Positions 1 through 64,000 of a stretch of DNA of 64,000 nucleotides are shown here, in pieces. A program made the position numbers and the translations under genes. Position 1 is the stretch's first letter, and each line of letters starts with the position of its first letter. The DNA is taken from IMG/VR virus record IMGVR_UViG_3300024303_000011; one strand, written 5' to 3'. Below the pieces are notes generated by a model, which saw only the letters and a list, made by a program, of their open reading frames with translations, was not told the DNA's origin and made no database searches. This DNA comes from a virus (lineage: Duplodnaviria > Heunggongvirae > Uroviricota > Caudoviricetes).

Positions 1-1
1 A

Positions 2-91
2 ATTTTTCCTATCTTAAATGTTGAAGTAGGAACTCAACGAGAACCAGAGAGCATTGAAACTGTAGTTGAAGTTGAGTGTGTATTGAAATAA
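2..91 (+). CDS. 3' fragment of an upstream CDS (29 codons, truncated by window edge)
   Basis: Open frame from window start to TAA at 89-91; overlaps RBS of next gene. Confidence 0.25.
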   Translation: MFPILNVEVGTQREPESIETVVEVECVLK

Positions 92-102
92 GGAGGATAA
101 AT

Positions 103-978
103 ATGTGTAGGCCAACTTTGATTTTGCTCGTTGGCGTTCCCGGCGTTGGGAAGTCTACTTATGCAAAAAATTATATCAGCGAAGGTACAAAGACGTCGGT
201 ACATCTCTCTTCCGATAAGATCCGCGAGGAGCTGTATGGGAACGAGTCCATTCAAGGAGATCCGGCAGAGGTATTCTCTCTTATGCAGAAAAGAGCAGTA
301 GAGGCGCTCAAAGAAGGCCATGATGTTATATATGATGCAACGAATGTAACCCGTCGTGATAGAGCAAGCATTATTGGGATCTGCCCCAAGTTTGCTAAGA
401 TTGAGGCACATGTTATCTGGGCACCCATAGAGGAGTGCATTAAACGTGATTCTGCAAGAGATCGTACCGTTGGCAAAGCAGTGATCGACAAGATGCTAAA
501 AAGATTTCAGGCTCCTTATTATGACGAGGGTATTGATGAAATTAAAATTATTACACCGGACGGCCACAATGCCGTGAAGTATGAGGTGGATTGCTATGAA
601 GCAATGAATATTCCGCACGACAACCCGCATCATACTAAAGACATTGGGGATCATTGTTTTATGGCTGGAGCGTATTTAGAAAAAAGATGTAATGATATAG
701 ATCTGATTAGAGCCGCAAGAATACACGATATAGGCAAACCATACACAAAGGCTTTTATCGACTCTAATGGAAATTCTTGTGAGCATGCGCATTATTATCA
801 GCATCAGGCCGTCGGAGCGTGGATGTCTTATGGTTGCAATAATATTACGGTCTATTCTGCGTGGCTCATTTCTACGCATATGGAACCATTCTTCAATAGC
901 AAGTATTATAAGAATCTTCCAGAGTGTCTGAAATACAAGATTGATTTGCTGCACGAAGCCGATCTTAATGCACATTAA
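103..978 (+). CDS. P-loop NTP-kinase fused to HD-domain phosphohydrolase (polynucleotide kinase/phosphatase-like RNA end-healing candidate)
   Basis: AGGAGG RBS at 91-96 then ATG 103 (ORF track starts at 76). Walker A GVPGVGKST. C-terminal HD motif pattern H..HD(IHDIGKP)..H..H..D. Confidence 0.6.
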   Translation: MCRPTLILLVGVPGVGKSTYAKNYISEGTKTSVHLSSDKIREELYGNESIQGDPAEVFSLMQKRAVEALKEGHDVIYDATNVTRRDRASIIGICPKFAKIEAHVIWAPIEECIKRDSARDRTVGKAVIDKMLKRFQAPYYDEGIDEIKIITPDGHNAVKYEVDCYEAMNIPHDNPHHTKDIGDHCFMAGAYLEKRCNDIDLIRAARIHDIGKPYTKAFIDSNGNSCEHAHYYQHQAVGAWMSYGCNNITVYSAWLISTHMEPFFNSKYYKNLPECLKYKIDLLHEADLNAH

Positions 979-1025
979 ATAAAAAGTGTACAATAAATTC
1001 AATTAAAGTTTGGTTATTTCGTCAA

Positions 1026-1054
1026 TAGACAAGACAAAATGATTATGCTATAAT
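1026..1054 (+). promoter_or_regulatory. sigma70-like promoter P0 (TAGACA-N17-TATAAT) with ACAAAATGATT in spacer
   Basis: -35 1026-1031, -10 1049-1054; cassette near-identical to P5 at 16383-16411 (TTCGTCAAT..ACAAAATGATT..TATAAT). Confidence 0.5.
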
Positions 1055-1091
1055 ATATACACGGTTGGAGATCTTCTAGATGAATTGATCC

Positions 1092-1112
1092 AATTGTAAA
1101 CGAATTGTAAAC
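1092..1112 (+). repeat. tandem direct repeat (G)AATTGTAAAC x2, upstream element of promoter P1
   Basis: caattgtaaacgaattgtaaacg; related to 20-mer TGTTAATGAATTGTAAATAA found upstream of P2 and P3. Confidence 0.6.
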
Positions 1113-1127
1113 GATTGCAGAACCCAC

Positions 1128-1156
1128 TTGACAGACACAATCGCTTATGATATAAT
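1128..1156 (+). promoter_or_regulatory. sigma70-like promoter P1 (TTGACA-N17-TATAAT) driving tRNA/hairpin-RNA/Ro60 array
   Basis: Perfect consensus hexamers with 17-nt spacer; ACAGAATGATTC motif 20 nt downstream (1176-1187). Confidence 0.65.
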
Positions 1157-1196
1157 ATATACACGATGAACACGACAGAATGATTCATCGTGATAC

Positions 1197-1323
1197 GGGA
1201 CGGTAGCTCAGCGGACAGAGCAACGTAAACATCAACCAATGCGGTTTGACAAAATCGTATGCAGCAATTTTAATGATAAGCCTTATAAGCCGTAGGTCGC
1301 AAGTTCGAATCTTGCTCGTCCCA
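1197..1323 (+). tRNA. tRNA gene with 54-nt insertion in anticodon stem (between nt 29/30); mature anticodon UAU (Ile-like) if insert removed
   Basis: Acceptor GGGACGG/TCGTCCC, D-arm GCTC-AGCGGACA-GAGC, T-arm GCAAG-TTCGAAT-CTTGC, variable AGGTC. 5' exon ends ..AACG(1225), 3' resumes GC-CTTATAA-GCCGT at 1280 giving stem ACGGC/GCCGT. Insert 1226-1279 contains GCAGCAATTTTAA. Confidence 0.5.
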
Positions 1324-1331
1324 ACTAATAT

Positions 1332-1449
1332 GCACGGATAGCTCAGTCGGTAGAGCACAGTAATAACAGGGTTTAGCCATAAGCCCTAACAGCAACTTTA
1401 CAAATGCTTGAGGAGCCTGGTGTCGCTGGTTCAAGTCCAGCTCCGTGCA
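1332..1449 (+). tRNA. tRNA gene with 45-nt insertion between nt 29/30; mature anticodon loop TTGAGGA (anticodon GAG, class I body) if insert removed
   Basis: Acceptor GCACGGA/TCCGTGC, D-arm GCTC-AGTCGGTA-GAGC, T-arm GCTGG-TTCAAGT-CCAGC. 5' exon ..ACAG(1360), 3' resumes GC(1406)-TTGAGGA-GCCTG. Insert 1361-1405 contains AACAGCAACTTTAC. Confidence 0.45.
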
Positions 1450-1456
1450 ACAATAC

Positions 1457-1575
1457 AGGGAGATAGTCAAGTGGTAAGACAATAGACGTCAATAAATAGT
1501 CTTGCTAAAGAGTATTCAGCAATCATAGACAACCAATTCTATGTATCGGTGGTTCGAATCCATCTCTCCCTGCCA
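1457..1575 (+). tRNA. tRNA gene with ~44-nt insertion in anticodon loop (stem ATAGA/TCTAT intact); anticodon not resolvable; CCA encoded
   Basis: Acceptor AGGGAGA/TCTCCCT perfect, D-arm GTC-AAGTGGTAA-GAC, T-arm GGTGG-TTCGAAT-CCATC. Loop plus insert 1487-1537 contains TTCAGCAATCAT; ATAGAC direct repeat at both insert ends. Confidence 0.45.
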
Positions 1576-1579
1576 TCAT

Positions 1580-1643
1580 AAGGCACTAACAGCAAACTTA
1601 GATACATAATTCTTGCTATTGAAATTAGATGTAAAGGTGCCTT
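1580..1643 (+). ncRNA. hairpin RNA element A (7-bp stem AAGGCAC/GTGCCTT, 50-nt loop starting TAACAGCAAACTTAG)
   Basis: Inverted repeat read directly; loop motif shared with elements B-D and with tRNA inserts. Confidence 0.4.
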
Positions 1644-1652
1644 GAATTTTAA

Positions 1653-1741
1653 AAGACGCACACAGCAAATTTACTAAGGATAATAAATTTATTTTGTGAA
1701 TGAATTTTAGTGGGTTCAAATCCCACAAGTTTATGCGTCTT
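1653..1741 (+). ncRNA. hairpin RNA element B (stem AAGACGC/GCGTCTT; loop starts ACACAGCAAATTTAC; contains internal T-arm-like GTGGG-TTCAAAT-CCCAC)
   Basis: Inverted repeat plus tRNA T-arm mimic at 1710-1726; Y-RNA-like architecture. Confidence 0.4.
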
Positions 1742-1749
1742 GTTCAAAA

Positions 1750-1815
1750 GAGAGACCAACAGCAAACTTTATTTGGCTCCATAAAATCACTCTGCCCTAG
1801 AGAAAACGGTCTCTC
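1750..1815 (+). ncRNA. hairpin RNA element C (stem GAGAGACC/GGTCTCTC; loop starts AACAGCAAACTTTATTTGG)
   Basis: 8-bp inverted repeat with conserved loop motif. Confidence 0.4.
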
Positions 1816-1833
1816 GAACGTTAATTATATCTT

Positions 1834-1890
1834 AAGACACGCACAGCAATTTCAAGGAATAGACTTTTAATCTATAAACCTACGTGTCTT
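1834..1890 (+). ncRNA. hairpin RNA element D (stem AAGACACG/CGTGTCTT; loop starts CACAGCAATTTCAAGG); ends 37 nt before Ro60-like start
   Basis: 8-bp inverted repeat with conserved loop motif. Confidence 0.4.
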
Positions 1891-1926
1891 GGATTGATTA
1901 TAAATAATATTTTGGAGGAAATCAAA

Positions 1927-3465
1927 ATGGCATTTATGGATTCAATCAAAAATGAACTCAACAACGAGAAGCGGATCACCGAGAACGGTGCTGTGGGTTA
2001 TCGTACCACAGGTAAGGGTCTGCTGGATCTCAACTTTAGCGTGGCTTCACTGAGAAACGCATCGGAAGCAGATATCATCGATAAGTTCATTCATGCTTAT
2101 TTCGAAGATAAGCTCACTGCCACTAAGTGGCTGTTCTATGCAAGAGACGCAAGAGAGGGCCTTGGTGAACGTAGACTGTTCCGAGTTGTTATGGAAGAGT
2201 TTGCGGTACAGCAGCCTGAGATCGTCAAAGAACTGATTAAGTTTGTGCCCGAATATGGTCGCTGGGACGATCTGTGGTGCATGCTTGATACAGACATGCA
2301 GACCGATATTGTTGATATGGTTCAGAAACAGCTTCTTATTGATCTTAATAATATGAAGTTGAACAAGTCGGTTTCTCTTCTTGGAAAGTGGATGCCTAGT
2401 GAAAATGCATCTTCTGCCGAGACGAAGGCACGAGCAACACTCATCAGAAACAAGCTTGACATGACATCCAAGTATTATCGTAAGATGCTATCTAAGTTGC
2501 GCAAGTACATTGACGTCGTCGAGTGCAAGATGTCTGCTAAGCAGTGGAGTGAAATCGATTACGAGGCAGTTCCCAGTAGAGCTAACCTGATTTACAATAA
2601 CGCTTTCCTTCGTAATGATGAAGAGCGTCGCAGAGAATATCTTGGCAAGCTTGAAAAGGGCGAAGCTAAGATTAACGCCGGAGTTCTGTTCCCTCATGAC
2701 ATTGTTCACAAATATGGTCGTTCTTATGGTGTAGATGCGGCTCTTGAAGGCATGTGGAAAGCACTGCCGGATACTGTAAAGGGTTGCGGTAATACAATCG
2801 TTGTGGCTGATGGATCTGGCAGTATGCAGGTTCGAGTAGGCAATACTGATGTATCTGCTCTTGAAGTTGCTAATTCTCTTGCAATTTACTTTGCAGAGCA
2901 TTCTTCCGGTGAGTTTAAGAATAAGTATATTACGTTCAGTGAAAGGCCTCAGCTGGTTGACTTTAGCAAGGCAAAGAACCTTCGTGAGAAGCTTAATATT
3001 GCACGTCAGCATAACGAGGTAGCTAATACCAACATTGAAGCGGTGTTCGATCTGATCCTGTCTACGGCTATCAATAACCATATGCATCAGGAAGATATTC
3101 CCGTAAATATTCTGATCATCTCAGATATGGAATTTGATGGCTGTGCAACTACCAATACGGTTAGACGCAGTGGTTGGTATGCTTCATATGAGCGTCCCAC
3201 CGCAACTCTTTTTGAAACAATTGAGAAGAAGTATAGAGCTGCTGGATATAAGATCCCGCGTCTCGTGTTCTGGAACGTAAATTCTAGAACTGGCACCATT
3301 CCTGTTAAGGAAAATGATCTTGGCGTAGCTCTTGTCAGTGGCTTCTCCGTCAACATTGCTAAGATGGTTATGTCTGGAAAGACTGATCCTTACGAGTGTT
3401 TGCTTGAGGCTCTGAATGTAGAGCGGTATCAGCCTATCGAGGATGCCATTAAAGACATTTGTTAA
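1927..3465 (+). CDS. rsr: Ro60/Rsr-like RNA-binding protein (TROVE domain + C-terminal vWA domain)
   Basis: GGAGGAA RBS then ATG 1927. C-terminal vWA MIDAS VVADGSGSM and ILIISDMEFDG resemble Ro60 LLAVDVSASM and FIVFTDNETF. N-terminal region Ro60-like (ENGAVGYRTTG...ARDAREGLGERRLF). Length 512 aa. Confidence 0.55.
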   Translation: MAFMDSIKNELNNEKRITENGAVGYRTTGKGLLDLNFSVASLRNASEADIIDKFIHAYFEDKLTATKWLFYARDAREGLGERRLFRVVMEEFAVQQPEIVKELIKFVPEYGRWDDLWCMLDTDMQTDIVDMVQKQLLIDLNNMKLNKSVSLLGKWMPSENASSAETKARATLIRNKLDMTSKYYRKMLSKLRKYIDVVECKMSAKQWSEIDYEAVPSRANLIYNNAFLRNDEERRREYLGKLEKGEAKINAGVLFPHDIVHKYGRSYGVDAALEGMWKALPDTVKGCGNTIVVADGSGSMQVRVGNTDVSALEVANSLAIYFAEHSSGEFKNKYITFSERPQLVDFSKAKNLREKLNIARQHNEVANTNIEAVFDLILSTAINNHMHQEDIPVNILIISDMEFDGCATTNTVRRSGWYASYERPTATLFETIEKKYRAAGYKIPRLVFWNVNSRTGTIPVKENDLGVALVSGFSVNIAKMVMSGKTDPYECLLEALNVERYQPIEDAIKDIC

Positions 3466-3479
3466 TGAATTGTAAATAA
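3460..3479 (+). promoter_or_regulatory. conserved 20-mer TGTTAATGAATTGTAAATAA (upstream promoter element), identical copy at 7681-7700
   Basis: Exact 20/20 identity; both copies end 14 nt before a TTGACA -35 box. Confidence 0.55.
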
Positions 3480-3492
3480 AATACAATCCATA

Positions 3493-3521
3493 TTGACAAG
3501 AGTTTAACAATGTGATATAAT
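3493..3521 (+). promoter_or_regulatory. sigma70-like promoter P2 (TTGACA-N17-TATAAT) with downstream ACAGAATGATTG (3531-3542)
   Basis: Consensus hexamers; same cassette architecture as P3. Confidence 0.6.
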
Positions 3522-4025
3522 AATCACACAACAGAATGATTGAGTAGTGAGTACAGATCCATATCGAGTATGCCACAACGTACAAACTCAAGTAGGTATC
3601 GCCGTAATGCGTCTTATGTACAAAGACATCTTGAGAGTGGCAGAGATTAGCCCAACGATGTTGTAAGCAGGTAGCATAGGCGACATTTGGAGTCGTCGGA
3701 GCCGTTCGAATCGGATGAGGGTGACCACAAAGAAAATCTCTTAAAAGTACGAGATATGAAAAAGCAAGGTAAACATTAATGAACAGCCTGGTCAGCATAT
3801 GAGGATATTAATGATTAATTAATAATGAATTGACCGTTGGAAGTGGGTGCACACACGAATCCAACCCTTGCTCCTGTGGGTGAAAGTCCTACAGCTCAAT
3901 CTAATATGCCAGTTACGGCTTTGAGTGGGTTCGAGTCCCACCGCTGGTGACAAGCGGCGTATACAGCCGCAAGTTTAGTACTAAGTGTTATGGCTGTTGA
4001 ATTAGCTACTCGACGGCTATAATAT

Positions 4026-4101
4026 GTGCCTGTAGCTCAGATGGAAGAGCACATGACTTTTAATCATGGGGTCGGGAGTTCGAGCCTCCCCAGGCACACC
4101 A
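4026..4101 (+). tRNA. tRNA-Lys (anticodon UUU), CCA encoded
   Basis: Acceptor GTGCCTG/CAGGCAC, anticodon arm CATGA-CTTTTAA-TCATG, T-arm GGGAG-TTCGAGC-CTCCC. Confidence 0.8.
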
Positions 4102-4298
4102 CACGAGGCATGTATCTGCTAATGAGATTAAGTCTACGGATACTGATTTCAGAATGCCAAAAGAGCCTGTCATAGAAGATGCGGATACAGTTAATTCTAT
4201 GGTCCAAGCATACACGGAGTAGAGTGGGTTAACTTGCGATAATTCAAGCAGTATGCATAAGAGGATAGCAAGTGACAGCCGGAATAGACGGCAACAAT

Positions 4299-4431
4299 GC
4301 GGGATTGGTGGAATGGCAGACACCGGGGACTTGTTCGAGAGCCAGAGCGAAGTGAGGTCATCACTCACCTTGAGCACCAAAAATCCCCTGGTAGCAATAC
4401 CGTATCGGTTCGAGTCCGATATCCCGCACCA
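4299..4431 (+). tRNA. class II tRNA (long variable arm) with ~47-54 nt insertion in anticodon loop; anticodon UAA (Leu) or UGA (Ser) depending on junction; CCA encoded
   Basis: Acceptor GCGGGAT/ATCCCGC, anticodon stem GGGGA/TCCCC separated by 54 nt, variable hairpin GGTA-GCAA-TACC, T-arm ATCGG-TTCGAGT-CCGAT. Confidence 0.5.
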
Positions 4432-4433
4432 AA

Positions 4434-4552
4434 TAGTCACCAACAGCAACTAAATTGTCTTCGTCATAATTGAAGATGTAGCTTAGAGGTTAGAGCATCA
4501 GCCGTGAAAAGCTGAAGACGCTGGTTCGAATCCAGTCTTTAAACGGTGACTA
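4434..4552 (+). ncRNA. tRNA-like ncRNA element E: terminal stem TAGTCACC/GGTGACTA, bulge with AACAGCAACTAAATTG, D-arm, 8-nt anticodon-like loop (TCAGC-CGTGAAAA-GCTGA), T-arm GCTGG-TTCGAAT-CCAGT
   Basis: Does not fold as canonical tRNA (acceptor cannot pair) but retains D/T arms; Y-RNA (YrlA)-like layout. Confidence 0.4.
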
Positions 4553-4558
4553 GATTAT

Positions 4559-4633
4559 GGAGAATGAAGTGTAATGGTTTGCACTCCGGCCCTGGGAGCT
4601 GGAAGAGAGGTTCGATTCCTACATTTTCCACCA
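4559..4633 (+). tRNA. tRNA-Pro-like (anticodon UGG) with C33 and weak T-stem; CCA encoded
   Basis: Acceptor GGAGAAT/ATTTTCC, D-arm AGTG-TAATGGTTTG-CACT, anticodon arm CCGGC-CCTGGGA-GCTGG, T-loop TTCGATT. Confidence 0.4.
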
Positions 4634-4663
4634 TTATAAATATAATAAGGATCACGTATTAAA

Positions 4664-5122
4664 ATGGCACATTCAGGATACTCTGACGATTTTTGTATAG
4701 TATGTGGTAAGAGATTATCAAGAGGTCATTTATCACAATATTGTCAAATTCATTACAATGAACAAAGAAGAAAAGAAAAAATTGAAAAATGGCTAGAAAG
4801 CGGAGACACGGGAACGTCGGTAGACACAACAATTCGTGGTGTTATTAGGGATTATATATTAGAACAACAAAACAAATGTTGTGCAATATGTGGCATTAAA
4901 AATGAATGGAATGGAATGCAACTGAATTTTGTTCTTGATCATATTAATGGAGACGCATCTGAATCATCAAGAGACAATTTGCGTTTAATATGCCCAAACT
5001 GCGATAGTCAATTAGATACATATAAATCAAAAAATAAAAATTCTTCACGAACTAAAAGAAAAGAATTCTTAAAAAACTTAAATACATACTCAAAAAACAA
5101 AAACAATGGGGAGTTAGCCTAA
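4664..5122 (+). CDS. HNH homing-type endonuclease (Zn-ribbon + HNH)
   Basis: CIVCGK..C, VLDHINGD...NLRLICPNCD HNH motif; 3' end overlaps tRNA-Ser by 15 nt. Confidence 0.6.
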   Translation: MAHSGYSDDFCIVCGKRLSRGHLSQYCQIHYNEQRRKEKIEKWLESGDTGTSVDTTIRGVIRDYILEQQNKCCAICGIKNEWNGMQLNFVLDHINGDASESSRDNLRLICPNCDSQLDTYKSKNKNSSRTKRKEFLKNLNTYSKNKNNGELA

Positions 5123-5195
5123 TTGGTAAGGCAGCAGACTTGAAATCTGCCGTTGGCGAAAGCCATTCAGGGTTCGAGTCCCTGGCTCCCCGCCA
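5108..5195 (+). tRNA. tRNA-Ser (anticodon UGA), class II, CCA encoded
   Basis: Acceptor GGGGAGT/GCTCCCC, anticodon arm GCAGA-CTTGAAA-TCTGC, variable hairpin TGGC-GAAA-GCCA, T-arm CAGGG-TTCGAGT-CCCTG. Confidence 0.75.
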
Positions 5196-5199
5196 ATAT

Positions 5200-5286
5200 G
5201 CGAATGTGACGGAATAGGCAGACGAGGCAGACTCAAAATCTGTTGCTAGAAATAGCGTGTGAGTTCGAGTCTCACCATTCGCACCA
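5200..5286 (+). tRNA. tRNA-Leu (anticodon CAA), class II, CCA encoded
   Basis: Acceptor GCGAATG/CATTCGC, anticodon arm CAGA-CTCAAAA-TCTG, variable GCTAGAAATAGC, T-arm GTGAG-TTCGAGT-CTCAC. Confidence 0.75.
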
Positions 5287-5424
5287 GTCCCTCAGTATGG
5301 AGAGGTTTAAGAATAAGCCGATGACAAGGCAAGGAATAGTGCCATACCACTATTTGATAACCATTCATATTTCTGTATTGGTCTTACATCACATGTCCTA
5401 CAACATGCTCTTTGTGGGAGATCT

Positions 5425-5500
5425 GCGGTAGTAACTCAATTGGTAGAGTACCTGCCCTCCAAGCAGGATGTTGCGAGTTCGAGTCTCGTCTATCGCTCCA
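5425..5500 (+). tRNA. tRNA-Gly-like (anticodon UCC; loop CCTCCAA with C33), CCA encoded
   Basis: Acceptor GCGGTAG/CTATCGC, anticodon stem CCTGC/GCAGG, T-arm GCGAG-TTCGAGT-CTCGT. Alternative Trp reading rejected because a canonical Trp loop CTCCAAA exists at 6252. Confidence 0.5.
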
Positions 5501-5505
5501 ATTAT

Positions 5506-5580
5506 GCCCCTGTAGCTCAGTGGAAGAGCAACGCCCTTCTAAGGCGACGGTCAGGAGTTCGAATCTCTTCAGGGGTGCCA
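5506..5580 (+). tRNA. tRNA-Arg (anticodon UCU), CCA encoded
   Basis: Acceptor GCCCCTG/CAGGGGT, anticodon arm ACGCC-CTTCTAA-GGCGA, T-arm AGGAG-TTCGAAT-CTCTT. Confidence 0.75.
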
Positions 5581-5703
5581 GCGGAATATACGTCACTTCT
5601 GTCGTCGTTGCTCAGCGGATAGCCATTGGTAGTGGAGCGAGCAGTCATGACACACTGCGACCAATGGGTTAACAAGGAAGGCAATGGTTTATTCCGCTTC
5701 ATA

Positions 5704-5780
5704 TGGGACATTAGCTCAGCTGGTCAGAGCATCCGGCTCATAACCGGGCGGTCCAAAGTTCGAATCTTTGATGTCCCACC
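5704..5780 (+). tRNA. tRNA-Met/Ile2 (anticodon CAU), CCA encoded
   Basis: Acceptor GGGACAT/ATGTCCC, anticodon arm TCCGG-CTCATAA-CCGGG, T-arm CAAAG-TTCGAAT-CTTTG. Confidence 0.75.
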
Positions 5781-5784
5781 AATA

Positions 5785-5877
5785 CGGAGGAGTACCCAAG
5801 TAGGTGAAGGGGCGGGTTTGCTAAACCTGTAGGTCATCGCAAGGTGGCGCGTGGGTTCGAACCCCACCTCCTCCGCC
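5785..5877 (+). tRNA. tRNA-Ser (anticodon GCU), class II, CCA encoded
   Basis: Acceptor GGAGGAG/CTCCTCC, anticodon arm CGGGT-TTGCTAA-ACCTG, long variable arm, T-arm GTGGG-TTCGAAC-CCCAC. Confidence 0.75.
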
Positions 5878-6015
5878 AGAAGAGCATCTGTCTTATGCTC
5901 TGCTAAAAGCATAGTGAAGGCGATATATAACCATAGACTTTGGATAGTTATGATACGGTTAGAGACTATCGCTATTATTTATCTTAGCGCTGAGATTTTT
6001 AGTAGTCCGTTTTAT

Positions 6016-6090
6016 TGGGGTGTAGCCAAGCGGTAAGGCAGCGGACTTTGACTCCGCCATTCGCATGTTCGAATCATGCCATCCCAGCCA
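6016..6090 (+). tRNA. tRNA-Gln (anticodon UUG), U1-A72, CCA encoded
   Basis: Acceptor TGGGGTG/CATCCCA, anticodon arm GCGGA-CTTTGAC-TCCGC, T-arm GCATG-TTCGAAT-CATGC. Confidence 0.7.
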
Positions 6091-6251
6091 GTACGGTGGT
6101 CTTTGGTAGTAATCACGCACCCGTTAAAGAGCCAATTGACGAATTGGCAAAGTGGAAACTACATGCCATAACTTCCAAGTGTACATAAGAAGTTAAACGG
6201 TAACTACGGTTTGAGAGGATCTTGCGTAGTAAAACCCAATCCTCAGTTTAT

Positions 6252-6325
6252 AGGAGCATAGTTCAATGGTAGAATAAGAGTCTCCAAAACTCCTGATCGG
6301 GGTTCGACTCCCTGTGCTCCTGCCA
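6252..6325 (+). tRNA. tRNA-Trp (anticodon CCA; loop CTCCAAA), CCA encoded
   Basis: Acceptor AGGAGCA/TGCTCCT, D-arm GTTC-AATGGTA-GAAT, T-arm CGGGG-TTCGACT-CCCTG. Confidence 0.65.
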
Positions 6326-6352
6326 TTAAAATTTATTCAAAGGAGAAGAGAC

Positions 6353-6466
6353 ATGGAAAAGATGGCCCTAGAAAATCGTATCGCTCTTTTGCGAACACGC
6401 GGCACCAATAATGGAAACATTGTTCGCAAACTACAGCGTAGACTACGAAAGCTCGAAAAGGAGTGA
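6353..6466 (+). CDS. small basic protein (37 aa)
   Basis: AAGGAGAAG RBS, ATG 6353; not in ORF track (<60 aa). Confidence 0.3.
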   Translation: MEKMALENRIALLRTRGTNNGNIVRKLQRRLRKLEKE

Positions 6467-6471
6467 TAAAC

Positions 6472-6576
6472 ATGCCAATTAAAGGTGTTATATTACTGTT
6501 TGCCGCAGCAATGGTTATCGCATTTTTTTATCGCAAAGAAATTTATAATTGGATTGAAAAGAATTTTAAAAATTAA
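6472..6576 (+). CDS. small single-TM membrane peptide (34 aa)
   Basis: Hydrophobic core VILLFAAAMVIAFF; immediately upstream of SPFH gene. Confidence 0.3.
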   Translation: MPIKGVILLFAAAMVIAFFYRKEIYNWIEKNFKN

Positions 6577-6587
6577 GGAGATTTAAT

Positions 6588-7634
6588 ATGAGCAAGTTTG
6601 TAGCAGCCCTTTTGGCTATGGTTATTCTGGTTACTGGCGGACTGATTATTTATGGCGCAACTCATGAGACGATTCCTGCTGGCTACGTTGGTTATGTTTA
6701 TGACCGTAACGCACGAGACGACGATAATGTGATTCCCGGAACATCCGTAATTAACGAAGCAAGAACAGGTCGAATTTCAATTAACCCAATCACTCAGGAT
6801 GTACTTACCTATCCCACTACTATTATTAGCTGCAACTGGACTGGTCTTGCAGAAGGTGATAACAAGAAGGATATGAGCATGCAGATTGCATCTCAGGAAG
6901 GCAAGAACATCGATGCTGATATTTATATTAGCGTAAGACCTCTCGACATCGAGAAAATCATTAAGTCTTTCGGTACAAAGTCCTTCGATTCCATTGTTGA
7001 TAACGATATCTATGGTCTTACTAAGGGTAAACTCTCTTCCGTGTCTCAGGCATATTCCGTTTATGATATCCAGTCTTCTAGAGTAGAGATCCAGTCTGAG
7101 GTATTTAACATCCTTTCCAGCACTCTAAACGACGTATATGGTGTTGAACTTGTCCGCCTTGAGATTGGTACTCTTATTCTCCCTGAAGATATCCAGGCTA
7201 AGATTGACCAGAAGACTCAGGCACAGAATGAGGTTGAACTCGCTAAGCTTGAGCGCGAGCGTCAGAATGAAGTGAATCAGCAGATCGTCGATCAGCAGAA
7301 GGCACAGTCTGAGCGTGAGATGATTCAGCGCCAGGCAGAAGCAGACGCGGCTGCATATGAAAAGCAGAAAGAAGCAGAAGCTCTTCTGGCAGTCTCCGAG
7401 GCAAATGTAAAGATCGCAGAGCAGGAGCTTGAGATCGCAAAGCTTGAGAAAGAAGCAGAACTCGAAAAGCAGAAGGGTTACACCACGGAGTACTTTAAGG
7501 ATAAGGAACTTGACGTAAAGATGGCTGCAGTAGAAGCAATCAACCCGACCGTGAAGACTATTATTACATCCGGTGAAGGAGAGGGCTTCGGTGCGCTCGT
7601 TGGTATCAAAGAAGTTCTTAATAGTATCGGCTAA
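6588..7634 (+). CDS. SPFH/band-7 (stomatin/prohibitin/flotillin-like) membrane protein with C-terminal coiled coil
   Basis: N-terminal TM, SPFH-like core, Glu/Lys/Gln-rich coiled coil (ELAKLERERQNE...). Confidence 0.55.
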   Translation: MSKFVAALLAMVILVTGGLIIYGATHETIPAGYVGYVYDRNARDDDNVIPGTSVINEARTGRISINPITQDVLTYPTTIISCNWTGLAEGDNKKDMSMQIASQEGKNIDADIYISVRPLDIEKIIKSFGTKSFDSIVDNDIYGLTKGKLSSVSQAYSVYDIQSSRVEIQSEVFNILSSTLNDVYGVELVRLEIGTLILPEDIQAKIDQKTQAQNEVELAKLERERQNEVNQQIVDQQKAQSEREMIQRQAEADAAAYEKQKEAEALLAVSEANVKIAEQELEIAKLEKEAELEKQKGYTTEYFKDKELDVKMAAVEAINPTVKTIITSGEGEGFGALVGIKEVLNSIG

Positions 7635-7648
7635 TACAACCACTAATG

Positions 7649-7683
7649 AAAGGAGAGTTTAACATGGCTCTCCTTTTATTTGT
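7649..7683 (+). terminator. rho-independent terminator (AAAGGAGAG...CTCTCCTTT + T-rich tail)
   Basis: 9-bp stem, 10-nt loop, followed by TATTTGTT. Confidence 0.6.
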
Positions 7684-7713
7684 TAATGAATTGTAAATAA
7701 TGGAATATAGTTA

Positions 7714-7741
7714 TTGACAAAGCTAAGATTTTAAGTATAAT
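7714..7741 (+). promoter_or_regulatory. sigma70-like promoter P3 (TTGACA-N16-TATAAT) with upstream 20-mer (7681-7700) and downstream ACAAAATGATTG (7751-7762)
   Basis: Same cassette as P2 with identical 14-nt spacing from the 20-mer. Confidence 0.6.
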
Positions 7742-7755
7742 ATATACAGTACAAA

Positions 7756-8805
7756 ATGATTGAAAGGTTTAAACGAATGACAATCAGTGAAATAAAATCC
7801 ATGTTAAAAACACCGGAATATGGATTCCTAAAAACGAATGAGCATCTTGGGCCTAATGTTATTTTACTAACGCTTGGTGGCAGCTACGCATATGGAACAA
7901 ATGTTGAAACATCAGATGTTGATATTCGTGGTTGCGCTTTGAACTCAAAAGAGGAAATTTTGACGAATAAAAATTTCGAACAGTTTGTCAATGAAGAAAC
8001 AGATACAACGATCTATAGCTTTAATAAGCTTATCAGTCTGCTTTCTAACGTAAACCCAAATACTATTGAACTGCTTGGATGTAAGCCCGAACATTATGTA
8101 TATCTTTCTCCAGTAGGTAAAGAGCTGCTGGAACATAAACATCTGTTTTTGTCTAAAAAGTGTGTACATTCTTTTGGCGGATATGCGAACGCACAGCTCA
8201 GACGTCTAGACAACAAAGCAGCGAGACTTGTTACGCAGACAGAACAAGAACATCATATTTTAAAAAGTATCGAAAATGCCTCATATACCTTCAAAGAGCA
8301 TTACTTCAAATATGACGATGAGGCCATCAAGCTATATATCGATAAATCAGAGTCTGAAGAATATGATACTGAAATCTTTATGGATGTAAATCTTAAGCAT
8401 TATCCTTTGCGGGACTACAAAGGAATGTGGTCTGTAATGCACAATGTTGTTAAAGAATACGGCAAGATCGGAAAGCGCAATTCTCATGCAATAGAGCATG
8501 GCAAACTTGGTAAGCACATGATGCATTTGGTCAGGCTGTATCTAATGTGTCTTGATATTCTTAACGATGGCGAAATTATTACATACAGAGAAAAAGATCA
8601 CGACTTCCTTATGAGTATTCGCAATGGTAAATATCTAGATGACAACAGACAGCCAACGCCTGAGTTCTTTGATATTGTTGATGACTTGGAGGCTAAGCTG
8701 GATGCGGCAAAACATAGTACGGATCTACCAGATAATCCTGATTATAAAAAGATCAATGAGTTCGTTGCTTCTGTGAATGAAAGAATTGTTAGAGGTGAAG
8801 TATAA
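7756..8805 (+). CDS. Pol-beta superfamily nucleotidyltransferase (GS...DxD), function unknown
   Basis: LTLGGSYAYGTNVETSDVDIRG NTase signature. ATG 7756 lies inside the conserved promoter-proximal motif, so true start may be ATG 7777 (MTISEIKS). Confidence 0.5.
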   Translation: MIERFKRMTISEIKSMLKTPEYGFLKTNEHLGPNVILLTLGGSYAYGTNVETSDVDIRGCALNSKEEILTNKNFEQFVNEETDTTIYSFNKLISLLSNVNPNTIELLGCKPEHYVYLSPVGKELLEHKHLFLSKKCVHSFGGYANAQLRRLDNKAARLVTQTEQEHHILKSIENASYTFKEHYFKYDDEAIKLYIDKSESEEYDTEIFMDVNLKHYPLRDYKGMWSVMHNVVKEYGKIGKRNSHAIEHGKLGKHMMHLVRLYLMCLDILNDGEIITYREKDHDFLMSIRNGKYLDDNRQPTPEFFDIVDDLEAKLDAAKHSTDLPDNPDYKKINEFVASVNERIVRGEV

Positions 8806-9161
8806 TGTTTGGATGGAATAAAAATAACAGTTATTCGACTGTTTCTGTAAATGGTAAAACGATTCGAGTAAACGGAAATAATATTACCGTTATCAATGAT
8901 AAGATTATTGTTGATGGCAAAGTGCTTGATGAATCAATGGACTGTAAGAATATTACCGTCATTGTTGAGGGAGATTGTAATAAACTCGATGCCGCAGGAG
9001 CAGTAACTGTTCAAGGTAATTGTGGTTCCGTGGATTGCAGTGGTAGTTGTACTATTCACGGTAATGTAACTGGTAATGTTGACGCTAGTGGCTCTGTTAC
9101 TTGTGGTGATGTTGGCGGAGACATTGATGCAAGCGGCAGTGTTAGATGTATTAGGAAATAA
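8805..9161 (+). CDS. small beta-helical repeat protein (bactofilin-like G-x-V repeats)
   Basis: Repeats NITVI..GKV..ITVIVEGD..AVTVQGN..TIHGNVTGNVDASGSV. Confidence 0.3.
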   Translation: MFGWNKNNSYSTVSVNGKTIRVNGNNITVINDKIIVDGKVLDESMDCKNITVIVEGDCNKLDAAGAVTVQGNCGSVDCSGSCTIHGNVTGNVDASGSVTCGDVGGDIDASGSVRCIRK

Positions 9162-9192
9162 TTGCAGAAATGCTTAAATAAGGAGAAATATT

Positions 9193-9741
9193 ATGAAAAC
9201 TTTAATTGTAATTGACATGCAGAATGACTTTATCACAGGTTCTCTTGGAACCAAAGAAGCACAGGCTATTGTACCTAACGTAAAAAAGAAGATCGATGAG
9301 TATCTGGAGCGTGGCGACGAAGTTATTTTTACCAGAGACACCCACGATGAGGACTACCTAAATACCAACGAAGGAAAGCATCTTCCTGTTAAGCATTGCA
9401 TCTTTGGCACCGAGGGTTGGGAGATCCACCACGATCTTGATGTTAAGGATTGCGAACATATTGACAAACATACTTTTGGTTGGCAGTTCTGGACTTCTAC
9501 TGAGTCTGCTTACGAAAATGACGAGGATGATACGTATTACTTCCGAGATCTTGAAGACATTGAGATCGTCGGTCTGTGTACGGATATCTGCGTGGTATCC
9601 AACGCGTTGATCCTTAAAGCAAATTATCCTTGGGCAAATATTACTGTGGACGCAAGCTGTTGCGCTAGTGTAACTCCTGAGAAGCACAAGGCAGCACTTG
9701 AGGTTATGAAGAGCTGTCAGATCAATGTAATCGGAGAGTAA
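9193..9741 (+). CDS. pncA: nicotinamidase (isochorismatase family)
   Basis: VIDMQNDF N-terminal motif, GLCTDICV catalytic Cys context. Confidence 0.65.
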   Translation: MKTLIVIDMQNDFITGSLGTKEAQAIVPNVKKKIDEYLERGDEVIFTRDTHDEDYLNTNEGKHLPVKHCIFGTEGWEIHHDLDVKDCEHIDKHTFGWQFWTSTESAYENDEDDTYYFRDLEDIEIVGLCTDICVVSNALILKANYPWANITVDASCCASVTPEKHKAALEVMKSCQINVIGE

Positions 9742-9743
9742 TA

Positions 9744-10274
9744 ATGAATACTTTTCAGAAGTTTATTGGCCATGCGCGAACCGTGCATAAGCATCGTGCA
9801 ATGGTGCGAAAACTATGTTTCAAATGCGGCCTCTATTGGCAGGGATTGACGCACGATCTCTCTAAGTATCATCCCGTTGAATTCTGGAATGGAGTCAAAT
9901 ACTACACTGGAACAGCATCTCCGCATCACGGGGAACGTAAAGACAAAGGATACTCAGATGCGTGGGTTCATCATCATAACAGAAACAAACACCATGTAGA
10001 GTATTGGCAGGATATTAATCCTAACACTGGTGTAAGTGTGCCTATCGAGATGCCTGAGAAGTATCTAAAAGAGATGATCTGTGATCGTGTAGCAGCTTCT
10101 ATGACATATCTAGGTGATAAATACTATAGTGCTGCACCTCTTGAATATTATGAAAGTCATAAGTACGAAAATAGATGGCATCATATGACACAAGAAAAGG
10201 TTGAGTATTATCTCGATAAAATTGCAAGACACGGATTTGAAAAAATTATGAGAGACATAGACCAAATGATATGA
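9744..10274 (+). CDS. His-rich hypothetical protein (possible metal-binding)
   Basis: HHGERKD...HHHNRNKHH cluster; no recognisable family. Confidence 0.3.
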   Translation: MNTFQKFIGHARTVHKHRAMVRKLCFKCGLYWQGLTHDLSKYHPVEFWNGVKYYTGTASPHHGERKDKGYSDAWVHHHNRNKHHVEYWQDINPNTGVSVPIEMPEKYLKEMICDRVAASMTYLGDKYYSAAPLEYYESHKYENRWHHMTQEKVEYYLDKIARHGFEKIMRDIDQMI

Positions 10275-10493
10275 CACTCATTGATATACTTTACTACATG
10301 GCTTATGCTACATTTGCCATAATTGGTATTGGCGTATTTATAGAATACTTAAAAAATATTTAAGGGAAATAATTAATTATGGAAACAATTATACTTGCTT
10401 ATATTGGACTTATGGGCGTTCTTGGTCTTGGCTTTATCCTTTTCGGTATTGTAGCAATCAAAGAATTGAATAAATGAAAGGAAATAATTGATT

Positions 10494-11717
10494 ATGATGA
10501 AACTGTCTCCCATTATTACCCATCTTACTGATACTGACCTGTATAAGTTCACTATGCTCCAGACCATGTTCCATCGTCATACTAATCTTAATGGCACTTA
10601 TATCTTCAAATGCCGCAATAATGACGTGAAGTTTACCGCAGAAATGGTGGAAGAAATCAATGCGCAGATTGACCACCTTTGCACTCTTCGTTTTACCGAT
10701 GAAGAACTTGACTATCTCGCGTCTCTGCGTTTCATCAAGCCTGACTTCGTTGAGTTCCTTCGCATCTGGCATCCTCTTCGTAGATATGTAGAAGCTTATA
10801 TGTCTGATTATGATGTTCATGGAACTAATCCAGAAGGAACACTCAATATCAAGGTAGAGGGCCCTCTCTTCAATACTATGATGTTTGAAATCTATCTCCT
10901 TGCTATTGTCAACGAAGTATATTTCCGTATGGAGTATAACTATCTTGACCTCGTTGATAGTGCGAGAAAGGAGCTTTACAGCAAACTTGTAGGATTTGTA
11001 CCTCCTGACCCTCTTTATACTTTCAACTTTGCGGAATTCGGCACCAGAAGACGCCTTAGCCGAGAGTGGCAGGATTATGTAATGACTGAGCTTCTCAAAA
11101 CCAAGCACTGTGTTGGCACTTCTAATGTCTATCTCGCTATGAAATATGGTATCAAGGCAATCGGCACCTACGCTCACGAATATGTTCAGATGTTCCAGGG
11201 CGTCCCCGGCATTCAGCTTGCATATACTAACAAGGCAGCTCTTGAAGAGTGGTTTGAAGAATACCAGGGTGACCTGGGAACCGCATTGACTGATACTCTT
11301 GGAACTGACCTGTTCCTGCGGGACTTCAACAAGCTTCAGGCGACTTGCTATACTGGTGTTCGCCATGACTCTGGTGACCCCTACGAGTGGGGCGAGAAGA
11401 TTATTGAACACTACCTAAAGCTTGGTATTGATCCTAAAACCAAGACCCTTCTGTTTAGCGATAGCCTTGATTTTGAAAAAGCTCAGGCGATCTACGATCA
11501 CTTTAATGGCCGCATTAATGTAAGCTTTGGTATTGGCACTTATCTCACTAACGATACTAATGTAGATCCTCTGAATATCGTCATTAAACTTCAGTATGTA
11601 AATGGTCATCCAGTAGCAAAACTGAGCGATGTTCCCGGTAAGACGATGTGTCAGGACGAGAACTATGCAGACTATTTGAAGCAGGCGGTTGATTATAGAC
11701 TGCGGGAAGGTATTTAA
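10494..11717 (+). CDS. pncB: nicotinate phosphoribosyltransferase
   Basis: N-terminal LTDTDLYKFTMLQ matches PncB LLDTDAYKLHMQQ; length ~408 aa. Track start 10488 is TTG; ATG 10494 preferred. Confidence 0.6.
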   Translation: MMKLSPIITHLTDTDLYKFTMLQTMFHRHTNLNGTYIFKCRNNDVKFTAEMVEEINAQIDHLCTLRFTDEELDYLASLRFIKPDFVEFLRIWHPLRRYVEAYMSDYDVHGTNPEGTLNIKVEGPLFNTMMFEIYLLAIVNEVYFRMEYNYLDLVDSARKELYSKLVGFVPPDPLYTFNFAEFGTRRRLSREWQDYVMTELLKTKHCVGTSNVYLAMKYGIKAIGTYAHEYVQMFQGVPGIQLAYTNKAALEEWFEEYQGDLGTALTDTLGTDLFLRDFNKLQATCYTGVRHDSGDPYEWGEKIIEHYLKLGIDPKTKTLLFSDSLDFEKAQAIYDHFNGRINVSFGIGTYLTNDTNVDPLNIVIKLQYVNGHPVAKLSDVPGKTMCQDENYADYLKQAVDYRLREGI

Positions 11718-11719
11718 TA

Positions 11720-11953
11720 ATGTGCATTGAAACAGTTGGTGAATTAAAACAAATGCTTAAAGAGCTTAACCTTGCGGATGATGCTCCAATTATTATGACA
11801 AGAGAATCATTAAGAGAGGCTCCCTATAGTGTTCCCGTGCGCCCGCTTTACATTTATACTGGCGTTATTGATTCAAAATATAATCAGTATGAACGACGAC
11901 TTGAAGCTTGTTATTCTGCTGATGGAAAATATGGATTGATGGTACTTGGATAA
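11720..11953 (+). CDS. hypothetical protein
   Basis: ORF with tight coupling to pncB stop. Confidence 0.3.
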   Translation: MCIETVGELKQMLKELNLADDAPIIMTRESLREAPYSVPVRPLYIYTGVIDSKYNQYERRLEACYSADGKYGLMVLG

Positions 11954-12120
11954 TGAATAAATGGATAAATAAGTTTCTTTGGTGGTTTCTTCATATTACT
12001 AAAAGAAATTGTAGGCATTGTTCTGTCTTTGATGAAGAAACTAACAAATGTAAAATATTTAATTGTTGTTTTCGCCCAGATGATGATTTTTGTATGCGTT
12101 GGATAAAGAAGGAGTAAAAA

Positions 12121-12687
12121 ATGACAGGTGTAATTCTATTTCGCGCCCAGCCTTTTCATAACGGCCACCTAGCGCAGATTAAACGTGCTTATAAAGATAT
12201 GCGGAAACTTGGTGGCGATTTGTATGTTCTAGTCGGTAGCGCCGATAAATTTGGCACTAAACGCAACCCTATTCCAATTGATATACGGCTTGATTTAATT
12301 AAAAGTAGTCTCAATGAAGTACTCAATTCAGATCAATTGAAACATATTGAGATAGTCCCTCTTAATGACCTTAGCGATGAAGCCAATAATACACATTCTT
12401 GGGGCGAATATCTTTATAGCAAAATGTGTGAATATACTGGCGATACTGATTTTGTCTTCTATTACAGTGACAAACCCGAAATCGCATTGAGTTGGTTCGG
12501 TGACAATGAACGAGAGCATATTTATTTCAAATTTCTTCCAAGAGTAGATAATGTGAATGCTACCGAAGTAAGAGGACTCCTTTATACTTGTGTTCTTGGC
12601 GATGCTATGAAATTGGAGCTCCTGCTTCCTAATTATGTTTATGGCAAAATTACTACACTTCATGATTATATTGTAAATGCGAGGTAA
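12121..12687 (+). CDS. NMN/NaMN adenylyltransferase-like nucleotidyltransferase (HxGH family)
   Basis: AQPFHNGH (H/TxGH) and C-terminal NATEVRG (ISSTxxR-like) motifs; AAGGAG RBS. Confidence 0.55.
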   Translation: MTGVILFRAQPFHNGHLAQIKRAYKDMRKLGGDLYVLVGSADKFGTKRNPIPIDIRLDLIKSSLNEVLNSDQLKHIEIVPLNDLSDEANNTHSWGEYLYSKMCEYTGDTDFVFYYSDKPEIALSWFGDNEREHIYFKFLPRVDNVNATEVRGLLYTCVLGDAMKLELLLPNYVYGKITTLHDYIVNAR

Positions 12688-12692
12688 AGAAA

Positions 12693-13469
12693 ATGTTTGA
12701 TGCAGTAAAAGCAAAAAATGATTGTGTGCAGTGGATACGCGATTGGTTTGAAGAGAATGGCAAAGATTGTAATGCGGTTATTGGCATCTCTGGTGGTAAG
12801 GATTCCACTGTTGTGGCTGCTTTGTGTGTTGAGGCACTTGGCAGGGATAGAGTTATTGGAGTATTGATGCCTAATGATATTCAAAATGATATAGCAGATG
12901 CTTTTAAGGTAGTTGAGCATCTTGATATTAAACACGCAGTGGTTGATATAAATAAAGCATATAAAGCTATTTTGAATAGTGTATTTTATTGTTCGCCTCG
13001 TGGAAATATGGGAAGACATATTATTCCTACAAATCAGGCGATAACCAATCTTCCTCCACGTATTCGTATGACTGTACTCTATGCAATGTCTCAGTCGTTG
13101 AACGGTCGTGTAGCTAATACATGCAACCTTTCTGAGGATTACGTAGGTTATAGCACCCGTTGGGGAGATTCCGTTGGAGACTTTAGCCCCCTTGCTAATC
13201 TTACCACGGATGAGGTAGTTGCTATTGGCGACGCTTGTGGGTTGCCCTATGAACTCACTCACAAAACTCCATCTGATGGCCTTTGTGGCAAAACAGATGA
13301 AAATAATCTTGGATTCACTTATGAAATACTAAATAAATATATCCTAACCGGCATATGTGAAAATGAAGCAGTAAAAGAAAAGATTGATAATCTACATAAC
13401 AAAAACTTGTTTAAACTTCAGCCTATACCTAGTTTTGTACCGATTGGTGTGCGCGGTTATGATGTTTAA
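12693..13469 (+). CDS. nadE: NH3-dependent NAD+ synthetase
   Basis: PP-loop GISGGKDSTV; length 258 aa. Confidence 0.65.
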   Translation: MFDAVKAKNDCVQWIRDWFEENGKDCNAVIGISGGKDSTVVAALCVEALGRDRVIGVLMPNDIQNDIADAFKVVEHLDIKHAVVDINKAYKAILNSVFYCSPRGNMGRHIIPTNQAITNLPPRIRMTVLYAMSQSLNGRVANTCNLSEDYVGYSTRWGDSVGDFSPLANLTTDEVVAIGDACGLPYELTHKTPSDGLCGKTDENNLGFTYEILNKYILTGICENEAVKEKIDNLHNKNLFKLQPIPSFVPIGVRGYDV

Positions 13470-13486
13470 TAAAAGGAGGTGCTAAT

Positions 13487-13690
13487 ATGGATTGGTCAAA
13501 AGCAACAGTATTAACAACAAAATTTCAAGAGATCAAAAAAGAATTAGATTTGGCTAGACCAAGAGATACTTCCATGTCAGCAGCAGAATGGAATGTATAT
13601 CAGTGCAGACAGGCAATCATCAAGCTATGTGATATCTTGGATGAAATGGCTAAAGATAACGTCTGTGAAAATAATTATGCCGAGCAGTAA
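13487..13690 (+). CDS. hypothetical protein
   Basis: AGGAGG RBS. Confidence 0.3.
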   Translation: MDWSKATVLTTKFQEIKKELDLARPRDTSMSAAEWNVYQCRQAIIKLCDILDEMAKDNVCENNYAEQ

Positions 13691-13802
13691 AAAATTTAAT
13701 CGGTTCGGATATGTGTATACAAAAATACGCAACAAACATCCGCAATGGTCCAAAGGGCAAATACGTGCTTGTACGATATATGCGATTAGTAGGAGGAAAT
13801 GA

Positions 13803-15758
13803 ATGGAAAAGATAGAACGAATTAAAGAGTTGGTTGAGCTACTTAATCATTACAGAAATGAATATTATAATAACCAACGCAGTGAAATTTCTGATTTTGA
13901 ATATGATCTATTTTATGATGAGCTATCAGAGCTAGAGAGTGAAACTGGATTCATTATGGCCACTTCTCCTACTCAGACTGTTGGCTATGAAGTCAGATCG
14001 GAACTAACTAAAGTAAGACATAACCATCCAATGCTTTCACTTGACAAGACGAAAGAAATTGGCGATGTAGTTAAGTTTCTTGATGGAAGAGACGGCGTAG
14101 TGATGGCCAAAATGGACGGACTAACATGTTCACTTCGATATCTAGATGGAGAACTTGTTTCTGCGGAGACGAGGGGTGATGGAGAAACCGGTGAAGATAT
14201 TTTACACTGCGCTAAGACCATTAAAAACATTCCTTTGCATATTAACTGTAAGGATGAGATTATTGTAGATGGTGAGGTTATCATTTCATATGATGATTTC
14301 GAAAAGATTAACTCAACACTCCCCGAAGATGAAAAATATAAACATCCTCGCAATCTCGCATCAGGATCTATTCGTCAGCTTGATAGTGCTATAGCAGCAC
14401 AGAGAAATATGCAGTTTGTTGCGTGGAAGTTAATTAAGGGTTGTAACCTTAACTCTTTTACAGATAGATGGATAATAATGGGAGAACTAGGGTTTGATGT
14501 AGTCCCAATGATTCCTCTTAATAGGGAATGTGTTGATTATGATAGACTTCAACACGTAATTATGCTCATTCAAAAAATTGCGCAGAATTATGGTTATCCA
14601 ATTGATGGTTGCGTAATTGGTTATGATGACGTTGCCTACGGTGACTCTCTTGGTGCAACCGGGCATCACCTAAGAAGTCAGCTTGCATATAAGTTTTATG
14701 ACGAGCTATACGAAACCAAATTGCTTGATATTGAATGGACAATGGGCAAAACAAACACTCTCACGCCAACTGCTGTTTTTGAAACAGTTAATATTGATGG
14801 AACCGACGTAAGCAAAGCGTCATTGCACAACATTTCCATCATCAAGAAACTAGGACTGACTAATAATTGCACCGTAAAAGTTTATAAAGCCAACCAAATC
14901 ATTCCGCAGATTGACTCTTGCCTCCAAGATGGCGATTCTCCTATAATTCCGCCTAAGTACTGCCCGGTTTGCGGACATGAAACAGAAGTTGTGAAGGAGA
15001 ATGAATCCGAAGTTTTGGTATGTAAAAATAATAACTGTTCAGGCAAATTACTTGGCAGATTGAAGTTCTTCGTATCTAAACCCGCGATGAATATCGACAG
15101 CTTAAGCGAAGCCACTCTGGAAAAATTCATTGAACTTGGATGGATTACAAACTTCCTTGATATTTATTATTTAGACGTAAATAAATCAGACATGATGAAG
15201 CTTGATGGATTTGGCAAGAAGTCTGTGGATAAACTCCTCAATGCAATTGAACAAAGTAAAAACGTTAAACTAGAAAACTTTATCACGGCACTCTCTATTG
15301 ACGGCGTCGGAAAGTCAGCCTCCAAGACTATTTCCGCAGCTTTTGACGGCGATTTCGACAAACTACTTAAGGCATTTAAGGATGATTTCAATTGGTCCGA
15401 TTTAGAGGACATTGGCAGTATTACATCTTCAAATATCACGAAGTACTTTGCAGAAAACGAGAAAGAAATTTGCGATCTTGCCGCTGAGATGAACTTTATT
15501 AAACCAGAAAAAGTCGAAATCAAAGCAAATCCATTTAGCGGGAAAACCCTATGCGTGACAGGAAAATTGACGAAATTCACCAGAGATAGTATTAATGAAA
15601 AAATTGTTTCTCTTGGTGCAAAATCTGCCGGATCAGTTTCTTCAAAAACAGATTACTTAATTACAAATGAACAAAGTGGCAGTAGTAAATACAAGAAAGC
15701 CGTTGAATTAAATATTCCAATCATTACAGAAGAAGAGTTTCTTAAGATGATCTCTTGA
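13803..15758 (+). CDS. ligA: NAD-dependent DNA ligase
   Basis: Adenylation motif AKMDGL (KxDG), Zn-finger CPVCG...C..NNC, C-terminal BRCT-like; 651 aa. Confidence 0.75.
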   Translation: MEKIERIKELVELLNHYRNEYYNNQRSEISDFEYDLFYDELSELESETGFIMATSPTQTVGYEVRSELTKVRHNHPMLSLDKTKEIGDVVKFLDGRDGVVMAKMDGLTCSLRYLDGELVSAETRGDGETGEDILHCAKTIKNIPLHINCKDEIIVDGEVIISYDDFEKINSTLPEDEKYKHPRNLASGSIRQLDSAIAAQRNMQFVAWKLIKGCNLNSFTDRWIIMGELGFDVVPMIPLNRECVDYDRLQHVIMLIQKIAQNYGYPIDGCVIGYDDVAYGDSLGATGHHLRSQLAYKFYDELYETKLLDIEWTMGKTNTLTPTAVFETVNIDGTDVSKASLHNISIIKKLGLTNNCTVKVYKANQIIPQIDSCLQDGDSPIIPPKYCPVCGHETEVVKENESEVLVCKNNNCSGKLLGRLKFFVSKPAMNIDSLSEATLEKFIELGWITNFLDIYYLDVNKSDMMKLDGFGKKSVDKLLNAIEQSKNVKLENFITALSIDGVGKSASKTISAAFDGDFDKLLKAFKDDFNWSDLEDIGSITSSNITKYFAENEKEICDLAAEMNFIKPEKVEIKANPFSGKTLCVTGKLTKFTRDSINEKIVSLGAKSAGSVSSKTDYLITNEQSGSSKYKKAVELNIPIITEEEFLKMIS

Positions 15759-15782
15759 CAAAATCAATCGCATCATATAAAA
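15756..15782 (+). promoter_or_regulatory. promoter P4 (TTGACA-N15-TATAAA) with downstream ACAGAATGATTG (15790-15801)
   Basis: Hexamers plus conserved downstream motif. Confidence 0.45.
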
Positions 15783-15813
15783 TAAACACGACAGAATGAT
15801 TGGGAGTGATAAA

Positions 15814-16056
15814 ATGTTCATATGTTTGGATTGTGGAAAAATTTTTGAAGTGCCGAAGAAATATACAGAAACCCATGGTATGGATCATGGCCCATTTGAA
15901 GTATTTTATGCTTGTCCAGAATGTGGCGGAGAATATGCGGAAACTTTGCAGTGCAACTGTTGTGGTCATTGGATTACAGGAGATTTTATTACCGTCGATG
16001 ATGGTAATATATATTGCGAAAATTGTTATTGTCGTCATAATATCGGTGATAAATAA
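15814..16056 (+). CDS. Zn-ribbon protein (two CxxC pairs)
   Basis: GGGAG RBS then ATG 15814 (track start 15796 lies in motif); CLDCG...CPECG...CNCCG...CENC. Confidence 0.4.
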   Translation: MFICLDCGKIFEVPKKYTETHGMDHGPFEVFYACPECGGEYAETLQCNCCGHWITGDFITVDDGNIYCENCYCRHNIGDK

Positions 16057-16071
16057 AAAAGGAGACATTAT

Positions 16072-16332
16072 ATGAATTTACAAGACATTGCCCAGGAAAT
16101 GTTAAAAGAAGCAGACAAATACGCCGTTCTAAAAGAAACCGAAATTCCAAAACTTGTTCCAGTTAGAACGCATAAAAAGAAGCGCATCAAAAAGAAATGG
16201 CTTAAGAGATATGGAACAAAGGTAGTATATGAAAAGAAGATGGCCAAGGTTATTGACGTTACAATGGATCTAGTGGTTGAATTTTGTCACGAAAAAGGAT
16301 TGCCTCTACCAGACGAATTATTAGGACGATAA
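16072..16332 (+). CDS. small basic hypothetical protein
   Basis: ORF with RBS AAGGAGA. Confidence 0.3.
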   Translation: MNLQDIAQEMLKEADKYAVLKETEIPKLVPVRTHKKKRIKKKWLKRYGTKVVYEKKMAKVIDVTMDLVVEFCHEKGLPLPDELLGR

Positions 16333-16382
16333 ATTATATATAATGCATATATTATATCGTTAAAGTTTGTGCAGTTCGTCAA

Positions 16383-16411
16383 TTTACAATACAAAATGAT
16401 TGTGATATAAT
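16383..16411 (+). promoter_or_regulatory. promoter P5 (TTTACA-N17-TATAAT) with ACAAAATGATTG in spacer; paralogue of P0
   Basis: TTCGTCAATTTACAATACAAAATGATTGTGATATAAT vs P0 TTCGTCAATAGACAAGACAAAATGATTATGCTATAAT. Confidence 0.5.
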
Positions 16412-16441
16412 ATTATAAATCAATATAGAAAGGAAATAAAT

Positions 16442-16741
16442 ATGGAAGAAGAAAAGGTATCAGCTGCGGTTGCAGAAATTAAAAATGCCAATGAAGACGA
16501 TCTAAAGAAGGTCATCACTCAGTGGTTTGAATCCACGAGAACATCTGGAATGAAAATTGGAGCAAAGATGATTAGTGCTGCAGTTTTTGCCGCAATTCAA
16601 AAGCACACTGTAAAGCCCGGCAAAGTTTCTTTGCGCGATTATGAAAGAATGACGGCGGAGATTAAGAAACTGATTTCTGTACAGCTTACAGAACAAAATG
16701 ATTCGGAAGAGGTAAATGAAGATGACGGAACAGCAGAGTAA
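16442..16741 (+). CDS. hypothetical protein
   Basis: ORF with RBS. Confidence 0.3.
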   Translation: MEEEKVSAAVAEIKNANEDDLKKVITQWFESTRTSGMKIGAKMISAAVFAAIQKHTVKPGKVSLRDYERMTAEIKKLISVQLTEQNDSEEVNEDDGTAE

Positions 16742-17492
16742 TATGGTTGCTCCAATCCTTGCAACTATTGTTAACGAGGATATTCGAGAATTTGCAAAAG
16801 TTCTTGTAGATGGACTTCCGGCTTATATTTGGGAAGTTGGCGCTTCCTCAACAGGCAAATATCATCCTGCATACTCACTTGGCGTAGGTGGACTTATGCG
16901 ACATCAGATTGCCGTCGTAAGATTCCTGAACTTCTTTTTCGAGCTTGAGCAATACAATACAGTATTTACAAGCCGTCAAATGGACTTAATGCGTGTAGCC
17001 GGACTTGTGCATGACGGACGTAAGAGCGGAGAACAGTCTGATTATGAAAGATCTAAATTCACCAAATTTGATCACCCTATGCAAATGGCAAATGTGATTA
17101 AAAGTTTTGATGGTAAGTATCTTAATCATGAAGAGATTGAGTTTATGGCGAACTGCATTGAATCGCATATGGGGCAGTGGAATGTTGATAAAAAGAGCTC
17201 TGTTTCTCTACCAAAACCTGCAAGCATATATCAGCATTTTGTACATCTAGCCGACTATCTTGCTAGTAGAAAAGATCTTACTATGGCTTTTGATAATTTC
17301 GAACAGCCTAAAATGGAATTACCTGACGTCAATACCTATACAATCAACTTCGGCAAAATGAAGGGGCATACAATTCCTGAGATTGCTAAGATTGATATTT
17401 CCTATCTGCATTGGGCAAAAGAAAATCTTACTAGACAGCCAGAGCAAGATTTGATTAAGAACTTTCTTAAAAGCCAGGAGGACGAAATATGA
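16716..17492 (+). CDS. HD-domain phosphohydrolase
   Basis: KYHPAYS...MRHQIA...LVHDGRK...HMGQW...HLADYL HD pattern. Confidence 0.5.
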   Translation: MKMTEQQSNMVAPILATIVNEDIREFAKVLVDGLPAYIWEVGASSTGKYHPAYSLGVGGLMRHQIAVVRFLNFFFELEQYNTVFTSRQMDLMRVAGLVHDGRKSGEQSDYERSKFTKFDHPMQMANVIKSFDGKYLNHEEIEFMANCIESHMGQWNVDKKSSVSLPKPASIYQHFVHLADYLASRKDLTMAFDNFEQPKMELPDVNTYTINFGKMKGHTIPEIAKIDISYLHWAKENLTRQPEQDLIKNFLKSQEDEI

Positions 17493-17836
17493 GTCAGCCA
17501 GTAATCGGATGGGTATGTAGTTATCTGAGTGATTATCCAACAGTTTCATTTACTGAAGAACGCAAAAGAGCATTAGTAGAGCGTATTCGTAAGCGTGGAT
17601 ATAACTTTACATATGAAGCGCATCAAACACTTCCTTATGCCGCCCCTTTATTTAAGGATAAAGTTATTTGTGTGCTCACTAAACCACAATGGGACTCTGT
17701 AATGTCAGAAGCATACGGAGATATGTCACGCGGATCTAGACTCATTCCTCAAGACGCAATTTCTCGCCCTCCAAAAAACGGCGTTCTTTACGAGAAAGAA
17801 AAATTTGAATTAGAGGAGGGTACTGATAATGGATGA
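17489..17836 (+). CDS. hypothetical protein
   Basis: ORF coupled to HD gene. Confidence 0.3.
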   Translation: MSQPVIGWVCSYLSDYPTVSFTEERKRALVERIRKRGYNFTYEAHQTLPYAAPLFKDKVICVLTKPQWDSVMSEAYGDMSRGSRLIPQDAISRPPKNGVLYEKEKFELEEGTDNG

Positions 17837-17989
17837 TTTTGAGCCGCGTCAAATTGCTCGATGCGAAGAGTGCAGAGAAGATATCTATGATGATTCAGGC
17901 GAAATTCATATTGACGATGAAGGCAATTACTTCTGTTGTTTAGAATGTGCTTGTCAATATCATGGCATTAGAAAAATTGAAGATTAAAG

Positions 17990-18277
17990 ATGAATTCAAT
18001 AGAAAAATTTATATCATTATTTGACGGCGATGATCGTTACTTAAACGGATTGTGCTACTGGTTTACTTATATGCTTAAAGGAAGATTTCCTGATGGTGTA
18101 ATTTGGTATGATCAGGTTTTGTGTCATTTTTACTTTGTTTTTGATGATAATGCTTATGATGTTAGAGGTCTTGTTGATTTACCTAAGACAGCAATAAAAT
18201 GGGATGATTATCAAAAGTTTGATTCGTCTGATTATCAAAGAGTTATGAAATATTGTATTTTAAAGGAAGGTGAATAA
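17990..18277 (+). CDS. hypothetical protein
   Basis: ORF. Confidence 0.3.
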   Translation: MNSIEKFISLFDGDDRYLNGLCYWFTYMLKGRFPDGVIWYDQVLCHFYFVFDDNAYDVRGLVDLPKTAIKWDDYQKFDSSDYQRVMKYCILKEGE

Positions 18278-18280
18278 GAT

Positions 18281-18976
18281 TTGATTAAGATTGAAAGAAT
18301 AAATGTTTTCAATTTTGATGGTGCAATACGTGGCATGCGTAATCCTATGAACAGTTGGGACAAGAGTGATAGTTTTTGGGACTTATCGGAGCACCCAGGC
18401 AGATTTGTGATTGGTGAAAACGACCTTAAACTGGCACGATCTCTCGCTAAGTCCGGCTCGGATCACCGCAAGTTTTTAAGACAGATTTTCGTTTCCGTGG
18501 ACATTACTGCACCGCTATATTGGTGGAAGGAATTTGATACTTATAAAGTGGGAACGGTGGTCAACTCGTGTTCTACGATGCATAAGATCCATGACAAAGA
18601 ATTTACCACCAAGGATTTTAGTTGTGAGGATTTACTTGACGGAACAAACTCATCCGAAGAAGAAATTTTGTGCACAACACCCGGTAATTATTATACGTCT
18701 CTTGGAGTTCTATCTATGGTAACACGGGCTCTGAACTTTTATAGAGAGTTATATATTAAAACAAAAGACAAAAAATATTGGAAGCAAATGATTCAGCTTC
18801 TACCGTCAAGTTATAACCAGATGCGCACTTGTACTCTAACATATGAAAATATTCTAAATATGCATCGCGCACGCAAGAACCATAAACTAGACGAATGGAT
18901 TCAAATATGTGGCGTATTTGAAACGCTTCCATACTTTAAGGAAATCTGTTTAGAGGTGCAGTCAGATGGCAATTAA
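18281..18976 (+). CDS. hypothetical protein
   Basis: GGAAGGTGA RBS, TTG start. Confidence 0.3.
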   Translation: MIKIERINVFNFDGAIRGMRNPMNSWDKSDSFWDLSEHPGRFVIGENDLKLARSLAKSGSDHRKFLRQIFVSVDITAPLYWWKEFDTYKVGTVVNSCSTMHKIHDKEFTTKDFSCEDLLDGTNSSEEEILCTTPGNYYTSLGVLSMVTRALNFYRELYIKTKDKKYWKQMIQLLPSSYNQMRTCTLTYENILNMHRARKNHKLDEWIQICGVFETLPYFKEICLEVQSDGN

Positions 18977-19229
18977 CGAAGACGTAAGGGCAGAGCTGGA
19001 TGATGAAACACTGGTCTTTGATAATCCATCCTTTGATAACTCTATTATTGGTATAACGACAGATGGTCAAGCAGTTTATTGCTACGACTCTATGGTTCGT
19101 GAATTAATGGAGGACGATAACATATCTGAACAAGATGCAATTGACTGGATTGAATATAATACACTGAGATCCATTCCTTATGCTGGTCCAATGGCACCGG
19201 TCGTAGTGTTTCTAATCAAGGAGGTTTGA
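18966..19229 (+). CDS. hypothetical protein
   Basis: ORF. Confidence 0.3.
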   Translation: MAINEDVRAELDDETLVFDNPSFDNSIIGITTDGQAVYCYDSMVRELMEDDNISEQDAIDWIEYNTLRSIPYAGPMAPVVVFLIKEV

Positions 19230-19234
19230 TAATA

Positions 19235-19816
19235 ATGAATGATAAAGAGCATGTGTTGATGTGCATAATGGGAGAATCTTCTTGCGGGAAGGATACACTG
19301 GTAAATGAACTGTGCCGTCGAAATCATCTAAATCAAATCATCTCATATACTACACGACCACGAAGAATCAATGAGGGAGATACACACATTTTCGTTGACG
19401 AAGATACATATACGCAGATGAGAGAAGACAATGAGATTGCTGCCTATACATGCATTAACGGCAACCATTATTGGTCCACCATCGATCAGCTGTATAAGTG
19501 TGATTATTATATTATAGACCCTACAGGTGTCGAATCTCTTAAGGCGCTAAATCTTCCAAACTTACGACTCGTTACAGTATATATAAATGTACCAGAAGAC
19601 ACTCGTAGAGAGCGGGCAAAAATGCGTGGGGATGATATGGATGTATATCGCAGCCGTTGTCTATCAGAGCGTGAACAGTTCCGAAATATGAAAAAGAATA
19701 TGGACGTAGAATGGGTTATTTCAAATATTGATTTTGCAGAAGCTTATTCTATGCTAAAATGGCTCTCTGATGTAAAAGGAGTTTGGAAAAACTATACGGA
19801 GGACGCTACAGAATGA
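19235..19816 (+). CDS. guanylate-kinase-family nucleotide kinase
   Basis: P-loop GESSCGKDT, TTRPRR guanylate kinase-like motif; AAGGAGG RBS. Confidence 0.5.
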   Translation: MNDKEHVLMCIMGESSCGKDTLVNELCRRNHLNQIISYTTRPRRINEGDTHIFVDEDTYTQMREDNEIAAYTCINGNHYWSTIDQLYKCDYYIIDPTGVESLKALNLPNLRLVTVYINVPEDTRRERAKMRGDDMDVYRSRCLSEREQFRNMKKNMDVEWVISNIDFAEAYSMLKWLSDVKGVWKNYTEDATE

Positions 19817-20382
19817 TTATCTGTGTTGACATTGATAACTGCCTAAACAACCTCGGCGAAAAAATGTTGGAAATTTATAATTCACGCTTTAATAAGAAAC
19901 TTCAAATGTCAGATTTGACGTCTTATAATTTTGCGGAATGCATGCCTAAATGTGATGCCGATGCACTCTGTTCGCTTTTTAAGGAGAAGGATCTTTGGGA
20001 CTCTCTTAAACCGCTTCCGGGAGCACGCGAAACACTTAAGAGACTGTCGCAGAAAGGACACCGCATTTATCTAGCAACGGCAACAGATCCAATCAACTTT
20101 GAATGGAAATGCTCATGGGTATCCACATTCTATCCGTTTATTCCAACCGATCATATTATCCGTATTATGGATAAAAGCATGCTGAGAGTGGATGTAATGA
20201 TAGATGACCATTTAGATAATCTGATTGGCAATATCTGTGAACGTATTTGCTTGGATTATCCATACAACAGAAGCATTACAAAAGATTTTTCTTATGATAT
20301 CAATCGAGCTTACAATTGGAGCGAAATTGAAAAATTTATTGAAGATATAGAAAGGAAGAATCAAGAATGGGAGAGAGGGTAA
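19813..20382 (+). CDS. HAD-superfamily 5'(3')-deoxyribonucleotidase-like
   Basis: DxDxT-type motif VDIDNCL at N-terminus after GGAGGA RBS. Confidence 0.45.
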   Translation: MIICVDIDNCLNNLGEKMLEIYNSRFNKKLQMSDLTSYNFAECMPKCDADALCSLFKEKDLWDSLKPLPGARETLKRLSQKGHRIYLATATDPINFEWKCSWVSTFYPFIPTDHIIRIMDKSMLRVDVMIDDHLDNLIGNICERICLDYPYNRSITKDFSYDINRAYNWSEIEKFIEDIERKNQEWERG

Positions 20383-20573
20383 TTTTATATTCAACGCATT
20401 GCCCAAGATGTCTTGTTATTGCCAGAAAACTGCAAGGCGCCGGCATTCAATACGAAGAGGTTAATGACGTAGAAGTAATGAAGACTAAGGGGTTTCAGGA
20501 AGCTCCAAAGCTTGAAGTAAACGGAGTAATTATGGACTTTAAGGATGCCGTGAAATGGATTGGAGAACAGTAA
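20367..20573 (+). CDS. glutaredoxin-like redoxin (CPRC)
   Basis: YSTHCPRC active site, 68 aa; precedes nrdD. Confidence 0.5.
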   Translation: MGERVILYSTHCPRCLVIARKLQGAGIQYEEVNDVEVMKTKGFQEAPKLEVNGVIMDFKDAVKWIGEQ

Positions 20574-20576
20574 AAT

Positions 20577-22517
20577 ATGGATATTGAACTTAAATTTAAC
20601 AAAGATTTTGAAAGAGCGCTGTATAATTTAAGAGAAAAATATGGAGAAGATTTTGAAATCCTTAACGGCATACATAGTTCTCAAATGAACTTTTCTGATT
20701 TTATTGATGCTTTTGTCGATAAAAATGTGGCAGATGTCACAATAGACTCAAACGCAAATGCCTCTAATAAAGACATTGCATCGTTCAGAACTGAAAAAGG
20801 TAAATCAATCGATAAAGTCATTGCAGCCAATAAAATCTTTTACGAAATTAAAAAGAAGTATGGTTTGAAAACAGCAAAGGAATGGCTTGAAACGGAATAT
20901 ACTGGCGGTTTTTATCTGCACGACTTCCCGTCTACGACATATGTACCTTATTGTTATGCATATGATCTTAGCAGATTGGCAACTGAAGGACTTTTCTTCT
21001 TGAATAATTATAATTCACGTCCTCCTAAGCACTTGACCACATTTATCGATGATGTAATTGAATTCATCAGTTTCATGTCTAATAGATCTTCTGGGGCAGT
21101 TGGAATTCCAAATATTCTTGTATGGACATATTATTTCTGGAAAAAAGATTGTGAAAGCGGATTTATTATCAACAATCCTGATTATTATGTTAGACAGTCG
21201 TTCCAAAAACTCATCTATAGACTGAATCAGCCATTTATGCGAATCGATCAGTCCGCATTCGTAAATGTTTCAATCTTTGACAAAGAATATTATGAAGCTC
21301 TGTTTGGCGGACTCGAATTCCCAGATGGAACATTTGCAATTGACTATGTAGACGAATTTATCGAACATCAAAAAATCTTCATGGAAGTTGTATCTGAGAT
21401 TAGACAAGAAAACATGTTCACATTTCCCGTTTTGACATATTCTCTTCTTTATAAAGATGGAAAGTTCGTAGACGAAGAATTTGCGAGATGGTGTTCTGAT
21501 CATAACTGTAAATGGAATGACTCAAACTTCTTTGTAAGCGGTGATGTAACAACGCTCAGTAACTGTTGTAGACTTCTTTCCGATACGTCTAAGCTTAAAG
21601 GATTCATTAACTCTATTGGTGGAACAGCGCTCAGCATTGGTTCTGTTAAGGTTAATACAATCAACCTCGTGCATATCTTCTATGAACTTGGAGATGAGGT
21701 ATCTGAAAAGAAATATTTGAATCTACTCAAGAAACGAACTGTTTTATGTTGTAAGGTTCTTGATAGAGTTAGACATATTATTCAGAGAAATATTGAAAAG
21801 AAACTACTTCCTAATTATTGTGACGGCGGCATAGAAATGGATAAACAGTATTGTACAGTTGGAATTCTCGGCCTCTACGAAACAATGGAGAAGTTTGGAT
21901 ATATCGATACAGATGAATTTGGCAACAAGTTCTATACCGAAGATGGCATGGATTTTGCAAGCAAGATCTTTGATGTGCTCAATGAAACAAAAGATGGATT
22001 TACTGATGAATATTCCTTCAACATTGAAAGTGTCCCGGCTGAACAGGCGGCAGTAAAACTTTGTGCTAAAGACAATATTCTATTTGATGTTCATGATAAC
22101 TTTATCTATAGTAATCAGTGGATTCCGCTTACAGCAAAGTGTACTATCAACGAAAAGATTAGAACCAGCGCAATTCTCGATAATAAGTGTTCAGGTGGCG
22201 CAATAGCCCACATTAACATCGATAATAATTTCCCAAATACTGAGATGGCATGGGAGATGCTTAATTACATTGCTAGCCAGGGCGTCATTTATTTCTGCTA
22301 TAACACAAAAATCAATGTTTGCAAAAACCATCACGGTTTTGTAGATAGCGATATTTGTCCTGAGTGTGGAGAGCATGCATGCGATACATATCAAAGAGTT
22401 GTTGGATTCCTAACTCCTTCTAAGTCTTATAGCAAAGAAAGATTTAAGGAATTTTCTGCAAGAGAATGGTATGATACCGCCGCTATGTATGGCGAAACAT
22501 CTCTGATTGGTGATTAA
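20577..22517 (+). CDS. nrdD: anaerobic ribonucleoside-triphosphate reductase
   Basis: C-terminal Zn site CPECG..C and glycyl-radical motif RVVGFLTP; 646 aa. Confidence 0.7.
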   Translation: MDIELKFNKDFERALYNLREKYGEDFEILNGIHSSQMNFSDFIDAFVDKNVADVTIDSNANASNKDIASFRTEKGKSIDKVIAANKIFYEIKKKYGLKTAKEWLETEYTGGFYLHDFPSTTYVPYCYAYDLSRLATEGLFFLNNYNSRPPKHLTTFIDDVIEFISFMSNRSSGAVGIPNILVWTYYFWKKDCESGFIINNPDYYVRQSFQKLIYRLNQPFMRIDQSAFVNVSIFDKEYYEALFGGLEFPDGTFAIDYVDEFIEHQKIFMEVVSEIRQENMFTFPVLTYSLLYKDGKFVDEEFARWCSDHNCKWNDSNFFVSGDVTTLSNCCRLLSDTSKLKGFINSIGGTALSIGSVKVNTINLVHIFYELGDEVSEKKYLNLLKKRTVLCCKVLDRVRHIIQRNIEKKLLPNYCDGGIEMDKQYCTVGILGLYETMEKFGYIDTDEFGNKFYTEDGMDFASKIFDVLNETKDGFTDEYSFNIESVPAEQAAVKLCAKDNILFDVHDNFIYSNQWIPLTAKCTINEKIRTSAILDNKCSGGAIAHINIDNNFPNTEMAWEMLNYIASQGVIYFCYNTKINVCKNHHGFVDSDICPECGEHACDTYQRVVGFLTPSKSYSKERFKEFSAREWYDTAAMYGETSLIGD

Positions 22518-23000
22518 ATGATTATCAAAGAAATTCGAGACGAAGATTTTACAAGTTACAAAAAACCATCAATGGTAATCGGATTCCCATATTGTAGTTG
22601 GAAATGTGGTAAGAGGCTGTGTCAAAACAGCTCTCTTGCCAAATCACCAAATATAGAAATTGACGTTAATATATTGGTTAAAAGATATATTAATAATCCA
22701 ATAACCCATGCAATTATCTGTGCTGGATTAGAACCTTTTGATAGTCCATTGGCATTGCCGGAATTAGTTAAAGAATTTCGTAAATATACTAATGATGATA
22801 TTGTCATATATACTGGGTATAGAAAAGATGAACTGGTCAACGGCTTTGATTCATTAAAAGAAGCTTATAATAAGATTCAGCAATGTAAAAACATTATTAT
22901 CAAGTTTGGTCGTTTTGTTCCAAACGAAGAGCCACATTACGATGCTGTTTTGGGTGTGAAATTAGCATCATCAAATCAGTATGCTGAAAGGATATCATAA
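22518..23000 (+). CDS. nrdG: anaerobic RNR activating protein-like (radical SAM, short form)
   Basis: Cys cluster CSWKCGKRLC directly downstream of nrdD. Confidence 0.45.
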   Translation: MIIKEIRDEDFTSYKKPSMVIGFPYCSWKCGKRLCQNSSLAKSPNIEIDVNILVKRYINNPITHAIICAGLEPFDSPLALPELVKEFRKYTNDDIVIYTGYRKDELVNGFDSLKEAYNKIQQCKNIIIKFGRFVPNEEPHYDAVLGVKLASSNQYAERIS

Positions 23001-23212
23001 TGGTTAAATATAAAATTGTTCTTGGTGACGACAAAGCGCTTGTCGCAGAGGTAAATAGACAACTGCAAGAGACGCGAGGATATTGCCCATGCGCTCTTGA
23101 ATGGAATGAATCAACAAAATGTGTTTGCTCTGCATTCAGAGAATCGCTGGCAAAAGGCGAAGAGACTGAATGTAATTGTGGCAAATACAAGATTATCAAA
23201 GTAGAAGATTAA
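23000..23212 (+). CDS. Cys-rich hypothetical protein
   Basis: ORF. Confidence 0.3.
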   Translation: MVKYKIVLGDDKALVAEVNRQLQETRGYCPCALEWNESTKCVCSAFRESLAKGEETECNCGKYKIIKVED

Positions 23213-23243
23213 CAACACAAAATGATTGAAAGGAAGATGAATT

Positions 23244-23513
23244 ATGTACGGTGAAAAAGAAATGAAGATCGAAGAACTGGAAGCAGAATATGCGCACCTT
23301 GGAGAAATAATCAAGCAGAAGAAGCAAGACGAGGCGGATAGAAAAAAGGCAGAGCTTGCTTTAGAAAAAGAGACACGCAAGAAAGAGTTAGATGAAGCAA
23401 AAGCGCGTTATTATGAGCTTCTGCATACATATCTGAGAGATTATCACTCTTATGAAAACTTTTATAATAGCGACAACTCTCCTATGAGTAAAATCTTCGA
23501 ATTGTTTATGTAA
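23244..23513 (+). CDS. hypothetical protein (charged/coiled coil)
   Basis: ORF. Confidence 0.3.
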   Translation: MYGEKEMKIEELEAEYAHLGEIIKQKKQDEADRKKAELALEKETRKKELDEAKARYYELLHTYLRDYHSYENFYNSDNSPMSKIFELFM

Positions 23514-23525
23514 GGAGTAAATATT

Positions 23526-23975
23526 ATGGCAAGATTTTTTGAAGTTGTAAAAGACGAGTATAGAAAGAACAAGGGGGAGATTAAGCTCCCTACGCGAGCA
23601 ACAAAATATTCCTCTGGATATGATTTTTATAGTCCGGTAAATGTAATTATTCCACCAAAAGAAATGGTAATGATTTGGACTGATGTGCGTGCACACATGT
23701 ATTATGACAACGCTCTACTTATTATGCCTAGATCTAGTATGGGAAAACAGCCCGTTATGATTGCTAATACAATTGGAAATATAGATTCTGATTACTGGGA
23801 TAATGAGTCTACTGGTGGCAATATCGGCTTCAGACTTCTAAATCTCGGCGACACTTCTTATGAGATTAAAGAAGGCGATAGAATAGGGCAGGGTATCTTT
23901 ATTAAGTACGGCACTGTTAAAGACGACAACGTAACTGCAACTAGAACCGGAGGTTTTGGCTCTACTAATGGATAA
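23526..23975 (+). CDS. dut: dUTP diphosphatase
   Basis: Motifs PRSS, IDSDYWD, RTGGFGSTNG. Confidence 0.7.
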   Translation: MARFFEVVKDEYRKNKGEIKLPTRATKYSSGYDFYSPVNVIIPPKEMVMIWTDVRAHMYYDNALLIMPRSSMGKQPVMIANTIGNIDSDYWDNESTGGNIGFRLLNLGDTSYEIKEGDRIGQGIFIKYGTVKDDNVTATRTGGFGSTNG

Positions 23976-24549
23976 GCAATCGTACTATCGAACTATAACA
24001 ATTTTGGGATCTATTATTATCCTACAGATTGTTTTTATTGCAGCACTATTAATGAATCCATCGGTTGAAACTCAGATAGTAGAGGTGCCAAAAGAAGTTG
24101 TCGTCGAAAAAGAGATTGTAAAAGAAGTTCCAGTAGAAGCAATCAAAGAAGTCATTGTAGAAGTAGAGCCGACATATGTGTACAATATAACCGCTGAAGA
24201 GCGTGAAATGCTCGCAAGAATAGTACATCAGGAGGCTAATATTGAAAGCCTTGATTGTCAAAAAGCTGTTGCGTCTGTGGTTATTAATAGGTGGCAAAAT
24301 GGTTATTGGGGAGAAACATTGAAAGATGTAATTTATGCGAAAAATCAATTTTCTCCAGCATATCTAATACCAAAGACAACACCTACAAATAAAAATTATG
24401 AAGCCGTAGATTATGTGCTCCAAAATGGATGTACGATGCCTGAGTATGTAATGTATTTTAGGGCATATTATCATTTTAATTGGAATGGCTATGTGCCATA
24501 TATCAAAATAAACAACACATGTTTTGGTTATTTACAAAAAGACAAATAA
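23956..24549 (+). CDS. membrane-anchored cell-wall hydrolase (SleB/Hydrolase_2-like), probable endolysin
   Basis: N-terminal TM; RIVHQEAN...VASVVINRWQNGYWG. Confidence 0.55.
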   Translation: MALLMDKQSYYRTITILGSIIILQIVFIAALLMNPSVETQIVEVPKEVVVEKEIVKEVPVEAIKEVIVEVEPTYVYNITAEEREMLARIVHQEANIESLDCQKAVASVVINRWQNGYWGETLKDVIYAKNQFSPAYLIPKTTPTNKNYEAVDYVLQNGCTMPEYVMYFRAYYHFNWNGYVPYIKINNTCFGYLQKDK

Positions 24550-24557
24550 CAATTTCA

Positions 24558-24590
24558 TAGCGGCGGTAGAAATATCGTCGCTATTTTTTT
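24558..24590 (+). terminator. rho-independent terminator
   Basis: TAGCGGCG-loop-CGTCGCTA followed by TTTTTTT. Confidence 0.65.
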
Positions 24591-24831
24591 ATAGGTGATT
24601 ATATGGAAAAAAGGACAATTTATATACATAAAAACAAAGACGAAGATATACAAAAATATACAAACAATGATTATAGAGTTGTTACATTTATCGGTGGCAA
24701 TAACGATATAGTTGAAATAATAAAAAAATTGATTCAATATAAAATTAATTCATAATTTTTTATTTACATAATTTCATATCCTATGTTATAATACATTCAA
24801 GGTACATATAAATAACATAGGAGGTACATCA

Positions 24832-26772
24832 ATGTTAGAAGAAAGAGTTGCATATGTAAGATTAAGCGACGACGATAATTGCAACTTTGAGTCTATGTCT
24901 ATAGCTAATCAGAGAAAAATTATATTGCAATACGCCAACGAACATGGCTACACAATCACTGAATTTTACGTTGATGACGGCATAAGCGGATACTTGTGGA
25001 GCAGACCAGCATTCAATAGATTAAAACAAGATATTGATGATGGTTTAGTTAAAGGTATCATTGTCAAAGATCTATCAAGATTGGGAAGGCATAATGCAAG
25101 AGTACAATTATTCAACGAAGACCTAATCCAAAAACGCGTTGAACTAATCAGTATAGGAGATAATTACAACAATCTCACAGACGATGACTCGATGCTTGGT
25201 ATTACAACGTGGGCAAATGAAAAACTTGTTAAAGACACTAGTAAAAAGGTTCGCGCTGTAATTCACTCAAAACAAAAAGAAGGCAAGTGGATTAGCAGTA
25301 ATGTTCCTTACGGATACAGAAGAATATACGGCAAAAAACATACATTCGAGATTGATCCTATAACAAGCGTATATGTTAAAAAAATATTTGATCTTTATGT
25401 GAATGGATATGGAAGCATGAATATTGCTAAAATGTTAAACGACGAAAAAATTCCAACTCCAACGCAGGCACTAGAAAGAATTAGAGAAGAAAATGGTTTG
25501 GAGCCAAGCAAAAGGACTGCCGCCACATTATGGTCTGCAACACACGTCAAGAGAATAATTGCTAATGAATTCTACGTTGGAACGTTGATACAAAGAAAAA
25601 TGCAAGTAATAGGAATTCACGGCAAAAACATTAAAAGAGATAAAAGCGAAAATATTATATTCCCAGATCACCATGAAGCACTTATAGACAAAGAGACATT
25701 TTATCTCGCTCAGAAGGTTAAAGCGGAAAGGGCTACCAAACATCATAAGGGTGTAAGAAAGCATGTAAATATATTTACCGGATTGATATTCTGCGGTGAC
25801 TGTGGAAGGCCATTAACACCAAGAAGTGGAGTTAATAAAAGAAGATATTATGTTTGTTCTACCTATAATTCTTATGGCGCAAATTATTGCAATCATAACA
25901 GAGTATATGAAGATGAATTGACGGAATTTGTTAAAGTATATCTGAGACAGTGCAGACATAGTTTGAAGGGAGCAATCGAAAACTTAGATAATATCATTCA
26001 AAAGGAATTAAAACAAGTATGCGACGTTAATGCTATTAATTCAATAGAAGCTCTACAAAAAGAATTATCAAAGACAACAAATGAACTAAAAATCCTCATG
26101 GAGCAAAAGGTCAAAGATATTATAAAAAATCCTGCAATGAAGGATATACTTGAAGAAACTTACCAGCAAGCAATAAATGATAAATCAAGCTATATACAAT
26201 CCTTAAAAACTCAAATTAATGAACAACAAAGCGTTTCTCAATCGAGCAAGGAAGTAAGGAGTGGATTAAACAAGGCACTACTATTATTTGATGAAATCAT
26301 TACGAGTGATGCGCTAACTGTTAAACAATTAAAGTTACTTGTAGAAAGAATTGTTGTGAATTATAATGGCGGCATAGATATTTTTATGAACGGCAATCTA
26401 AATGAAGTTATGAGCGGACACATAGACATAAGCCTTGGATCAATAGACATATATAAGAAAGCAATTATTGATACTATGTTTGAGTTAAAAGAATTTCACT
26501 TCGGAGATTTGCACAAGCGTGTTGCAAGCAAAGGATATAAAGAAGGATATTACAGTGTATTCATGCCAATCGTCAATAAACTTGAAAGCGCTGGCATTAT
26601 AGTACGCACGCCAAGAGCGCGAGATAAGAATTATGTAGTTGGTACTAAAGACGATGCGTATATGTTATTTAATTTATACACTGAAGGGTACATACAGGGA
26701 TATAGATGTATCTTCAATGTAACATTTACGGGACTATTAAAGATTTGCAAATGGGTGAAACGTATAAGATAA
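24832..26772 (+). CDS. large serine recombinase (integrase)
   Basis: Resolvase catalytic N-terminus YVRLSDDD...DLSRLGR, recombinase and Zn-ribbon (CGDCG...C) domains, C-terminal coiled coil; 646 aa. Confidence 0.7.
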   Translation: MLEERVAYVRLSDDDNCNFESMSIANQRKIILQYANEHGYTITEFYVDDGISGYLWSRPAFNRLKQDIDDGLVKGIIVKDLSRLGRHNARVQLFNEDLIQKRVELISIGDNYNNLTDDDSMLGITTWANEKLVKDTSKKVRAVIHSKQKEGKWISSNVPYGYRRIYGKKHTFEIDPITSVYVKKIFDLYVNGYGSMNIAKMLNDEKIPTPTQALERIREENGLEPSKRTAATLWSATHVKRIIANEFYVGTLIQRKMQVIGIHGKNIKRDKSENIIFPDHHEALIDKETFYLAQKVKAERATKHHKGVRKHVNIFTGLIFCGDCGRPLTPRSGVNKRRYYVCSTYNSYGANYCNHNRVYEDELTEFVKVYLRQCRHSLKGAIENLDNIIQKELKQVCDVNAINSIEALQKELSKTTNELKILMEQKVKDIIKNPAMKDILEETYQQAINDKSSYIQSLKTQINEQQSVSQSSKEVRSGLNKALLLFDEIITSDALTVKQLKLLVERIVVNYNGGIDIFMNGNLNEVMSGHIDISLGSIDIYKKAIIDTMFELKEFHFGDLHKRVASKGYKEGYYSVFMPIVNKLESAGIIVRTPRARDKNYVVGTKDDAYMLFNLYTEGYIQGYRCIFNVTFTGLLKICKWVKRIR

Positions 26773-26793
26773 TAAATATAAGGAGATGATATT

Positions 26794-26994
26794 ATGATAA
26801 CCAATCCAAGAAAAATCGCATGCTATTCAAGAGAGAAAGCAAAAATATATCAGCAAATTCTTGACGCTATGGAAAATGACAAATTATATCAAGACGATCC
26901 GATATGGCAAAGAGCAGCTGAAATCGGCAGAGAAAGACATATACAACCGACCGAAGCATTTAAGCTTGCAGAACAAGAATTTCAAAACAAATAA
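26794..26994 (+). CDS. hypothetical small protein
   Basis: AAGGAGA RBS. Confidence 0.3.
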   Translation: MITNPRKIACYSREKAKIYQQILDAMENDKLYQDDPIWQRAAEIGRERHIQPTEAFKLAEQEFQNK

Positions 26995-27183
26995 AAAATA
27001 GGAGCCACCGTTATGGTGACTCCTAAAAATTTGGAAGCAAATATGATAATAAAATTGTATCTATATTATTACCATGTAATTCAAATCTATTCTCCCCTAT
27101 CGCACACAAATAATTCATGCTATCGTTCGTATAAATATTGCCATCATTTTTATCTTATGATAGTATTAAAATAGAGGTGGTTA

Positions 27184-27339
27184 TATGGAAAAAGAACGGA
27201 AAGTAATGACTCTAAGAGTAGATCCTCAGCTTAAATTTGAGATAGAAAAATGTGCAATAGCAGAAGGATACTCGACAGTTAACTCCTGGATCATCGACAT
27301 TATAAAGGGATATATTGAGAATAAAAACGTAAAAAAATA
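27184..27339 (+). CDS. ribbon-helix-helix (CopG-like) small protein, 51 aa
   Basis: MTLRVDPQLKFEIEKCA N-terminal beta-strand pattern; not in ORF track. Confidence 0.3.
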
Positions 27340-27342
27340 AGG

Positions 27343-27370
27343 AGAACAGATCATTGTCTGTACTCCTTAA
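27343..27370. terminator. bidirectional hairpin terminator between convergent genes
   Basis: GGAG-ACAGA...TCTGT-CTCC hairpin with T-rich flank on minus strand. Confidence 0.4.
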
Positions 27371-27375
27371 ATTCT

Positions 27376-27765
27376 TTAACCAATTTTTTTCTGGCTCTTT
27401 ACGGTTGCCTCAATTAGTGTGTCTAGATATACGTCTATGTTACCATATACTTTAGATATGATATCTTTTGCTTCTTCTGTTAATAACTGCATTGCAGTCT
27501 CCTTACTTCTCTTAAATGCCTCCGTTGCGGCCTCTTTTGTAAACTCACCGTTCTTCTTAAGCTCGTCTACATATGTCTGGGTTGTAGCAGCCACAACATC
27601 ACACACCATAGAAACAACCTGTTCTAATACTGCCTTTATGTGCTCATTTTTAACCGAATCTTTATTTCCAGTCCATTTCTCATAAAGAAACTTGCAAAGA
27701 TACGTTGTTAATACGGGAACTGCCGCAGTAAGCAATATGTATAATAAATCTTGAACTAATTCCAT
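27376..27765 (-). CDS. putative holin
   Basis: N-terminal TM helix, charged C-terminus, at start of lysis/tail block. Confidence 0.35.
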   Translation of the reverse strand: MELVQDLLYILLTAAVPVLTTYLCKFLYEKWTGNKDSVKNEHIKAVLEQVVSMVCDVVAATTQTYVDELKKNGEFTKEAATEAFKRSKETAMQLLTEEAKDIISKVYGNIDVYLDTLIEATVKSQKKIG

Positions 27766-27778
27766 AACCTATTTCTCC

Positions 27779-28165
27779 TTATTCGCTCTGTATAATATTT
27801 TGATTTGTTTCGCAAACTTCGTTTTCAATACTAATATCTATTTTAGATAATTCGCTATCTAATTCTGCTTGCACACGATAATCATCTAATAATCCAATGC
27901 TTTTTAATATTAAGTATTTAATCTTTAAGATATATTTTTGTATCTTAATTACATTTTCGTGGCGTGCTTTGTTATAATAAAAGGCAGATGTTGTAGCAAA
28001 TGCAGATCCAGTTACACTAATCAATGTAATTAAAAATGTAAAGTCACACATCTTGTCATATATTACGCCATAAGAATATATAAACATGCTATAAATTAGT
28101 GATGCAGCAAAACAAATGCCAGAAAACCATGCTATCTTTTTTGAAGTCTCTATTTTCTTTTTCAC
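27779..28165 (-). CDS. membrane protein (2 TM)
   Basis: Hydrophobic segments. Confidence 0.3.
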   Translation of the reverse strand: MKKKIETSKKIAWFSGICFAASLIYSMFIYSYGVIYDKMCDFTFLITLISVTGSAFATTSAFYYNKARHENVIKIQKYILKIKYLILKSIGLLDDYRVQAELDSELSKIDISIENEVCETNQNIIQSE

Positions 28166-28187
28166 ACTAATCAGCCTCCATCACGAG

Positions 28188-28682
28188 TTATTTTTCGTCG
28201 TTCTTTTCGTGATAGGACGGAAAATGCTGATTATTATAATAATTGTGGATAAAATTATACTCAGTTTCACCCTCATGATTTTGATGGAGAACATCCGTAT
28301 ACTTTCGGAATATTTCCTTTATGTGTTCAAATTCTTCTGGATGCAATCTAATTCCTCTACGGCATCTATTGCCACAATCAAATAACTCTGCGCGAATCCT
28401 ATCTGCCTCGTTTTCAAGTACATTTTCTTTTATGTGCTTAATTTCTCTTTTAATTTCTTTTATTTCAGATTGTTGCGTTTTATTGTCATCCATTACGGTG
28501 TCTATTTTTTTACTCATCGAATCTATTTTAGTTTCTATTGCTTGCTTCTGTGCCTTCTCGGCAAACTTATTAACAATCCTCTGTCTTAATGGTTTAATAA
28601 TCAGTGTCAAAAATGCAACACAAGTAGACAAGCATCCTACTACAGCCGCAATATTTTTGATAACTTCTAACACTTCGTTCAT
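28188..28682 (-). CDS. membrane-anchored coiled-coil protein
   Basis: N-terminal TM + coiled coil. Confidence 0.3.
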   Translation of the reverse strand: MNEVLEVIKNIAAVVGCLSTCVAFLTLIIKPLRQRIVNKFAEKAQKQAIETKIDSMSKKIDTVMDDNKTQQSEIKEIKREIKHIKENVLENEADRIRAELFDCGNRCRRGIRLHPEEFEHIKEIFRKYTDVLHQNHEGETEYNFIHNYYNNQHFPSYHEKNDEK

Positions 28683-28700
28683 AATAAAATCCCCTTTAAG

Positions 28701-30842
28701 TTATAATGGTGTGTTCATCTCTAGATCATCTACTTTCTGTTTTAGTTCATCGATTATTTTTTGTTGGTCTTGCAGAATTTTAAGCATCGCAGGAACAATG
28801 GCTTTAATATTCCACATTTCTACTTGTCCATCTTCGTTATATTCTGCCGCAGCAGGATATTCTTTTTCTACTTCTTCTGCGATTAAACCAATATATAAAT
28901 CATCGACACACTTATTAACAGGGACATTATCCTTGTTATACTTAAATTGTCTAACTGGAATACTAAGGATATTATATGGGTTTAACGTATCGTCTTTAAC
29001 GTTCTCTATATCTGTTTTGTATCTTTGCGACGATGACGTGCCTCTGCCAAAAGTGCCTAGGCTTGTAATATATACGTTCGGAGATGCGTCATATGTACGG
29101 TTATATGTAGGCACGGATCGTATGTATTCACTTTGATCGTCCTTATCCGTCTCAAATGTTAACGTATTACCTACGTAGAAATCTGTTGTACCTCGTACTT
29201 TTACTTTCGTAGGACGAAGATCTAATACGGTAGGATAGTCGTCGCTTCCAACCCATCCAAGACCTGTTGTTAAACCGTCATTACTCCGAACCAAGATATC
29301 ATGTGTACTTCCATCTTTCCAATAACAGTTAATATTAAAATTACGTGCATCATAAGGATTATTGCAAGTAATTTTGTTTGTGACAAATAAGCTATCGTTA
29401 AAATATGCATCCCAGTTACATTCAAATTTTGGTAAATTATTTTCGTCTGTCGGACGCTCTACAGTGCTTAGACCGCCAATAGCGACACCATTGCCATGTT
29501 TCGCGATATTGATTGTTCTCTCAGAAACTTGCAATGTGGTAGTTTTATTATGCTTACCACCCATCGAGTCTGTTATAGTCGCTCGAATTGTATAACTCTG
29601 ATTATTTTCAAAATCACCACCGTACACACCAGTATATGTATCCTCAGTGTTGTTTGCATCAATAACGGTCTTGGCTACAGTATAGTTGTCTTTACTATTA
29701 AAAAGCTTTAATGTAACCTTATTATGTCCATCTATACTAACATAGCTTATTTTTACAGTCACCTTTGCACAAGTGCCATTTGTGTCTAATTTACCATCAG
29801 CCAAGCATCTTTGTGCCGAAATTAATTTTACTTGCGGAGTGGCATATGTATGTACTTTAATTGATGTAGAGAATGGTTCTGATTCCCTTCCTCTTGAATC
29901 TTTGACAACAACCTGGTATGTGATCGTTCCAGATTTGTTAATTACACTACTAGTCTTTGTATTACTATTACCAGTGAATTCAGATGATGTTCCTGAAATA
30001 TTTGCACCTTTAAAAGTATACGAACTTATCACCGCGCTTGCTCCATCTCCGGCTTTAGCGGTAGCTACTAATTTCACTTGCGATTTGCCCTGTATGTATT
30101 GTCCATCTAGTCCAGTACCATAAAGAGATGGTGTTAAGGCAGTAACTGACGGCCTGATATTTGATGGCACCACGACATTTATAGTACGTTCTTTTTCGGC
30201 AATGTATGCCTCAGACGAAGTATACGTTAAAACCCGCACGGTCATTACTTTAAGAGTATGGTTAGGTAGCCATCCATGCGGTATAGGGTGTGAAAATGAA
30301 GTTGTTCCAGCGGCAATAAAGCTACTTGTATACTTTGCAGCTCCATCAATAAGAAGCTGAACTCTGTGTTTAAAACTACTATTAGCAGGTGAGATACTCA
30401 CGTTTAAGTTGGAACCAGTATTAACAGAGCTTGGAATAGTAAAACTGGATGCACGAGGAATTGTATCCAAACCTACTGTTTTTGAGGCTGTAATGTTTGA
30501 TAAATACTTTCCAGACACAGTTCCGTTAAATTCAAGATTTGCTGTAATTACTATAGATTTACTGCCATCGGTATTATGTGACACGGTCGTCGAATGTGTT
30601 GTCAACAAAGTATCAGTTAAAGAACTTGAAGTTTTATTTAACGACGTTCCAGCAAAACTCTTTTTATTACCGTTAATAGTAATATAAGAATTTGTCAACG
30701 CCTTACCACTAATGGTATAACTACGCATATACACCTTAGCTGTAACCACAGATGTATTCGAGCTAACATCAGTAGTGGATGACCATGTAACATATAAATT
30801 AAGATTGGTACCTGTACTTGAAATAAAATTTCCAGAAGCCAT
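28701..30842 (-). CDS. tail fibre protein with C-terminal intramolecular chaperone (peptidase S74) domain
   Basis: C-terminus ...YIGLIAEEVEKEYP...coiled coil resembles endosialidase chaperone; FN3-like repeats. Confidence 0.55.
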   Translation of the reverse strand: MASGNFISSTGTNLNLYVTWSSTTDVSSNTSVVTAKVYMRSYTISGKALTNSYITINGNKKSFAGTSLNKTSSSLTDTLLTTHSTTVSHNTDGSKSIVITANLEFNGTVSGKYLSNITASKTVGLDTIPRASSFTIPSSVNTGSNLNVSISPANSSFKHRVQLLIDGAAKYTSSFIAAGTTSFSHPIPHGWLPNHTLKVMTVRVLTYTSSEAYIAEKERTINVVVPSNIRPSVTALTPSLYGTGLDGQYIQGKSQVKLVATAKAGDGASAVISSYTFKGANISGTSSEFTGNSNTKTSSVINKSGTITYQVVVKDSRGRESEPFSTSIKVHTYATPQVKLISAQRCLADGKLDTNGTCAKVTVKISYVSIDGHNKVTLKLFNSKDNYTVAKTVIDANNTEDTYTGVYGGDFENNQSYTIRATITDSMGGKHNKTTTLQVSERTINIAKHGNGVAIGGLSTVERPTDENNLPKFECNWDAYFNDSLFVTNKITCNNPYDARNFNINCYWKDGSTHDILVRSNDGLTTGLGWVGSDDYPTVLDLRPTKVKVRGTTDFYVGNTLTFETDKDDQSEYIRSVPTYNRTYDASPNVYITSLGTFGRGTSSSQRYKTDIENVKDDTLNPYNILSIPVRQFKYNKDNVPVNKCVDDLYIGLIAEEVEKEYPAAAEYNEDGQVEMWNIKAIVPAMLKILQDQQKIIDELKQKVDDLEMNTPL

Positions 30843-30856
30843 CGTATCTCACCTCC

Positions 30857-32629
30857 TTACGCAAATACTGAGAAGCTAAAGCTTCCATTGTCTTCTTTCA
30901 CAAGACGTAATGAATCTAGACTAATAGAACCATCAACATGAAGATTATTTTCCACTTCAACACTTGGAGCAGTTAATTTGTTATTTGCAAGAGTCAGCAG
31001 CTTGTCTGAATTTTGATAGAATGCCAATTCCTCAGACGTGAATAAGCTTGTAAACGGACTAAAAACACCATTTGCATCTTTTGCCCCAATGCGCAATCCA
31101 TCTGCATTGATCGTCACGTATTGCGCTAAATTATCCAACTGCAACTTTACGTCTTCGATATCTTTATCGTATTTTAGTGTAGGACTCCAGTCGCTTGCGT
31201 TGTATACAGTATTATCAGCCTGTGCTTGTAGCAATGTTCCTTGTAAGTAAGATCCATGGTCATCATCAGACGAAGTAATCCATAAATCTCCGACATTATA
31301 TTTAGATGGTCTACTGGTGTATACTTGACTGTTTGTGCCATCATCAGGCATAACCCATGTTTGTACAATACCATCCCAAACAAACATTAAAAAACTTCCA
31401 TCGTCGTTCTTTTTTATCCAAATTTGTCCATGCTTAGCGCTTTGAGGTTCGCTATCAGAGACAATAGGATCGGATGTGTCTGTAAGGCTTAATGTGGATT
31501 TAGTTAATATACCATCCTCACTCATAACTTCACACAACAATGTCACTGTAGAAGTAAAATCATGCGCAGATATCATTTGCACTTTATTTACATCGCCAAT
31601 TGCTATATTCGTGCTGCCATTTTCTATAGCACTCCAGCAATAATCTAATTGTTGTGTATCATTGGTATCAATCCATGCAGTACCATCAAACTGTTTTAAC
31701 TTGATAGTCAAATTTGTTTCATCTATAGCATACCAATAATCATTTACTAATGGCGATTCTGGCTCACTAGTGGATATTGGTCCATATAACGGGTCTATTT
31801 CTCCATATTGGTTGTACACCAGCGTATACATTATCCAATAATAGCGACCAGTTGCTGTATTCATGTTATTTGATATACATATAACAGAATTGTATGTGTC
31901 TCCCTTATCTTCAACTAAAATGGTATCTGTATAGGTGTTTCCTTTATACAGCATGTCACATTTAAAGTTTTTGAATTGGTTAACAAAGCTTCTTGTAACA
32001 ACATACGATGATGCGGTACCATCTTGGATAAGCTCCCAATTTGTGTCGTTTTGGGCATACCACCGATAAGTCGCCTCTCCAAGTCCAATTTGTGTACTAC
32101 CAACATATGCACTTGTATTTAATTCCAATGATTCTATTGTATTTGATAATATATATCCATTTGGTGCATATAATTTGAAAGTAACACTAGCATTATCTGA
32201 TGTAGCAGTTGCTCCAGATGAAATTAAAGAATATGAAATTTTTTCCGTTGTTGTTTTGCCATCTGTTGTAACGGTACAAATATATGTAATAATACCGCTT
32301 GAAGACTCAGACAAAGTATTTGTTGATACGGTCAGTATTCCATTAGCAACAGTCTCGCTTGCAATTCGACTAACAGGTGGCGACGCACCATCCTGCCTCT
32401 GCCATGTAATTGAATCAACAACAGATGATGTTATATCTTTTGAATTTAAAAATACTGTAGGTTTTAATACCAAGTTTGTATCTTCCCAAGACGGCGAATA
32501 TGTAATTGGGCTTTGTGTGTTGTCTTTTATTTGCACTGTTGGCAAATTTGATGCTATTGTTATTTCTAATTGTGTTGCATCTGTTAAATCTATAAATGTT
32601 TGTTGGTTTGACGTAAGTCCAATTTTCAT
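30857..32629 (-). CDS. tail fibre / receptor-binding protein
   Basis: Position and Ser/Thr-rich beta composition. Confidence 0.4.
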   Translation of the reverse strand: MKIGLTSNQQTFIDLTDATQLEITIASNLPTVQIKDNTQSPITYSPSWEDTNLVLKPTVFLNSKDITSSVVDSITWQRQDGASPPVSRIASETVANGILTVSTNTLSESSSGIITYICTVTTDGKTTTEKISYSLISSGATATSDNASVTFKLYAPNGYILSNTIESLELNTSAYVGSTQIGLGEATYRWYAQNDTNWELIQDGTASSYVVTRSFVNQFKNFKCDMLYKGNTYTDTILVEDKGDTYNSVICISNNMNTATGRYYWIMYTLVYNQYGEIDPLYGPISTSEPESPLVNDYWYAIDETNLTIKLKQFDGTAWIDTNDTQQLDYCWSAIENGSTNIAIGDVNKVQMISAHDFTSTVTLLCEVMSEDGILTKSTLSLTDTSDPIVSDSEPQSAKHGQIWIKKNDDGSFLMFVWDGIVQTWVMPDDGTNSQVYTSRPSKYNVGDLWITSSDDDHGSYLQGTLLQAQADNTVYNASDWSPTLKYDKDIEDVKLQLDNLAQYVTINADGLRIGAKDANGVFSPFTSLFTSEELAFYQNSDKLLTLANNKLTAPSVEVENNLHVDGSISLDSLRLVKEDNGSFSFSVFA

Positions 32630-32647
32630 ATAAACTACTCTCCGTTC

Positions 32648-35600
32648 TTATGTTGTTTCAATATCGACTTCACAGTGAATTGTTGCGTTATTTTTTATAT
32701 CGTCATGTGTTATTGTTATCTCCTTTTTCCCAATATGTTCGGTATTTTCATTCCAAGCGTTGTCTGCGTTAGAATCTCCTGATGAACGAATCCATTCAAA
32801 TTTAGATTCAGGTATTTCACCTGTTTTATCCGTTCCTTGGTAATATACTCTACAGGTTAGGGTAGTTTTTTGATTTTTATCAGTAAATATAGTTGGTCCA
32901 CTTGATGTAATAACGGTTGACCATCCTGTGGCTTGTTGAAAATCATTGGCTGTGGCAAAAGCACTCTTACCGTCAGATCCTTTGATTTCAACGGATCCAT
33001 CTTTTCCAACTTTAAATGTTCCGCCCTTGCCGCCTATCTCTAGTGATCCACCTTTGATTTCAGAACCCTCAATGTAGCCACCGACAACCGCATCGGCTAA
33101 TAAACCATACATTGTTTCTTGTTTGCCATTTCCTAAGTCAATATTAAACTCTCCAAATACTCCTTTGGCCGTATTCCAGTTGTCATTCGTAAACACTAAT
33201 TTATTGTTGGTTAAAAGAAACTGTTCATTTTCATACGTATCATCCGATCCATCTTTTAATTTTCTTCCAAGTATTCCCTTTTCGTTCCATGTAATTGATT
33301 GCCCGGTAGACGAAGACACAGATAATGCTGCATCTTTTAATCCTTCGGATATTGCTTTATCGAGCGCAGTTGCTTTATCTGCTCCCTTTTGCCACTTACT
33401 TGAACTTGATGCAACGGTTTTACCGGCTTGTACTGCCTGTTGCAACAAATCTGCAGTTTTAGAAATCTCATCTTTCGTTGTAACAAGATCTCCAAATTGA
33501 CAAGAGAAGTCAGATAAGTCTTCGAAGTTTATACTCACTTCAAGTAACCTGGCTCTTTTTACGTATCCATCTCTAATTTTAACACGAACAAAATTGCCAA
33601 GCCTGAATTGTCCTTTTAATGGAGCAAATTCTGGTATTGCCATTATGTTCGCCATAGTGATGCCAAATGATAGCTTTGGTTGAGATATTTTTTTTAGTTC
33701 CTTCTTAGCCTCTTCTAACAGATCTCTTTTAATAGACATCTGTTCTTCTTCTGATTCATATCCTGTTAATATAAAGTTCGAGTCATTATACTCGTCTTCT
33801 CTCATAAATGGAGAAAGCCTAATCAATTCTCCCTCTGTGAAATAATCTTCCATAGAAGACAGCTCAGACAGGCGGTTCATTTGTGCCAGGCATACACCCT
33901 GTGATCTACTGTATGCAATATATGGAGTTCCTCCAGTAACATACACAGCATATTCGTTCTTGTCATTAAAACTCTCTGGCAACATAAATTTTAATATACC
34001 GAATTTGCCACTATATCCGGTTACAGTGAATGTATCAATATTGAAGTAAGTAGATACCGCGCGAGTCAAACCAAGGAAATTTGCGCCATCTTGTTTATCT
34101 TCATATGTAAATTTACCGTCAAGGTCATCTGGCAAAATGTTTCGCATACTCTCAACTTCATAACCATTTTTTAAGTATGTAGCAAGCCGTTGTTTTTCTG
34201 CGAGCACTTCTTGAACTATCTGCAATTTATTATAGTTTTCAATAAAACGTGTATAATTTTCAAAATCGGCTGAGTTGTTAATGAAATTACCGTTGCCATC
34301 TTCATTAACACTATATTCTTCCCATGTCATCTTCCCGTTGCTATCTACCTTTGTACAAATCAATATACGCGCATTTTTACTGCTCGTATCAAGCCATTTG
34401 TCACCAACACTGCCACCTATGGGTTCTTTATCGCTTGCAACACATCGGAATCCTTCTTTAGACATATATCCTTCTGTTTGGGTAATAAATATCTTAGTAT
34501 AGATACCTTGTTTTTCTTGTAATAACCTAATACCATAGGCTGCAACATTATCTTTGACCGTCTCATCTTTAGCGATACATAAATACGCGCCGAGGGTTCC
34601 AATAGATTTAACTTTAAAATCAAATATCTCTGCTCCTGTTTCTGCATAGCTAGACAATCCTAATTCATCTGATGTTAATTCTCCTCTAACCCATTGCCTT
34701 AATGTATATTCATCCGTATGTGATAATCCAGAACTTGCAATGGTTTTTGTGCAGTAAATCTTATAATCAGAATTTTTATAATAAGTAGTATCTTTACCGT
34801 CGATAACTATTGTTGGAGCTTTAATACATTTTACACGAATGGTTACGGAGTCATTGGCGTTATTTTCAAGAGTTAACAAGATATCGTCTGTTTTATCTAT
34901 TTTAGAAATTGTTCCATTATCATCAACACCAACACGATAGAGGCCTAGTTTTTCTTTAAGAGTATTTAGTAATTCCTCTTCACTTAAGCCTGGACTTAAA
35001 TAATATTTTTCTTGCAGCTCGTGAATTCGTTCAGCTGCCTTTTCAGCCTCTTCGATTGCATTTTCTCCCTCAAACATAAAACCAATTTGTAACTTCTCAT
35101 AGTCTTCTATTTCACCATAAATAATTCCACCAGCATAACCTTCAAGTTCATCTGGTGACATAACGTCTCCATTTGGTAAAATAGGGGTAACATTTATAGC
35201 AATTGTTTCATCTTCATTTGAATATGTATGTGTGTACACTGTAGATGTTCCGTCACCAGCATCTGTCCATCCAACGTCAACTAATTTAGAAGACGGTATT
35301 TGTGGACGATTAAATAAATCAACATTGCCGCCCAGTTGAAGCCCTTCCATTTCTTGTATTTCACTATGTGTTAAGGAACTATATGTATTGTTATATGTAC
35401 AATATAGCTTATCAAAAGGATCGCCAATCAATAAGACACGCGGTTCAACAGGAACATGGTTCATCAACTCATTATGCTCATTATATGCCGTAGACCATTG
35501 AGACATGAGATCAGTATACATGTCAGTATATCCATTAACCTCGTCCATGTACTTATTGTACTTAATAGCTAAATCACGGCCTAGCCACGTAGGATCGTTG

Positions 35601-36634
35601 TAAAATGACAAGTTAGTTATATAATTCTGTCCAAGGTTTACGTCTCTGATATCTACACCCTCTCCGCCTGTAACCTTCAGTTTTGTACGAATGTCATCTG
35701 TCGAATAAGACACATCAATAGACGACGCAAGGTTTTCGCGAGAAATAAATACATCAGTATCCCACAATGTCTGCACATTATTATCTGCCGTTATGCCATC
35801 CTCTTCGGTTATATAAAAATTAACTTCTCCATTTATGGAGTCCCATTCCATAGCATATTTGAATGTTTCTGCTGCAGCGTTATATAAGAAGTCATATACA
35901 GCAACGCGTTCTTCGCTGAATGTACGCTCTTGATACCAAAGCTCTTTATCAACATGTCCAATCTTCCACTCTGGTATATGACTGAAAATAATATGCAATA
36001 AACTTAAATCCGGATTGCTTGGCCAATAAAACCTAATATTTGGGTATGCCTTAATATATAAACCTTCATCATATGAAGCAAAAGAATCTGGGTCAACAAT
36101 CTGTACTTCAGTGTACACATACGCCTTATTGCTTGTATATTCTTTTATATAATACCTTTCATATGGATCAAACGCAGTCGGAGCATTTTTATATGGTCTA
36201 TCGATAGAATAACCAACCCCATACTGTTGCATATGGTATATATATTCTAAAGAATCATCTTCACCGGTATTTATTCTAAAATTATCAAGATATTTTGTTG
36301 CGGTCGCATACTCAAGAGAAAATGCAGTAATGGTTTTCGTATCTGATTCTGCTAAATTCTCTTTTACGTCTTGAATAACAAAATGGCCAATACCACGAAT
36401 ATAAATAACTCTTAAAGAATCAAGTAGCAAATAATATGGATTTAGACGCATTTTGCCATCAAGAATATCTATATATGTTTTACTAATTGTAAAAGTTGTT
36501 TCTGAGTAAGTGTTGAATTTAAAAACAGCAGAAAAATCATATGGTTGCAATTCGCCAATAATTGTTTTATCAGGCTGACATAAAAATACTTGCGGTGGAG
36601 TATAATTATCAAATAAATTAGAAGGTAAATTCAT
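32648..36634 (-). CDS. tail tip protein (Tal / prophage tail endopeptidase-like), 1328 aa
   Basis: Follows Dit in canonical siphovirus order. Confidence 0.5.
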   Translation of the reverse strand: MNLPSNLFDNYTPPQVFLCQPDKTIIGELQPYDFSAVFKFNTYSETTFTISKTYIDILDGKMRLNPYYLLLDSLRVIYIRGIGHFVIQDVKENLAESDTKTITAFSLEYATATKYLDNFRINTGEDDSLEYIYHMQQYGVGYSIDRPYKNAPTAFDPYERYYIKEYTSNKAYVYTEVQIVDPDSFASYDEGLYIKAYPNIRFYWPSNPDLSLLHIIFSHIPEWKIGHVDKELWYQERTFSEERVAVYDFLYNAAAETFKYAMEWDSINGEVNFYITEEDGITADNNVQTLWDTDVFISRENLASSIDVSYSTDDIRTKLKVTGGEGVDIRDVNLGQNYITNLSFYNDPTWLGRDLAIKYNKYMDEVNGYTDMYTDLMSQWSTAYNEHNELMNHVPVEPRVLLIGDPFDKLYCTYNNTYSSLTHSEIQEMEGLQLGGNVDLFNRPQIPSSKLVDVGWTDAGDGTSTVYTHTYSNEDETIAINVTPILPNGDVMSPDELEGYAGGIIYGEIEDYEKLQIGFMFEGENAIEEAEKAAERIHELQEKYYLSPGLSEEELLNTLKEKLGLYRVGVDDNGTISKIDKTDDILLTLENNANDSVTIRVKCIKAPTIVIDGKDTTYYKNSDYKIYCTKTIASSGLSHTDEYTLRQWVRGELTSDELGLSSYAETGAEIFDFKVKSIGTLGAYLCIAKDETVKDNVAAYGIRLLQEKQGIYTKIFITQTEGYMSKEGFRCVASDKEPIGGSVGDKWLDTSSKNARILICTKVDSNGKMTWEEYSVNEDGNGNFINNSADFENYTRFIENYNKLQIVQEVLAEKQRLATYLKNGYEVESMRNILPDDLDGKFTYEDKQDGANFLGLTRAVSTYFNIDTFTVTGYSGKFGILKFMLPESFNDKNEYAVYVTGGTPYIAYSRSQGVCLAQMNRLSELSSMEDYFTEGELIRLSPFMREDEYNDSNFILTGYESEEEQMSIKRDLLEEAKKELKKISQPKLSFGITMANIMAIPEFAPLKGQFRLGNFVRVKIRDGYVKRARLLEVSINFEDLSDFSCQFGDLVTTKDEISKTADLLQQAVQAGKTVASSSSKWQKGADKATALDKAISEGLKDAALSVSSSTGQSITWNEKGILGRKLKDGSDDTYENEQFLLTNNKLVFTNDNWNTAKGVFGEFNIDLGNGKQETMYGLLADAVVGGYIEGSEIKGGSLEIGGKGGTFKVGKDGSVEIKGSDGKSAFATANDFQQATGWSTVITSSGPTIFTDKNQKTTLTCRVYYQGTDKTGEIPESKFEWIRSSGDSNADNAWNENTEHIGKKEITITHDDIKNNATIHCEVDIETT

Positions 36635-36645
36635 AACCTACCTCC

Positions 36646-37731
36646 TTATACATTTCCAACTTTAATTGGTTCAACCCATTGGAAAGTTATTGTGCAATCT
36701 CCGGCAACGGTAATGTGGTTTTCTCCGGGAACAAAATAAACCCATTCCCAGTTGAATGAGTCTCCAATTATACGCATAGGCGTTTCGGAACTTGCAATCA
36801 TGCGATTATCTGCATCTATGGTAATAACCTCGTTTTCATAGCAATCAGTTACCACAGATGAGGCTGTTATATCTTGACCGTTTTCATAATAAGTATTTTT
36901 AATCTCAAATCCAGCACCGACTTTTGTTATCTTCTGCCATGCAGGAAGACCACTTTCATTTATAATACACTGATATATGTATCTATCTGTAATGCAAAGA
37001 TAATAACTACCAACCATACTACCATCAAGTCCTTGATCTTCAATATTTGTTGCAAAGACTTTTATTTCGCGCTTTCCGTCATTTACTTTCACATAATATT
37101 TATCATTATATTTATATACAGTATTGTCCAGCATTTCATATGTTTCTGCCATTGGATCTTTGTTTATGGGCAAATATATAGAATCTCCAATTGTCACTTG
37201 AATTTTAGGATATAATGGTTTTTCATATACATCTGTACGGCAATTAATTACAATCTCATTGTCTTCTGCCGTAATTGTTTTTGTTAGTGTTTTTACCGGA
37301 GAGAATGCATACGGAGATATGTTTTCAAAAGTAATAATATATCCTATGATACTTCCGTTTGTGTTTTTGTACTGTTCAACGCCGACTATATTTCCAATTA
37401 GTCTATAACTAATAACTTCGCTGTCGTCTTGATATACGGTTAGTTCTTCTACCGTATTACTTCCAGTAAGCCATGAGATAATTTTTCGATTCTCATACAT
37501 AGTTATTTCTCTATAATCCTGGTGTATCAGTGTGATATTCACATTCATAACGTCTGTATATCGATAACCATGTACATTTCTTCTAGATCCATCGTATAAA
37601 TTGGACGATGTTGTTTCTTTGTTAAAAAATGATTCAACGTTGCCACTTTCTCCCTCGAAGGAAGCGCCGCATATTAAATCAAAGTCTGTATTGAATTTAT
37701 CTCGAAATTTTATTCGATGAGGAACGATCAT
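36646..37731 (-). CDS. distal tail protein (Dit)
   Basis: 361 aa, immediately downstream of tape measure. Confidence 0.5.
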   Translation of the reverse strand: MIVPHRIKFRDKFNTDFDLICGASFEGESGNVESFFNKETTSSNLYDGSRRNVHGYRYTDVMNVNITLIHQDYREITMYENRKIISWLTGSNTVEELTVYQDDSEVISYRLIGNIVGVEQYKNTNGSIIGYIITFENISPYAFSPVKTLTKTITAEDNEIVINCRTDVYEKPLYPKIQVTIGDSIYLPINKDPMAETYEMLDNTVYKYNDKYYVKVNDGKREIKVFATNIEDQGLDGSMVGSYYLCITDRYIYQCIINESGLPAWQKITKVGAGFEIKNTYYENGQDITASSVVTDCYENEVITIDADNRMIASSETPMRIIGDSFNWEWVYFVPGENHITVAGDCTITFQWVEPIKVGNV

Positions 37732-37810
37732 TTAAATCACCTTCCTTAAACTACTTCATAATAGCGTAGTAAAAGGAGGAGATTACTCTCCTCCCATTAC
37801 TACAATAATC

Positions 37811-40800
37811 TTATGTGCTTCCTACTCTTTTCAAATTATAATTCAATTTTCTTGTAAAGTTTTCTAGTTGTTCTGTTATAATCTTCTTTACTTCGGGGAT
37901 GACTTCTTTGCTACAATTATCAATATGCAACAAGCTATCAAATGTTAAATTCGTTTCTGGTTTATTAATCACATTGCTCATCAAGTTGACACCATGAACA
38001 GCGGTAGAAGTGCTATCCATATTAGGATTAAGTTTTCCCCACTCAATCAAGTTTTCAGTGATATCCGCTGGAACAACAGTAGATCCAGCCCTCATATAGG
38101 ACAAAGTACCCTGTGGAGTTGCATACATAACAAGCTCGTCACCGATTTCGTCGGTGATAGCCCAGTCGTCTTTTTTGGTACCGAGGGTACCTTTGGCATA
38201 AAAGGTAACATTCTGATCCCACATTTTTCTATAGACCTTTTCTAAGTGTTCATCTCTGTATCCCTTAGATTTATAATATCTATATGCCTGGGATATAACA
38301 TCTTCTTTGGCATTAGATTTTGCCTGACTCTCTGTACCATACCCCATAGCCGTAAATGTTCCTAACGCCGTTTTCAGCGATGCGGTTACAGTTTTCCATC
38401 CACCACCAGGATTATATCCTCCGCCATCACTGTCCTTACCATTGCCAATATAATTCGGAGTAGTTATGGTAAGTTCTTTTTCAATCTCTGCTCCTATATT
38501 TCTTGCCTTTGTTAGAGCATCATTTAGCTTTTGCTCAACGTGTAAATACCAATTAGTTATAGCGCTTTGAGCGTTATCCCACGGGCTCTTAAGGATGCCC
38601 TCTAAGGTACCATATTGACCTTCTTGTTTGCTCTTTGCGTCTGCTACAGCTTTTTCCAACAACTCTTTTACCTTATCAGAAAATGTAATCACAGATCCAT
38701 TCTCTTTTGTAGGATTTTTCCACGGCTGATCTATATATTTCTGCAGCTCAGGAGATTCGGTAGTCAAGAAATTCTTAATCAAACCAACATATGATTCTAC
38801 GTCGGTCTTAAATTTCCATGCCGCACCAGAGCCAGCACCAAAAGCACTAGACAACAAACCAGGAGCATTTTGTCCGAACAGGGTAATTACGCCACTTTCG
38901 TTAATCAAACTAAGCACACCATCATGCACAGTGTTCTTAAATATAACAGATTCGGTCGATGCATTTATCCATGGATTAATAAGGTTTTCGTTTATGGTAA
39001 AGCCTTTTTCTGTGGACAGGTTTACCAACGTATCAAGAACAACGTCAGCATTCGCCATAACGTTCTGATATGTTTGCTCAACAACCAAATCCGTTTCCTT
39101 AATAGATTCTCTAAGGTTTTCAAGATAATCCATTTTACTCTTTTCAAAAGACTCCATCTCATCGTCAAGAGCCTTTGCCTGAGAATCCATCGCGTGATTA
39201 TAATAAGTATCATCTAACCCTTCTCTGGCGTCTCGCAATTCCGCTTCGAGCTTGATTCTCTCTGCTATTGTTGCAGCGTCCGTACTACCAGACATAGAAG
39301 CAATTCGTCTTTCAAGGGTGCTAATGTCCTTTGTCTGCTTCTGGATATCTTTTCTGAAGTTATAAAGATCTCTTTCGGCGTCAAGTTCTTCTTTCTTCAA
39401 ATCAATTAATTCTTGATATGCCTCGATTTCTTTATTCATACCCTCTTCTATCATATCGATGCGAGCTTCATTCAAATCAATAATTGCATCTTCTGCCGCC
39501 TCGTATGCTTTGATTGCAGACCATTGTGCATCCTTAATTGCCTGTGTATTCTCGTAGTATTTGTCCTGAGAAATTTCTCCCGCATCAAGCAGTCTCTTCT
39601 GTTCCTCTAATTGTTCATTACATTCTTCTATTACCTGCTTTTGCATTTCCATCTCTTGGAATGCTAATCCTGCACGAGAGATACCTTCTGCTGTCCAGGA
39701 GCCATCTTCATATGCGACATCATCATCGGACATTAAATCTGAGATATTATTTAACTCATTGATAGAATCATCAATTCTGCCGATAAGCTGTTCGAATTTC
39801 TCAAATCTACTATCAAGAATCTTCTGTTCCCATTCAAGAACCTTGGTTTGTCCCTCATAAGTTTCGGTTTCAAGCTGAGCTACTTCAAGTAGTTTTGCAT
39901 GATATTGCTCATCGTCTTCTCCTACTTCCCTCTTGAGTCGTTCTAACTCTTCATATTCCCAATTAAGCTGATTTTGATTATCTGCATTGCGAGCACGTTG
40001 TCTTGCAATCATTTCATCATATGCACTTTCTGGGACGTCAATATTGAGCGTCTCAAGTCTGCTGATGTAAGATTCGATATAACCAAGCTGGTTATCAATA
40101 AAGGAACCCTTATTGTCAAATGCCTCTCTTACCTTATCCCAGCCTTCAAGATAAAGATTCTTTAGGTCTTCGTTGAATTGAGCCAAAGCTTTGTCGTTTT
40201 CAAGAATATCCAGTTCAGTTTGATGCATATCTGCTTGCATTTTAATAGCAGCTGCATTTCTATCTTCTTCATATTGTTTTGCCTTTTCAGAGCCCTCTTC
40301 AAACGGATTTGCAGAATTCATAAATTGATCATACAGTTCTTGTTGCGCAGCTAATTTATCAACATTGTTCTGTCTGTCTTCTTGTTCTTTTGCAATAAGA
40401 TCATCATACATATCAGGATGAGCCAGTTCTCCCTGTATGTCGAACAGATCCATATATCCCTCAAGGTATGACTTTGCATCGTCTATAAGTTGGCCTTTAT
40501 CGTCGAACTTTTCTCCAATATTCTCAAAAGCAGTATTATATAGTTCAATGATAGACTTGCGGAACTCAATCATTCGAAGAGTAGATTCTTGGATGGCATG
40601 CTCTACTTCCCAAAGAGCGGCAGCAACTTCGTCGGTCATATCCAACTTTTTCAATGCTTCTCGCTCTTGTTCGTATAGATCAATTTTGTCTTGTTCTAGT
40701 TTTATCTGCTTCTCATAATATGACTTTGAGACACCCTCTTCTTCTGCTTCAAGCTTTTCTATTTCGTTTTCAATGTATGTTTGCTGATTATCAAGGTTTT

Positions 40801-43800
40801 CGATTTGACGCTCATATTTCTTTTGGAGGGCTTCTAAGGCAGCATTTTCGTCTGGGTCACCAGATGTAGAACTTCCTCCGCCATAAAGTGCTTTTGGTAA
40901 ATTTGATATAGTGTGCTCATAAGCAGCAATAGCGGCTTCAATTTGTGACTGAATAGAATTATAATAACTATCTTGTTCTGCCTGAGATAAACCAAGTTCC
41001 GGGTTAGCTAAATTAGTTCTTAGCTCTGCCATTCCAGAAATATTAAATGCGTGTCTAGCATCTGCTGCGCCATACAGTGCACTTGTCAACTCATCTAGTT
41101 TATCAATTTCACCATTTTTTGCAGCATTAGAAGCATTTGTGATAATACTATCAATTTGCTTCTGAGTCATATCGAATATACGAGCTTGGGCAACATTTAA
41201 TATTGCCTGTTTATTGAACTCCAATTGACCCTGCTCATTCATAAGCATGGTCAAATATTTTGGCTCAAGTGACAATAGTGACTGAAGTGTATCGACAGAG
41301 AAGTAGCCCTTTTCGTTATATTCCGTGGCAGCATCCATCAGGGCGTCATAGACGCTTTGAATATCATCAACAGCTTGTTCTGCATTTATTAACTCTATCT
41401 GGAGAGTAAGCCCCATATTATCTAGTGCCTGTTGGTATGTATCTTCCGCATCTTTTGCTTTTTTTTCTGCATCATCGACATTCACATCAACAGGAACATC
41501 AATACTTCCAACTTTCTCTTCCGCTTCTTTAACAGCCTTTTCCGCTTCTTTAACAACTTTTGGATCTACATACTGTACCTCAGTATTCCCATCTGTATAA
41601 TATTCGCCATTATAGGACCAAATACTTAAACTGCCGCCGTCATTAAGCTCTGATCCTACTTCTGAAACTTTCTTAGTTTCTCCTTCTGATTTGACCTTTT
41701 CTAATTCGGATTGCGCGTTTTGCAGTGCTTCTTCTGCCTTTTCTTTTTCATACACTGCTTTTTCATGTTCACTATGCTTTTTAGCGGCTTCGGTTGCAGC
41801 TTGTTTAGCTTTTTCAGCGGTAATAGCTTTTTCGATGGCCAATCTTTCTTCATCGGATAGTGTGATGCCATACTGTTCTTCATACTGTTGCGTGTATTGT
41901 CGGATCAGCTCGTCCTGAGTTTTCCCATCTTCATTTTTATCATTAACAACGGCCTTACCAATTCCAGATATCATTGATGCTCTTTGAAGCGCATCAACAT
42001 AACCCTTTGCATTAGTAACACCAAGACTTTGCAACTGGCCAATTAGAGAAAGGTAATCTTTTATATCAGTGATTGGACCTTTATCAAGACGTGCATTCAT
42101 AAACGCCTCAAGCAATTCTTCTGTCGCCTTTTGAGCATCTTTGGTTGAGGAAGTACCTGTCGCCATTATATCAACATAATTATCCCATGCATCACCAAGA
42201 GATCCAAATGTATCGTACAAAGCGACCAAAGTGTCAGCAGTTACCATGCCTTCTTCTTTAAACTCACCGAAAGCATCCTTTAAAGCACCTATACCATCAG
42301 AAAGAGCACTCACAGATTGAACAACATTATATGTAGCGCCCTCAACGTCTTCTTCTGCTTCTTTCCAATCTAAATAATAATATTTAAGATCGGTAACGGT
42401 TAGGCCCATGTCGTAAAGTCGTTGTTTTGTTTCTGCAAGACTATCATCATTGAATATCTCGTGGAAATCAACCTCTTTACCAGATGCAATGGTATTTTTG
42501 ATTTGCTGATCAATGTCTTTTAACTCTTGGCTTGCTTCAGCACCACCAAATATACGCTCAATAGCACTAGATTTTGCGCCGGTAGTGCCCATAGAGATGC
42601 TATACCTGCTTAACCAGTCAGCATACTCCATCATTTCCTTCTTCTGCTCTTCTGTTGCAGTTTCCCAATCCATGGCATTGTAATTTGCTTGAATCTGAGA
42701 AATGTGTTTTGCCATCTGATTATCATATGTAGTTAATGCTTCTGTTGCCTCATTATATGCTTCTGTGTCTCTATCAGCAAGAGCTTCGTCTTGAGCTTTC
42801 TTGAGCTCTTTACGAGTGGCGATCATATTGTCCATTGCTTCGCCAACGGTTTGCTCAGAATCATAGGAAGCACCTGCTATGGCCTCTCCGGTAATCTTAC
42901 CAAGAGGTCCACCCAACATATTACCTATGCCTGCTCCAGCTGCTAAAGCCACCGGAGTTAAAGTACCTCCAGAGGCCGTAATAATGGCGGCAGCAACTAG
43001 TGCGCCAATTACTGTACCAGCTACTTTACCAATTTCTTCGCCGGTTTCTCCCTTTTTTTCTTGTCTTTCGGTTTTCGTTTGGTCGCTCATAAAGCTAGTA
43101 TTCAGATATGCCTCATTAGCAGCTACCGCCTGGCCATTTGCTGCAGCCTGTTTGCTATCTTGAAGTGTCTTTTTAAGAGCGATTTGTGCTTCGAGTTCTG
43201 CCGTTGCAGACTTGAGCCTTGATAATTCTTCTTGTTCGACATAAGACAGAGAACCTTTACTTGTTAACTCTTCAATTCTCTCGTTAGTATCGTCTAATTC
43301 AGAGTTTAAGTTGCGGATTTCAGATTCAACGTTAGATATTTCGCTTTCGGTTTGTTCTAATTCTTCTTGTAAATCTTCGAACGTTTTTGGCTTAAAAGCA
43401 TCCCAAGCATCACCAATCCAACCACCAATAATGGCGATTGATTCAAGAACTGCCGTCATAGCCATTGAGTAGGCCATCGACTTGAGTATTTCTTTGCCAA
43501 ATTTCGTTACAGAACTCCAAGCAGTTTTGAATCCTGCTTTAAATTTCTGTCCAGCAGTAAGTCCAGCAGTACCAGTTGCATTTGCTTGCTTTTCGACTTT
43601 CTTTAATTCGACATCTGTGTTAATGATCTCTTGGTCTAATTGTGTGATTTGACCTTCCAATTTTTTCGTATTTGCGCTAGCATTATCAAGCTCTTTTGCA
43701 GCATTCTCATAACCAGCGGCCATTCTCGCTGCGGCAAATTCTTCCTGAGCCTGACTGTTTGTCAGTTCATCAGAAAGAGACTGTCTTGTATCTTTTAATG

Positions 43801-44755
43801 ATTTGAGTTTCTTTTCTAAGTTGTCATATTCTTCTATTTGCGGTTCAACAGCCTTCTTGTATTTTTCATATTGTTGTTTTGATTGATCAAAGCGTTTTGC
43901 ATTTTTCTTATTTGGATTCTTTTTATATTTTGCTTCTGCTGTTTTAAGCTCATCTTCCAGTGTCTTCAGATGAGACTTCATATCAGCTATGCTTTCACCA
44001 AATAGACCACCAAATAAGTCTCCATTAAAGTGCTTTTGGATTAGATAAGTGCCAATAGTGAAAATCAGAGTTTTAACTAGTCCAAGTTGGTCAACGACGT
44101 TAATAAGACCAGTGCCAACATCAACAATGATTTTTACCAAATCACTATCCAATGCATTGCTCCACATAGTCTGGACAGAGTTAGTGAATAAGTCTATACG
44201 ACCTTGGATAGAATCAAGGTATTTTTCATTCTCTTCCCATGCGCTGCCTTCGGCTTCCATGGCGGATGCATATGCTTCTTCTAAGTCTTTTGTGTTGGAA
44301 AGGATCGCGGCAGCAGTGTTCGCACGGTTTTTGCCTGCAAGGATTTCCAGTAATGCAGCTTGGTCAATGTCCGATATGTCTTTCCAGACTTTGGAGATTT
44401 CGAGTAAGATGTCGTATGTACTCTTATATGCGCCAGTATCGGTTAGAATATCGACACCGGACAGGGATTTAATTTTTCCGCGAAGTTTACTTTGAGAGGT
44501 GATTGCGCCTGTAGTATCTTCTCCGGCTTCTTCTAACTCCTTAACGCTTGTACCACGTAGACGGAGCGAGATTGTACGCAGGGCACTGCCTACAGAATTT
44601 GGGTCTTGGACTACTCTGTTAGCAGCCGCTATAAGTGCTACTGCTTCTTCATAGCTGTTGTTCGCTGCCATTAATGAGCTTGCTGAATCTTGAAGCGCTG
44701 TTGCTATACCATCCGAACTGATGGCAAAATTGTTCAAAATTTCTGTTACTTTCAC
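37811..44755 (-). CDS. tail tape measure protein, 3' exon (2314 aa; coding probably begins at 44734 after splicing)
   Basis: N-terminus NNFAISSDGIATALQDSASS...GSALRTISLRLRG is the second half of the TP901-type tape-measure core (PhageMin_Tail) motif; long coiled coils. Confidence 0.6.
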   Translation of the reverse strand: MKVTEILNNFAISSDGIATALQDSASSLMAANNSYEEAVALIAAANRVVQDPNSVGSALRTISLRLRGTSVKELEEAGEDTTGAITSQSKLRGKIKSLSGVDILTDTGAYKSTYDILLEISKVWKDISDIDQAALLEILAGKNRANTAAAILSNTKDLEEAYASAMEAEGSAWEENEKYLDSIQGRIDLFTNSVQTMWSNALDSDLVKIIVDVGTGLINVVDQLGLVKTLIFTIGTYLIQKHFNGDLFGGLFGESIADMKSHLKTLEDELKTAEAKYKKNPNKKNAKRFDQSKQQYEKYKKAVEPQIEEYDNLEKKLKSLKDTRQSLSDELTNSQAQEEFAAARMAAGYENAAKELDNASANTKKLEGQITQLDQEIINTDVELKKVEKQANATGTAGLTAGQKFKAGFKTAWSSVTKFGKEILKSMAYSMAMTAVLESIAIIGGWIGDAWDAFKPKTFEDLQEELEQTESEISNVESEIRNLNSELDDTNERIEELTSKGSLSYVEQEELSRLKSATAELEAQIALKKTLQDSKQAAANGQAVAANEAYLNTSFMSDQTKTERQEKKGETGEEIGKVAGTVIGALVAAAIITASGGTLTPVALAAGAGIGNMLGGPLGKITGEAIAGASYDSEQTVGEAMDNMIATRKELKKAQDEALADRDTEAYNEATEALTTYDNQMAKHISQIQANYNAMDWETATEEQKKEMMEYADWLSRYSISMGTTGAKSSAIERIFGGAEASQELKDIDQQIKNTIASGKEVDFHEIFNDDSLAETKQRLYDMGLTVTDLKYYYLDWKEAEEDVEGATYNVVQSVSALSDGIGALKDAFGEFKEEGMVTADTLVALYDTFGSLGDAWDNYVDIMATGTSSTKDAQKATEELLEAFMNARLDKGPITDIKDYLSLIGQLQSLGVTNAKGYVDALQRASMISGIGKAVVNDKNEDGKTQDELIRQYTQQYEEQYGITLSDEERLAIEKAITAEKAKQAATEAAKKHSEHEKAVYEKEKAEEALQNAQSELEKVKSEGETKKVSEVGSELNDGGSLSIWSYNGEYYTDGNTEVQYVDPKVVKEAEKAVKEAEEKVGSIDVPVDVNVDDAEKKAKDAEDTYQQALDNMGLTLQIELINAEQAVDDIQSVYDALMDAATEYNEKGYFSVDTLQSLLSLEPKYLTMLMNEQGQLEFNKQAILNVAQARIFDMTQKQIDSIITNASNAAKNGEIDKLDELTSALYGAADARHAFNISGMAELRTNLANPELGLSQAEQDSYYNSIQSQIEAAIAAYEHTISNLPKALYGGGSSTSGDPDENAALEALQKKYERQIENLDNQQTYIENEIEKLEAEEEGVSKSYYEKQIKLEQDKIDLYEQEREALKKLDMTDEVAAALWEVEHAIQESTLRMIEFRKSIIELYNTAFENIGEKFDDKGQLIDDAKSYLEGYMDLFDIQGELAHPDMYDDLIAKEQEDRQNNVDKLAAQQELYDQFMNSANPFEEGSEKAKQYEEDRNAAAIKMQADMHQTELDILENDKALAQFNEDLKNLYLEGWDKVREAFDNKGSFIDNQLGYIESYISRLETLNIDVPESAYDEMIARQRARNADNQNQLNWEYEELERLKREVGEDDEQYHAKLLEVAQLETETYEGQTKVLEWEQKILDSRFEKFEQLIGRIDDSINELNNISDLMSDDDVAYEDGSWTAEGISRAGLAFQEMEMQKQVIEECNEQLEEQKRLLDAGEISQDKYYENTQAIKDAQWSAIKAYEAAEDAIIDLNEARIDMIEEGMNKEIEAYQELIDLKKEELDAERDLYNFRKDIQKQTKDISTLERRIASMSGSTDAATIAERIKLEAELRDAREGLDDTYYNHAMDSQAKALDDEMESFEKSKMDYLENLRESIKETDLVVEQTYQNVMANADVVLDTLVNLSTEKGFTINENLINPWINASTESVIFKNTVHDGVLSLINESGVITLFGQNAPGLLSSAFGAGSGAAWKFKTDVESYVGLIKNFLTTESPELQKYIDQPWKNPTKENGSVITFSDKVKELLEKAVADAKSKQEGQYGTLEGILKSPWDNAQSAITNWYLHVEQKLNDALTKARNIGAEIEKELTITTPNYIGNGKDSDGGGYNPGGGWKTVTASLKTALGTFTAMGYGTESQAKSNAKEDVISQAYRYYKSKGYRDEHLEKVYRKMWDQNVTFYAKGTLGTKKDDWAITDEIGDELVMYATPQGTLSYMRAGSTVVPADITENLIEWGKLNPNMDSTSTAVHGVNLMSNVINKPETNLTFDSLLHIDNCSKEVIPEVKKIITEQLENFTRKLNYNLKRVGST

Positions 44756-45975
44756 GATATATTTTGTATATATTTACTAAATATCGTTACTGACCATTAT
44801 TAATGGCGGATAGTCATTTCTGGCTATCTCTCACATTTCACCATTAGATTATTGTGTGAGATCAGACTGTATATTAATTTCCATAAATATAGAAATGATA
44901 ACTTCAATATACATATTGCTATGCACATCCTGCAGTCGTTACGGATAAATGATATTCATAAATTGTTTTCTTTATTTCTTCTGTAGAAAATGTATATGGT
45001 ATGCGTAACAATGGAATGTTGTATTTTTCACAATAATTATTCTTAATAGCATCACGTTTTTGTCTGTCTTTAAATCCTTCAATGCCACCAAATAAATCTA
45101 TTGGTTCAAAATGTTGTTTACCATCGTACTCTATTAAATATAATAAATTAGAATTATTAAAAACCGCAAAATCAAATCTTAATACATTTACGCTTCTACA
45201 ATCACTAAATGAATATTGGGTATCAAACTCTGCATTTAATTCTTCTAATATATTAGTAATAAACCTTTCTCCCGATGATTGCAATGCACAACCGCATGAT
45301 GTGATATGATCATTATTAATCCTAGCGGGCAGCGCTGAAAACACGGTTCCACATATTCCACATCTACATTTCCACAACCACTGACCTTTATCGTTCATTA
45401 CGTCTTGACATAAAAACTCGATTCCATGATCAGAAATAACTCCAGCCCAATCTTTTGTATTGGCTTCTGAAGCCCTTTCTCTTTGCAAACATCCACATGA
45501 TTGTGTGTGCTCTCCAATAATATCTGCCTGCCATCCAATATATTTATTTCCGCAATCACATATACATTTTACTTTTGTTGGGTGCGTATTTGGAATAGTT
45601 TCCACTATTGTAAGCCTACCATATTTATTACCAATTACATTAATTCGTTGCTTCTCTGCTCTTCTCTTAATAGCACATTCATTACACGTCATATTTGGCC
45701 TCTTGCTTAAATTATCTGCAATAACATCTAATTCGTTTCCGCAATTACATCTACAGTGCCATCTCACTCTTCTTTTCTTTCCGTCTTTAATAATATCTTC
45801 TCCTCGATATAAAACAGTTAAATTTTCAAACTGTTTACCAGTTAAATCTATCAACTTCATAATATCCACCTCCTTTGTTCAATCATTTTGTTGTGTATTA
45901 TGAATATCAAGTCTTTCCTCGGTCTTGACTGTCTCCAGCCTTTAACCGATATAGTTATCTACGGGCAACTAATTT
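44735..45975 (-). mobile_element. candidate group I intron (~1.24 kb) interrupting tape-measure gene, with homing endonuclease ORF
   Basis: Upstream exon ends ..GTGGGT(U) and downstream exon follows ..TTG(G). Tape-measure core domain split across flanking ORFs. Intervening region has stops, own RBS and promoter-proximal ACAAAATGATTG motif (45880-45891, minus). Confidence 0.5.
44919..45869 (-). CDS. homing endonuclease: N-terminal CxxC Zn-finger repeats + C-terminal DUF559/Vsr-like PD-(D/E)xK nuclease
   Basis: VLRFDFAV...LIEYDGKQHF...DRQKRDAIKNNY...LLRIPY; AGGAGG RBS. Confidence 0.55.
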   Translation of the reverse strand: MDIMKLIDLTGKQFENLTVLYRGEDIIKDGKKRRVRWHCRCNCGNELDVIADNLSKRPNMTCNECAIKRRAEKQRINVIGNKYGRLTIVETIPNTHPTKVKCICDCGNKYIGWQADIIGEHTQSCGCLQRERASEANTKDWAGVISDHGIEFLCQDVMNDKGQWLWKCRCGICGTVFSALPARINNDHITSCGCALQSSGERFITNILEELNAEFDTQYSFSDCRSVNVLRFDFAVFNNSNLLYLIEYDGKQHFEPIDLFGGIEGFKDRQKRDAIKNNYCEKYNIPLLRIPYTFSTEEIKKTIYEYHLSVTTAGCA

Positions 45976-48900
45976 ACCCACTTCGTTTAGCACATCGACC
46001 ACATTCATACTTTGGCTAGCAGTATAACCAAATGCCTGTAATGTACTGGTCAATGCGCTCGTTGCTTCTTCAATACTCTGAAATTCTGATACGTTAAGCA
46101 ATACGGAAGTACTCTCGGCTAACTGGTGTGCCTCTTCCATTGAATATCCGAGTCTCGACCAGTCTGCTGTTGAGGATACAATTTCTTTTATCGTACTACC
46201 AACCTTACTAGCAGTCTTGCTTGCAGTATCTAAGAATCTATCATAAGACTCCTCTGTCTCATCGGTTACCTTGCGTAATTCTGTCAATGCAGAGTCTATC
46301 TCTCTAATATACTGAACACCACGTCTTAATTCTCCCCAAATTCTATAAATGGACGTAATGCTTGTAGTATATTGTAGAATAGATTTCATCTTTGCCTTCA
46401 TACTCTGCATAAAGCCAGCAAGTCCAGTCAAAGATTCGCGCTCTTGCTTCTGATACGCATACAAAGCATGAGTTGCATCATTATATTGAACGACCATATC
46501 CGCAACAGCGTGCTTGCTTGTGCGGAACGTATAAGTCATCCTCTGGTTTACAGCATCAAACTTAACACCCTCAATATTGGCCTGATGTAAAGTGTTTTCA
46601 ACAAAATCACGCATCTTGGCCTGCAGATTTCCAACTTCTTGTGCCGTTACACCAGTAGTATCGCCAAGATTTCTTTCTTCTCCGGTTTTTCTATCTTTAT
46701 ATGACCCAGATTGTTCAACTAAGTCCTTAAGTTTTTCTGCCTGTGTAACAGAAGACAAAAATCTCTTACCAAGCGTCTGTACCTGTGCAGCCTGTTGCTG
46801 AATTTGCTGTTGAATTTCAGGATTATTAATTTGATTGTTTTTTACATATCTTTCATAATCCGCATTTAGCTGTTGATAAGCAGCGATATATCCTGTTAAA
46901 ATTTCAGGATTATCGGTTGCCGTCAAATCAAATCCAAGTCCACCGGCTTGTGCTGTGCCGAAAATCTTGTTATACTGATTTTCAACTTGCTTTTTAGTTC
47001 CGGTTCCAACCATCCAACCTTTATTTTTGTTGATGGTCTTCTTGGCAAGTTCACCATACCTTAACGCCTCTTGACGCAACTCATACAGCTTTTCTTTTGC
47101 AGTATCAAATGTTTCGTGCCCATTCTTAATACCATCAACCAAGAATCGAATACCATCTTTGGCTTCATAGAAGGCGTCAAAATTCTTATCACCGGCCATC
47201 AAATAACCGTCTTGCACAGCCTGCTGAAGCGCTTCATCATATCTCTCAATTTTAGCAACCATAGGATCGAGAGCATCCGTAGACTTATTGGATGTCATTG
47301 CAATCTGCTGATACAACTCGTTCCATTCCAAGGTAACCTTGCTAATCTTGCCTTCCGCATCAGTCAAAGTATATTGCAACTTATCATTATCAAAGCTAGT
47401 AAAGGAGTATTCGGAATCATTCGCGCTAGCATGACTTCTTGCATATCCTTCCATCGCTGCACGAACATCATCTTCTCGACTATGACGTTGATATCCAATG
47501 TTGAAGCCAAATACATTATCTGGATTTTGTGCCCGGAAATTCTTAAAATCTATGGATGTCTTCTGAACATTCTTACCAAGAGCTATAACTCTTTCGGACA
47601 ATGCCATTATGTAATCGAGTTCTTCCTTGGAGGCGCTCGCTCCACCATTAGCCATACGGTTCCATATATCTGCAACATACTTCTCCATATTAGCCATAGC
47701 TTCTTTATAAGCATCTAGACCAAAAGAACGAGCATTGTCCATAAACATTGCTTGCTCAGCAGGATTGTCGCCAATCGCAACATTCGCCATAACGGTTTCG
47801 TTATAACGCATTGCCTTATTTACATTCTGGAACGCATTGGCAAGCGCCGTCTCAGCGGTCATAAACTCCTTGACTTGTCCTGTTGCTCTATCAACCTCAA
47901 GCGCATATTGCTGAATCGTACCATTCTTAAGTATATCAACAAGCAGTCTTGTGCCATTAGGCGTCTCTGATATACCATTAAAGGCAATATTATCACCTGG
48001 ATTCAGACCATTCTTAGTGTATCTTGCGGTTGCCAAACTCTTGAGACTATCTCCAGCATTAGCAAGATCTGCACCTTCAAAAATCTTAATAGCCTCTTTA
48101 CCATTTAAGAATTTATCTTTGCTAATGATAAGTTTATTCAGTTTTTCTTCTGCGGCATCTAATTCAGGTAACAACTTATCAAACTGGGCCTGTAAACCTT
48201 CTTGTTTAGGATTCTTCTTAAATTCTTCCGTTAGGCGCAAAAACTCGGCATACTTATTTGTGTAATCAACAAGCGCCAACTGAGCATCCGTTCCAATACC
48301 GAATTCTTTGTCAAGACCAAGATTATTAAATGCTCTATTAGTCGCTATTGCGGCCTTAGTGTATTTATCGCTAATCTGATTTGACCAAGTCTTATTACCC
48401 TTCGCATCAGTCTTTTCAGTAGTAGTCATTAATTCTGCGCCGACACGCTCTACCGTCTTTTTAATTGCACGACCGGTGGACTCCTGAAGCATATCTGCAG
48501 CAACCTTCGCATCCTCTTTAAGCATGCCTTGAACCGCACTATCACGAGTTTCTGTTTCTGTATATTTAGATTCAATGCCCTTAATGCCTAGCATCTTAAC
48601 GAGACCTTGAGGAGTAATCTCATTAAATGCTCTGCTAACATATTTAGCACCAAACTTATCAGCCGTTGTTGATAATGCTTCAAAATTCTGCTCTGTTTTA
48701 GCCAACGCATCCAACAGACCATTAACATCTTGCACGCCATCCATATCCAAAACAGTCATATTGTTCTTGGAAAGCAATATCTGTTTTGTGATTCCGTCCG
48801 CGAAGTCGGAAGCAAATAAGCTTAAATCATCTTTTGAAAAATATGGATCGTCTTCGTTGGCATGAGTATGAACCTGCGCATTCAAGTCCATAACATCTTT

Positions 48901-51900
48901 ATACGCAGAACGAAGAATATTTAATCTTTCCGCAGAAATCTGTTTATCATCACCAGTGATAGAGTTGGACATAGTTCCAGTTGCCAAATCAACATAAGCA
49001 ACTCGTTCTTTGCCTTCCCAAGTATCACTCTCAAGCATTCTTCTGAATTGTTCCAGTAAGTCTTGTGCAGAGTTTGCCTTGCCAGCGCCAGCCATAGCAT
49101 TTTTCTTTGCAATTTCGCCAAGCGCAGACAACACCTTACTAAGAGTACTCTCCTGTGCCAACTCTGTGCGCATAATGCCAATGATGCCGCCTTGCGATGT
49201 TGCTGATTTATCCGTAGGTTGATTATTATCAATTTGAGGAGTAGTATTTTCTGTTTGGTCAGCTACAACCCTTTCCCCAACATTATTAATAGCATCAACG
49301 ATTGGCCGGTTTTCTTGTTCAGGTGTTTCTTCATCAAATCCGTCATTTTCTATACCAAGCATACCTGCCAGATTTGTTTTCATATCTTTGACTTCACTGA
49401 GTTCTTTTTCCAATTCATGTTTTTCTATTTGAGCAGATTCGTCGTGTTTTAGCTCTAACTCACCAATTCTCTTCAAAAGATCATTAATGTGTGTAGTTGC
49501 TTTTTTATAAGCTTCGGCTATTTGTTCTTTGGACACTGCATCAGATGCAGTCGCAGGCTCAACCTTAGCTTCGTTTCTAACTTTTTCCCTAATGTCTGCA
49601 CCAATCTCTCGTGCTCTTCTTTGATGCAAAATTTTCTGACCATGCTTTTCAGCTTCAGCGTCCCAATCTTCTTCTGTGGCCGCAAATGACACGGAATAGC
49701 CATTATCTCTAAGTTTTTTCATAAAGGCTGTTTTACTAGTAGATTCACCAGTAACCATATCCCATTTAGCATCGTCGTCACCTTTATATTTGGCCCAAGC
49801 ACTAAACATCTTGAGCTGCTTTTCTGTTTCGGTTGTCTTTTTCTTTTCGTTCTCAAGTTGTTGTTCGCTCTCCACAGTCTCCTGTTTAGAACCCTTATAC
49901 ACGCCTCTGTCGGTCAGTAATTTTAAGACTTTATCAAGCTCCACACTTTCATCAGAAGTAATCTTCTCGTCGCTTAAAGCCTGATGCAAATGTCTAAATT
50001 TCTTAATCAGTTCGTCGTTACTAAGTTGATTGATATCTACATCTTTTTGATTACGGCCTAATTTAGCACCGTATCCAAGCTTAATTAAATTATCTGCAAG
50101 ATCCTTAACTGAAGCGACCATTAAAGATTTGACATCGCCCAACTTCTTTACTTCGGAACGCTCTAATACCGCATTATATTTTAAGTATTTGGTACCATCT
50201 TTGCGAGTATCACTTGTTACACCTTCGTCTTTTAACTTACCAGTATAAGCAAAAACCATATTGGCAAGCTTATATTGCTCTTGCAAATACTCAACAGTAC
50301 CTTTATTCATGCCATTGAGCTTCTTAACCTGGTCAGCCATTTTACCTAAAACAGACTGTTTATCGAGGTCTTTTAATTCTTTTTGTAAATCAGACGCCGC
50401 ATTTTTAATAGCATTGAATTGGGTCTGTCCCTCAGCGTTTAATCGATCTTTTTGCTTTGCAGACTTAGACTGACCACCAGAACTTCTTTCTGCCTCTTGT
50501 TCCGCTTTTCTTTGCTTTTCTTCGGCAATAACTCTTGCTTGTTCTTCTCTTCTTCTTGCTTCTCTCTCTTCTCTTCCTCGTGCCTTCTCTGCGTCTAAAG
50601 CAGCACTAGCCTCACCACCACCACTCAGCATCTCAAAGATTGCTCGAAGTGTAGTTTCTGTGGCTATATCAGAACTGTCAACATCAATTGAACCGACAGA
50701 TACTCCAGAAATACCTTCTTTAATGGCGGAAATAAGTTCTCCAAAAATACCGCCTGGTTTTGTTGTGTTACCAGATGTAGCTTGACTACTCTCTAGTTCC
50801 TGAGTTGCATAACCAAGCTTTTTGTTGGCATTCGCCATTGTGTCAAGAATTCTCTGACGAGCCTCCAGTTTCTTATCATAGGCATATTGTGCGGCAGCAG
50901 CCTCTGTAGAGTCTTTGCCGTGTTGTGCAATTGCCTCGTTCATTGCTTTTTCAAGCGTAGCAATTTCACCGTTGATTTTCTTAAGACTTTCTTTTGATTT
51001 AATAAGCTTGTCTGTGTAATAAATCTGTCTTTCTTCTGCGGACCATTTAGAATCTTCTTTCTCTTTGATTCTTAATTCTGCTAATTTTTCTCTGTTAAGA
51101 ATCAATCTTTGATAATCTTGTATCTCTTGATTTAATAATGCAAGTTTCTTTTCTTTTTCTTTAACATCAATAGACTCGTCTGCTTCAATTTCTGCCTTCT
51201 GTCGCGTCAACTGATCGATCTGTTGCTGATAAAGAATTTGCTCTTTAATAAGATCATCATTCTTAATATCATCATATTGTAAACCACCGTAAGATAACGC
51301 CTTATCTCGTTCGGTTTTTATGGTTTGAATCAACGTTTCAAGATCTTTAAGACGAACACCGTCTTCACCAGTTAAAATTTCTTTGCGACTTTTTAGTTCA
51401 TCTAAAATATGCTTTTTAACGTCACGAATAATTTGTGTACTTTCAACAGCACTGTCTGAACCTTCGTCCCACTTAAATTCTGTACCTTCAAGCATACCTT
51501 TATCGTTAATATGGAGAGATTCTCTAAATTTATCGACAATGGCCTTTGTTTGTGCTTCAAGGGTTTCATAGAGTTGCTTTCTAAGGTTGTAAACCTCTTC
51601 AGACATTTGAGTCGGTTCAACCTGGAACTGTGCATCATTAAGACCAAGCTGTTCTTTAAGTTGTGCGCGCGTCTTTGATCTAAATTCTTCTACAAGTTGT
51701 AATTTATATTGACTATATGCTCTATCACCATAACCAGCCTTAAGTCCATATTTATTGACTTGTTGTTCCCACTTATCAATATCTGCAACTCCATCTGTTA
51801 TAGCTCTTCTTTGTTCGTATGCCTCAATGAGTTGAAGTTGATATTGTTTTGCGTGTTTAAGTGCATAATCTTTTTTGTCTAGGTCTTGATTTGTTTGATA

Positions 51901-54900
51901 TAGTTCTTTTATGTCATTTTGCACTTTTTCATACTCAGATAACTTCGCGTCAATATCTTTTTGGTCGGCACCCTTTTGTCTTAACGCATTAATTTCTTGT
52001 AATAAATTGCGTTCCTTCTCAAACAATGTACTGTACTGTTCTAAGAAACTTGCGTCTGCCTGACCACGATTAAATACATTTAATTCCTGCTCAAAAGTTC
52101 TTAATAAGTTTTGGTCTGTTTCCAATGCGCTCTGTTGTTCTTTTAATTGTAATTCTACTTGTGCTAATAAAGATCTTCTGTCGCCAGAAACATTTGCAGG
52201 AACTGTATTTTTTCGTCTAGTAAGCTGCCTCTTAGTATTTGTAATTTGTTTTTTTAGTTCTTCCTTTTTTGCAGAATCGGTTTCTTTGTTAAGTTGTGAT
52301 TCAAGATCAGATAACTGTCTTTCAAGGCGCTGTACTTCAGAGCTAGTATAATTCTTATTCCACTTTTCTATATTGCTTGACTGCTTCGCATCATAAAATG
52401 CAACATCAGCATATCCATCAAGCTTTGCAAATTGGCCGGTAACGTTCTTTAATTTAGACAGTGTATTTTGTAGCTTTCCTACGGTGTCTTGTTTTGCGCT
52501 TTCACTTAAAGAAGAATTATTTAATATTGCAACATATTCTTCAGCTTCGGCATATAAACGATTTTTGATCTCAATAAGCTGAGACGCAATCTGTTGTGCC
52601 TCTTCTGTTGCTTTATTAATATTTACTTTATTTTGTTCTTCTAAATCGCTAATTAATTTAGATGCATATCCTCTATTTTCAGTAAGCCGTTTATCTACTT
52701 CACTCTTTTGCGTTTTATATACAGACAGGCGTTTATCTACGTCCGACTTATTAAACAACACATCCTTATAAAGATTCGCCTCTGTGATATTTCCACTTTC
52801 AACCGCATTTTTTCTTAATGCTTCTAATTCCTCTTTATTTAATGCTTGAGCGTTTTCAATAGCAGCAATATTGTCTGTTAATTCTTGCGCAACCTTGGTA
52901 TCGGATTGTATATTTTTTAATAATGTCTGTAATCTATAAGATAATTCCGATTGCTCTTGGCTTAAACCATCGTTACTGAAATTAAACTCCCCGCCAGACT
53001 TTAATGAGGAACGCGAAGTTCTAGTAATTTGGTCTATTAAATTTCTTCTATTTTTCGATCTTTGAAATTCATCATATTTTACTGACTGAATATCAGTACT
53101 TCCAGCAATTCCACTAATACTATTTTCTAATTGATTTTTTTGCTCTAATAAAGCATTAACAGACTTTCTCTCTGATTCAATTCGTTTACGTATACTTTCA
53201 ATCTCGCTCTGTAGTGAGGTAATCTCTCTCTTATAAGTATCTTCAGACCAACCAGGAGTAATTCTATCGCCTTCTAATGGCTTAAAGCTTGTTACCTTAA
53301 TCTCTTTATTAAGAATATCCTGCTCATATTCTTTTCTATATTGATGATCTTGTCTGCCCTGTTCTCTTAACGTTCTACCTTCAGCTTTATGTTCTCCTCT
53401 TTCGTCAGCCAAATTGTATGTGCCGATATCTTGATAAGAACGTGGATCAACAATAATTGCGTCTTCCGGTATTTTCAAAAAGTCTTTGGGACTATTAATT
53501 GCAACAGGTTTGTTTCGTCCCTGAATAAAAATATCGCCCTTAAAATCAGCATATTGTTTTTGAAGACGATTGAACACTTCCTTAGAACTTTCGTAGAATC
53601 TAATTGCAGCATCTTGAAATGCTTTAACTTCTTCCGAATTCGTACTATCGCCCAGTGCCTTGCGAGCGTCTCTTAACTCTTCTAATGATTTTGTATCCCA
53701 ACCATTTTTTGCAAAATAATCTATGGTTTTTTTAATATCTTCAATTTTAATTTTGCCAAAATCTTCTGCTGTTGCACCGTCTTTCATGGCTTTGGCTGAA
53801 GATTTTAACTTAGGACGGAACTTATTTAACAGAGCAAGTCCACGTCCAGACTTAGCGGCACTTTCATATATCTGCATGTTGCCAGTTCTCTGTTGCCACT
53901 CTTCTAATGTTTCCATGGGGATTTCTAACATTCTGAAGAGCTCGCCAATATCACCTTTAAGGACATTCAGAGCCTTACCTGCACCCGTATCTGGCTTCAA
54001 TGACTTATATTTAGAGAAAAAGTTTGCAATTTGAGCAACAATTGTAGATCCGGTTGCATGACCCATGTCATCTTCACGCATCCACGCGTCTTGAAGCATA
54101 GCTCGAATTTCAGAGTCATTCACTGCCCCAGCTCTAATAAGAGACGTATCAATACCGCTGTCAGTTAACCATTGATCAACGGATCTGCCTGCTTTGCTGT
54201 TTTGTGAGAGTTTAGCAAATTTCTTTAATGATTCAACGACTTTATCAATATGTATTGTGGTCTCATCTAATGTTTTAACATACTTTATGCTGCTCTCATT
54301 GGCCGAATCGGTTGCTTCACTTACTTCCTCTGAGGTAGTGGTTGTATCACCAAAATCAAATGTTGGCATCGCCTTGCCTGACAAAGCGGCCTGGATGGCA
54401 GAATAAAATGCAGAAGCCATCATCTTTGGATCAAACGTTGCAGTACCACCTGATGAGCCAAGCACAGCGCCTGAATCCTTAACAACGTTTTCTATTCTTC
54501 TCTTTAACTCTTCTTCATTAATAATGATGTCGAGCTCGTGTCCAGACTCATAGAAATATTGTTGTAGACTATCCATTAATGAGTTACCGAAGTTAAATTC
54601 AAAGTCGCCACTCTTGAATTTAAGCATCTTCAGCATTTCTTCGCGCCATTTCTTTGTCTTTTCTTTAGTTCTATCTTGCATTTTGTCAATTGCAGATTCA
54701 AACTTTGAAAGACCAGACTGAGAAATTACATCCTCGGTTTCTTGCTCAGAGTCTACGGTTTTCTTTTTCTTCTTTTTATTTAGACTAAATGAGTCATCAA
54801 TATTGACTTTAATTGTATGTAATTTCTTTTCGTTTATTTTATCTACAAAAGTATTAATCTTCTTTACAAAGTCAGCTTGTTTAGGTAGGTCGATAGACAA

Positions 54901-55842
54901 ATTAAGCCCTTTGAGATTCTTCGTTAGCTTATCAGCCAGGTCTAATTCAAATGCCTTTTGAACTTCGTCTTCGTATCTCTGTTTTGCATCCTTAGCATAA
55001 TCAACTTGTGCGTCAATAAAATTCTTAAATTCTTGTAAATTTTGCTCTGTAATTGTGGTATTAACAAGAGCGATGCCGGATTTGGGATCTTTTTCAGCCT
55101 GCTTAACCCACTTCATAATATCCAAGATTTCTTGCGCAGCTAATGCGGCGCTCTCCCTTGTGGCACCATATAATTCAGATTTACCAGATTTGTATTCAGC
55201 ATTTAATGCATTTAGCCTCTTAGAAACTTCTACAGCCGACTTAAAATCATATTTTTGGTTCTGCGTTTTATTTAATAACGTCAAAAATTTTTGTGTGTCT
55301 TTATATTCTTTTTGAATCTTTGCAGACACATTATGCACACGAGTTACAATAACATCACCCATGCCATCGATTGCCTTAGTTGCTTGCTTTGTGGCAGTAG
55401 ACACGTCTATCTTCGGCGCAATATCAAACCCAAGATCTCCAAAAGAAGCACCTAGCTCCGCTATCGAACCTTTCAGTGGTTCAATAATCTTGGCCAGATC
55501 GGAAAGCTGCTTGTTCATATTAGAGAATGTTTGTGCAAACACCTTTCCGCTCTTAGCCCAGTCTTCTGCTGGGTTCAATGTTTTCATCTCGTTAAAGACT
55601 TCGCGCATAAACTTGAGTTCTTCCTCAAGCCCACTAACTATTGCAGAGTTACCAGGATTTTTCTTTGCCGCTTTCGCCTGAGCGTTCAAACCGTCCATTC
55701 TTGCCTGAACAACTTCTTTAATTTCCTTCTTTTCACGCGCAGTCAGCTTAGATATTTCTCCGCTAGTATTTTTAAGCTGCTTTTTAAGTTGGCTATCATC
55801 GGCCAACAAATTAATAATATAATCTACTCTAATTCCTGCCAT
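45955..55842 (-). CDS. tail tape measure protein, 5' exon (3295 aa ORF; coding probably ends at 45976 before splicing)
   Basis: C-terminus ...EEAHQLAESTSVLLNVSEFQSIEEATSALTSTLQAFG...NVVDVLNEVG is the first half of the TP901-type tape-measure core; very long coiled coil. Confidence 0.55.
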   Translation of the reverse strand: MAGIRVDYIINLLADDSQLKKQLKNTSGEISKLTAREKKEIKEVVQARMDGLNAQAKAAKKNPGNSAIVSGLEEELKFMREVFNEMKTLNPAEDWAKSGKVFAQTFSNMNKQLSDLAKIIEPLKGSIAELGASFGDLGFDIAPKIDVSTATKQATKAIDGMGDVIVTRVHNVSAKIQKEYKDTQKFLTLLNKTQNQKYDFKSAVEVSKRLNALNAEYKSGKSELYGATRESAALAAQEILDIMKWVKQAEKDPKSGIALVNTTITEQNLQEFKNFIDAQVDYAKDAKQRYEDEVQKAFELDLADKLTKNLKGLNLSIDLPKQADFVKKINTFVDKINEKKLHTIKVNIDDSFSLNKKKKKKTVDSEQETEDVISQSGLSKFESAIDKMQDRTKEKTKKWREEMLKMLKFKSGDFEFNFGNSLMDSLQQYFYESGHELDIIINEEELKRRIENVVKDSGAVLGSSGGTATFDPKMMASAFYSAIQAALSGKAMPTFDFGDTTTTSEEVSEATDSANESSIKYVKTLDETTIHIDKVVESLKKFAKLSQNSKAGRSVDQWLTDSGIDTSLIRAGAVNDSEIRAMLQDAWMREDDMGHATGSTIVAQIANFFSKYKSLKPDTGAGKALNVLKGDIGELFRMLEIPMETLEEWQQRTGNMQIYESAAKSGRGLALLNKFRPKLKSSAKAMKDGATAEDFGKIKIEDIKKTIDYFAKNGWDTKSLEELRDARKALGDSTNSEEVKAFQDAAIRFYESSKEVFNRLQKQYADFKGDIFIQGRNKPVAINSPKDFLKIPEDAIIVDPRSYQDIGTYNLADERGEHKAEGRTLREQGRQDHQYRKEYEQDILNKEIKVTSFKPLEGDRITPGWSEDTYKREITSLQSEIESIRKRIESERKSVNALLEQKNQLENSISGIAGSTDIQSVKYDEFQRSKNRRNLIDQITRTSRSSLKSGGEFNFSNDGLSQEQSELSYRLQTLLKNIQSDTKVAQELTDNIAAIENAQALNKEELEALRKNAVESGNITEANLYKDVLFNKSDVDKRLSVYKTQKSEVDKRLTENRGYASKLISDLEEQNKVNINKATEEAQQIASQLIEIKNRLYAEAEEYVAILNNSSLSESAKQDTVGKLQNTLSKLKNVTGQFAKLDGYADVAFYDAKQSSNIEKWNKNYTSSEVQRLERQLSDLESQLNKETDSAKKEELKKQITNTKRQLTRRKNTVPANVSGDRRSLLAQVELQLKEQQSALETDQNLLRTFEQELNVFNRGQADASFLEQYSTLFEKERNLLQEINALRQKGADQKDIDAKLSEYEKVQNDIKELYQTNQDLDKKDYALKHAKQYQLQLIEAYEQRRAITDGVADIDKWEQQVNKYGLKAGYGDRAYSQYKLQLVEEFRSKTRAQLKEQLGLNDAQFQVEPTQMSEEVYNLRKQLYETLEAQTKAIVDKFRESLHINDKGMLEGTEFKWDEGSDSAVESTQIIRDVKKHILDELKSRKEILTGEDGVRLKDLETLIQTIKTERDKALSYGGLQYDDIKNDDLIKEQILYQQQIDQLTRQKAEIEADESIDVKEKEKKLALLNQEIQDYQRLILNREKLAELRIKEKEDSKWSAEERQIYYTDKLIKSKESLKKINGEIATLEKAMNEAIAQHGKDSTEAAAAQYAYDKKLEARQRILDTMANANKKLGYATQELESSQATSGNTTKPGGIFGELISAIKEGISGVSVGSIDVDSSDIATETTLRAIFEMLSGGGEASAALDAEKARGREEREARRREEQARVIAEEKQRKAEQEAERSSGGQSKSAKQKDRLNAEGQTQFNAIKNAASDLQKELKDLDKQSVLGKMADQVKKLNGMNKGTVEYLQEQYKLANMVFAYTGKLKDEGVTSDTRKDGTKYLKYNAVLERSEVKKLGDVKSLMVASVKDLADNLIKLGYGAKLGRNQKDVDINQLSNDELIKKFRHLHQALSDEKITSDESVELDKVLKLLTDRGVYKGSKQETVESEQQLENEKKKTTETEKQLKMFSAWAKYKGDDDAKWDMVTGESTSKTAFMKKLRDNGYSVSFAATEEDWDAEAEKHGQKILHQRRAREIGADIREKVRNEAKVEPATASDAVSKEQIAEAYKKATTHINDLLKRIGELELKHDESAQIEKHELEKELSEVKDMKTNLAGMLGIENDGFDEETPEQENRPIVDAINNVGERVVADQTENTTPQIDNNQPTDKSATSQGGIIGIMRTELAQESTLSKVLSALGEIAKKNAMAGAGKANSAQDLLEQFRRMLESDTWEGKERVAYVDLATGTMSNSITGDDKQISAERLNILRSAYKDVMDLNAQVHTHANEDDPYFSKDDLSLFASDFADGITKQILLSKNNMTVLDMDGVQDVNGLLDALAKTEQNFEALSTTADKFGAKYVSRAFNEITPQGLVKMLGIKGIESKYTETETRDSAVQGMLKEDAKVAADMLQESTGRAIKKTVERVGAELMTTTEKTDAKGNKTWSNQISDKYTKAAIATNRAFNNLGLDKEFGIGTDAQLALVDYTNKYAEFLRLTEEFKKNPKQEGLQAQFDKLLPELDAAEEKLNKLIISKDKFLNGKEAIKIFEGADLANAGDSLKSLATARYTKNGLNPGDNIAFNGISETPNGTRLLVDILKNGTIQQYALEVDRATGQVKEFMTAETALANAFQNVNKAMRYNETVMANVAIGDNPAEQAMFMDNARSFGLDAYKEAMANMEKYVADIWNRMANGGASASKEELDYIMALSERVIALGKNVQKTSIDFKNFRAQNPDNVFGFNIGYQRHSREDDVRAAMEGYARSHASANDSEYSFTSFDNDKLQYTLTDAEGKISKVTLEWNELYQQIAMTSNKSTDALDPMVAKIERYDEALQQAVQDGYLMAGDKNFDAFYEAKDGIRFLVDGIKNGHETFDTAKEKLYELRQEALRYGELAKKTINKNKGWMVGTGTKKQVENQYNKIFGTAQAGGLGFDLTATDNPEILTGYIAAYQQLNADYERYVKNNQINNPEIQQQIQQQAAQVQTLGKRFLSSVTQAEKLKDLVEQSGSYKDRKTGEERNLGDTTGVTAQEVGNLQAKMRDFVENTLHQANIEGVKFDAVNQRMTYTFRTSKHAVADMVVQYNDATHALYAYQKQERESLTGLAGFMQSMKAKMKSILQYTTSITSIYRIWGELRRGVQYIREIDSALTELRKVTDETEESYDRFLDTASKTASKVGSTIKEIVSSTADWSRLGYSMEEAHQLAESTSVLLNVSEFQSIEEATSALTSTLQAFGYTASQSMNVVDVLNEVGKLVARR

Positions 55843-55859
55843 AATTATTCACCATCCTT

Positions 55860-56444
55860 TCATTTTGAAAATTTTTTAATTGCATCTTTATAATGCTTAT
55901 CAAATCTTGTTTTATACGAATTAACGTAATTATACAAAACATATCCAGCAGAAGGAGTTGTAGTGTACACCGCTTCATTACCATGTACACCCCACAAGAA
56001 GTCTTCAACTATATCCCATTCAGTAAAATTATTACCTTTTACGCTATGGCGCATTTTCTTGCTCAACTGTTCTTCATCAAAGATAACACCAGCCTGATAT
56101 CCAAATCTGCTATCAATTGGTCTGCATACTCCTATTGCTGGCACTCCGCTCTCCATTGATTTAATTGCGGATCTTAAACTTACATCATTGCTTCTCTTCC
56201 ATTCACTTCTATTTTTATATCTAAATTTACCGTTTTTACCACGAGGATGTTTATATTCGTCCGTTCTAATATATGTCCTACCCTGATCGCGGGTATAATC
56301 CTCATAAAAAGCATCGATGACATTATAAGTCACTGCCACTAAATCACCTTGTATTTTTTGTGCAACATCATACATAACATTGTCAAGACGTTTTGCTTCG
56401 TTTTGACTAATAAGAGTCATTAAACCATCGGTGAAATCTTTCAT
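55860..56444 (-). CDS. hypothetical protein (tail assembly chaperone position)
   Basis: Directly upstream of tape measure. Confidence 0.3.
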   Translation of the reverse strand: MKDFTDGLMTLISQNEAKRLDNVMYDVAQKIQGDLVAVTYNVIDAFYEDYTRDQGRTYIRTDEYKHPRGKNGKFRYKNRSEWKRSNDVSLRSAIKSMESGVPAIGVCRPIDSRFGYQAGVIFDEEQLSKKMRHSVKGNNFTEWDIVEDFLWGVHGNEAVYTTTPSAGYVLYNYVNSYKTRFDKHYKDAIKKFSK

Positions 56445-56470
56445 AGTACAACTCCTCCAAAATTTAAGAA

Positions 56471-57043
56471 TTACTTCCGGGCAAACATATCTATAAGCCC
56501 CTTATATTTATCTATATCAATCTGACTAAGGTCGAGATTCATATCCTCTACTTTTTCTGACAATACATCAATTAAGCCATCAACAGAGTTACCAATCTTG
56601 CCTAAAGCGTGGCCAATAACGTTTTCTACCGTATTATTGTTTGCCACAATATCAGCCATCATCATGTTGAGAACATTGTTGCATACAGCATACTCTGCGC
56701 CGATTGCCTCAAGAACAAGATCCAGTAAACCAGCCTTACAAAGCATGTCATACTCATCAAGAGAATCAAACTCATCATCTTTGCCAGAAGAAAATTCCAA
56801 GTTAGTATATTTAGAAATAACAGAGATCGTGAAAACTATATAACGACTTACGCTATCTACTTTTACGAGCCCATTATCATCTTTTTCATTGCAAATATTA
56901 AGCACATTTTCGCACAGGTCTCGCTTTTCCACGAATGGTACATAATCCTTGATTTCCAATTCTTTTCTTATATAATCCACAACAGCGTTAGGATTCATAT
57001 TTTTCTTTGCGAGAAATCCATCAACAAATTCTTTAATCTTCAT
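56471..57043 (-). CDS. hypothetical protein (tail assembly chaperone position)
   Basis: Upstream of tape measure. Confidence 0.3.
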   Translation of the reverse strand: MKIKEFVDGFLAKKNMNPNAVVDYIRKELEIKDYVPFVEKRDLCENVLNICNEKDDNGLVKVDSVSRYIVFTISVISKYTNLEFSSGKDDEFDSLDEYDMLCKAGLLDLVLEAIGAEYAVCNNVLNMMMADIVANNNTVENVIGHALGKIGNSVDGLIDVLSEKVEDMNLDLSQIDIDKYKGLIDMFARK

Positions 57044-57072
57044 AATAATAATCTCCTTTTAATCATTCTGTA

Positions 57073-57549
57073 TTATAACCTATAAATTTTGTGAGCCGCA
57101 GAATTGATACATACGGCCTCACTCTCATCATCTGTCAGACCAGTTAGTCCAAAATTCTTCTCCACGTAATTAATTGCCTGCGCCTTCAACTCAGGCCGCT
57201 TAACACCGGCTCCTTGCTTAAACGCCAGCGCCGACCGCCAACGAGACGGCGGCAATATATGAATTGGAATATTATGTGCAGTAGCATATCCAATGGCAAT
57301 ACCCTGAATACGCGCCAAGAGCTTCAGTGTCATCACGTTGCCCTGCTGTTGCTGAATATCCTCTATAAACAGAATCTCCGGCTTATATTCGCCAATCTTC
57401 TTACATATCTCCAATCCCATTTCTTTGACACGCAATTCAGTATCAGACATTTTGTGTAAATCAATGACGCCACTCTCCGAATATTCTCCATCAATAAAAA
57501 AAGACCAGGCACTAATCTTCGTGCTTTGGTCCCATGCCATTACTTTCAT
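57073..57549 (-). CDS. RuvC-like Holliday junction resolvase
   Basis: Motifs AWDQST (D), ILFIEDIQ (E), HILPPSRWR, DDESEAVCI (D) in RuvC order. Confidence 0.5.
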   Translation of the reverse strand: MKVMAWDQSTKISAWSFFIDGEYSESGVIDLHKMSDTELRVKEMGLEICKKIGEYKPEILFIEDIQQQQGNVMTLKLLARIQGIAIGYATAHNIPIHILPPSRWRSALAFKQGAGVKRPELKAQAINYVEKNFGLTGLTDDESEAVCINSAAHKIYRL

Positions 57550-57552
57550 GTA

Positions 57553-57969
57553 TTATCCCTCTTTAACAAAAGAAATAAAGTCCTGCACCTGCAGGATCTC
57601 TTTCGGACTAGGCAACGTGCCCTTAAACGAACCTCGGTTCACAATGATCTTTTCAGGATCATAATTCGCATCGCCGTCACTAATCTTTTGCATTTCAGCA
57701 TCATACTCTTCAAGCGACTTGCCCGGCTTCATCATCGGACTGCCGCCATTCATTCTCACATACCCGTTTTCGTCTGCAGCACAATACTCTTCTGTGACTC
57801 TCTTTATCATAGATGATATGATATTGTATCTTGTAGTCACGTCATTGAGCATGAGCGCTATATCTAAATTCACATCATAATCATTGTAATTCATATCCGC
57901 CAGCTTCATTAGCGTTGGATATGCGTTAAAAATTTGATAATTCTTCATAATATTTCTCCTTTTTGTCAA
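57553..57969 (-). CDS. hypothetical protein
   Basis: ORF. Confidence 0.3.
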   Translation of the reverse strand: MTKRRNIMKNYQIFNAYPTLMKLADMNYNDYDVNLDIALMLNDVTTRYNIISSMIKRVTEEYCAADENGYVRMNGGSPMMKPGKSLEEYDAEMQKISDGDANYDPEKIIVNRGSFKGTLPSPKEILQVQDFISFVKEG

Positions 57970-57974
57970 TAGGT

Positions 57975-58580
57975 TTACTTATGTATCGAATTTAATTCTG
58001 TCATCAAAACGTTCATTTGATACGCATATATGGGATAACCAGATTGCACTGTCGATAAATAATATCCATATCCACTAATTCCTTGTATAGCATAAACCGC
58101 TTCATTATACATACTGTATGTAAAAGTAAGGCCAGGATATGCTGAAGTAAAATTATATATCCAGTATCCCATATAAGCACGAACGTCATTGATGTTTGAA
58201 CACAAATTATTCCATTCTTGAGCCGTTAAATTAAAAGATCCGTTGCTAACCTTTTCTATAAGCCCTGTATTCCAATTCAGCGCACCATTAGTCCATGAAA
58301 AATATGAGGGACGTGTTGTAATATAAATTGTATCCGGCCTTGCTACGCCTCCATCATAAACTATTTCGGCATATACAGAGTGTTGAGTGTAGCTTTGCAA
58401 TCCAGATACCGTGAATCCGTTGCTGATACTAGCATACGCGCCAAGAGACTCGCTTCCGCGTGCCACATTATTAACCGCCCAGTAAATTGTACGTCCAGGC
58501 TTTGAATAGTTGGTATCAAGTCCGGCAACATACAATGTAAAAGATGATGGAGTAACGTTTCCATAAGTTATATATGCCAT
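57975..58580 (-). CDS. hypothetical structural protein
   Basis: Tyr/Ser/Thr-rich beta-type composition. Confidence 0.3.
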   Translation of the reverse strand: MAYITYGNVTPSSFTLYVAGLDTNYSKPGRTIYWAVNNVARGSESLGAYASISNGFTVSGLQSYTQHSVYAEIVYDGGVARPDTIYITTRPSYFSWTNGALNWNTGLIEKVSNGSFNLTAQEWNNLCSNINDVRAYMGYWIYNFTSAYPGLTFTYSMYNEAVYAIQGISGYGYYLSTVQSGYPIYAYQMNVLMTELNSIHK

Positions 58581-58594
58581 CTACGCTCACCACC

Positions 58595-61500
58595 TTATCC
58601 AAACACTGCTACGGCAGATAATCCAATTACAGTGGCCATTGAAAAATCTACGGTACCAGTAAAATATTTATATCCTTGAAAATATGATACTGGAAACGTC
58701 CAATAACCATACGCACCAGCTGGAGACCCAAAAGAAACATTAGGAGAATCGCCTCTAGAATACAATATTCGGAGCATATGATGCATTGTTTCACCAAATG
58801 TACCATATAGATTAAATGAGCCGCCACCATCACTAGCAGTAGATATTGCATTAAATTCATTCGCATATATTTGAGGAGAAAAGATTTTACGTTCACTAAT
58901 AAATGTATTTTTGCCACTTTCATTTTCTTTATATTCTCCTCTAGCAATCGATTGAGCCATATCTACGGCGCTGCTAGCACTCCCACTAGCAATATTTGCA
59001 GTTATATTCGCATTACCAGCCAGTTGATTTGCAGCATTTGCAGTTGTATTTGCATTCTGCGCCAGCATTACTGGATCATTGTCACCTGAGCCAATTACAT
59101 TATCCCAACTGATAGTAGAGCCAGCGCCCATATGAACCGTTCCATTAATTGTAACATTGCCACTTTCATCTATTGAAAATGTAGTGCCGCCGTCTGCCGT
59201 TTGTCCGTTCTGCGTAATTTTCTGTTTCACAGTAATTCCATATAAGCTAATGCGATTTGCATTAATTGTACCTGTTGTAATATTAGAGCCGCTAATAACA
59301 GTCTTTCCGTCTTGCAAATTATCAATCGTAACATATCCATTAAGATCTATTTTATCTGCATTTATTGTAACGTTAGACGTATCATCATTAATCTTGGCCA
59401 CAATACTAGCAGGCGTAATATTTCCGTCATCGTCTACAATAGCGCTAAACATTGTAGATGACTTAAAATCAATGTGATCCGCAGACAAAGAAAGTTTTGA
59501 AGTTCCATCAGTATTATCAATAGCTGCTACAATACTTGCAGGCGTAATAGCTCCGTCTTCTCCAACAACAGCCTTAAACATTTTATGTGCGCTCAAGTCA
59601 ATGCTGTCTGCGTCAATTTCAACATGATCTGCATCAATTTTAACAGAAGACTCAGAGCCATTAATGGCAGCCACTATACTTGCAGGAGTAATAATATCGT
59701 CTTCTTTACCAACCACAGCACTAAACATTGATGAGGCAGCTAAATTAATTTTATCTGCACTAATAGTAGTCGTAGACGTATCACCGTTAATAGACTGAAT
59801 AATCTTTGCTGGCGTAACTACTCCATTATCTACAATAGAACTAATCACAGTAGACGCCGCGATGTTCACGCGATCCGCCTCAATGGTCGCAGTAGATTCT
59901 CCATTAATAGCTTCAATAATTATGCTACCCTTGCTCGATATTGAATCATCGGTCAAATTACCATTCTCGTCAATAACCTTCTCGACTCTTTGAACAACTA
60001 ACCCAATAGACGAGCTATTGTCTTCTACCTTTTGCTCAACAGCAGCTATAGAGCCTATGACAACGCCATATATTTCATATAAAACAGTTCCATCAGATGC
60101 TGTTACAATACGACAATATGTTTGATCATTTTCATCTGCCATATAATAAATGCCATCATCGATTCTATCATCAATATCGAATTCATATTTTCTGGTTGTT
60201 GACTTCCATTCTGGTGGGTTTGCGAATCTATATTCACCATATATAGCAACTTCTTCTTCACTAACTCTAAGTAATTTATGGTAATTACGGGAAGTCAGAT
60301 TTGTAATACTCGCTTTATTTTCATTTGCCAGAGCCGTTGTATTAGCTAAAGAATCTGTTGTTTCTGTCTTAAATTCAACTAACTCGCTTATGCTTGCCTC
60401 GGCTTCGCTAATACGACTATCTATCATAGATGTTGCTTTATTGCCTATGGTCCAGATATTATAACCAACTTCTACACCATCTACATCATATACAACTTCG
60501 CAATACTTTGTTTCATCGTCGCTGGTAAAATAATATGCACCATTTTCATCCTCATCCTCATCTGAGTCTGCAAATTCAAAAATTCCTGTTTCGTCATTCC
60601 ATACTGGTTTATTATTATATTTCTTTCCGTCCTCAACGACGTCTGGAGCAGTACCCAAATAAGAATGATATACTACATGAAATCTACCATACGTTATCGC
60701 AGTTAAAGACGCATCTGTTTCATCGGCCTGTTGTTGAACAGAAGCAACAGCATTTTCTGTTGTTTGAACGGTAGCCGTAATTGTTTCAACATTCTGCTGA
60801 ATTGCGCTAATATTACGATTTGCGTCCGTGACGCTTGTAGTAATACCGTTAACGTCTGCCGCGATACTGGTGGCTCTTTCGTCAAGAGCAACGATGTCTG
60901 CTCTAATAGAATTATCTGTTTGCTTCATTGATGCAATAATACGGCTTTGATAGTTGTCATCATTTGATGCAACCCAATCCCACATGTATCCAGTCCAAAT
61001 ATAAAGATTTCCTCCTTTTAATGGACTTACTCCTACCGGCACGTCATCAACATCGCGTATGCAATACCATAAATCTCCAATTTCAAGCTTATTATCGTAC
61101 TCGTCTATTATATCGTCCTCATTAACATATTCGGCCGAAGTTATTACAATTCTCTTTTCCTTATCCCATTTACCACTATCCTGCTTATCTTCATTATAAG
61201 GAATCCATTTATATCTATAATAATGAGTGTCTGATGTTTCAAATTCAAACGACATTGTTTCTTCATTGATTTCTCCGGTTTCATCATCCACGACATCCAT
61301 TACTTCTTTATATTCTTTAGTTGGTACATAAATATGTTCTTGTGACAAGATTGACTTTGCTTCATTGTACGTCAATCCATGAGTAACCGAATATTCGCCA
61401 ACACTATATTTGTCCACGTGAGATGTTAAATGTTGAATCATTGCGCCGTTAGCATCGACCTTTTGTATAATGGCAGCAAGACTTGTACCATCAGGAAAGT

Positions 61501-62800
61501 CGCCAGTCATCAGTGAGACCAACTTTTTATGGTCTGAATTTGCCTGTGTTATAAACCCATGAACACCATTAGCTGCCCCATAATCATCATCGGCGCCCCA
61601 ATCGATAATTGGTTGCAAATCATTTTTCAAATTTACTGTATCGGCCACAGCTGTTCTAACATCATGAATAGCTCCATCGGCGGCATCTTTTGCTTCTTGT
61701 GCTACATCCCTTGCTTCTGTTGCCGCATTGGTTGCTATGCTTATAGCTTCATCGGCATTTTTAATGGCAGTTTTTGCTACTTCATCCGCTGTGGTGACTT
61801 TCACGGTCATATCCTCAAGTTCGCCTATAATATCTTGAATATCTTTGTCGGAAGCATTTACTTTTATTTCAACGTCCTCAATTTTAATAAATAAGTCTCT
61901 CAAATCCCCACCGGCCACAGATTCTTGCAGGCGGCTCAGAGCATCACTTTGAGGTGTAATAGCAATTGTTACATACTCATAACCAAGAATACTGCTCGTT
62001 GACAGCACCTTGTAGCCATAACTGTTCTTGGAAAGCGTCGCCATTCCATCGCTAGCCGGAACAACATAATCGCCTTTTCGTGCAGTGCCATCAGTATGAA
62101 CCCGCATTGCACCAACAATACCAACGATAGAATAGGCAGTGCTATTTGCATAGTTGTTTACAATATCTTTCCCTTTTTGGTACTCGCTGTTCTGATTACC
62201 GACAAATCCACTACTGCTCACGGAAATACCGTAAACATCATGTGCTTCACCGCATATTTCTATGTCATAGCCGTTATCAGAAATAGTAACAAAATATCCA
62301 GATCTATCTTCGCCACCTGGATTTCCGTCACTCCATCTTCGGAATTCGCCAAGTCCGGATTCATTAGAATAAACGCGATCAGCAACACCTAGATCGTTTA
62401 GTTCTTTGCGCAACCCAGTTATAGCGGATATTTCATGCTGATTACTCAGGTTTCTTCCATGCAGAAGAGAATGGGACACAGTTCCACTGTCTGCCGAAAT
62501 CTCTAACAAATCCTGCAAAGCCACAAACTCGGCATTCTTATCAATAGCCAATCCACCATCAAGAAGAACATCCTTATCATCCATGGCCTCATTCAGTGCC
62601 CCATTCGTCATAAATGGAAAAGCTTCAGACATTTCAATATCAATAATATTTTCGTCCTCTACTTCTATGTTTGCCGTAGATACGGTCTGGACGGAAACTT
62701 CTTGTATTTCTTCTTTTATTTCGGTGTCCATGGATTTTGCTACTGTTTGAATTACAATAGGTTCTTCAACGACTTTAACCTTTTCATCCATAGTAAACAC
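58595..62800 (-). CDS. large virion structural protein (1401 aa) with tandem ~45-aa ITPASIVAAI repeats
   Basis: Four tandem repeats (..DGxITPASIVAxI(N/D)..); N-terminal region similar to the 63153 ORF. Confidence 0.4.
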   Translation of the reverse strand: MFTMDEKVKVVEEPIVIQTVAKSMDTEIKEEIQEVSVQTVSTANIEVEDENIIDIEMSEAFPFMTNGALNEAMDDKDVLLDGGLAIDKNAEFVALQDLLEISADSGTVSHSLLHGRNLSNQHEISAITGLRKELNDLGVADRVYSNESGLGEFRRWSDGNPGGEDRSGYFVTISDNGYDIEICGEAHDVYGISVSSSGFVGNQNSEYQKGKDIVNNYANSTAYSIVGIVGAMRVHTDGTARKGDYVVPASDGMATLSKNSYGYKVLSTSSILGYEYVTIAITPQSDALSRLQESVAGGDLRDLFIKIEDVEIKVNASDKDIQDIIGELEDMTVKVTTADEVAKTAIKNADEAISIATNAATEARDVAQEAKDAADGAIHDVRTAVADTVNLKNDLQPIIDWGADDDYGAANGVHGFITQANSDHKKLVSLMTGDFPDGTSLAAIIQKVDANGAMIQHLTSHVDKYSVGEYSVTHGLTYNEAKSILSQEHIYVPTKEYKEVMDVVDDETGEINEETMSFEFETSDTHYYRYKWIPYNEDKQDSGKWDKEKRIVITSAEYVNEDDIIDEYDNKLEIGDLWYCIRDVDDVPVGVSPLKGGNLYIWTGYMWDWVASNDDNYQSRIIASMKQTDNSIRADIVALDERATSIAADVNGITTSVTDANRNISAIQQNVETITATVQTTENAVASVQQQADETDASLTAITYGRFHVVYHSYLGTAPDVVEDGKKYNNKPVWNDETGIFEFADSDEDEDENGAYYFTSDDETKYCEVVYDVDGVEVGYNIWTIGNKATSMIDSRISEAEASISELVEFKTETTDSLANTTALANENKASITNLTSRNYHKLLRVSEEEVAIYGEYRFANPPEWKSTTRKYEFDIDDRIDDGIYYMADENDQTYCRIVTASDGTVLYEIYGVVIGSIAAVEQKVEDNSSSIGLVVQRVEKVIDENGNLTDDSISSKGSIIIEAINGESTATIEADRVNIAASTVISSIVDNGVVTPAKIIQSINGDTSTTTISADKINLAASSMFSAVVGKEDDIITPASIVAAINGSESSVKIDADHVEIDADSIDLSAHKMFKAVVGEDGAITPASIVAAIDNTDGTSKLSLSADHIDFKSSTMFSAIVDDDGNITPASIVAKINDDTSNVTINADKIDLNGYVTIDNLQDGKTVISGSNITTGTINANRISLYGITVKQKITQNGQTADGGTTFSIDESGNVTINGTVHMGAGSTISWDNVIGSGDNDPVMLAQNANTTANAANQLAGNANITANIASGSASSAVDMAQSIARGEYKENESGKNTFISERKIFSPQIYANEFNAISTASDGGGSFNLYGTFGETMHHMLRILYSRGDSPNVSFGSPAGAYGYWTFPVSYFQGYKYFTGTVDFSMATVIGLSAVAVFG

Positions 62801-62801
62801 C

Positions 62802-63134
62802 TCACTCTAAAATGGTGTCGTCTTTGACCGGATATACAGTGATAGGCATAACACGACTACCGAAAACAAAATCGTTGATCGTTAATCCTCTGAGCTGCAC
62901 AAATGCTTTTCTGTCTGTTTTAAAAGCCGCAGTTGCAACCTGATCAAGCTCTACATACAGTTCCTTAGAATCTGGATCTCCCATACAGTCTTCTATACCC
63001 TTTGTAATTGGTAACGCAGGGTTATCTTCTTGCCAGAATGTTATTTGCACCTTTTTTATGTCTTCTTTTTTATAAGGTAACTTAAATCTAAATTGTTGAC
63101 ATGTAGCTCGAATCAATAGACTCACCCCTTTCAT
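62802..63134 (-). CDS. hypothetical protein
   Basis: ORF. Confidence 0.3.
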   Translation of the reverse strand: MKGVSLLIRATCQQFRFKLPYKKEDIKKVQITFWQEDNPALPITKGIEDCMGDPDSKELYVELDQVATAAFKTDRKAFVQLRGLTINDFVFGSRVMPITVYPVKDDTILE

Positions 63135-63152
63135 AAAAAATGCGTTGGAGGG

Positions 63153-64000
63153 TCATTTAAAAACGACCCTCACAACATTATCGCTAACTCTTTTAATTAC
63201 TCTATAGCCGCTTTCAGAAGCTGTTGCTATTCCGCCTTCTGCTACTGTGCAATAACCGTTAACAGTACACGTGCCGTCATCTCTTACGGCCAAGACGCCA
63301 AACATACCGACAGCATCCCACTCTGGTCTATCTTTACGCTGAATATAAGGAAGAGAAGGATCATAATCCGGATTTTCTTTGTACTTGGTTCCTGTTTTTG
63401 TCACAGTTTTCTTTTCGCCCGTTTCTTTATCAAAAACATCTTCTTCATATTCAAACTCTTCAGTAATAAACGCTCCAAAGTCGTCAAGAATATATCTTCC
63501 TCTCCAGTTTTCGTCTCCATTACCAATTACTGCGGGCAGACCGCTGATGATACCAAGAATATAGTCGTTTGGTTCTGCAATTTTAATCTTATCTCCATCA
63601 AGAGTTACGAAATAGCCACGTCTATCTTCATCGTTTGGATTCAAGTCTTGCCACTCAAAAAACTCGGCATAGTCGGCACCAGAAGCTACCAAATAAGACT
63701 GTGCATATGGTACACCGTTGTAATCTACACGGAATGCATTTGAAAGATGACCGGGTGCGCCATTGCCGATTACAAAAGCTACTCCTTCTGTTCCAGCAAT
63801 AGAACCTTCTGCAATATTATAATTATAATGTCCTTGTACATGTTGATATTGAAATGCACTAGTCTTATTTCCCTCAGCATGAGAAGCAGTACCGATGGCT
63901 TCCGTTTCAACTCCTTCTGCATGAGAAGCATCTCCCTCTGCGATTGTACCGATTCCCTCTGCATGAGAATAGTCACCCTGAGCTCTTGTTAACTGACCTT
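63153..64000 (-). CDS. fibre-like structural protein with YadA-head-like SHAEG repeats (5' partial, continues beyond window)
   Basis: Frame stays open upstream of the track TTG start to the window edge; repeats ..SHAEGIGTIAEGDASHAEGVETEAIGTASHAEG.. Confidence 0.45.
   Translation of the reverse strand, partial: GQLTRAQGDYSHAEGIGTIAEGDASHAEGVETEAIGTASHAEGNKTSAFQYQHVQGHYNYNIAEGSIAGTEGVAFVIGNGAPGHLSNAFRVDYNGVPYAQSYLVASGADYAEFFEWQDLNPNDEDRRGYFVTLDGDKIKIAEPNDYILGIISGLPAVIGNGDENWRGRYILDDFGAFITEEFEYEEDVFDKETGEKKTVTKTGTKYKENPDYDPSLPYIQRKDRPEWDAVGMFGVLAVRDDGTCTVNGYCTVAEGGIATASESGYRVIKRVSDNVVRVVFK

Follow-up and report, generated by a model that had tools for sequence, protein, structure and literature searches.

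A giant phage tape-measure gene probably interrupted by a mobile group I intron with an endonuclease gene

Results

The minus strand of positions 37811-55842 of the window (the whole stretch of 64,000 nucleotides analysed here, from the Caudoviricetes record IMGVR_UViG_3300024303_000011) very probably represents one siphovirus-type tape-measure protein (TMP) gene interrupted by a mobile group I intron that carries an endonuclease gene, its splicing being predicted from sequence. An endonuclease-bearing group I intron in a TMP gene was the central claim of an earlier note on this DNA, and it stands: the core domain is rebuilt, relatives have empty alleles, P1, P10 and the terminal G are in place, the core is supported by covariation, and relatives encode TMPs of 5,491 aa.

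A tape-measure gene in two pieces

The single TMP gene lies in two pieces, ORFs of 3,295 and 2,314 aa, which were found on the minus strand at the places given earlier (Table 1), with the quoted peptide ends ...VLNEVG-KLVARR-stop and VKVTEIL-NNFAISSDG.... The proposal that the two ORFs together rebuild the TMP core signature was borne out by profile searches. Pfam PF10145 is cut between them, profile positions 2-88 being found at the end of the first ORF and 83-201 at the beginning of the second at about 33 bits each, while the in-silico spliced TMP gives one full match (2-201 of 201, 85.4 bits, E = 6e-24) that is complete only once the intron is removed. The last ~90 aa of exon 1 correspond to the first half of this core and the start of exon 2 to the second half; against the TMP profile phrog_4211, the end of exon 1 covers positions 432-629 and the start of exon 2 positions 722-981.

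The insertion point falls after the Gly codon GGU, between LNEVG and NNFAISS of the conserved core. In-silico excision from behind GGU through the final UUG leaves the frame intact, both exons being open throughout (3,289 and 2,307 codons), and yields a protein of 5,596 aa with a predicted mass of roughly 620 kDa. The predicted spliced RNA joins ...GAAGUGGGU to AACAAUUUUGCC, giving the junction peptide NEVGNNFAISSDG. The GTG at 44753-44755, taken as the start of the downstream ORF, borders on the conserved 3' tail of the intron and comprises the last bases of P9.3; it has no Shine-Dalgarno sequence, and relatives do not keep a start codon there. The gene order fits a tail module (chaperones, TMP, Dit, tail tip), with genes for the distal tail protein (Dit) and a minor tail protein following the TMP gene directly. 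Upstream of it, two small ORFs gave no match in HMM search, and their chaperone role is putative.

Table 1. Coordinates of the tail genes and of the predicted intron elements in the window
Feature	Position	Strand	Remarks
Upstream TMP ORF	45955..55842	minus	3,295 aa, ATG start
TMP exon 1	45976..55842	minus	3,289 codons; ends ...VLNEVG with GUG GGU
P1 exon strand GUGGGU	45976..45981	minus	U at 45976 forms the U·G wobble at the predicted 5' splice site
Group I-type intron (predicted)	44735..45975	minus	1,241 nt; follows U (45976), terminal G (44735)
Internal guide sequence	45961..45969	minus	GUU (P10) directly followed by GCCCGU (P1)
P3 5' strand GAUAAC	45954..45959	minus	pairs with 44897-44902
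P4 (UCGG/CCGA), J4/5 UUAAA, P5 hairpin GGCUG-GAGA-CAGUC	45919..45949	minus	classical P and Q elements
P6 5' strand (GG), internal loop, P6a 5' strand UGAUAUUCAUAA	45898..45918	minus	
Homing-endonuclease ORF	44919..45860	minus	313 aa; ATG 45858-45860, TAG 44919-44921
P6a 3' strand UUAUGAAUAUCA and P6 3' strand CC	44943..44961	minus	within endonuclease ORF
R element / P7 5' strand A[C]GACU	44934..44939	minus	bulged C; within endonuclease ORF
P7.1 hairpin, GCAA loop	44906..44929	minus	between P7 and P3'; holds ORF stop codon
P3 3' strand GUUAUC	44897..44902	minus	covariation, RNAalifold
P8 hairpin (44877-44896), J8/7 UAAUAUAC, P7 3' strand AGUCU (S element)	44864..44896	minus	
3' peripheral domain	44754..44861	minus	hairpins P9, P9.1 (GAAA loop), P9.2, P9.3
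Conserved 3' tail GAAAGUAACAG...G	44735..44753	minus	ends in terminal G
Downstream TMP ORF	37811..44755	minus	2,314 aa, GTG start
TMP exon 2	37811..44734	minus	2,307 codons and stop; begins NNFAISSDG...
Distal tail protein (Dit) gene	36646..37731	minus	phrog_33; directly downstream of TMP
Minor tail protein gene	32648..36634	minus	phrog_6211

Empty and occupied alleles

More than 200 phage TMPs align over the junction in one piece. The close relatives L002-L004, L006, L008 and L009 are uninterrupted at the site, where their sequence, ...VDVLNEVGNNFAISSDGI, matches the spliced window exactly; the intron-less allele of L002 reads ...CTTAACGAGGTCGGAAACAATTTTGCGATA.... At least 12 contigs with diverged TMPs (33-84% identity) have a homologous insert at the identical codon boundary. 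The family further includes ORF-less members of 270-290 nt (L259, L282, L285, L304 and others), as expected since a ribozyme can lose its endonuclease gene, and ORF-less inserts sit in the TMP genes of L259 and L558.

TMP genes of this lineage often hold several introns, the sites lying between query residues 38 and 39, 100 and 101, and 149 and 150, and at 235; a match in P. larvae pPLP3 starting at residue 104 is an overlapping CDS pair and was rejected as an intron. The 3' peripheral signature of the intron occurs in more than 119 viral contigs, and a scan of the genome collection with the 5'-core pattern gave 120 matches, mostly due to chance, with the remaining ribozyme present in only 11. 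Members reside in uncultured phages of about 145-175 kb and in prophages of Lachnospiraceae and relatives. Megablast and blastn searches of cultured phages with the junction and with the ORF-less intron gave no match.

Anatomy of the intron

The spacer described earlier as 1.24 kb long with stops in all frames measures 1,241 nt and has 49, 11 and 28 stop codons in its three frames, far above chance. Its borders, read in the earlier note as a U (GGU) and a G (UUG), are indeed the last exon base and the last intron base, and the terminal G is the last intron base in all members. The exon strand of P1, GUGGGU, is present in every intron-bearing allele, whereas empty alleles have different synonymous codons, and the guide GUU pairs with exon 2 AAC at 44732-44734 to form P10. 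All eight distinct TMP-site introns combine a P1 of 4-6 bp that includes the U·G pair with a P10 of 2-8 bp on the guide nucleotides immediately 5' of P1, the former being short (only 4 bp in some members).

P3 is 99.6% paired with compensatory changes in all six of its pairs, and was found independently by RNAalifold. P6a is a perfect 12-bp helix in the window. P7 is 100% paired; across its bulge an A-U pair (24 sequences) swaps with G-C (14), and an invariant G-C pair adjoining the bulged C or A would, by canonical geometry, be the guanosine-binding site. The extra helix between the P7 5' strand and the P3 3' strand, a subgroup IA-type element, consists of one hairpin, P7.1, which is 97% paired, varies on both sides in 10 of 10 pairs and has a GNRA-type loop. 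Every pair of the 12 helices modelled (12/12) is a standard pair in the window intron, which carries all core nucleotides that are invariant in the family.

The P1-P9 folding that the earlier note had proposed as a check recovered P1/P10 together with a P3-P9 core. Over 38 diverse non-redundant homologs, 92.5% of the cells of the P3-P9.3 model, P3/P7 pseudoknot included, are paired. Shuffling lowers this to 67.2%, none of 500 shuffles reaching the observed value, and sliding the partners lowers it to 33-38%. The slid-partner control favours the model, since the structure was hand-built from the same sequences; RNAalifold agrees independently, finding P3, P4, P5, P6, P6a, P7.1, P8, P9 and P9.1 with no structure supplied. 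Double-sided changes affect 65 of the 77 pairs of the P3-P9.3 model, and the covariation score is 0.594 vs 0.172 and at most 0.115 in controls. For ORF-bearing members, the L6a loop was cut out in silico ahead of alignment.

Two early models were dropped, one taking GGCUG/UAGCC as P3 and the other (Alt-1) taking AGACU in GGAAAGACU as the P7 5' strand, with the ORF between P7 and P3' and with P6 missing, because comparison with the ORF-less L259 placed the true R element (CCGUAACGACUGCA) within the 3' end of the endonuclease ORF and showed P6a to be closed by GAUAUUCAU/AUGAAUAUC.

The intron-encoded endonuclease

The insert has, as claimed earlier, its own gene with a ribosome-binding site, AAGGAGG at 45869-45875 preceding the ATG (45860) of the 313-aa ORF; counted from an upstream GTG, the ORF would span 44919..45869 and 316 aa. 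The ORF begins within the loop of P6a, and ~35 codons at its end overlap the 3' strands of P6a and P6, J6/7, the P7 5' strand and P7.1, and translation and ribozyme folding must therefore compete.

The earlier description of the product as a Zn-finger/DUF559 nuclease needs partial revision. For the nuclease domain, hmmscan reported no match to DUF559 (PF04480) and instead gave DUF2726 (PF10881, E = 1.9e-8) and a weak match to DUF5889, but by its fold the domain is Vsr-like, with DUF559-type proteins as near neighbours in structure. The candidate catalytic residues E198, D230, H250 and D270 do not vary among 24 homologs and follow the same order as the EDxHD catalytic residues E170/D196/H213/D222 of I-Bth0305I; the window ORF is intact and keeps every invariant residue. 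The N-terminus is made of three Cys-rich Zn-ribbon-like modules (beta-hairpin and helix), a DUF4379 treble-clef Zn finger was detected in 5 of the 24 homologs, and the NUMOD/HTH DNA-binding region of the EDxHD prototype was not found in the N-terminus of the window enzyme. With more than 5,000 database proteins, this endonuclease adds a very abundant branch with Zn-ribbon modules to the little-studied EDxHD/Vsr-like family.

Covariance model searches

The Rfam search suggested earlier did not support the group I assignment, as RF00028 gave no match in the window at the gathering threshold or even at E ≤ 10. Nor did it match the ORF-less relatives at E ≤ 1 or any of 20 family loci, and it misses the textbook-looking TMP intron of Enterocloster phage CB457P1, whose split TMP is annotated as three hypothetical proteins. 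Since the ORF-less family members and the CB457P1 intron are missed too, this failure is uninformative, and it reduces confidence in the group I label only slightly. The same searches did detect other group I introns, in L259 and L311, and therefore point to a sensitivity gap for this intron lineage.

Length of the tape-measure protein

The product of about 5,600 aa predicted earlier comes to 5,596 aa when computed, and it has counterparts encoded as single ORFs: uninterrupted relatives have TMPs of 5,491 aa (L395, L396) and at least 5,265 aa (L389), lengths taken from 10-kb flanks around the core, with the core equally far from the start. The N-terminal ~2,700 aa form a hypervariable extension that is poorly conserved even among close relatives; its length ranges from ~300 to 3,300 aa while the rest of the TMP is constant. 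Searches of the first 3,289 aa with Pfam at E ≤ 1, PHROGs, PDB and RNAP-type motifs revealed no embedded enzyme. Searches of IMG/VR with the N- and C-terminal 300 aa returned no relatives, and a protein homologue search with the junction piece only fragments of at most 557 aa, which carry no length information. To judge from these genes, the great length is real and common to the lineage, so that the size called unusual in the earlier note is exceptional against cultured phages but the norm within this phage lineage. The corresponding tail would measure ~0.8-0.9 µm; were the ruler confined to the stretch between the core and the C-terminus, ~0.4-0.45 µm would be expected.

Discussion

On the group I reading, the guide would pair with the last bases of exon 1 (P1, with the U·G at the cleavage site) and the first bases of exon 2 (P10), and the P3-P9 core would fold around the guanosine-binding P7. 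Two transesterifications, the second ending at the terminal G, would then join the exons into an mRNA for one TMP of 5,596 aa. When relatives co-infect, the endonuclease would presumably cleave those of their TMP alleles that lack the intron, close to the insertion site, and repair would copy the intron into them. We infer splicing, endonuclease activity and its target alike from the sequence.

Alternatively, a free-standing endonuclease gene may have split the TMP gene permanently, so that its two parts are translated as separate proteins and assemble with no RNA splicing involved. T-even-type phages set a precedent with their split nrdA and topoisomerase genes, and two long ORFs on either side of an endonuclease gene, a downstream ORF that can formally start at the GTG (44755) and the absence of an Rfam group I match are all in line with it. 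We nevertheless regard this as very unlikely: a simple gene insertion would not maintain ~300 nt of non-coding ORF flanks as a paired structure with abundant compensatory changes, the TMP genes of L259 and L558 are occupied by inserts that have no ORF at all, the break interrupts a Pfam domain midway and falls precisely between two codons, and the GTG, which has no ribosome-binding site, is not kept as a start in relatives.

Just as improbable in our view is that the intron is a decayed, non-splicing relic within a broken TMP gene of a defective genome. Homing elements often degenerate, and relatives provide examples: the insert of L007 is shorter, its ORF encodes 241 aa and its P6a region is altered, and endonuclease matches contain stops in L095, L113, L119 and L126. 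The window copy shows no such decay, given its standard pairs throughout the 12 modelled helices, its complete set of family-invariant core nucleotides, its intact endonuclease ORF with every invariant residue and its two open exons. Another type of intervening element has a negligible probability, nothing beyond the interruption itself speaking for it, while the P, Q, R and S elements, the P3/P7 pseudoknot and the terminal G are group I hallmarks. An intein is excluded because the insert has stops in all frames; a group II intron is opposed by the lack of a reverse transcriptase and of any Rfam group II match for the insert; and 1,241 nt far exceeds any known translational bypass.

If a mobile group I intron interrupts this gene, as we consider very probable, annotation should merge two "giant hypothetical proteins" and a "nuclease" into one intron-containing TMP gene, in many related contigs and in Enterocloster phage CB457P1 as well. 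RF00028 fails to detect this large family of phage group I introns, which covariation supports, and a covariance model built for the family would bring many unannotated introns to light; the compact ORF-less members of 270-290 nt would be convenient ribozymes for study. Single-gene TMPs of 5,500-5,600 aa exceed the longest characterised, making the lineage a candidate for a record tail length or a new use of the N-terminus. It is possible, though rather doubtful, that such TMPs build tails among the longest known for viruses, ~0.85-0.9 µm, if they act mostly as rulers, or that the N-terminal extension instead has a new function, as ejected cargo or as a spacer; we are equally tentative on a separate point, that of a ribozyme lineage in hundreds of viral contigs undetected by Rfam.

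Comparison with known systems

The td intron of phage T4 belongs to subgroup IA2, contains P7.1 and P7.2 and encodes I-TevI, a GIY-YIG enzyme. Like td, the window element would be a phage group I intron with an endonuclease ORF looped out of P6a and with homing into intron-less alleles. Unlike td, its family has only one hairpin, P7.1, at that place and four hairpins in the 3' domain, and the window intron has no P2.

An intron within a TMP gene is not as unusual as the earlier note supposed. Three group I introns (TMP-IVS1, -IVS2 and -IVS3) at three sites of TMP genes in Bacillus cereus-group prophages were already reported in 2008 (Tourasse & Kolstø, PMC2504315), and several per gene occur in the present lineage. 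By their description, these introns are of subgroup IA type, as the family studied here may be, and resemble that family in occupying several alternative sites per TMP gene, with P1/P10 adapted to the different sites, an endonuclease gene that is complete or not, and patchy occupancy. In contrast, the present family resides in uncultured phages of ~145-175 kb and in prophages of Lachnospiraceae and relatives, and its TMP is longer by a factor of about four.

The intron-encoded EDxHD (Vsr-like) homing endonuclease I-Bth0305I, from recA of Bacillus phage 0305phi8-36 (PMC3239194; PDB 3R3P), has NUMOD/HTH-type motifs in its N-terminal DNA-binding region (PMC3239194). The window endonuclease has a catalytic domain of the same Vsr-like kind but differs in its DNA-binding architecture, having three Cys-rich Zn-ribbon-like modules, and in its target gene, and shows no detectable sequence similarity to it.

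With respect to size, the closest parallel comes from Thermus phages P23-45 and P74-26, which have a TMP of 5,002 aa and an extraordinarily long tail of ~800 nm, the N-terminal part of the P23-45 TMP being a virion RNA polymerase (bioRxiv 10.1101/2022.12.01.518664, PMC10034513). Unlike the latter, the N-terminal ~2,700 aa of the window TMP have no recognisable domain or DxDxD motif. Both systems nonetheless combine a TMP of more than 5,000 residues with a siphovirus-type tail module, the predicted TMP of the window reaching 5,596 aa against 5,002 in P23-45.

A tape-measure gene divided by an insert

The tape-measure protein (TMP) gene of the window consists of two long ORFs separated by an insert with an ORF of its own (see table). 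The first TMP ORF ends ...GUG CUA AAC GAA GUG GGU/AAA UUA GUU GCC CGU AGA UAA (slash, exon-intron boundary) and the second is preceded by ...GAAAGUAACAGAAAUUUUG/AAC AAU UUU GCC AUC. The TMP core domain PF10145 (PhageMin_Tail, Pfam) is divided over both, at ~33 bits per part: residues 3209-3291 of the first ORF cover its positions 2-88, and residues 4-141 of the second cover positions 83-201. Cuts behind GGU, with 45976 as the last exon base, and behind UUG, with 44735 as the last intron base, take out 1,241 nt, preserve the frame and yield in silico a 5,596-aa protein with the junction ...VDVLNEVG/NNFAISSDG... In a 500-aa piece spanning this junction, PF10145 is single and complete (2-201 of 201, 85.4 bits, E = 6e-24). 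The insert holds 49, 11 and 28 stop codons, frame by frame. The earlier note had described a TMP gene divided by a spacer with stops in all frames; the ORFs, the in-frame excision and the stop counts agree, and the domain made whole by in-silico splicing gives HMM support to the TMP-core similarity noted in the flanks. Splicing of the TMP transcript is predicted.

Features of the TMP region and structural elements of the window intron (slashes separate paired strands)
Feature	Position	Strand	Sequence or size	Remark	Basis
First TMP ORF	45955..55842	-	3,295 aa	ATG start	
Insert ORF	44919..45869	-	316 aa		
Second TMP ORF	37811..44755	-	2,314 aa	GTG start	
Dit gene	36646-37731			directly downstream of TMP	
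Minor tail protein gene	32648-36634			downstream, after Dit	
P1	window intron	-	GUGGGU / GCCCGU		family comparison
P10	window intron	-	GUU / AAC		family comparison
P2				none in window; extra hairpins there in L087, L091	family comparison
P3	window intron	-	GAUAAC / GUUAUC		family comparison
P4	window intron	-	UCGG / CCGA		family comparison
P5	window intron	-	GGCUG-GAGA-CAGUC		family comparison
P6	window intron	-	GG / CC		family comparison
P6a	window intron	-	UGAUAUUCAUAA / UUAUGAAUAUCA	closes ORF-holding loop	
P7	window intron	-	A[C]GACU / AGUCU		family comparison
P7.1	window intron	-	hairpin, GCAA loop	between P7 and P3'	
P8	window intron	-	hairpin		family comparison
J8/7	window intron	-	UAAUAUAC		family comparison
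P9, P9.1, P9.2, P9.3	window intron	-	four hairpins	3' side	
3' tail	window intron	-	GAAAGUAACAG...G		family comparison

The order TMP-Dit-minor tail protein is standard for siphoviruses. A RuvC-like Holliday-junction resolvase gene (phrog_827, phrog_159; 57073-57549, minus strand) lies inside the tail module, directly upstream of two small pre-TMP ORFs, an unusual location for a DNA-metabolism gene. Rfam places 13 clustered tRNA genes at 1332-6322 (+), of which ARAGORN calls nine (Lys, Ser twice, Leu, Gly, Arg, Met, Gln and Trp); such a cluster is consistent with a large phage genome. Two of them, 1332-1449 and 1457-1572 (+), align with the full length of the Rfam tRNA model (48.5 and 50.7 bits), are not called by ARAGORN and carry anticodon-loop insertions of ~45 and ~44 nt, far below the size of a group I intron and with no Rfam ribozyme match.

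Occupied and empty alleles

A tblastn comparison of the junction piece with cultured phages gave 220 records, nearly all aligning through the junction unbroken. The closest IMG/VR relatives (L002 at 82% identity, L003, L004, L006, L008 and L009) are uninterrupted at the intron site; their sequence there, VDVLNEVGNNFAISSDGI, has neither insertions nor deletions against the spliced window. Intron-less alleles, which the earlier note proposed to look for in related phages, are seen here by sequence comparison. The same codon boundary (query residues 100/101) is interrupted in contigs L007, L082-L085, L087-L089, L091-L094 and L096, whose TMP cores share 33-84% identity with the window; their inserts span 993-1,455 nt, each with a homologous ORF. 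All occupied alleles read GUG GGU/AAY at the junction, where empty alleles use synonymous codons (GUC GGA, GUU GGC, GUA GGA, GUA GGU, GUU GGU). This bias would fit a P1-pairing requirement, co-conversion of the flanks during homing, or both.

TMP genes are further interrupted at query residues 38/39 (L082), 149/150 (L085, L096, L164, L259) and 235 (L005, a 1.5-kb insert). Multiple introns are frequent in TMP genes of this phage group: L082, L085 and L096 have two interrupted sites each, L259 (3490-5115) carries one ORF-less family intron with two sub-threshold RF00028 matches directly downstream, and L311 (3407-4250 and 8187-8490) is another such locus. The phage-plasmid TMP of Paenibacillus larvae pPLP3 (NZ_CP020558.1, 1927-4991) is annotated as two CDSs, 1927-3564 and 3531-4991, which overlap close to this part of the core; the split resembles a sequencing break or a frameshift more than an intron.

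A group I fold supported by covariation

The RNA structure was derived by comparing members of the intron family. Two initial hand-built models were dropped: the ORF-less relative L259 puts the R element inside the endonuclease ORF, at its 3' end. We aligned 38 members (pairwise identity <88%) after cutting out in silico the L6a loop of those bearing an ORF, with 500 shuffled alignments and 3' partners slid by 1-3 columns as controls. Standard pairs fill 92.5% of cells, against 67.2 ± 0.6% when shuffled (0 of 500 as high) and 33-38% when slid; both sides change in 65 of 77 pairs (52.8 shuffled, 34-47 slid), and the covariation score is 0.594 (0.172 shuffled, at most 0.115 slid). P3 pairs in 99.6% of cases with compensatory changes at all 6 positions. 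P7 pairs in 100%, with an invariant G-C pair beside the bulged nucleotide and a flanking pair that is A-U in 24 sequences and G-C in 14; this is the canonical geometry of a predicted guanosine-binding site. Given no structure, RNAalifold returned the same P3, P4, P5, P6, P6a, P7.1, P8, P9 and P9.1, with compensatory changes in 47 of its 54 pairs and a 3-bp P6 showing an AU/UA swap. All modelled pairs are standard in the window. The U and G seen earlier at the intron ends fit a group I P1 and terminal G; all 8 distinct TMP-site introns have a P1 of 4-6 bp (always with U·G), a P10 of 2-8 bp and a terminal G.

A predicted endonuclease gene overlapping the ribozyme core

The 313-aa endonuclease ORF has a strong Shine-Dalgarno sequence and matches Pfam DUF2726 as well as PHROG families whose annotation is homing or intron-encoded nuclease (phrog_559 at 6.9e-46, phrog_9084, phrog_7140). 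At E <= 1e-10 it has over 5,400 matching proteins in the database. Cys-rich modules recur in an aligned set of 24 homologs, which also have an invariant core (S-x-GE, FDF, IEYDGxQH, D, K, R). The conserved C-terminus of the protein, ...LSVTTAGCA and stop, is P6'-J6/7-P7-P7.1 translated (uCC GUA ACG ACU GCA GGA UGU GCA UAG), and therefore ~100 nt are common to coding and catalytic RNA. In the alignment of endonuclease homologs, these last nine residues (window 44919-44950, minus strand) are conserved because their codons double as J6/7, the P7 5' strand and P7.1. Endonuclease activity of the protein is predicted.

A large intron family missed by Rfam

The Rfam group I check proposed earlier gave no match in the window, even with the cut-off relaxed from the gathering threshold to E <= 10. 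We consider this result uninformative, because Rfam also misses the TMP insert of the cultured Enterocloster phage CB457P1, whose P and Q elements (AAUUGCGGGAAAG ... AAUCCGCAACG) are of textbook form, and because in L259 and L311 it picks up further group I introns, scoring up to 79.5 bits, yet none of the adjoining ORF-less members of the window's family. Twenty loci with the family 3' signature have zero Rfam matches. The CB457P1 insert (OP172753.1, 7030-8147, ~1.1 kb) lies ~150 aa downstream of the window's site, and its endonuclease-like ORF is seemingly in two parts, a 157-aa ORF and a downstream ...YCKDNNINFLEIPFW... segment. In the annotation the split TMP figures as three hypothetical proteins; in sister phages (CB473P1, CB457P2 and others) the TMP is uninterrupted.

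Pattern scans, which give lower bounds, found the 3' pattern AGTCTG...GTCAGTA...GAAAGTAACAG in >119 viral contigs and the 5' pattern GGTTAAA...AGACC...GGNAAGA in >118; judged by these patterns the family is large, with only one copy in the window. Among sequenced genomes, 11 of 120 pattern matches had the full ribozyme signature, the titled hosts being Thomasclavelia cocleata, Butyrivibrio sp., Parablautia muri and Lachnospiraceae isolates and MAGs. ORF-less copies occupy the window's TMP site in L558 (.../NNFAISSGGIGE) and the second TMP site in L586. A second, larger set of ORF-less ~300-nt introns (L161, L163, L166, L168, L176, L186, L197, L220, L250 and others), undetected by Rfam at the gathering threshold, has the 3' domain (AGUCUGAAC...GGUCAGUA...GAAAGUAACAG) in common with the window intron but differs from it in the 5' half, with GUGAACGACUAAGU as R element. 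Many of these introns lie in apparent capsid or other structural genes, sometimes two per gene (L163, L186).

Length of the tape-measure protein

TMP genes of relatives were measured within 10-kb flanks. In L395 and L396 the TMP is one unbroken 5,491-aa ORF with the core ~3,176 aa from its start; the window's split into 3,289 + 2,307 aa has the same layout, which is independent evidence of one gene and supports the exceptionally long spliced product predicted earlier. The closest relative, L389, has a TMP of at least 5,265 aa, whose reading frame runs out of the locus on the 5' side. The next tier comprises TMPs of 4,000-4,500 aa (core at ~1,000-1,950), and more distant contigs have 2,100-2,800 aa (core at ~380-600). 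Core to C-terminus is therefore ~2,300-2,700 aa, with an N-terminal extension varying ~tenfold; the segment before PF10145 ranges from about 300 to 3,300 aa in relatives L389-L467. In sequence this extension, residues 1-2,700 of the window TMP, is hypervariable. Annotated coordinates give 3,123, 3,213 and 2,792 aa for the cultured relatives Tsamsa, LW81 and vB_BcoS-136.

K, E, A, L and Q abound in the N-terminal region of the window TMP, where Cys is absent and Gly and Pro are few; this region shows no domain by Pfam, PHROG or PDB, and neither large tandem repeats nor a DxDxD motif. It scarcely aligns with that of L389 (two patches, 23-26% identity), against 60% for the core. A fast-evolving helical spacer or ruler would fit these features better than a conserved fused enzyme. 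Lambda-type TMPs span ~1.5 Å per residue, at which 5,596 aa would give a predicted tail length of ~0.84 µm.

Comparison with known systems

Cluster J mycobacteriophages carry well-documented group I introns in capsid and minor tail genes (PMC3706429), and phage terminase genes have them too (PMC4299906). IA1/IA2 introns with P1/P10 adapted to differing sites were reported in 2008 at three TMP sites of B. cereus-group prophages (PMC2504315); the intron-in-TMP arrangement, considered unusual in the earlier note, was therefore already known. What is new or useful here is a fold for an abundant lineage of introns that Rfam fails to detect, together with its predicted Vsr-like endonuclease bearing Zn-ribbon modules. 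Compared with I-Bth0305I, the EDxHD family prototype (PMC3239194), the window enzyme has the same catalytic fold but differs in its N-terminal DNA-binding architecture, which consists of Zn-ribbon-like modules. Also new or useful is a phage lineage whose single-gene TMPs outstrip the longest characterised one, that of P23-45, with 5,002 residues and a tail of 800 nm (bioRxiv 10.1101/2022.12.01.518664).
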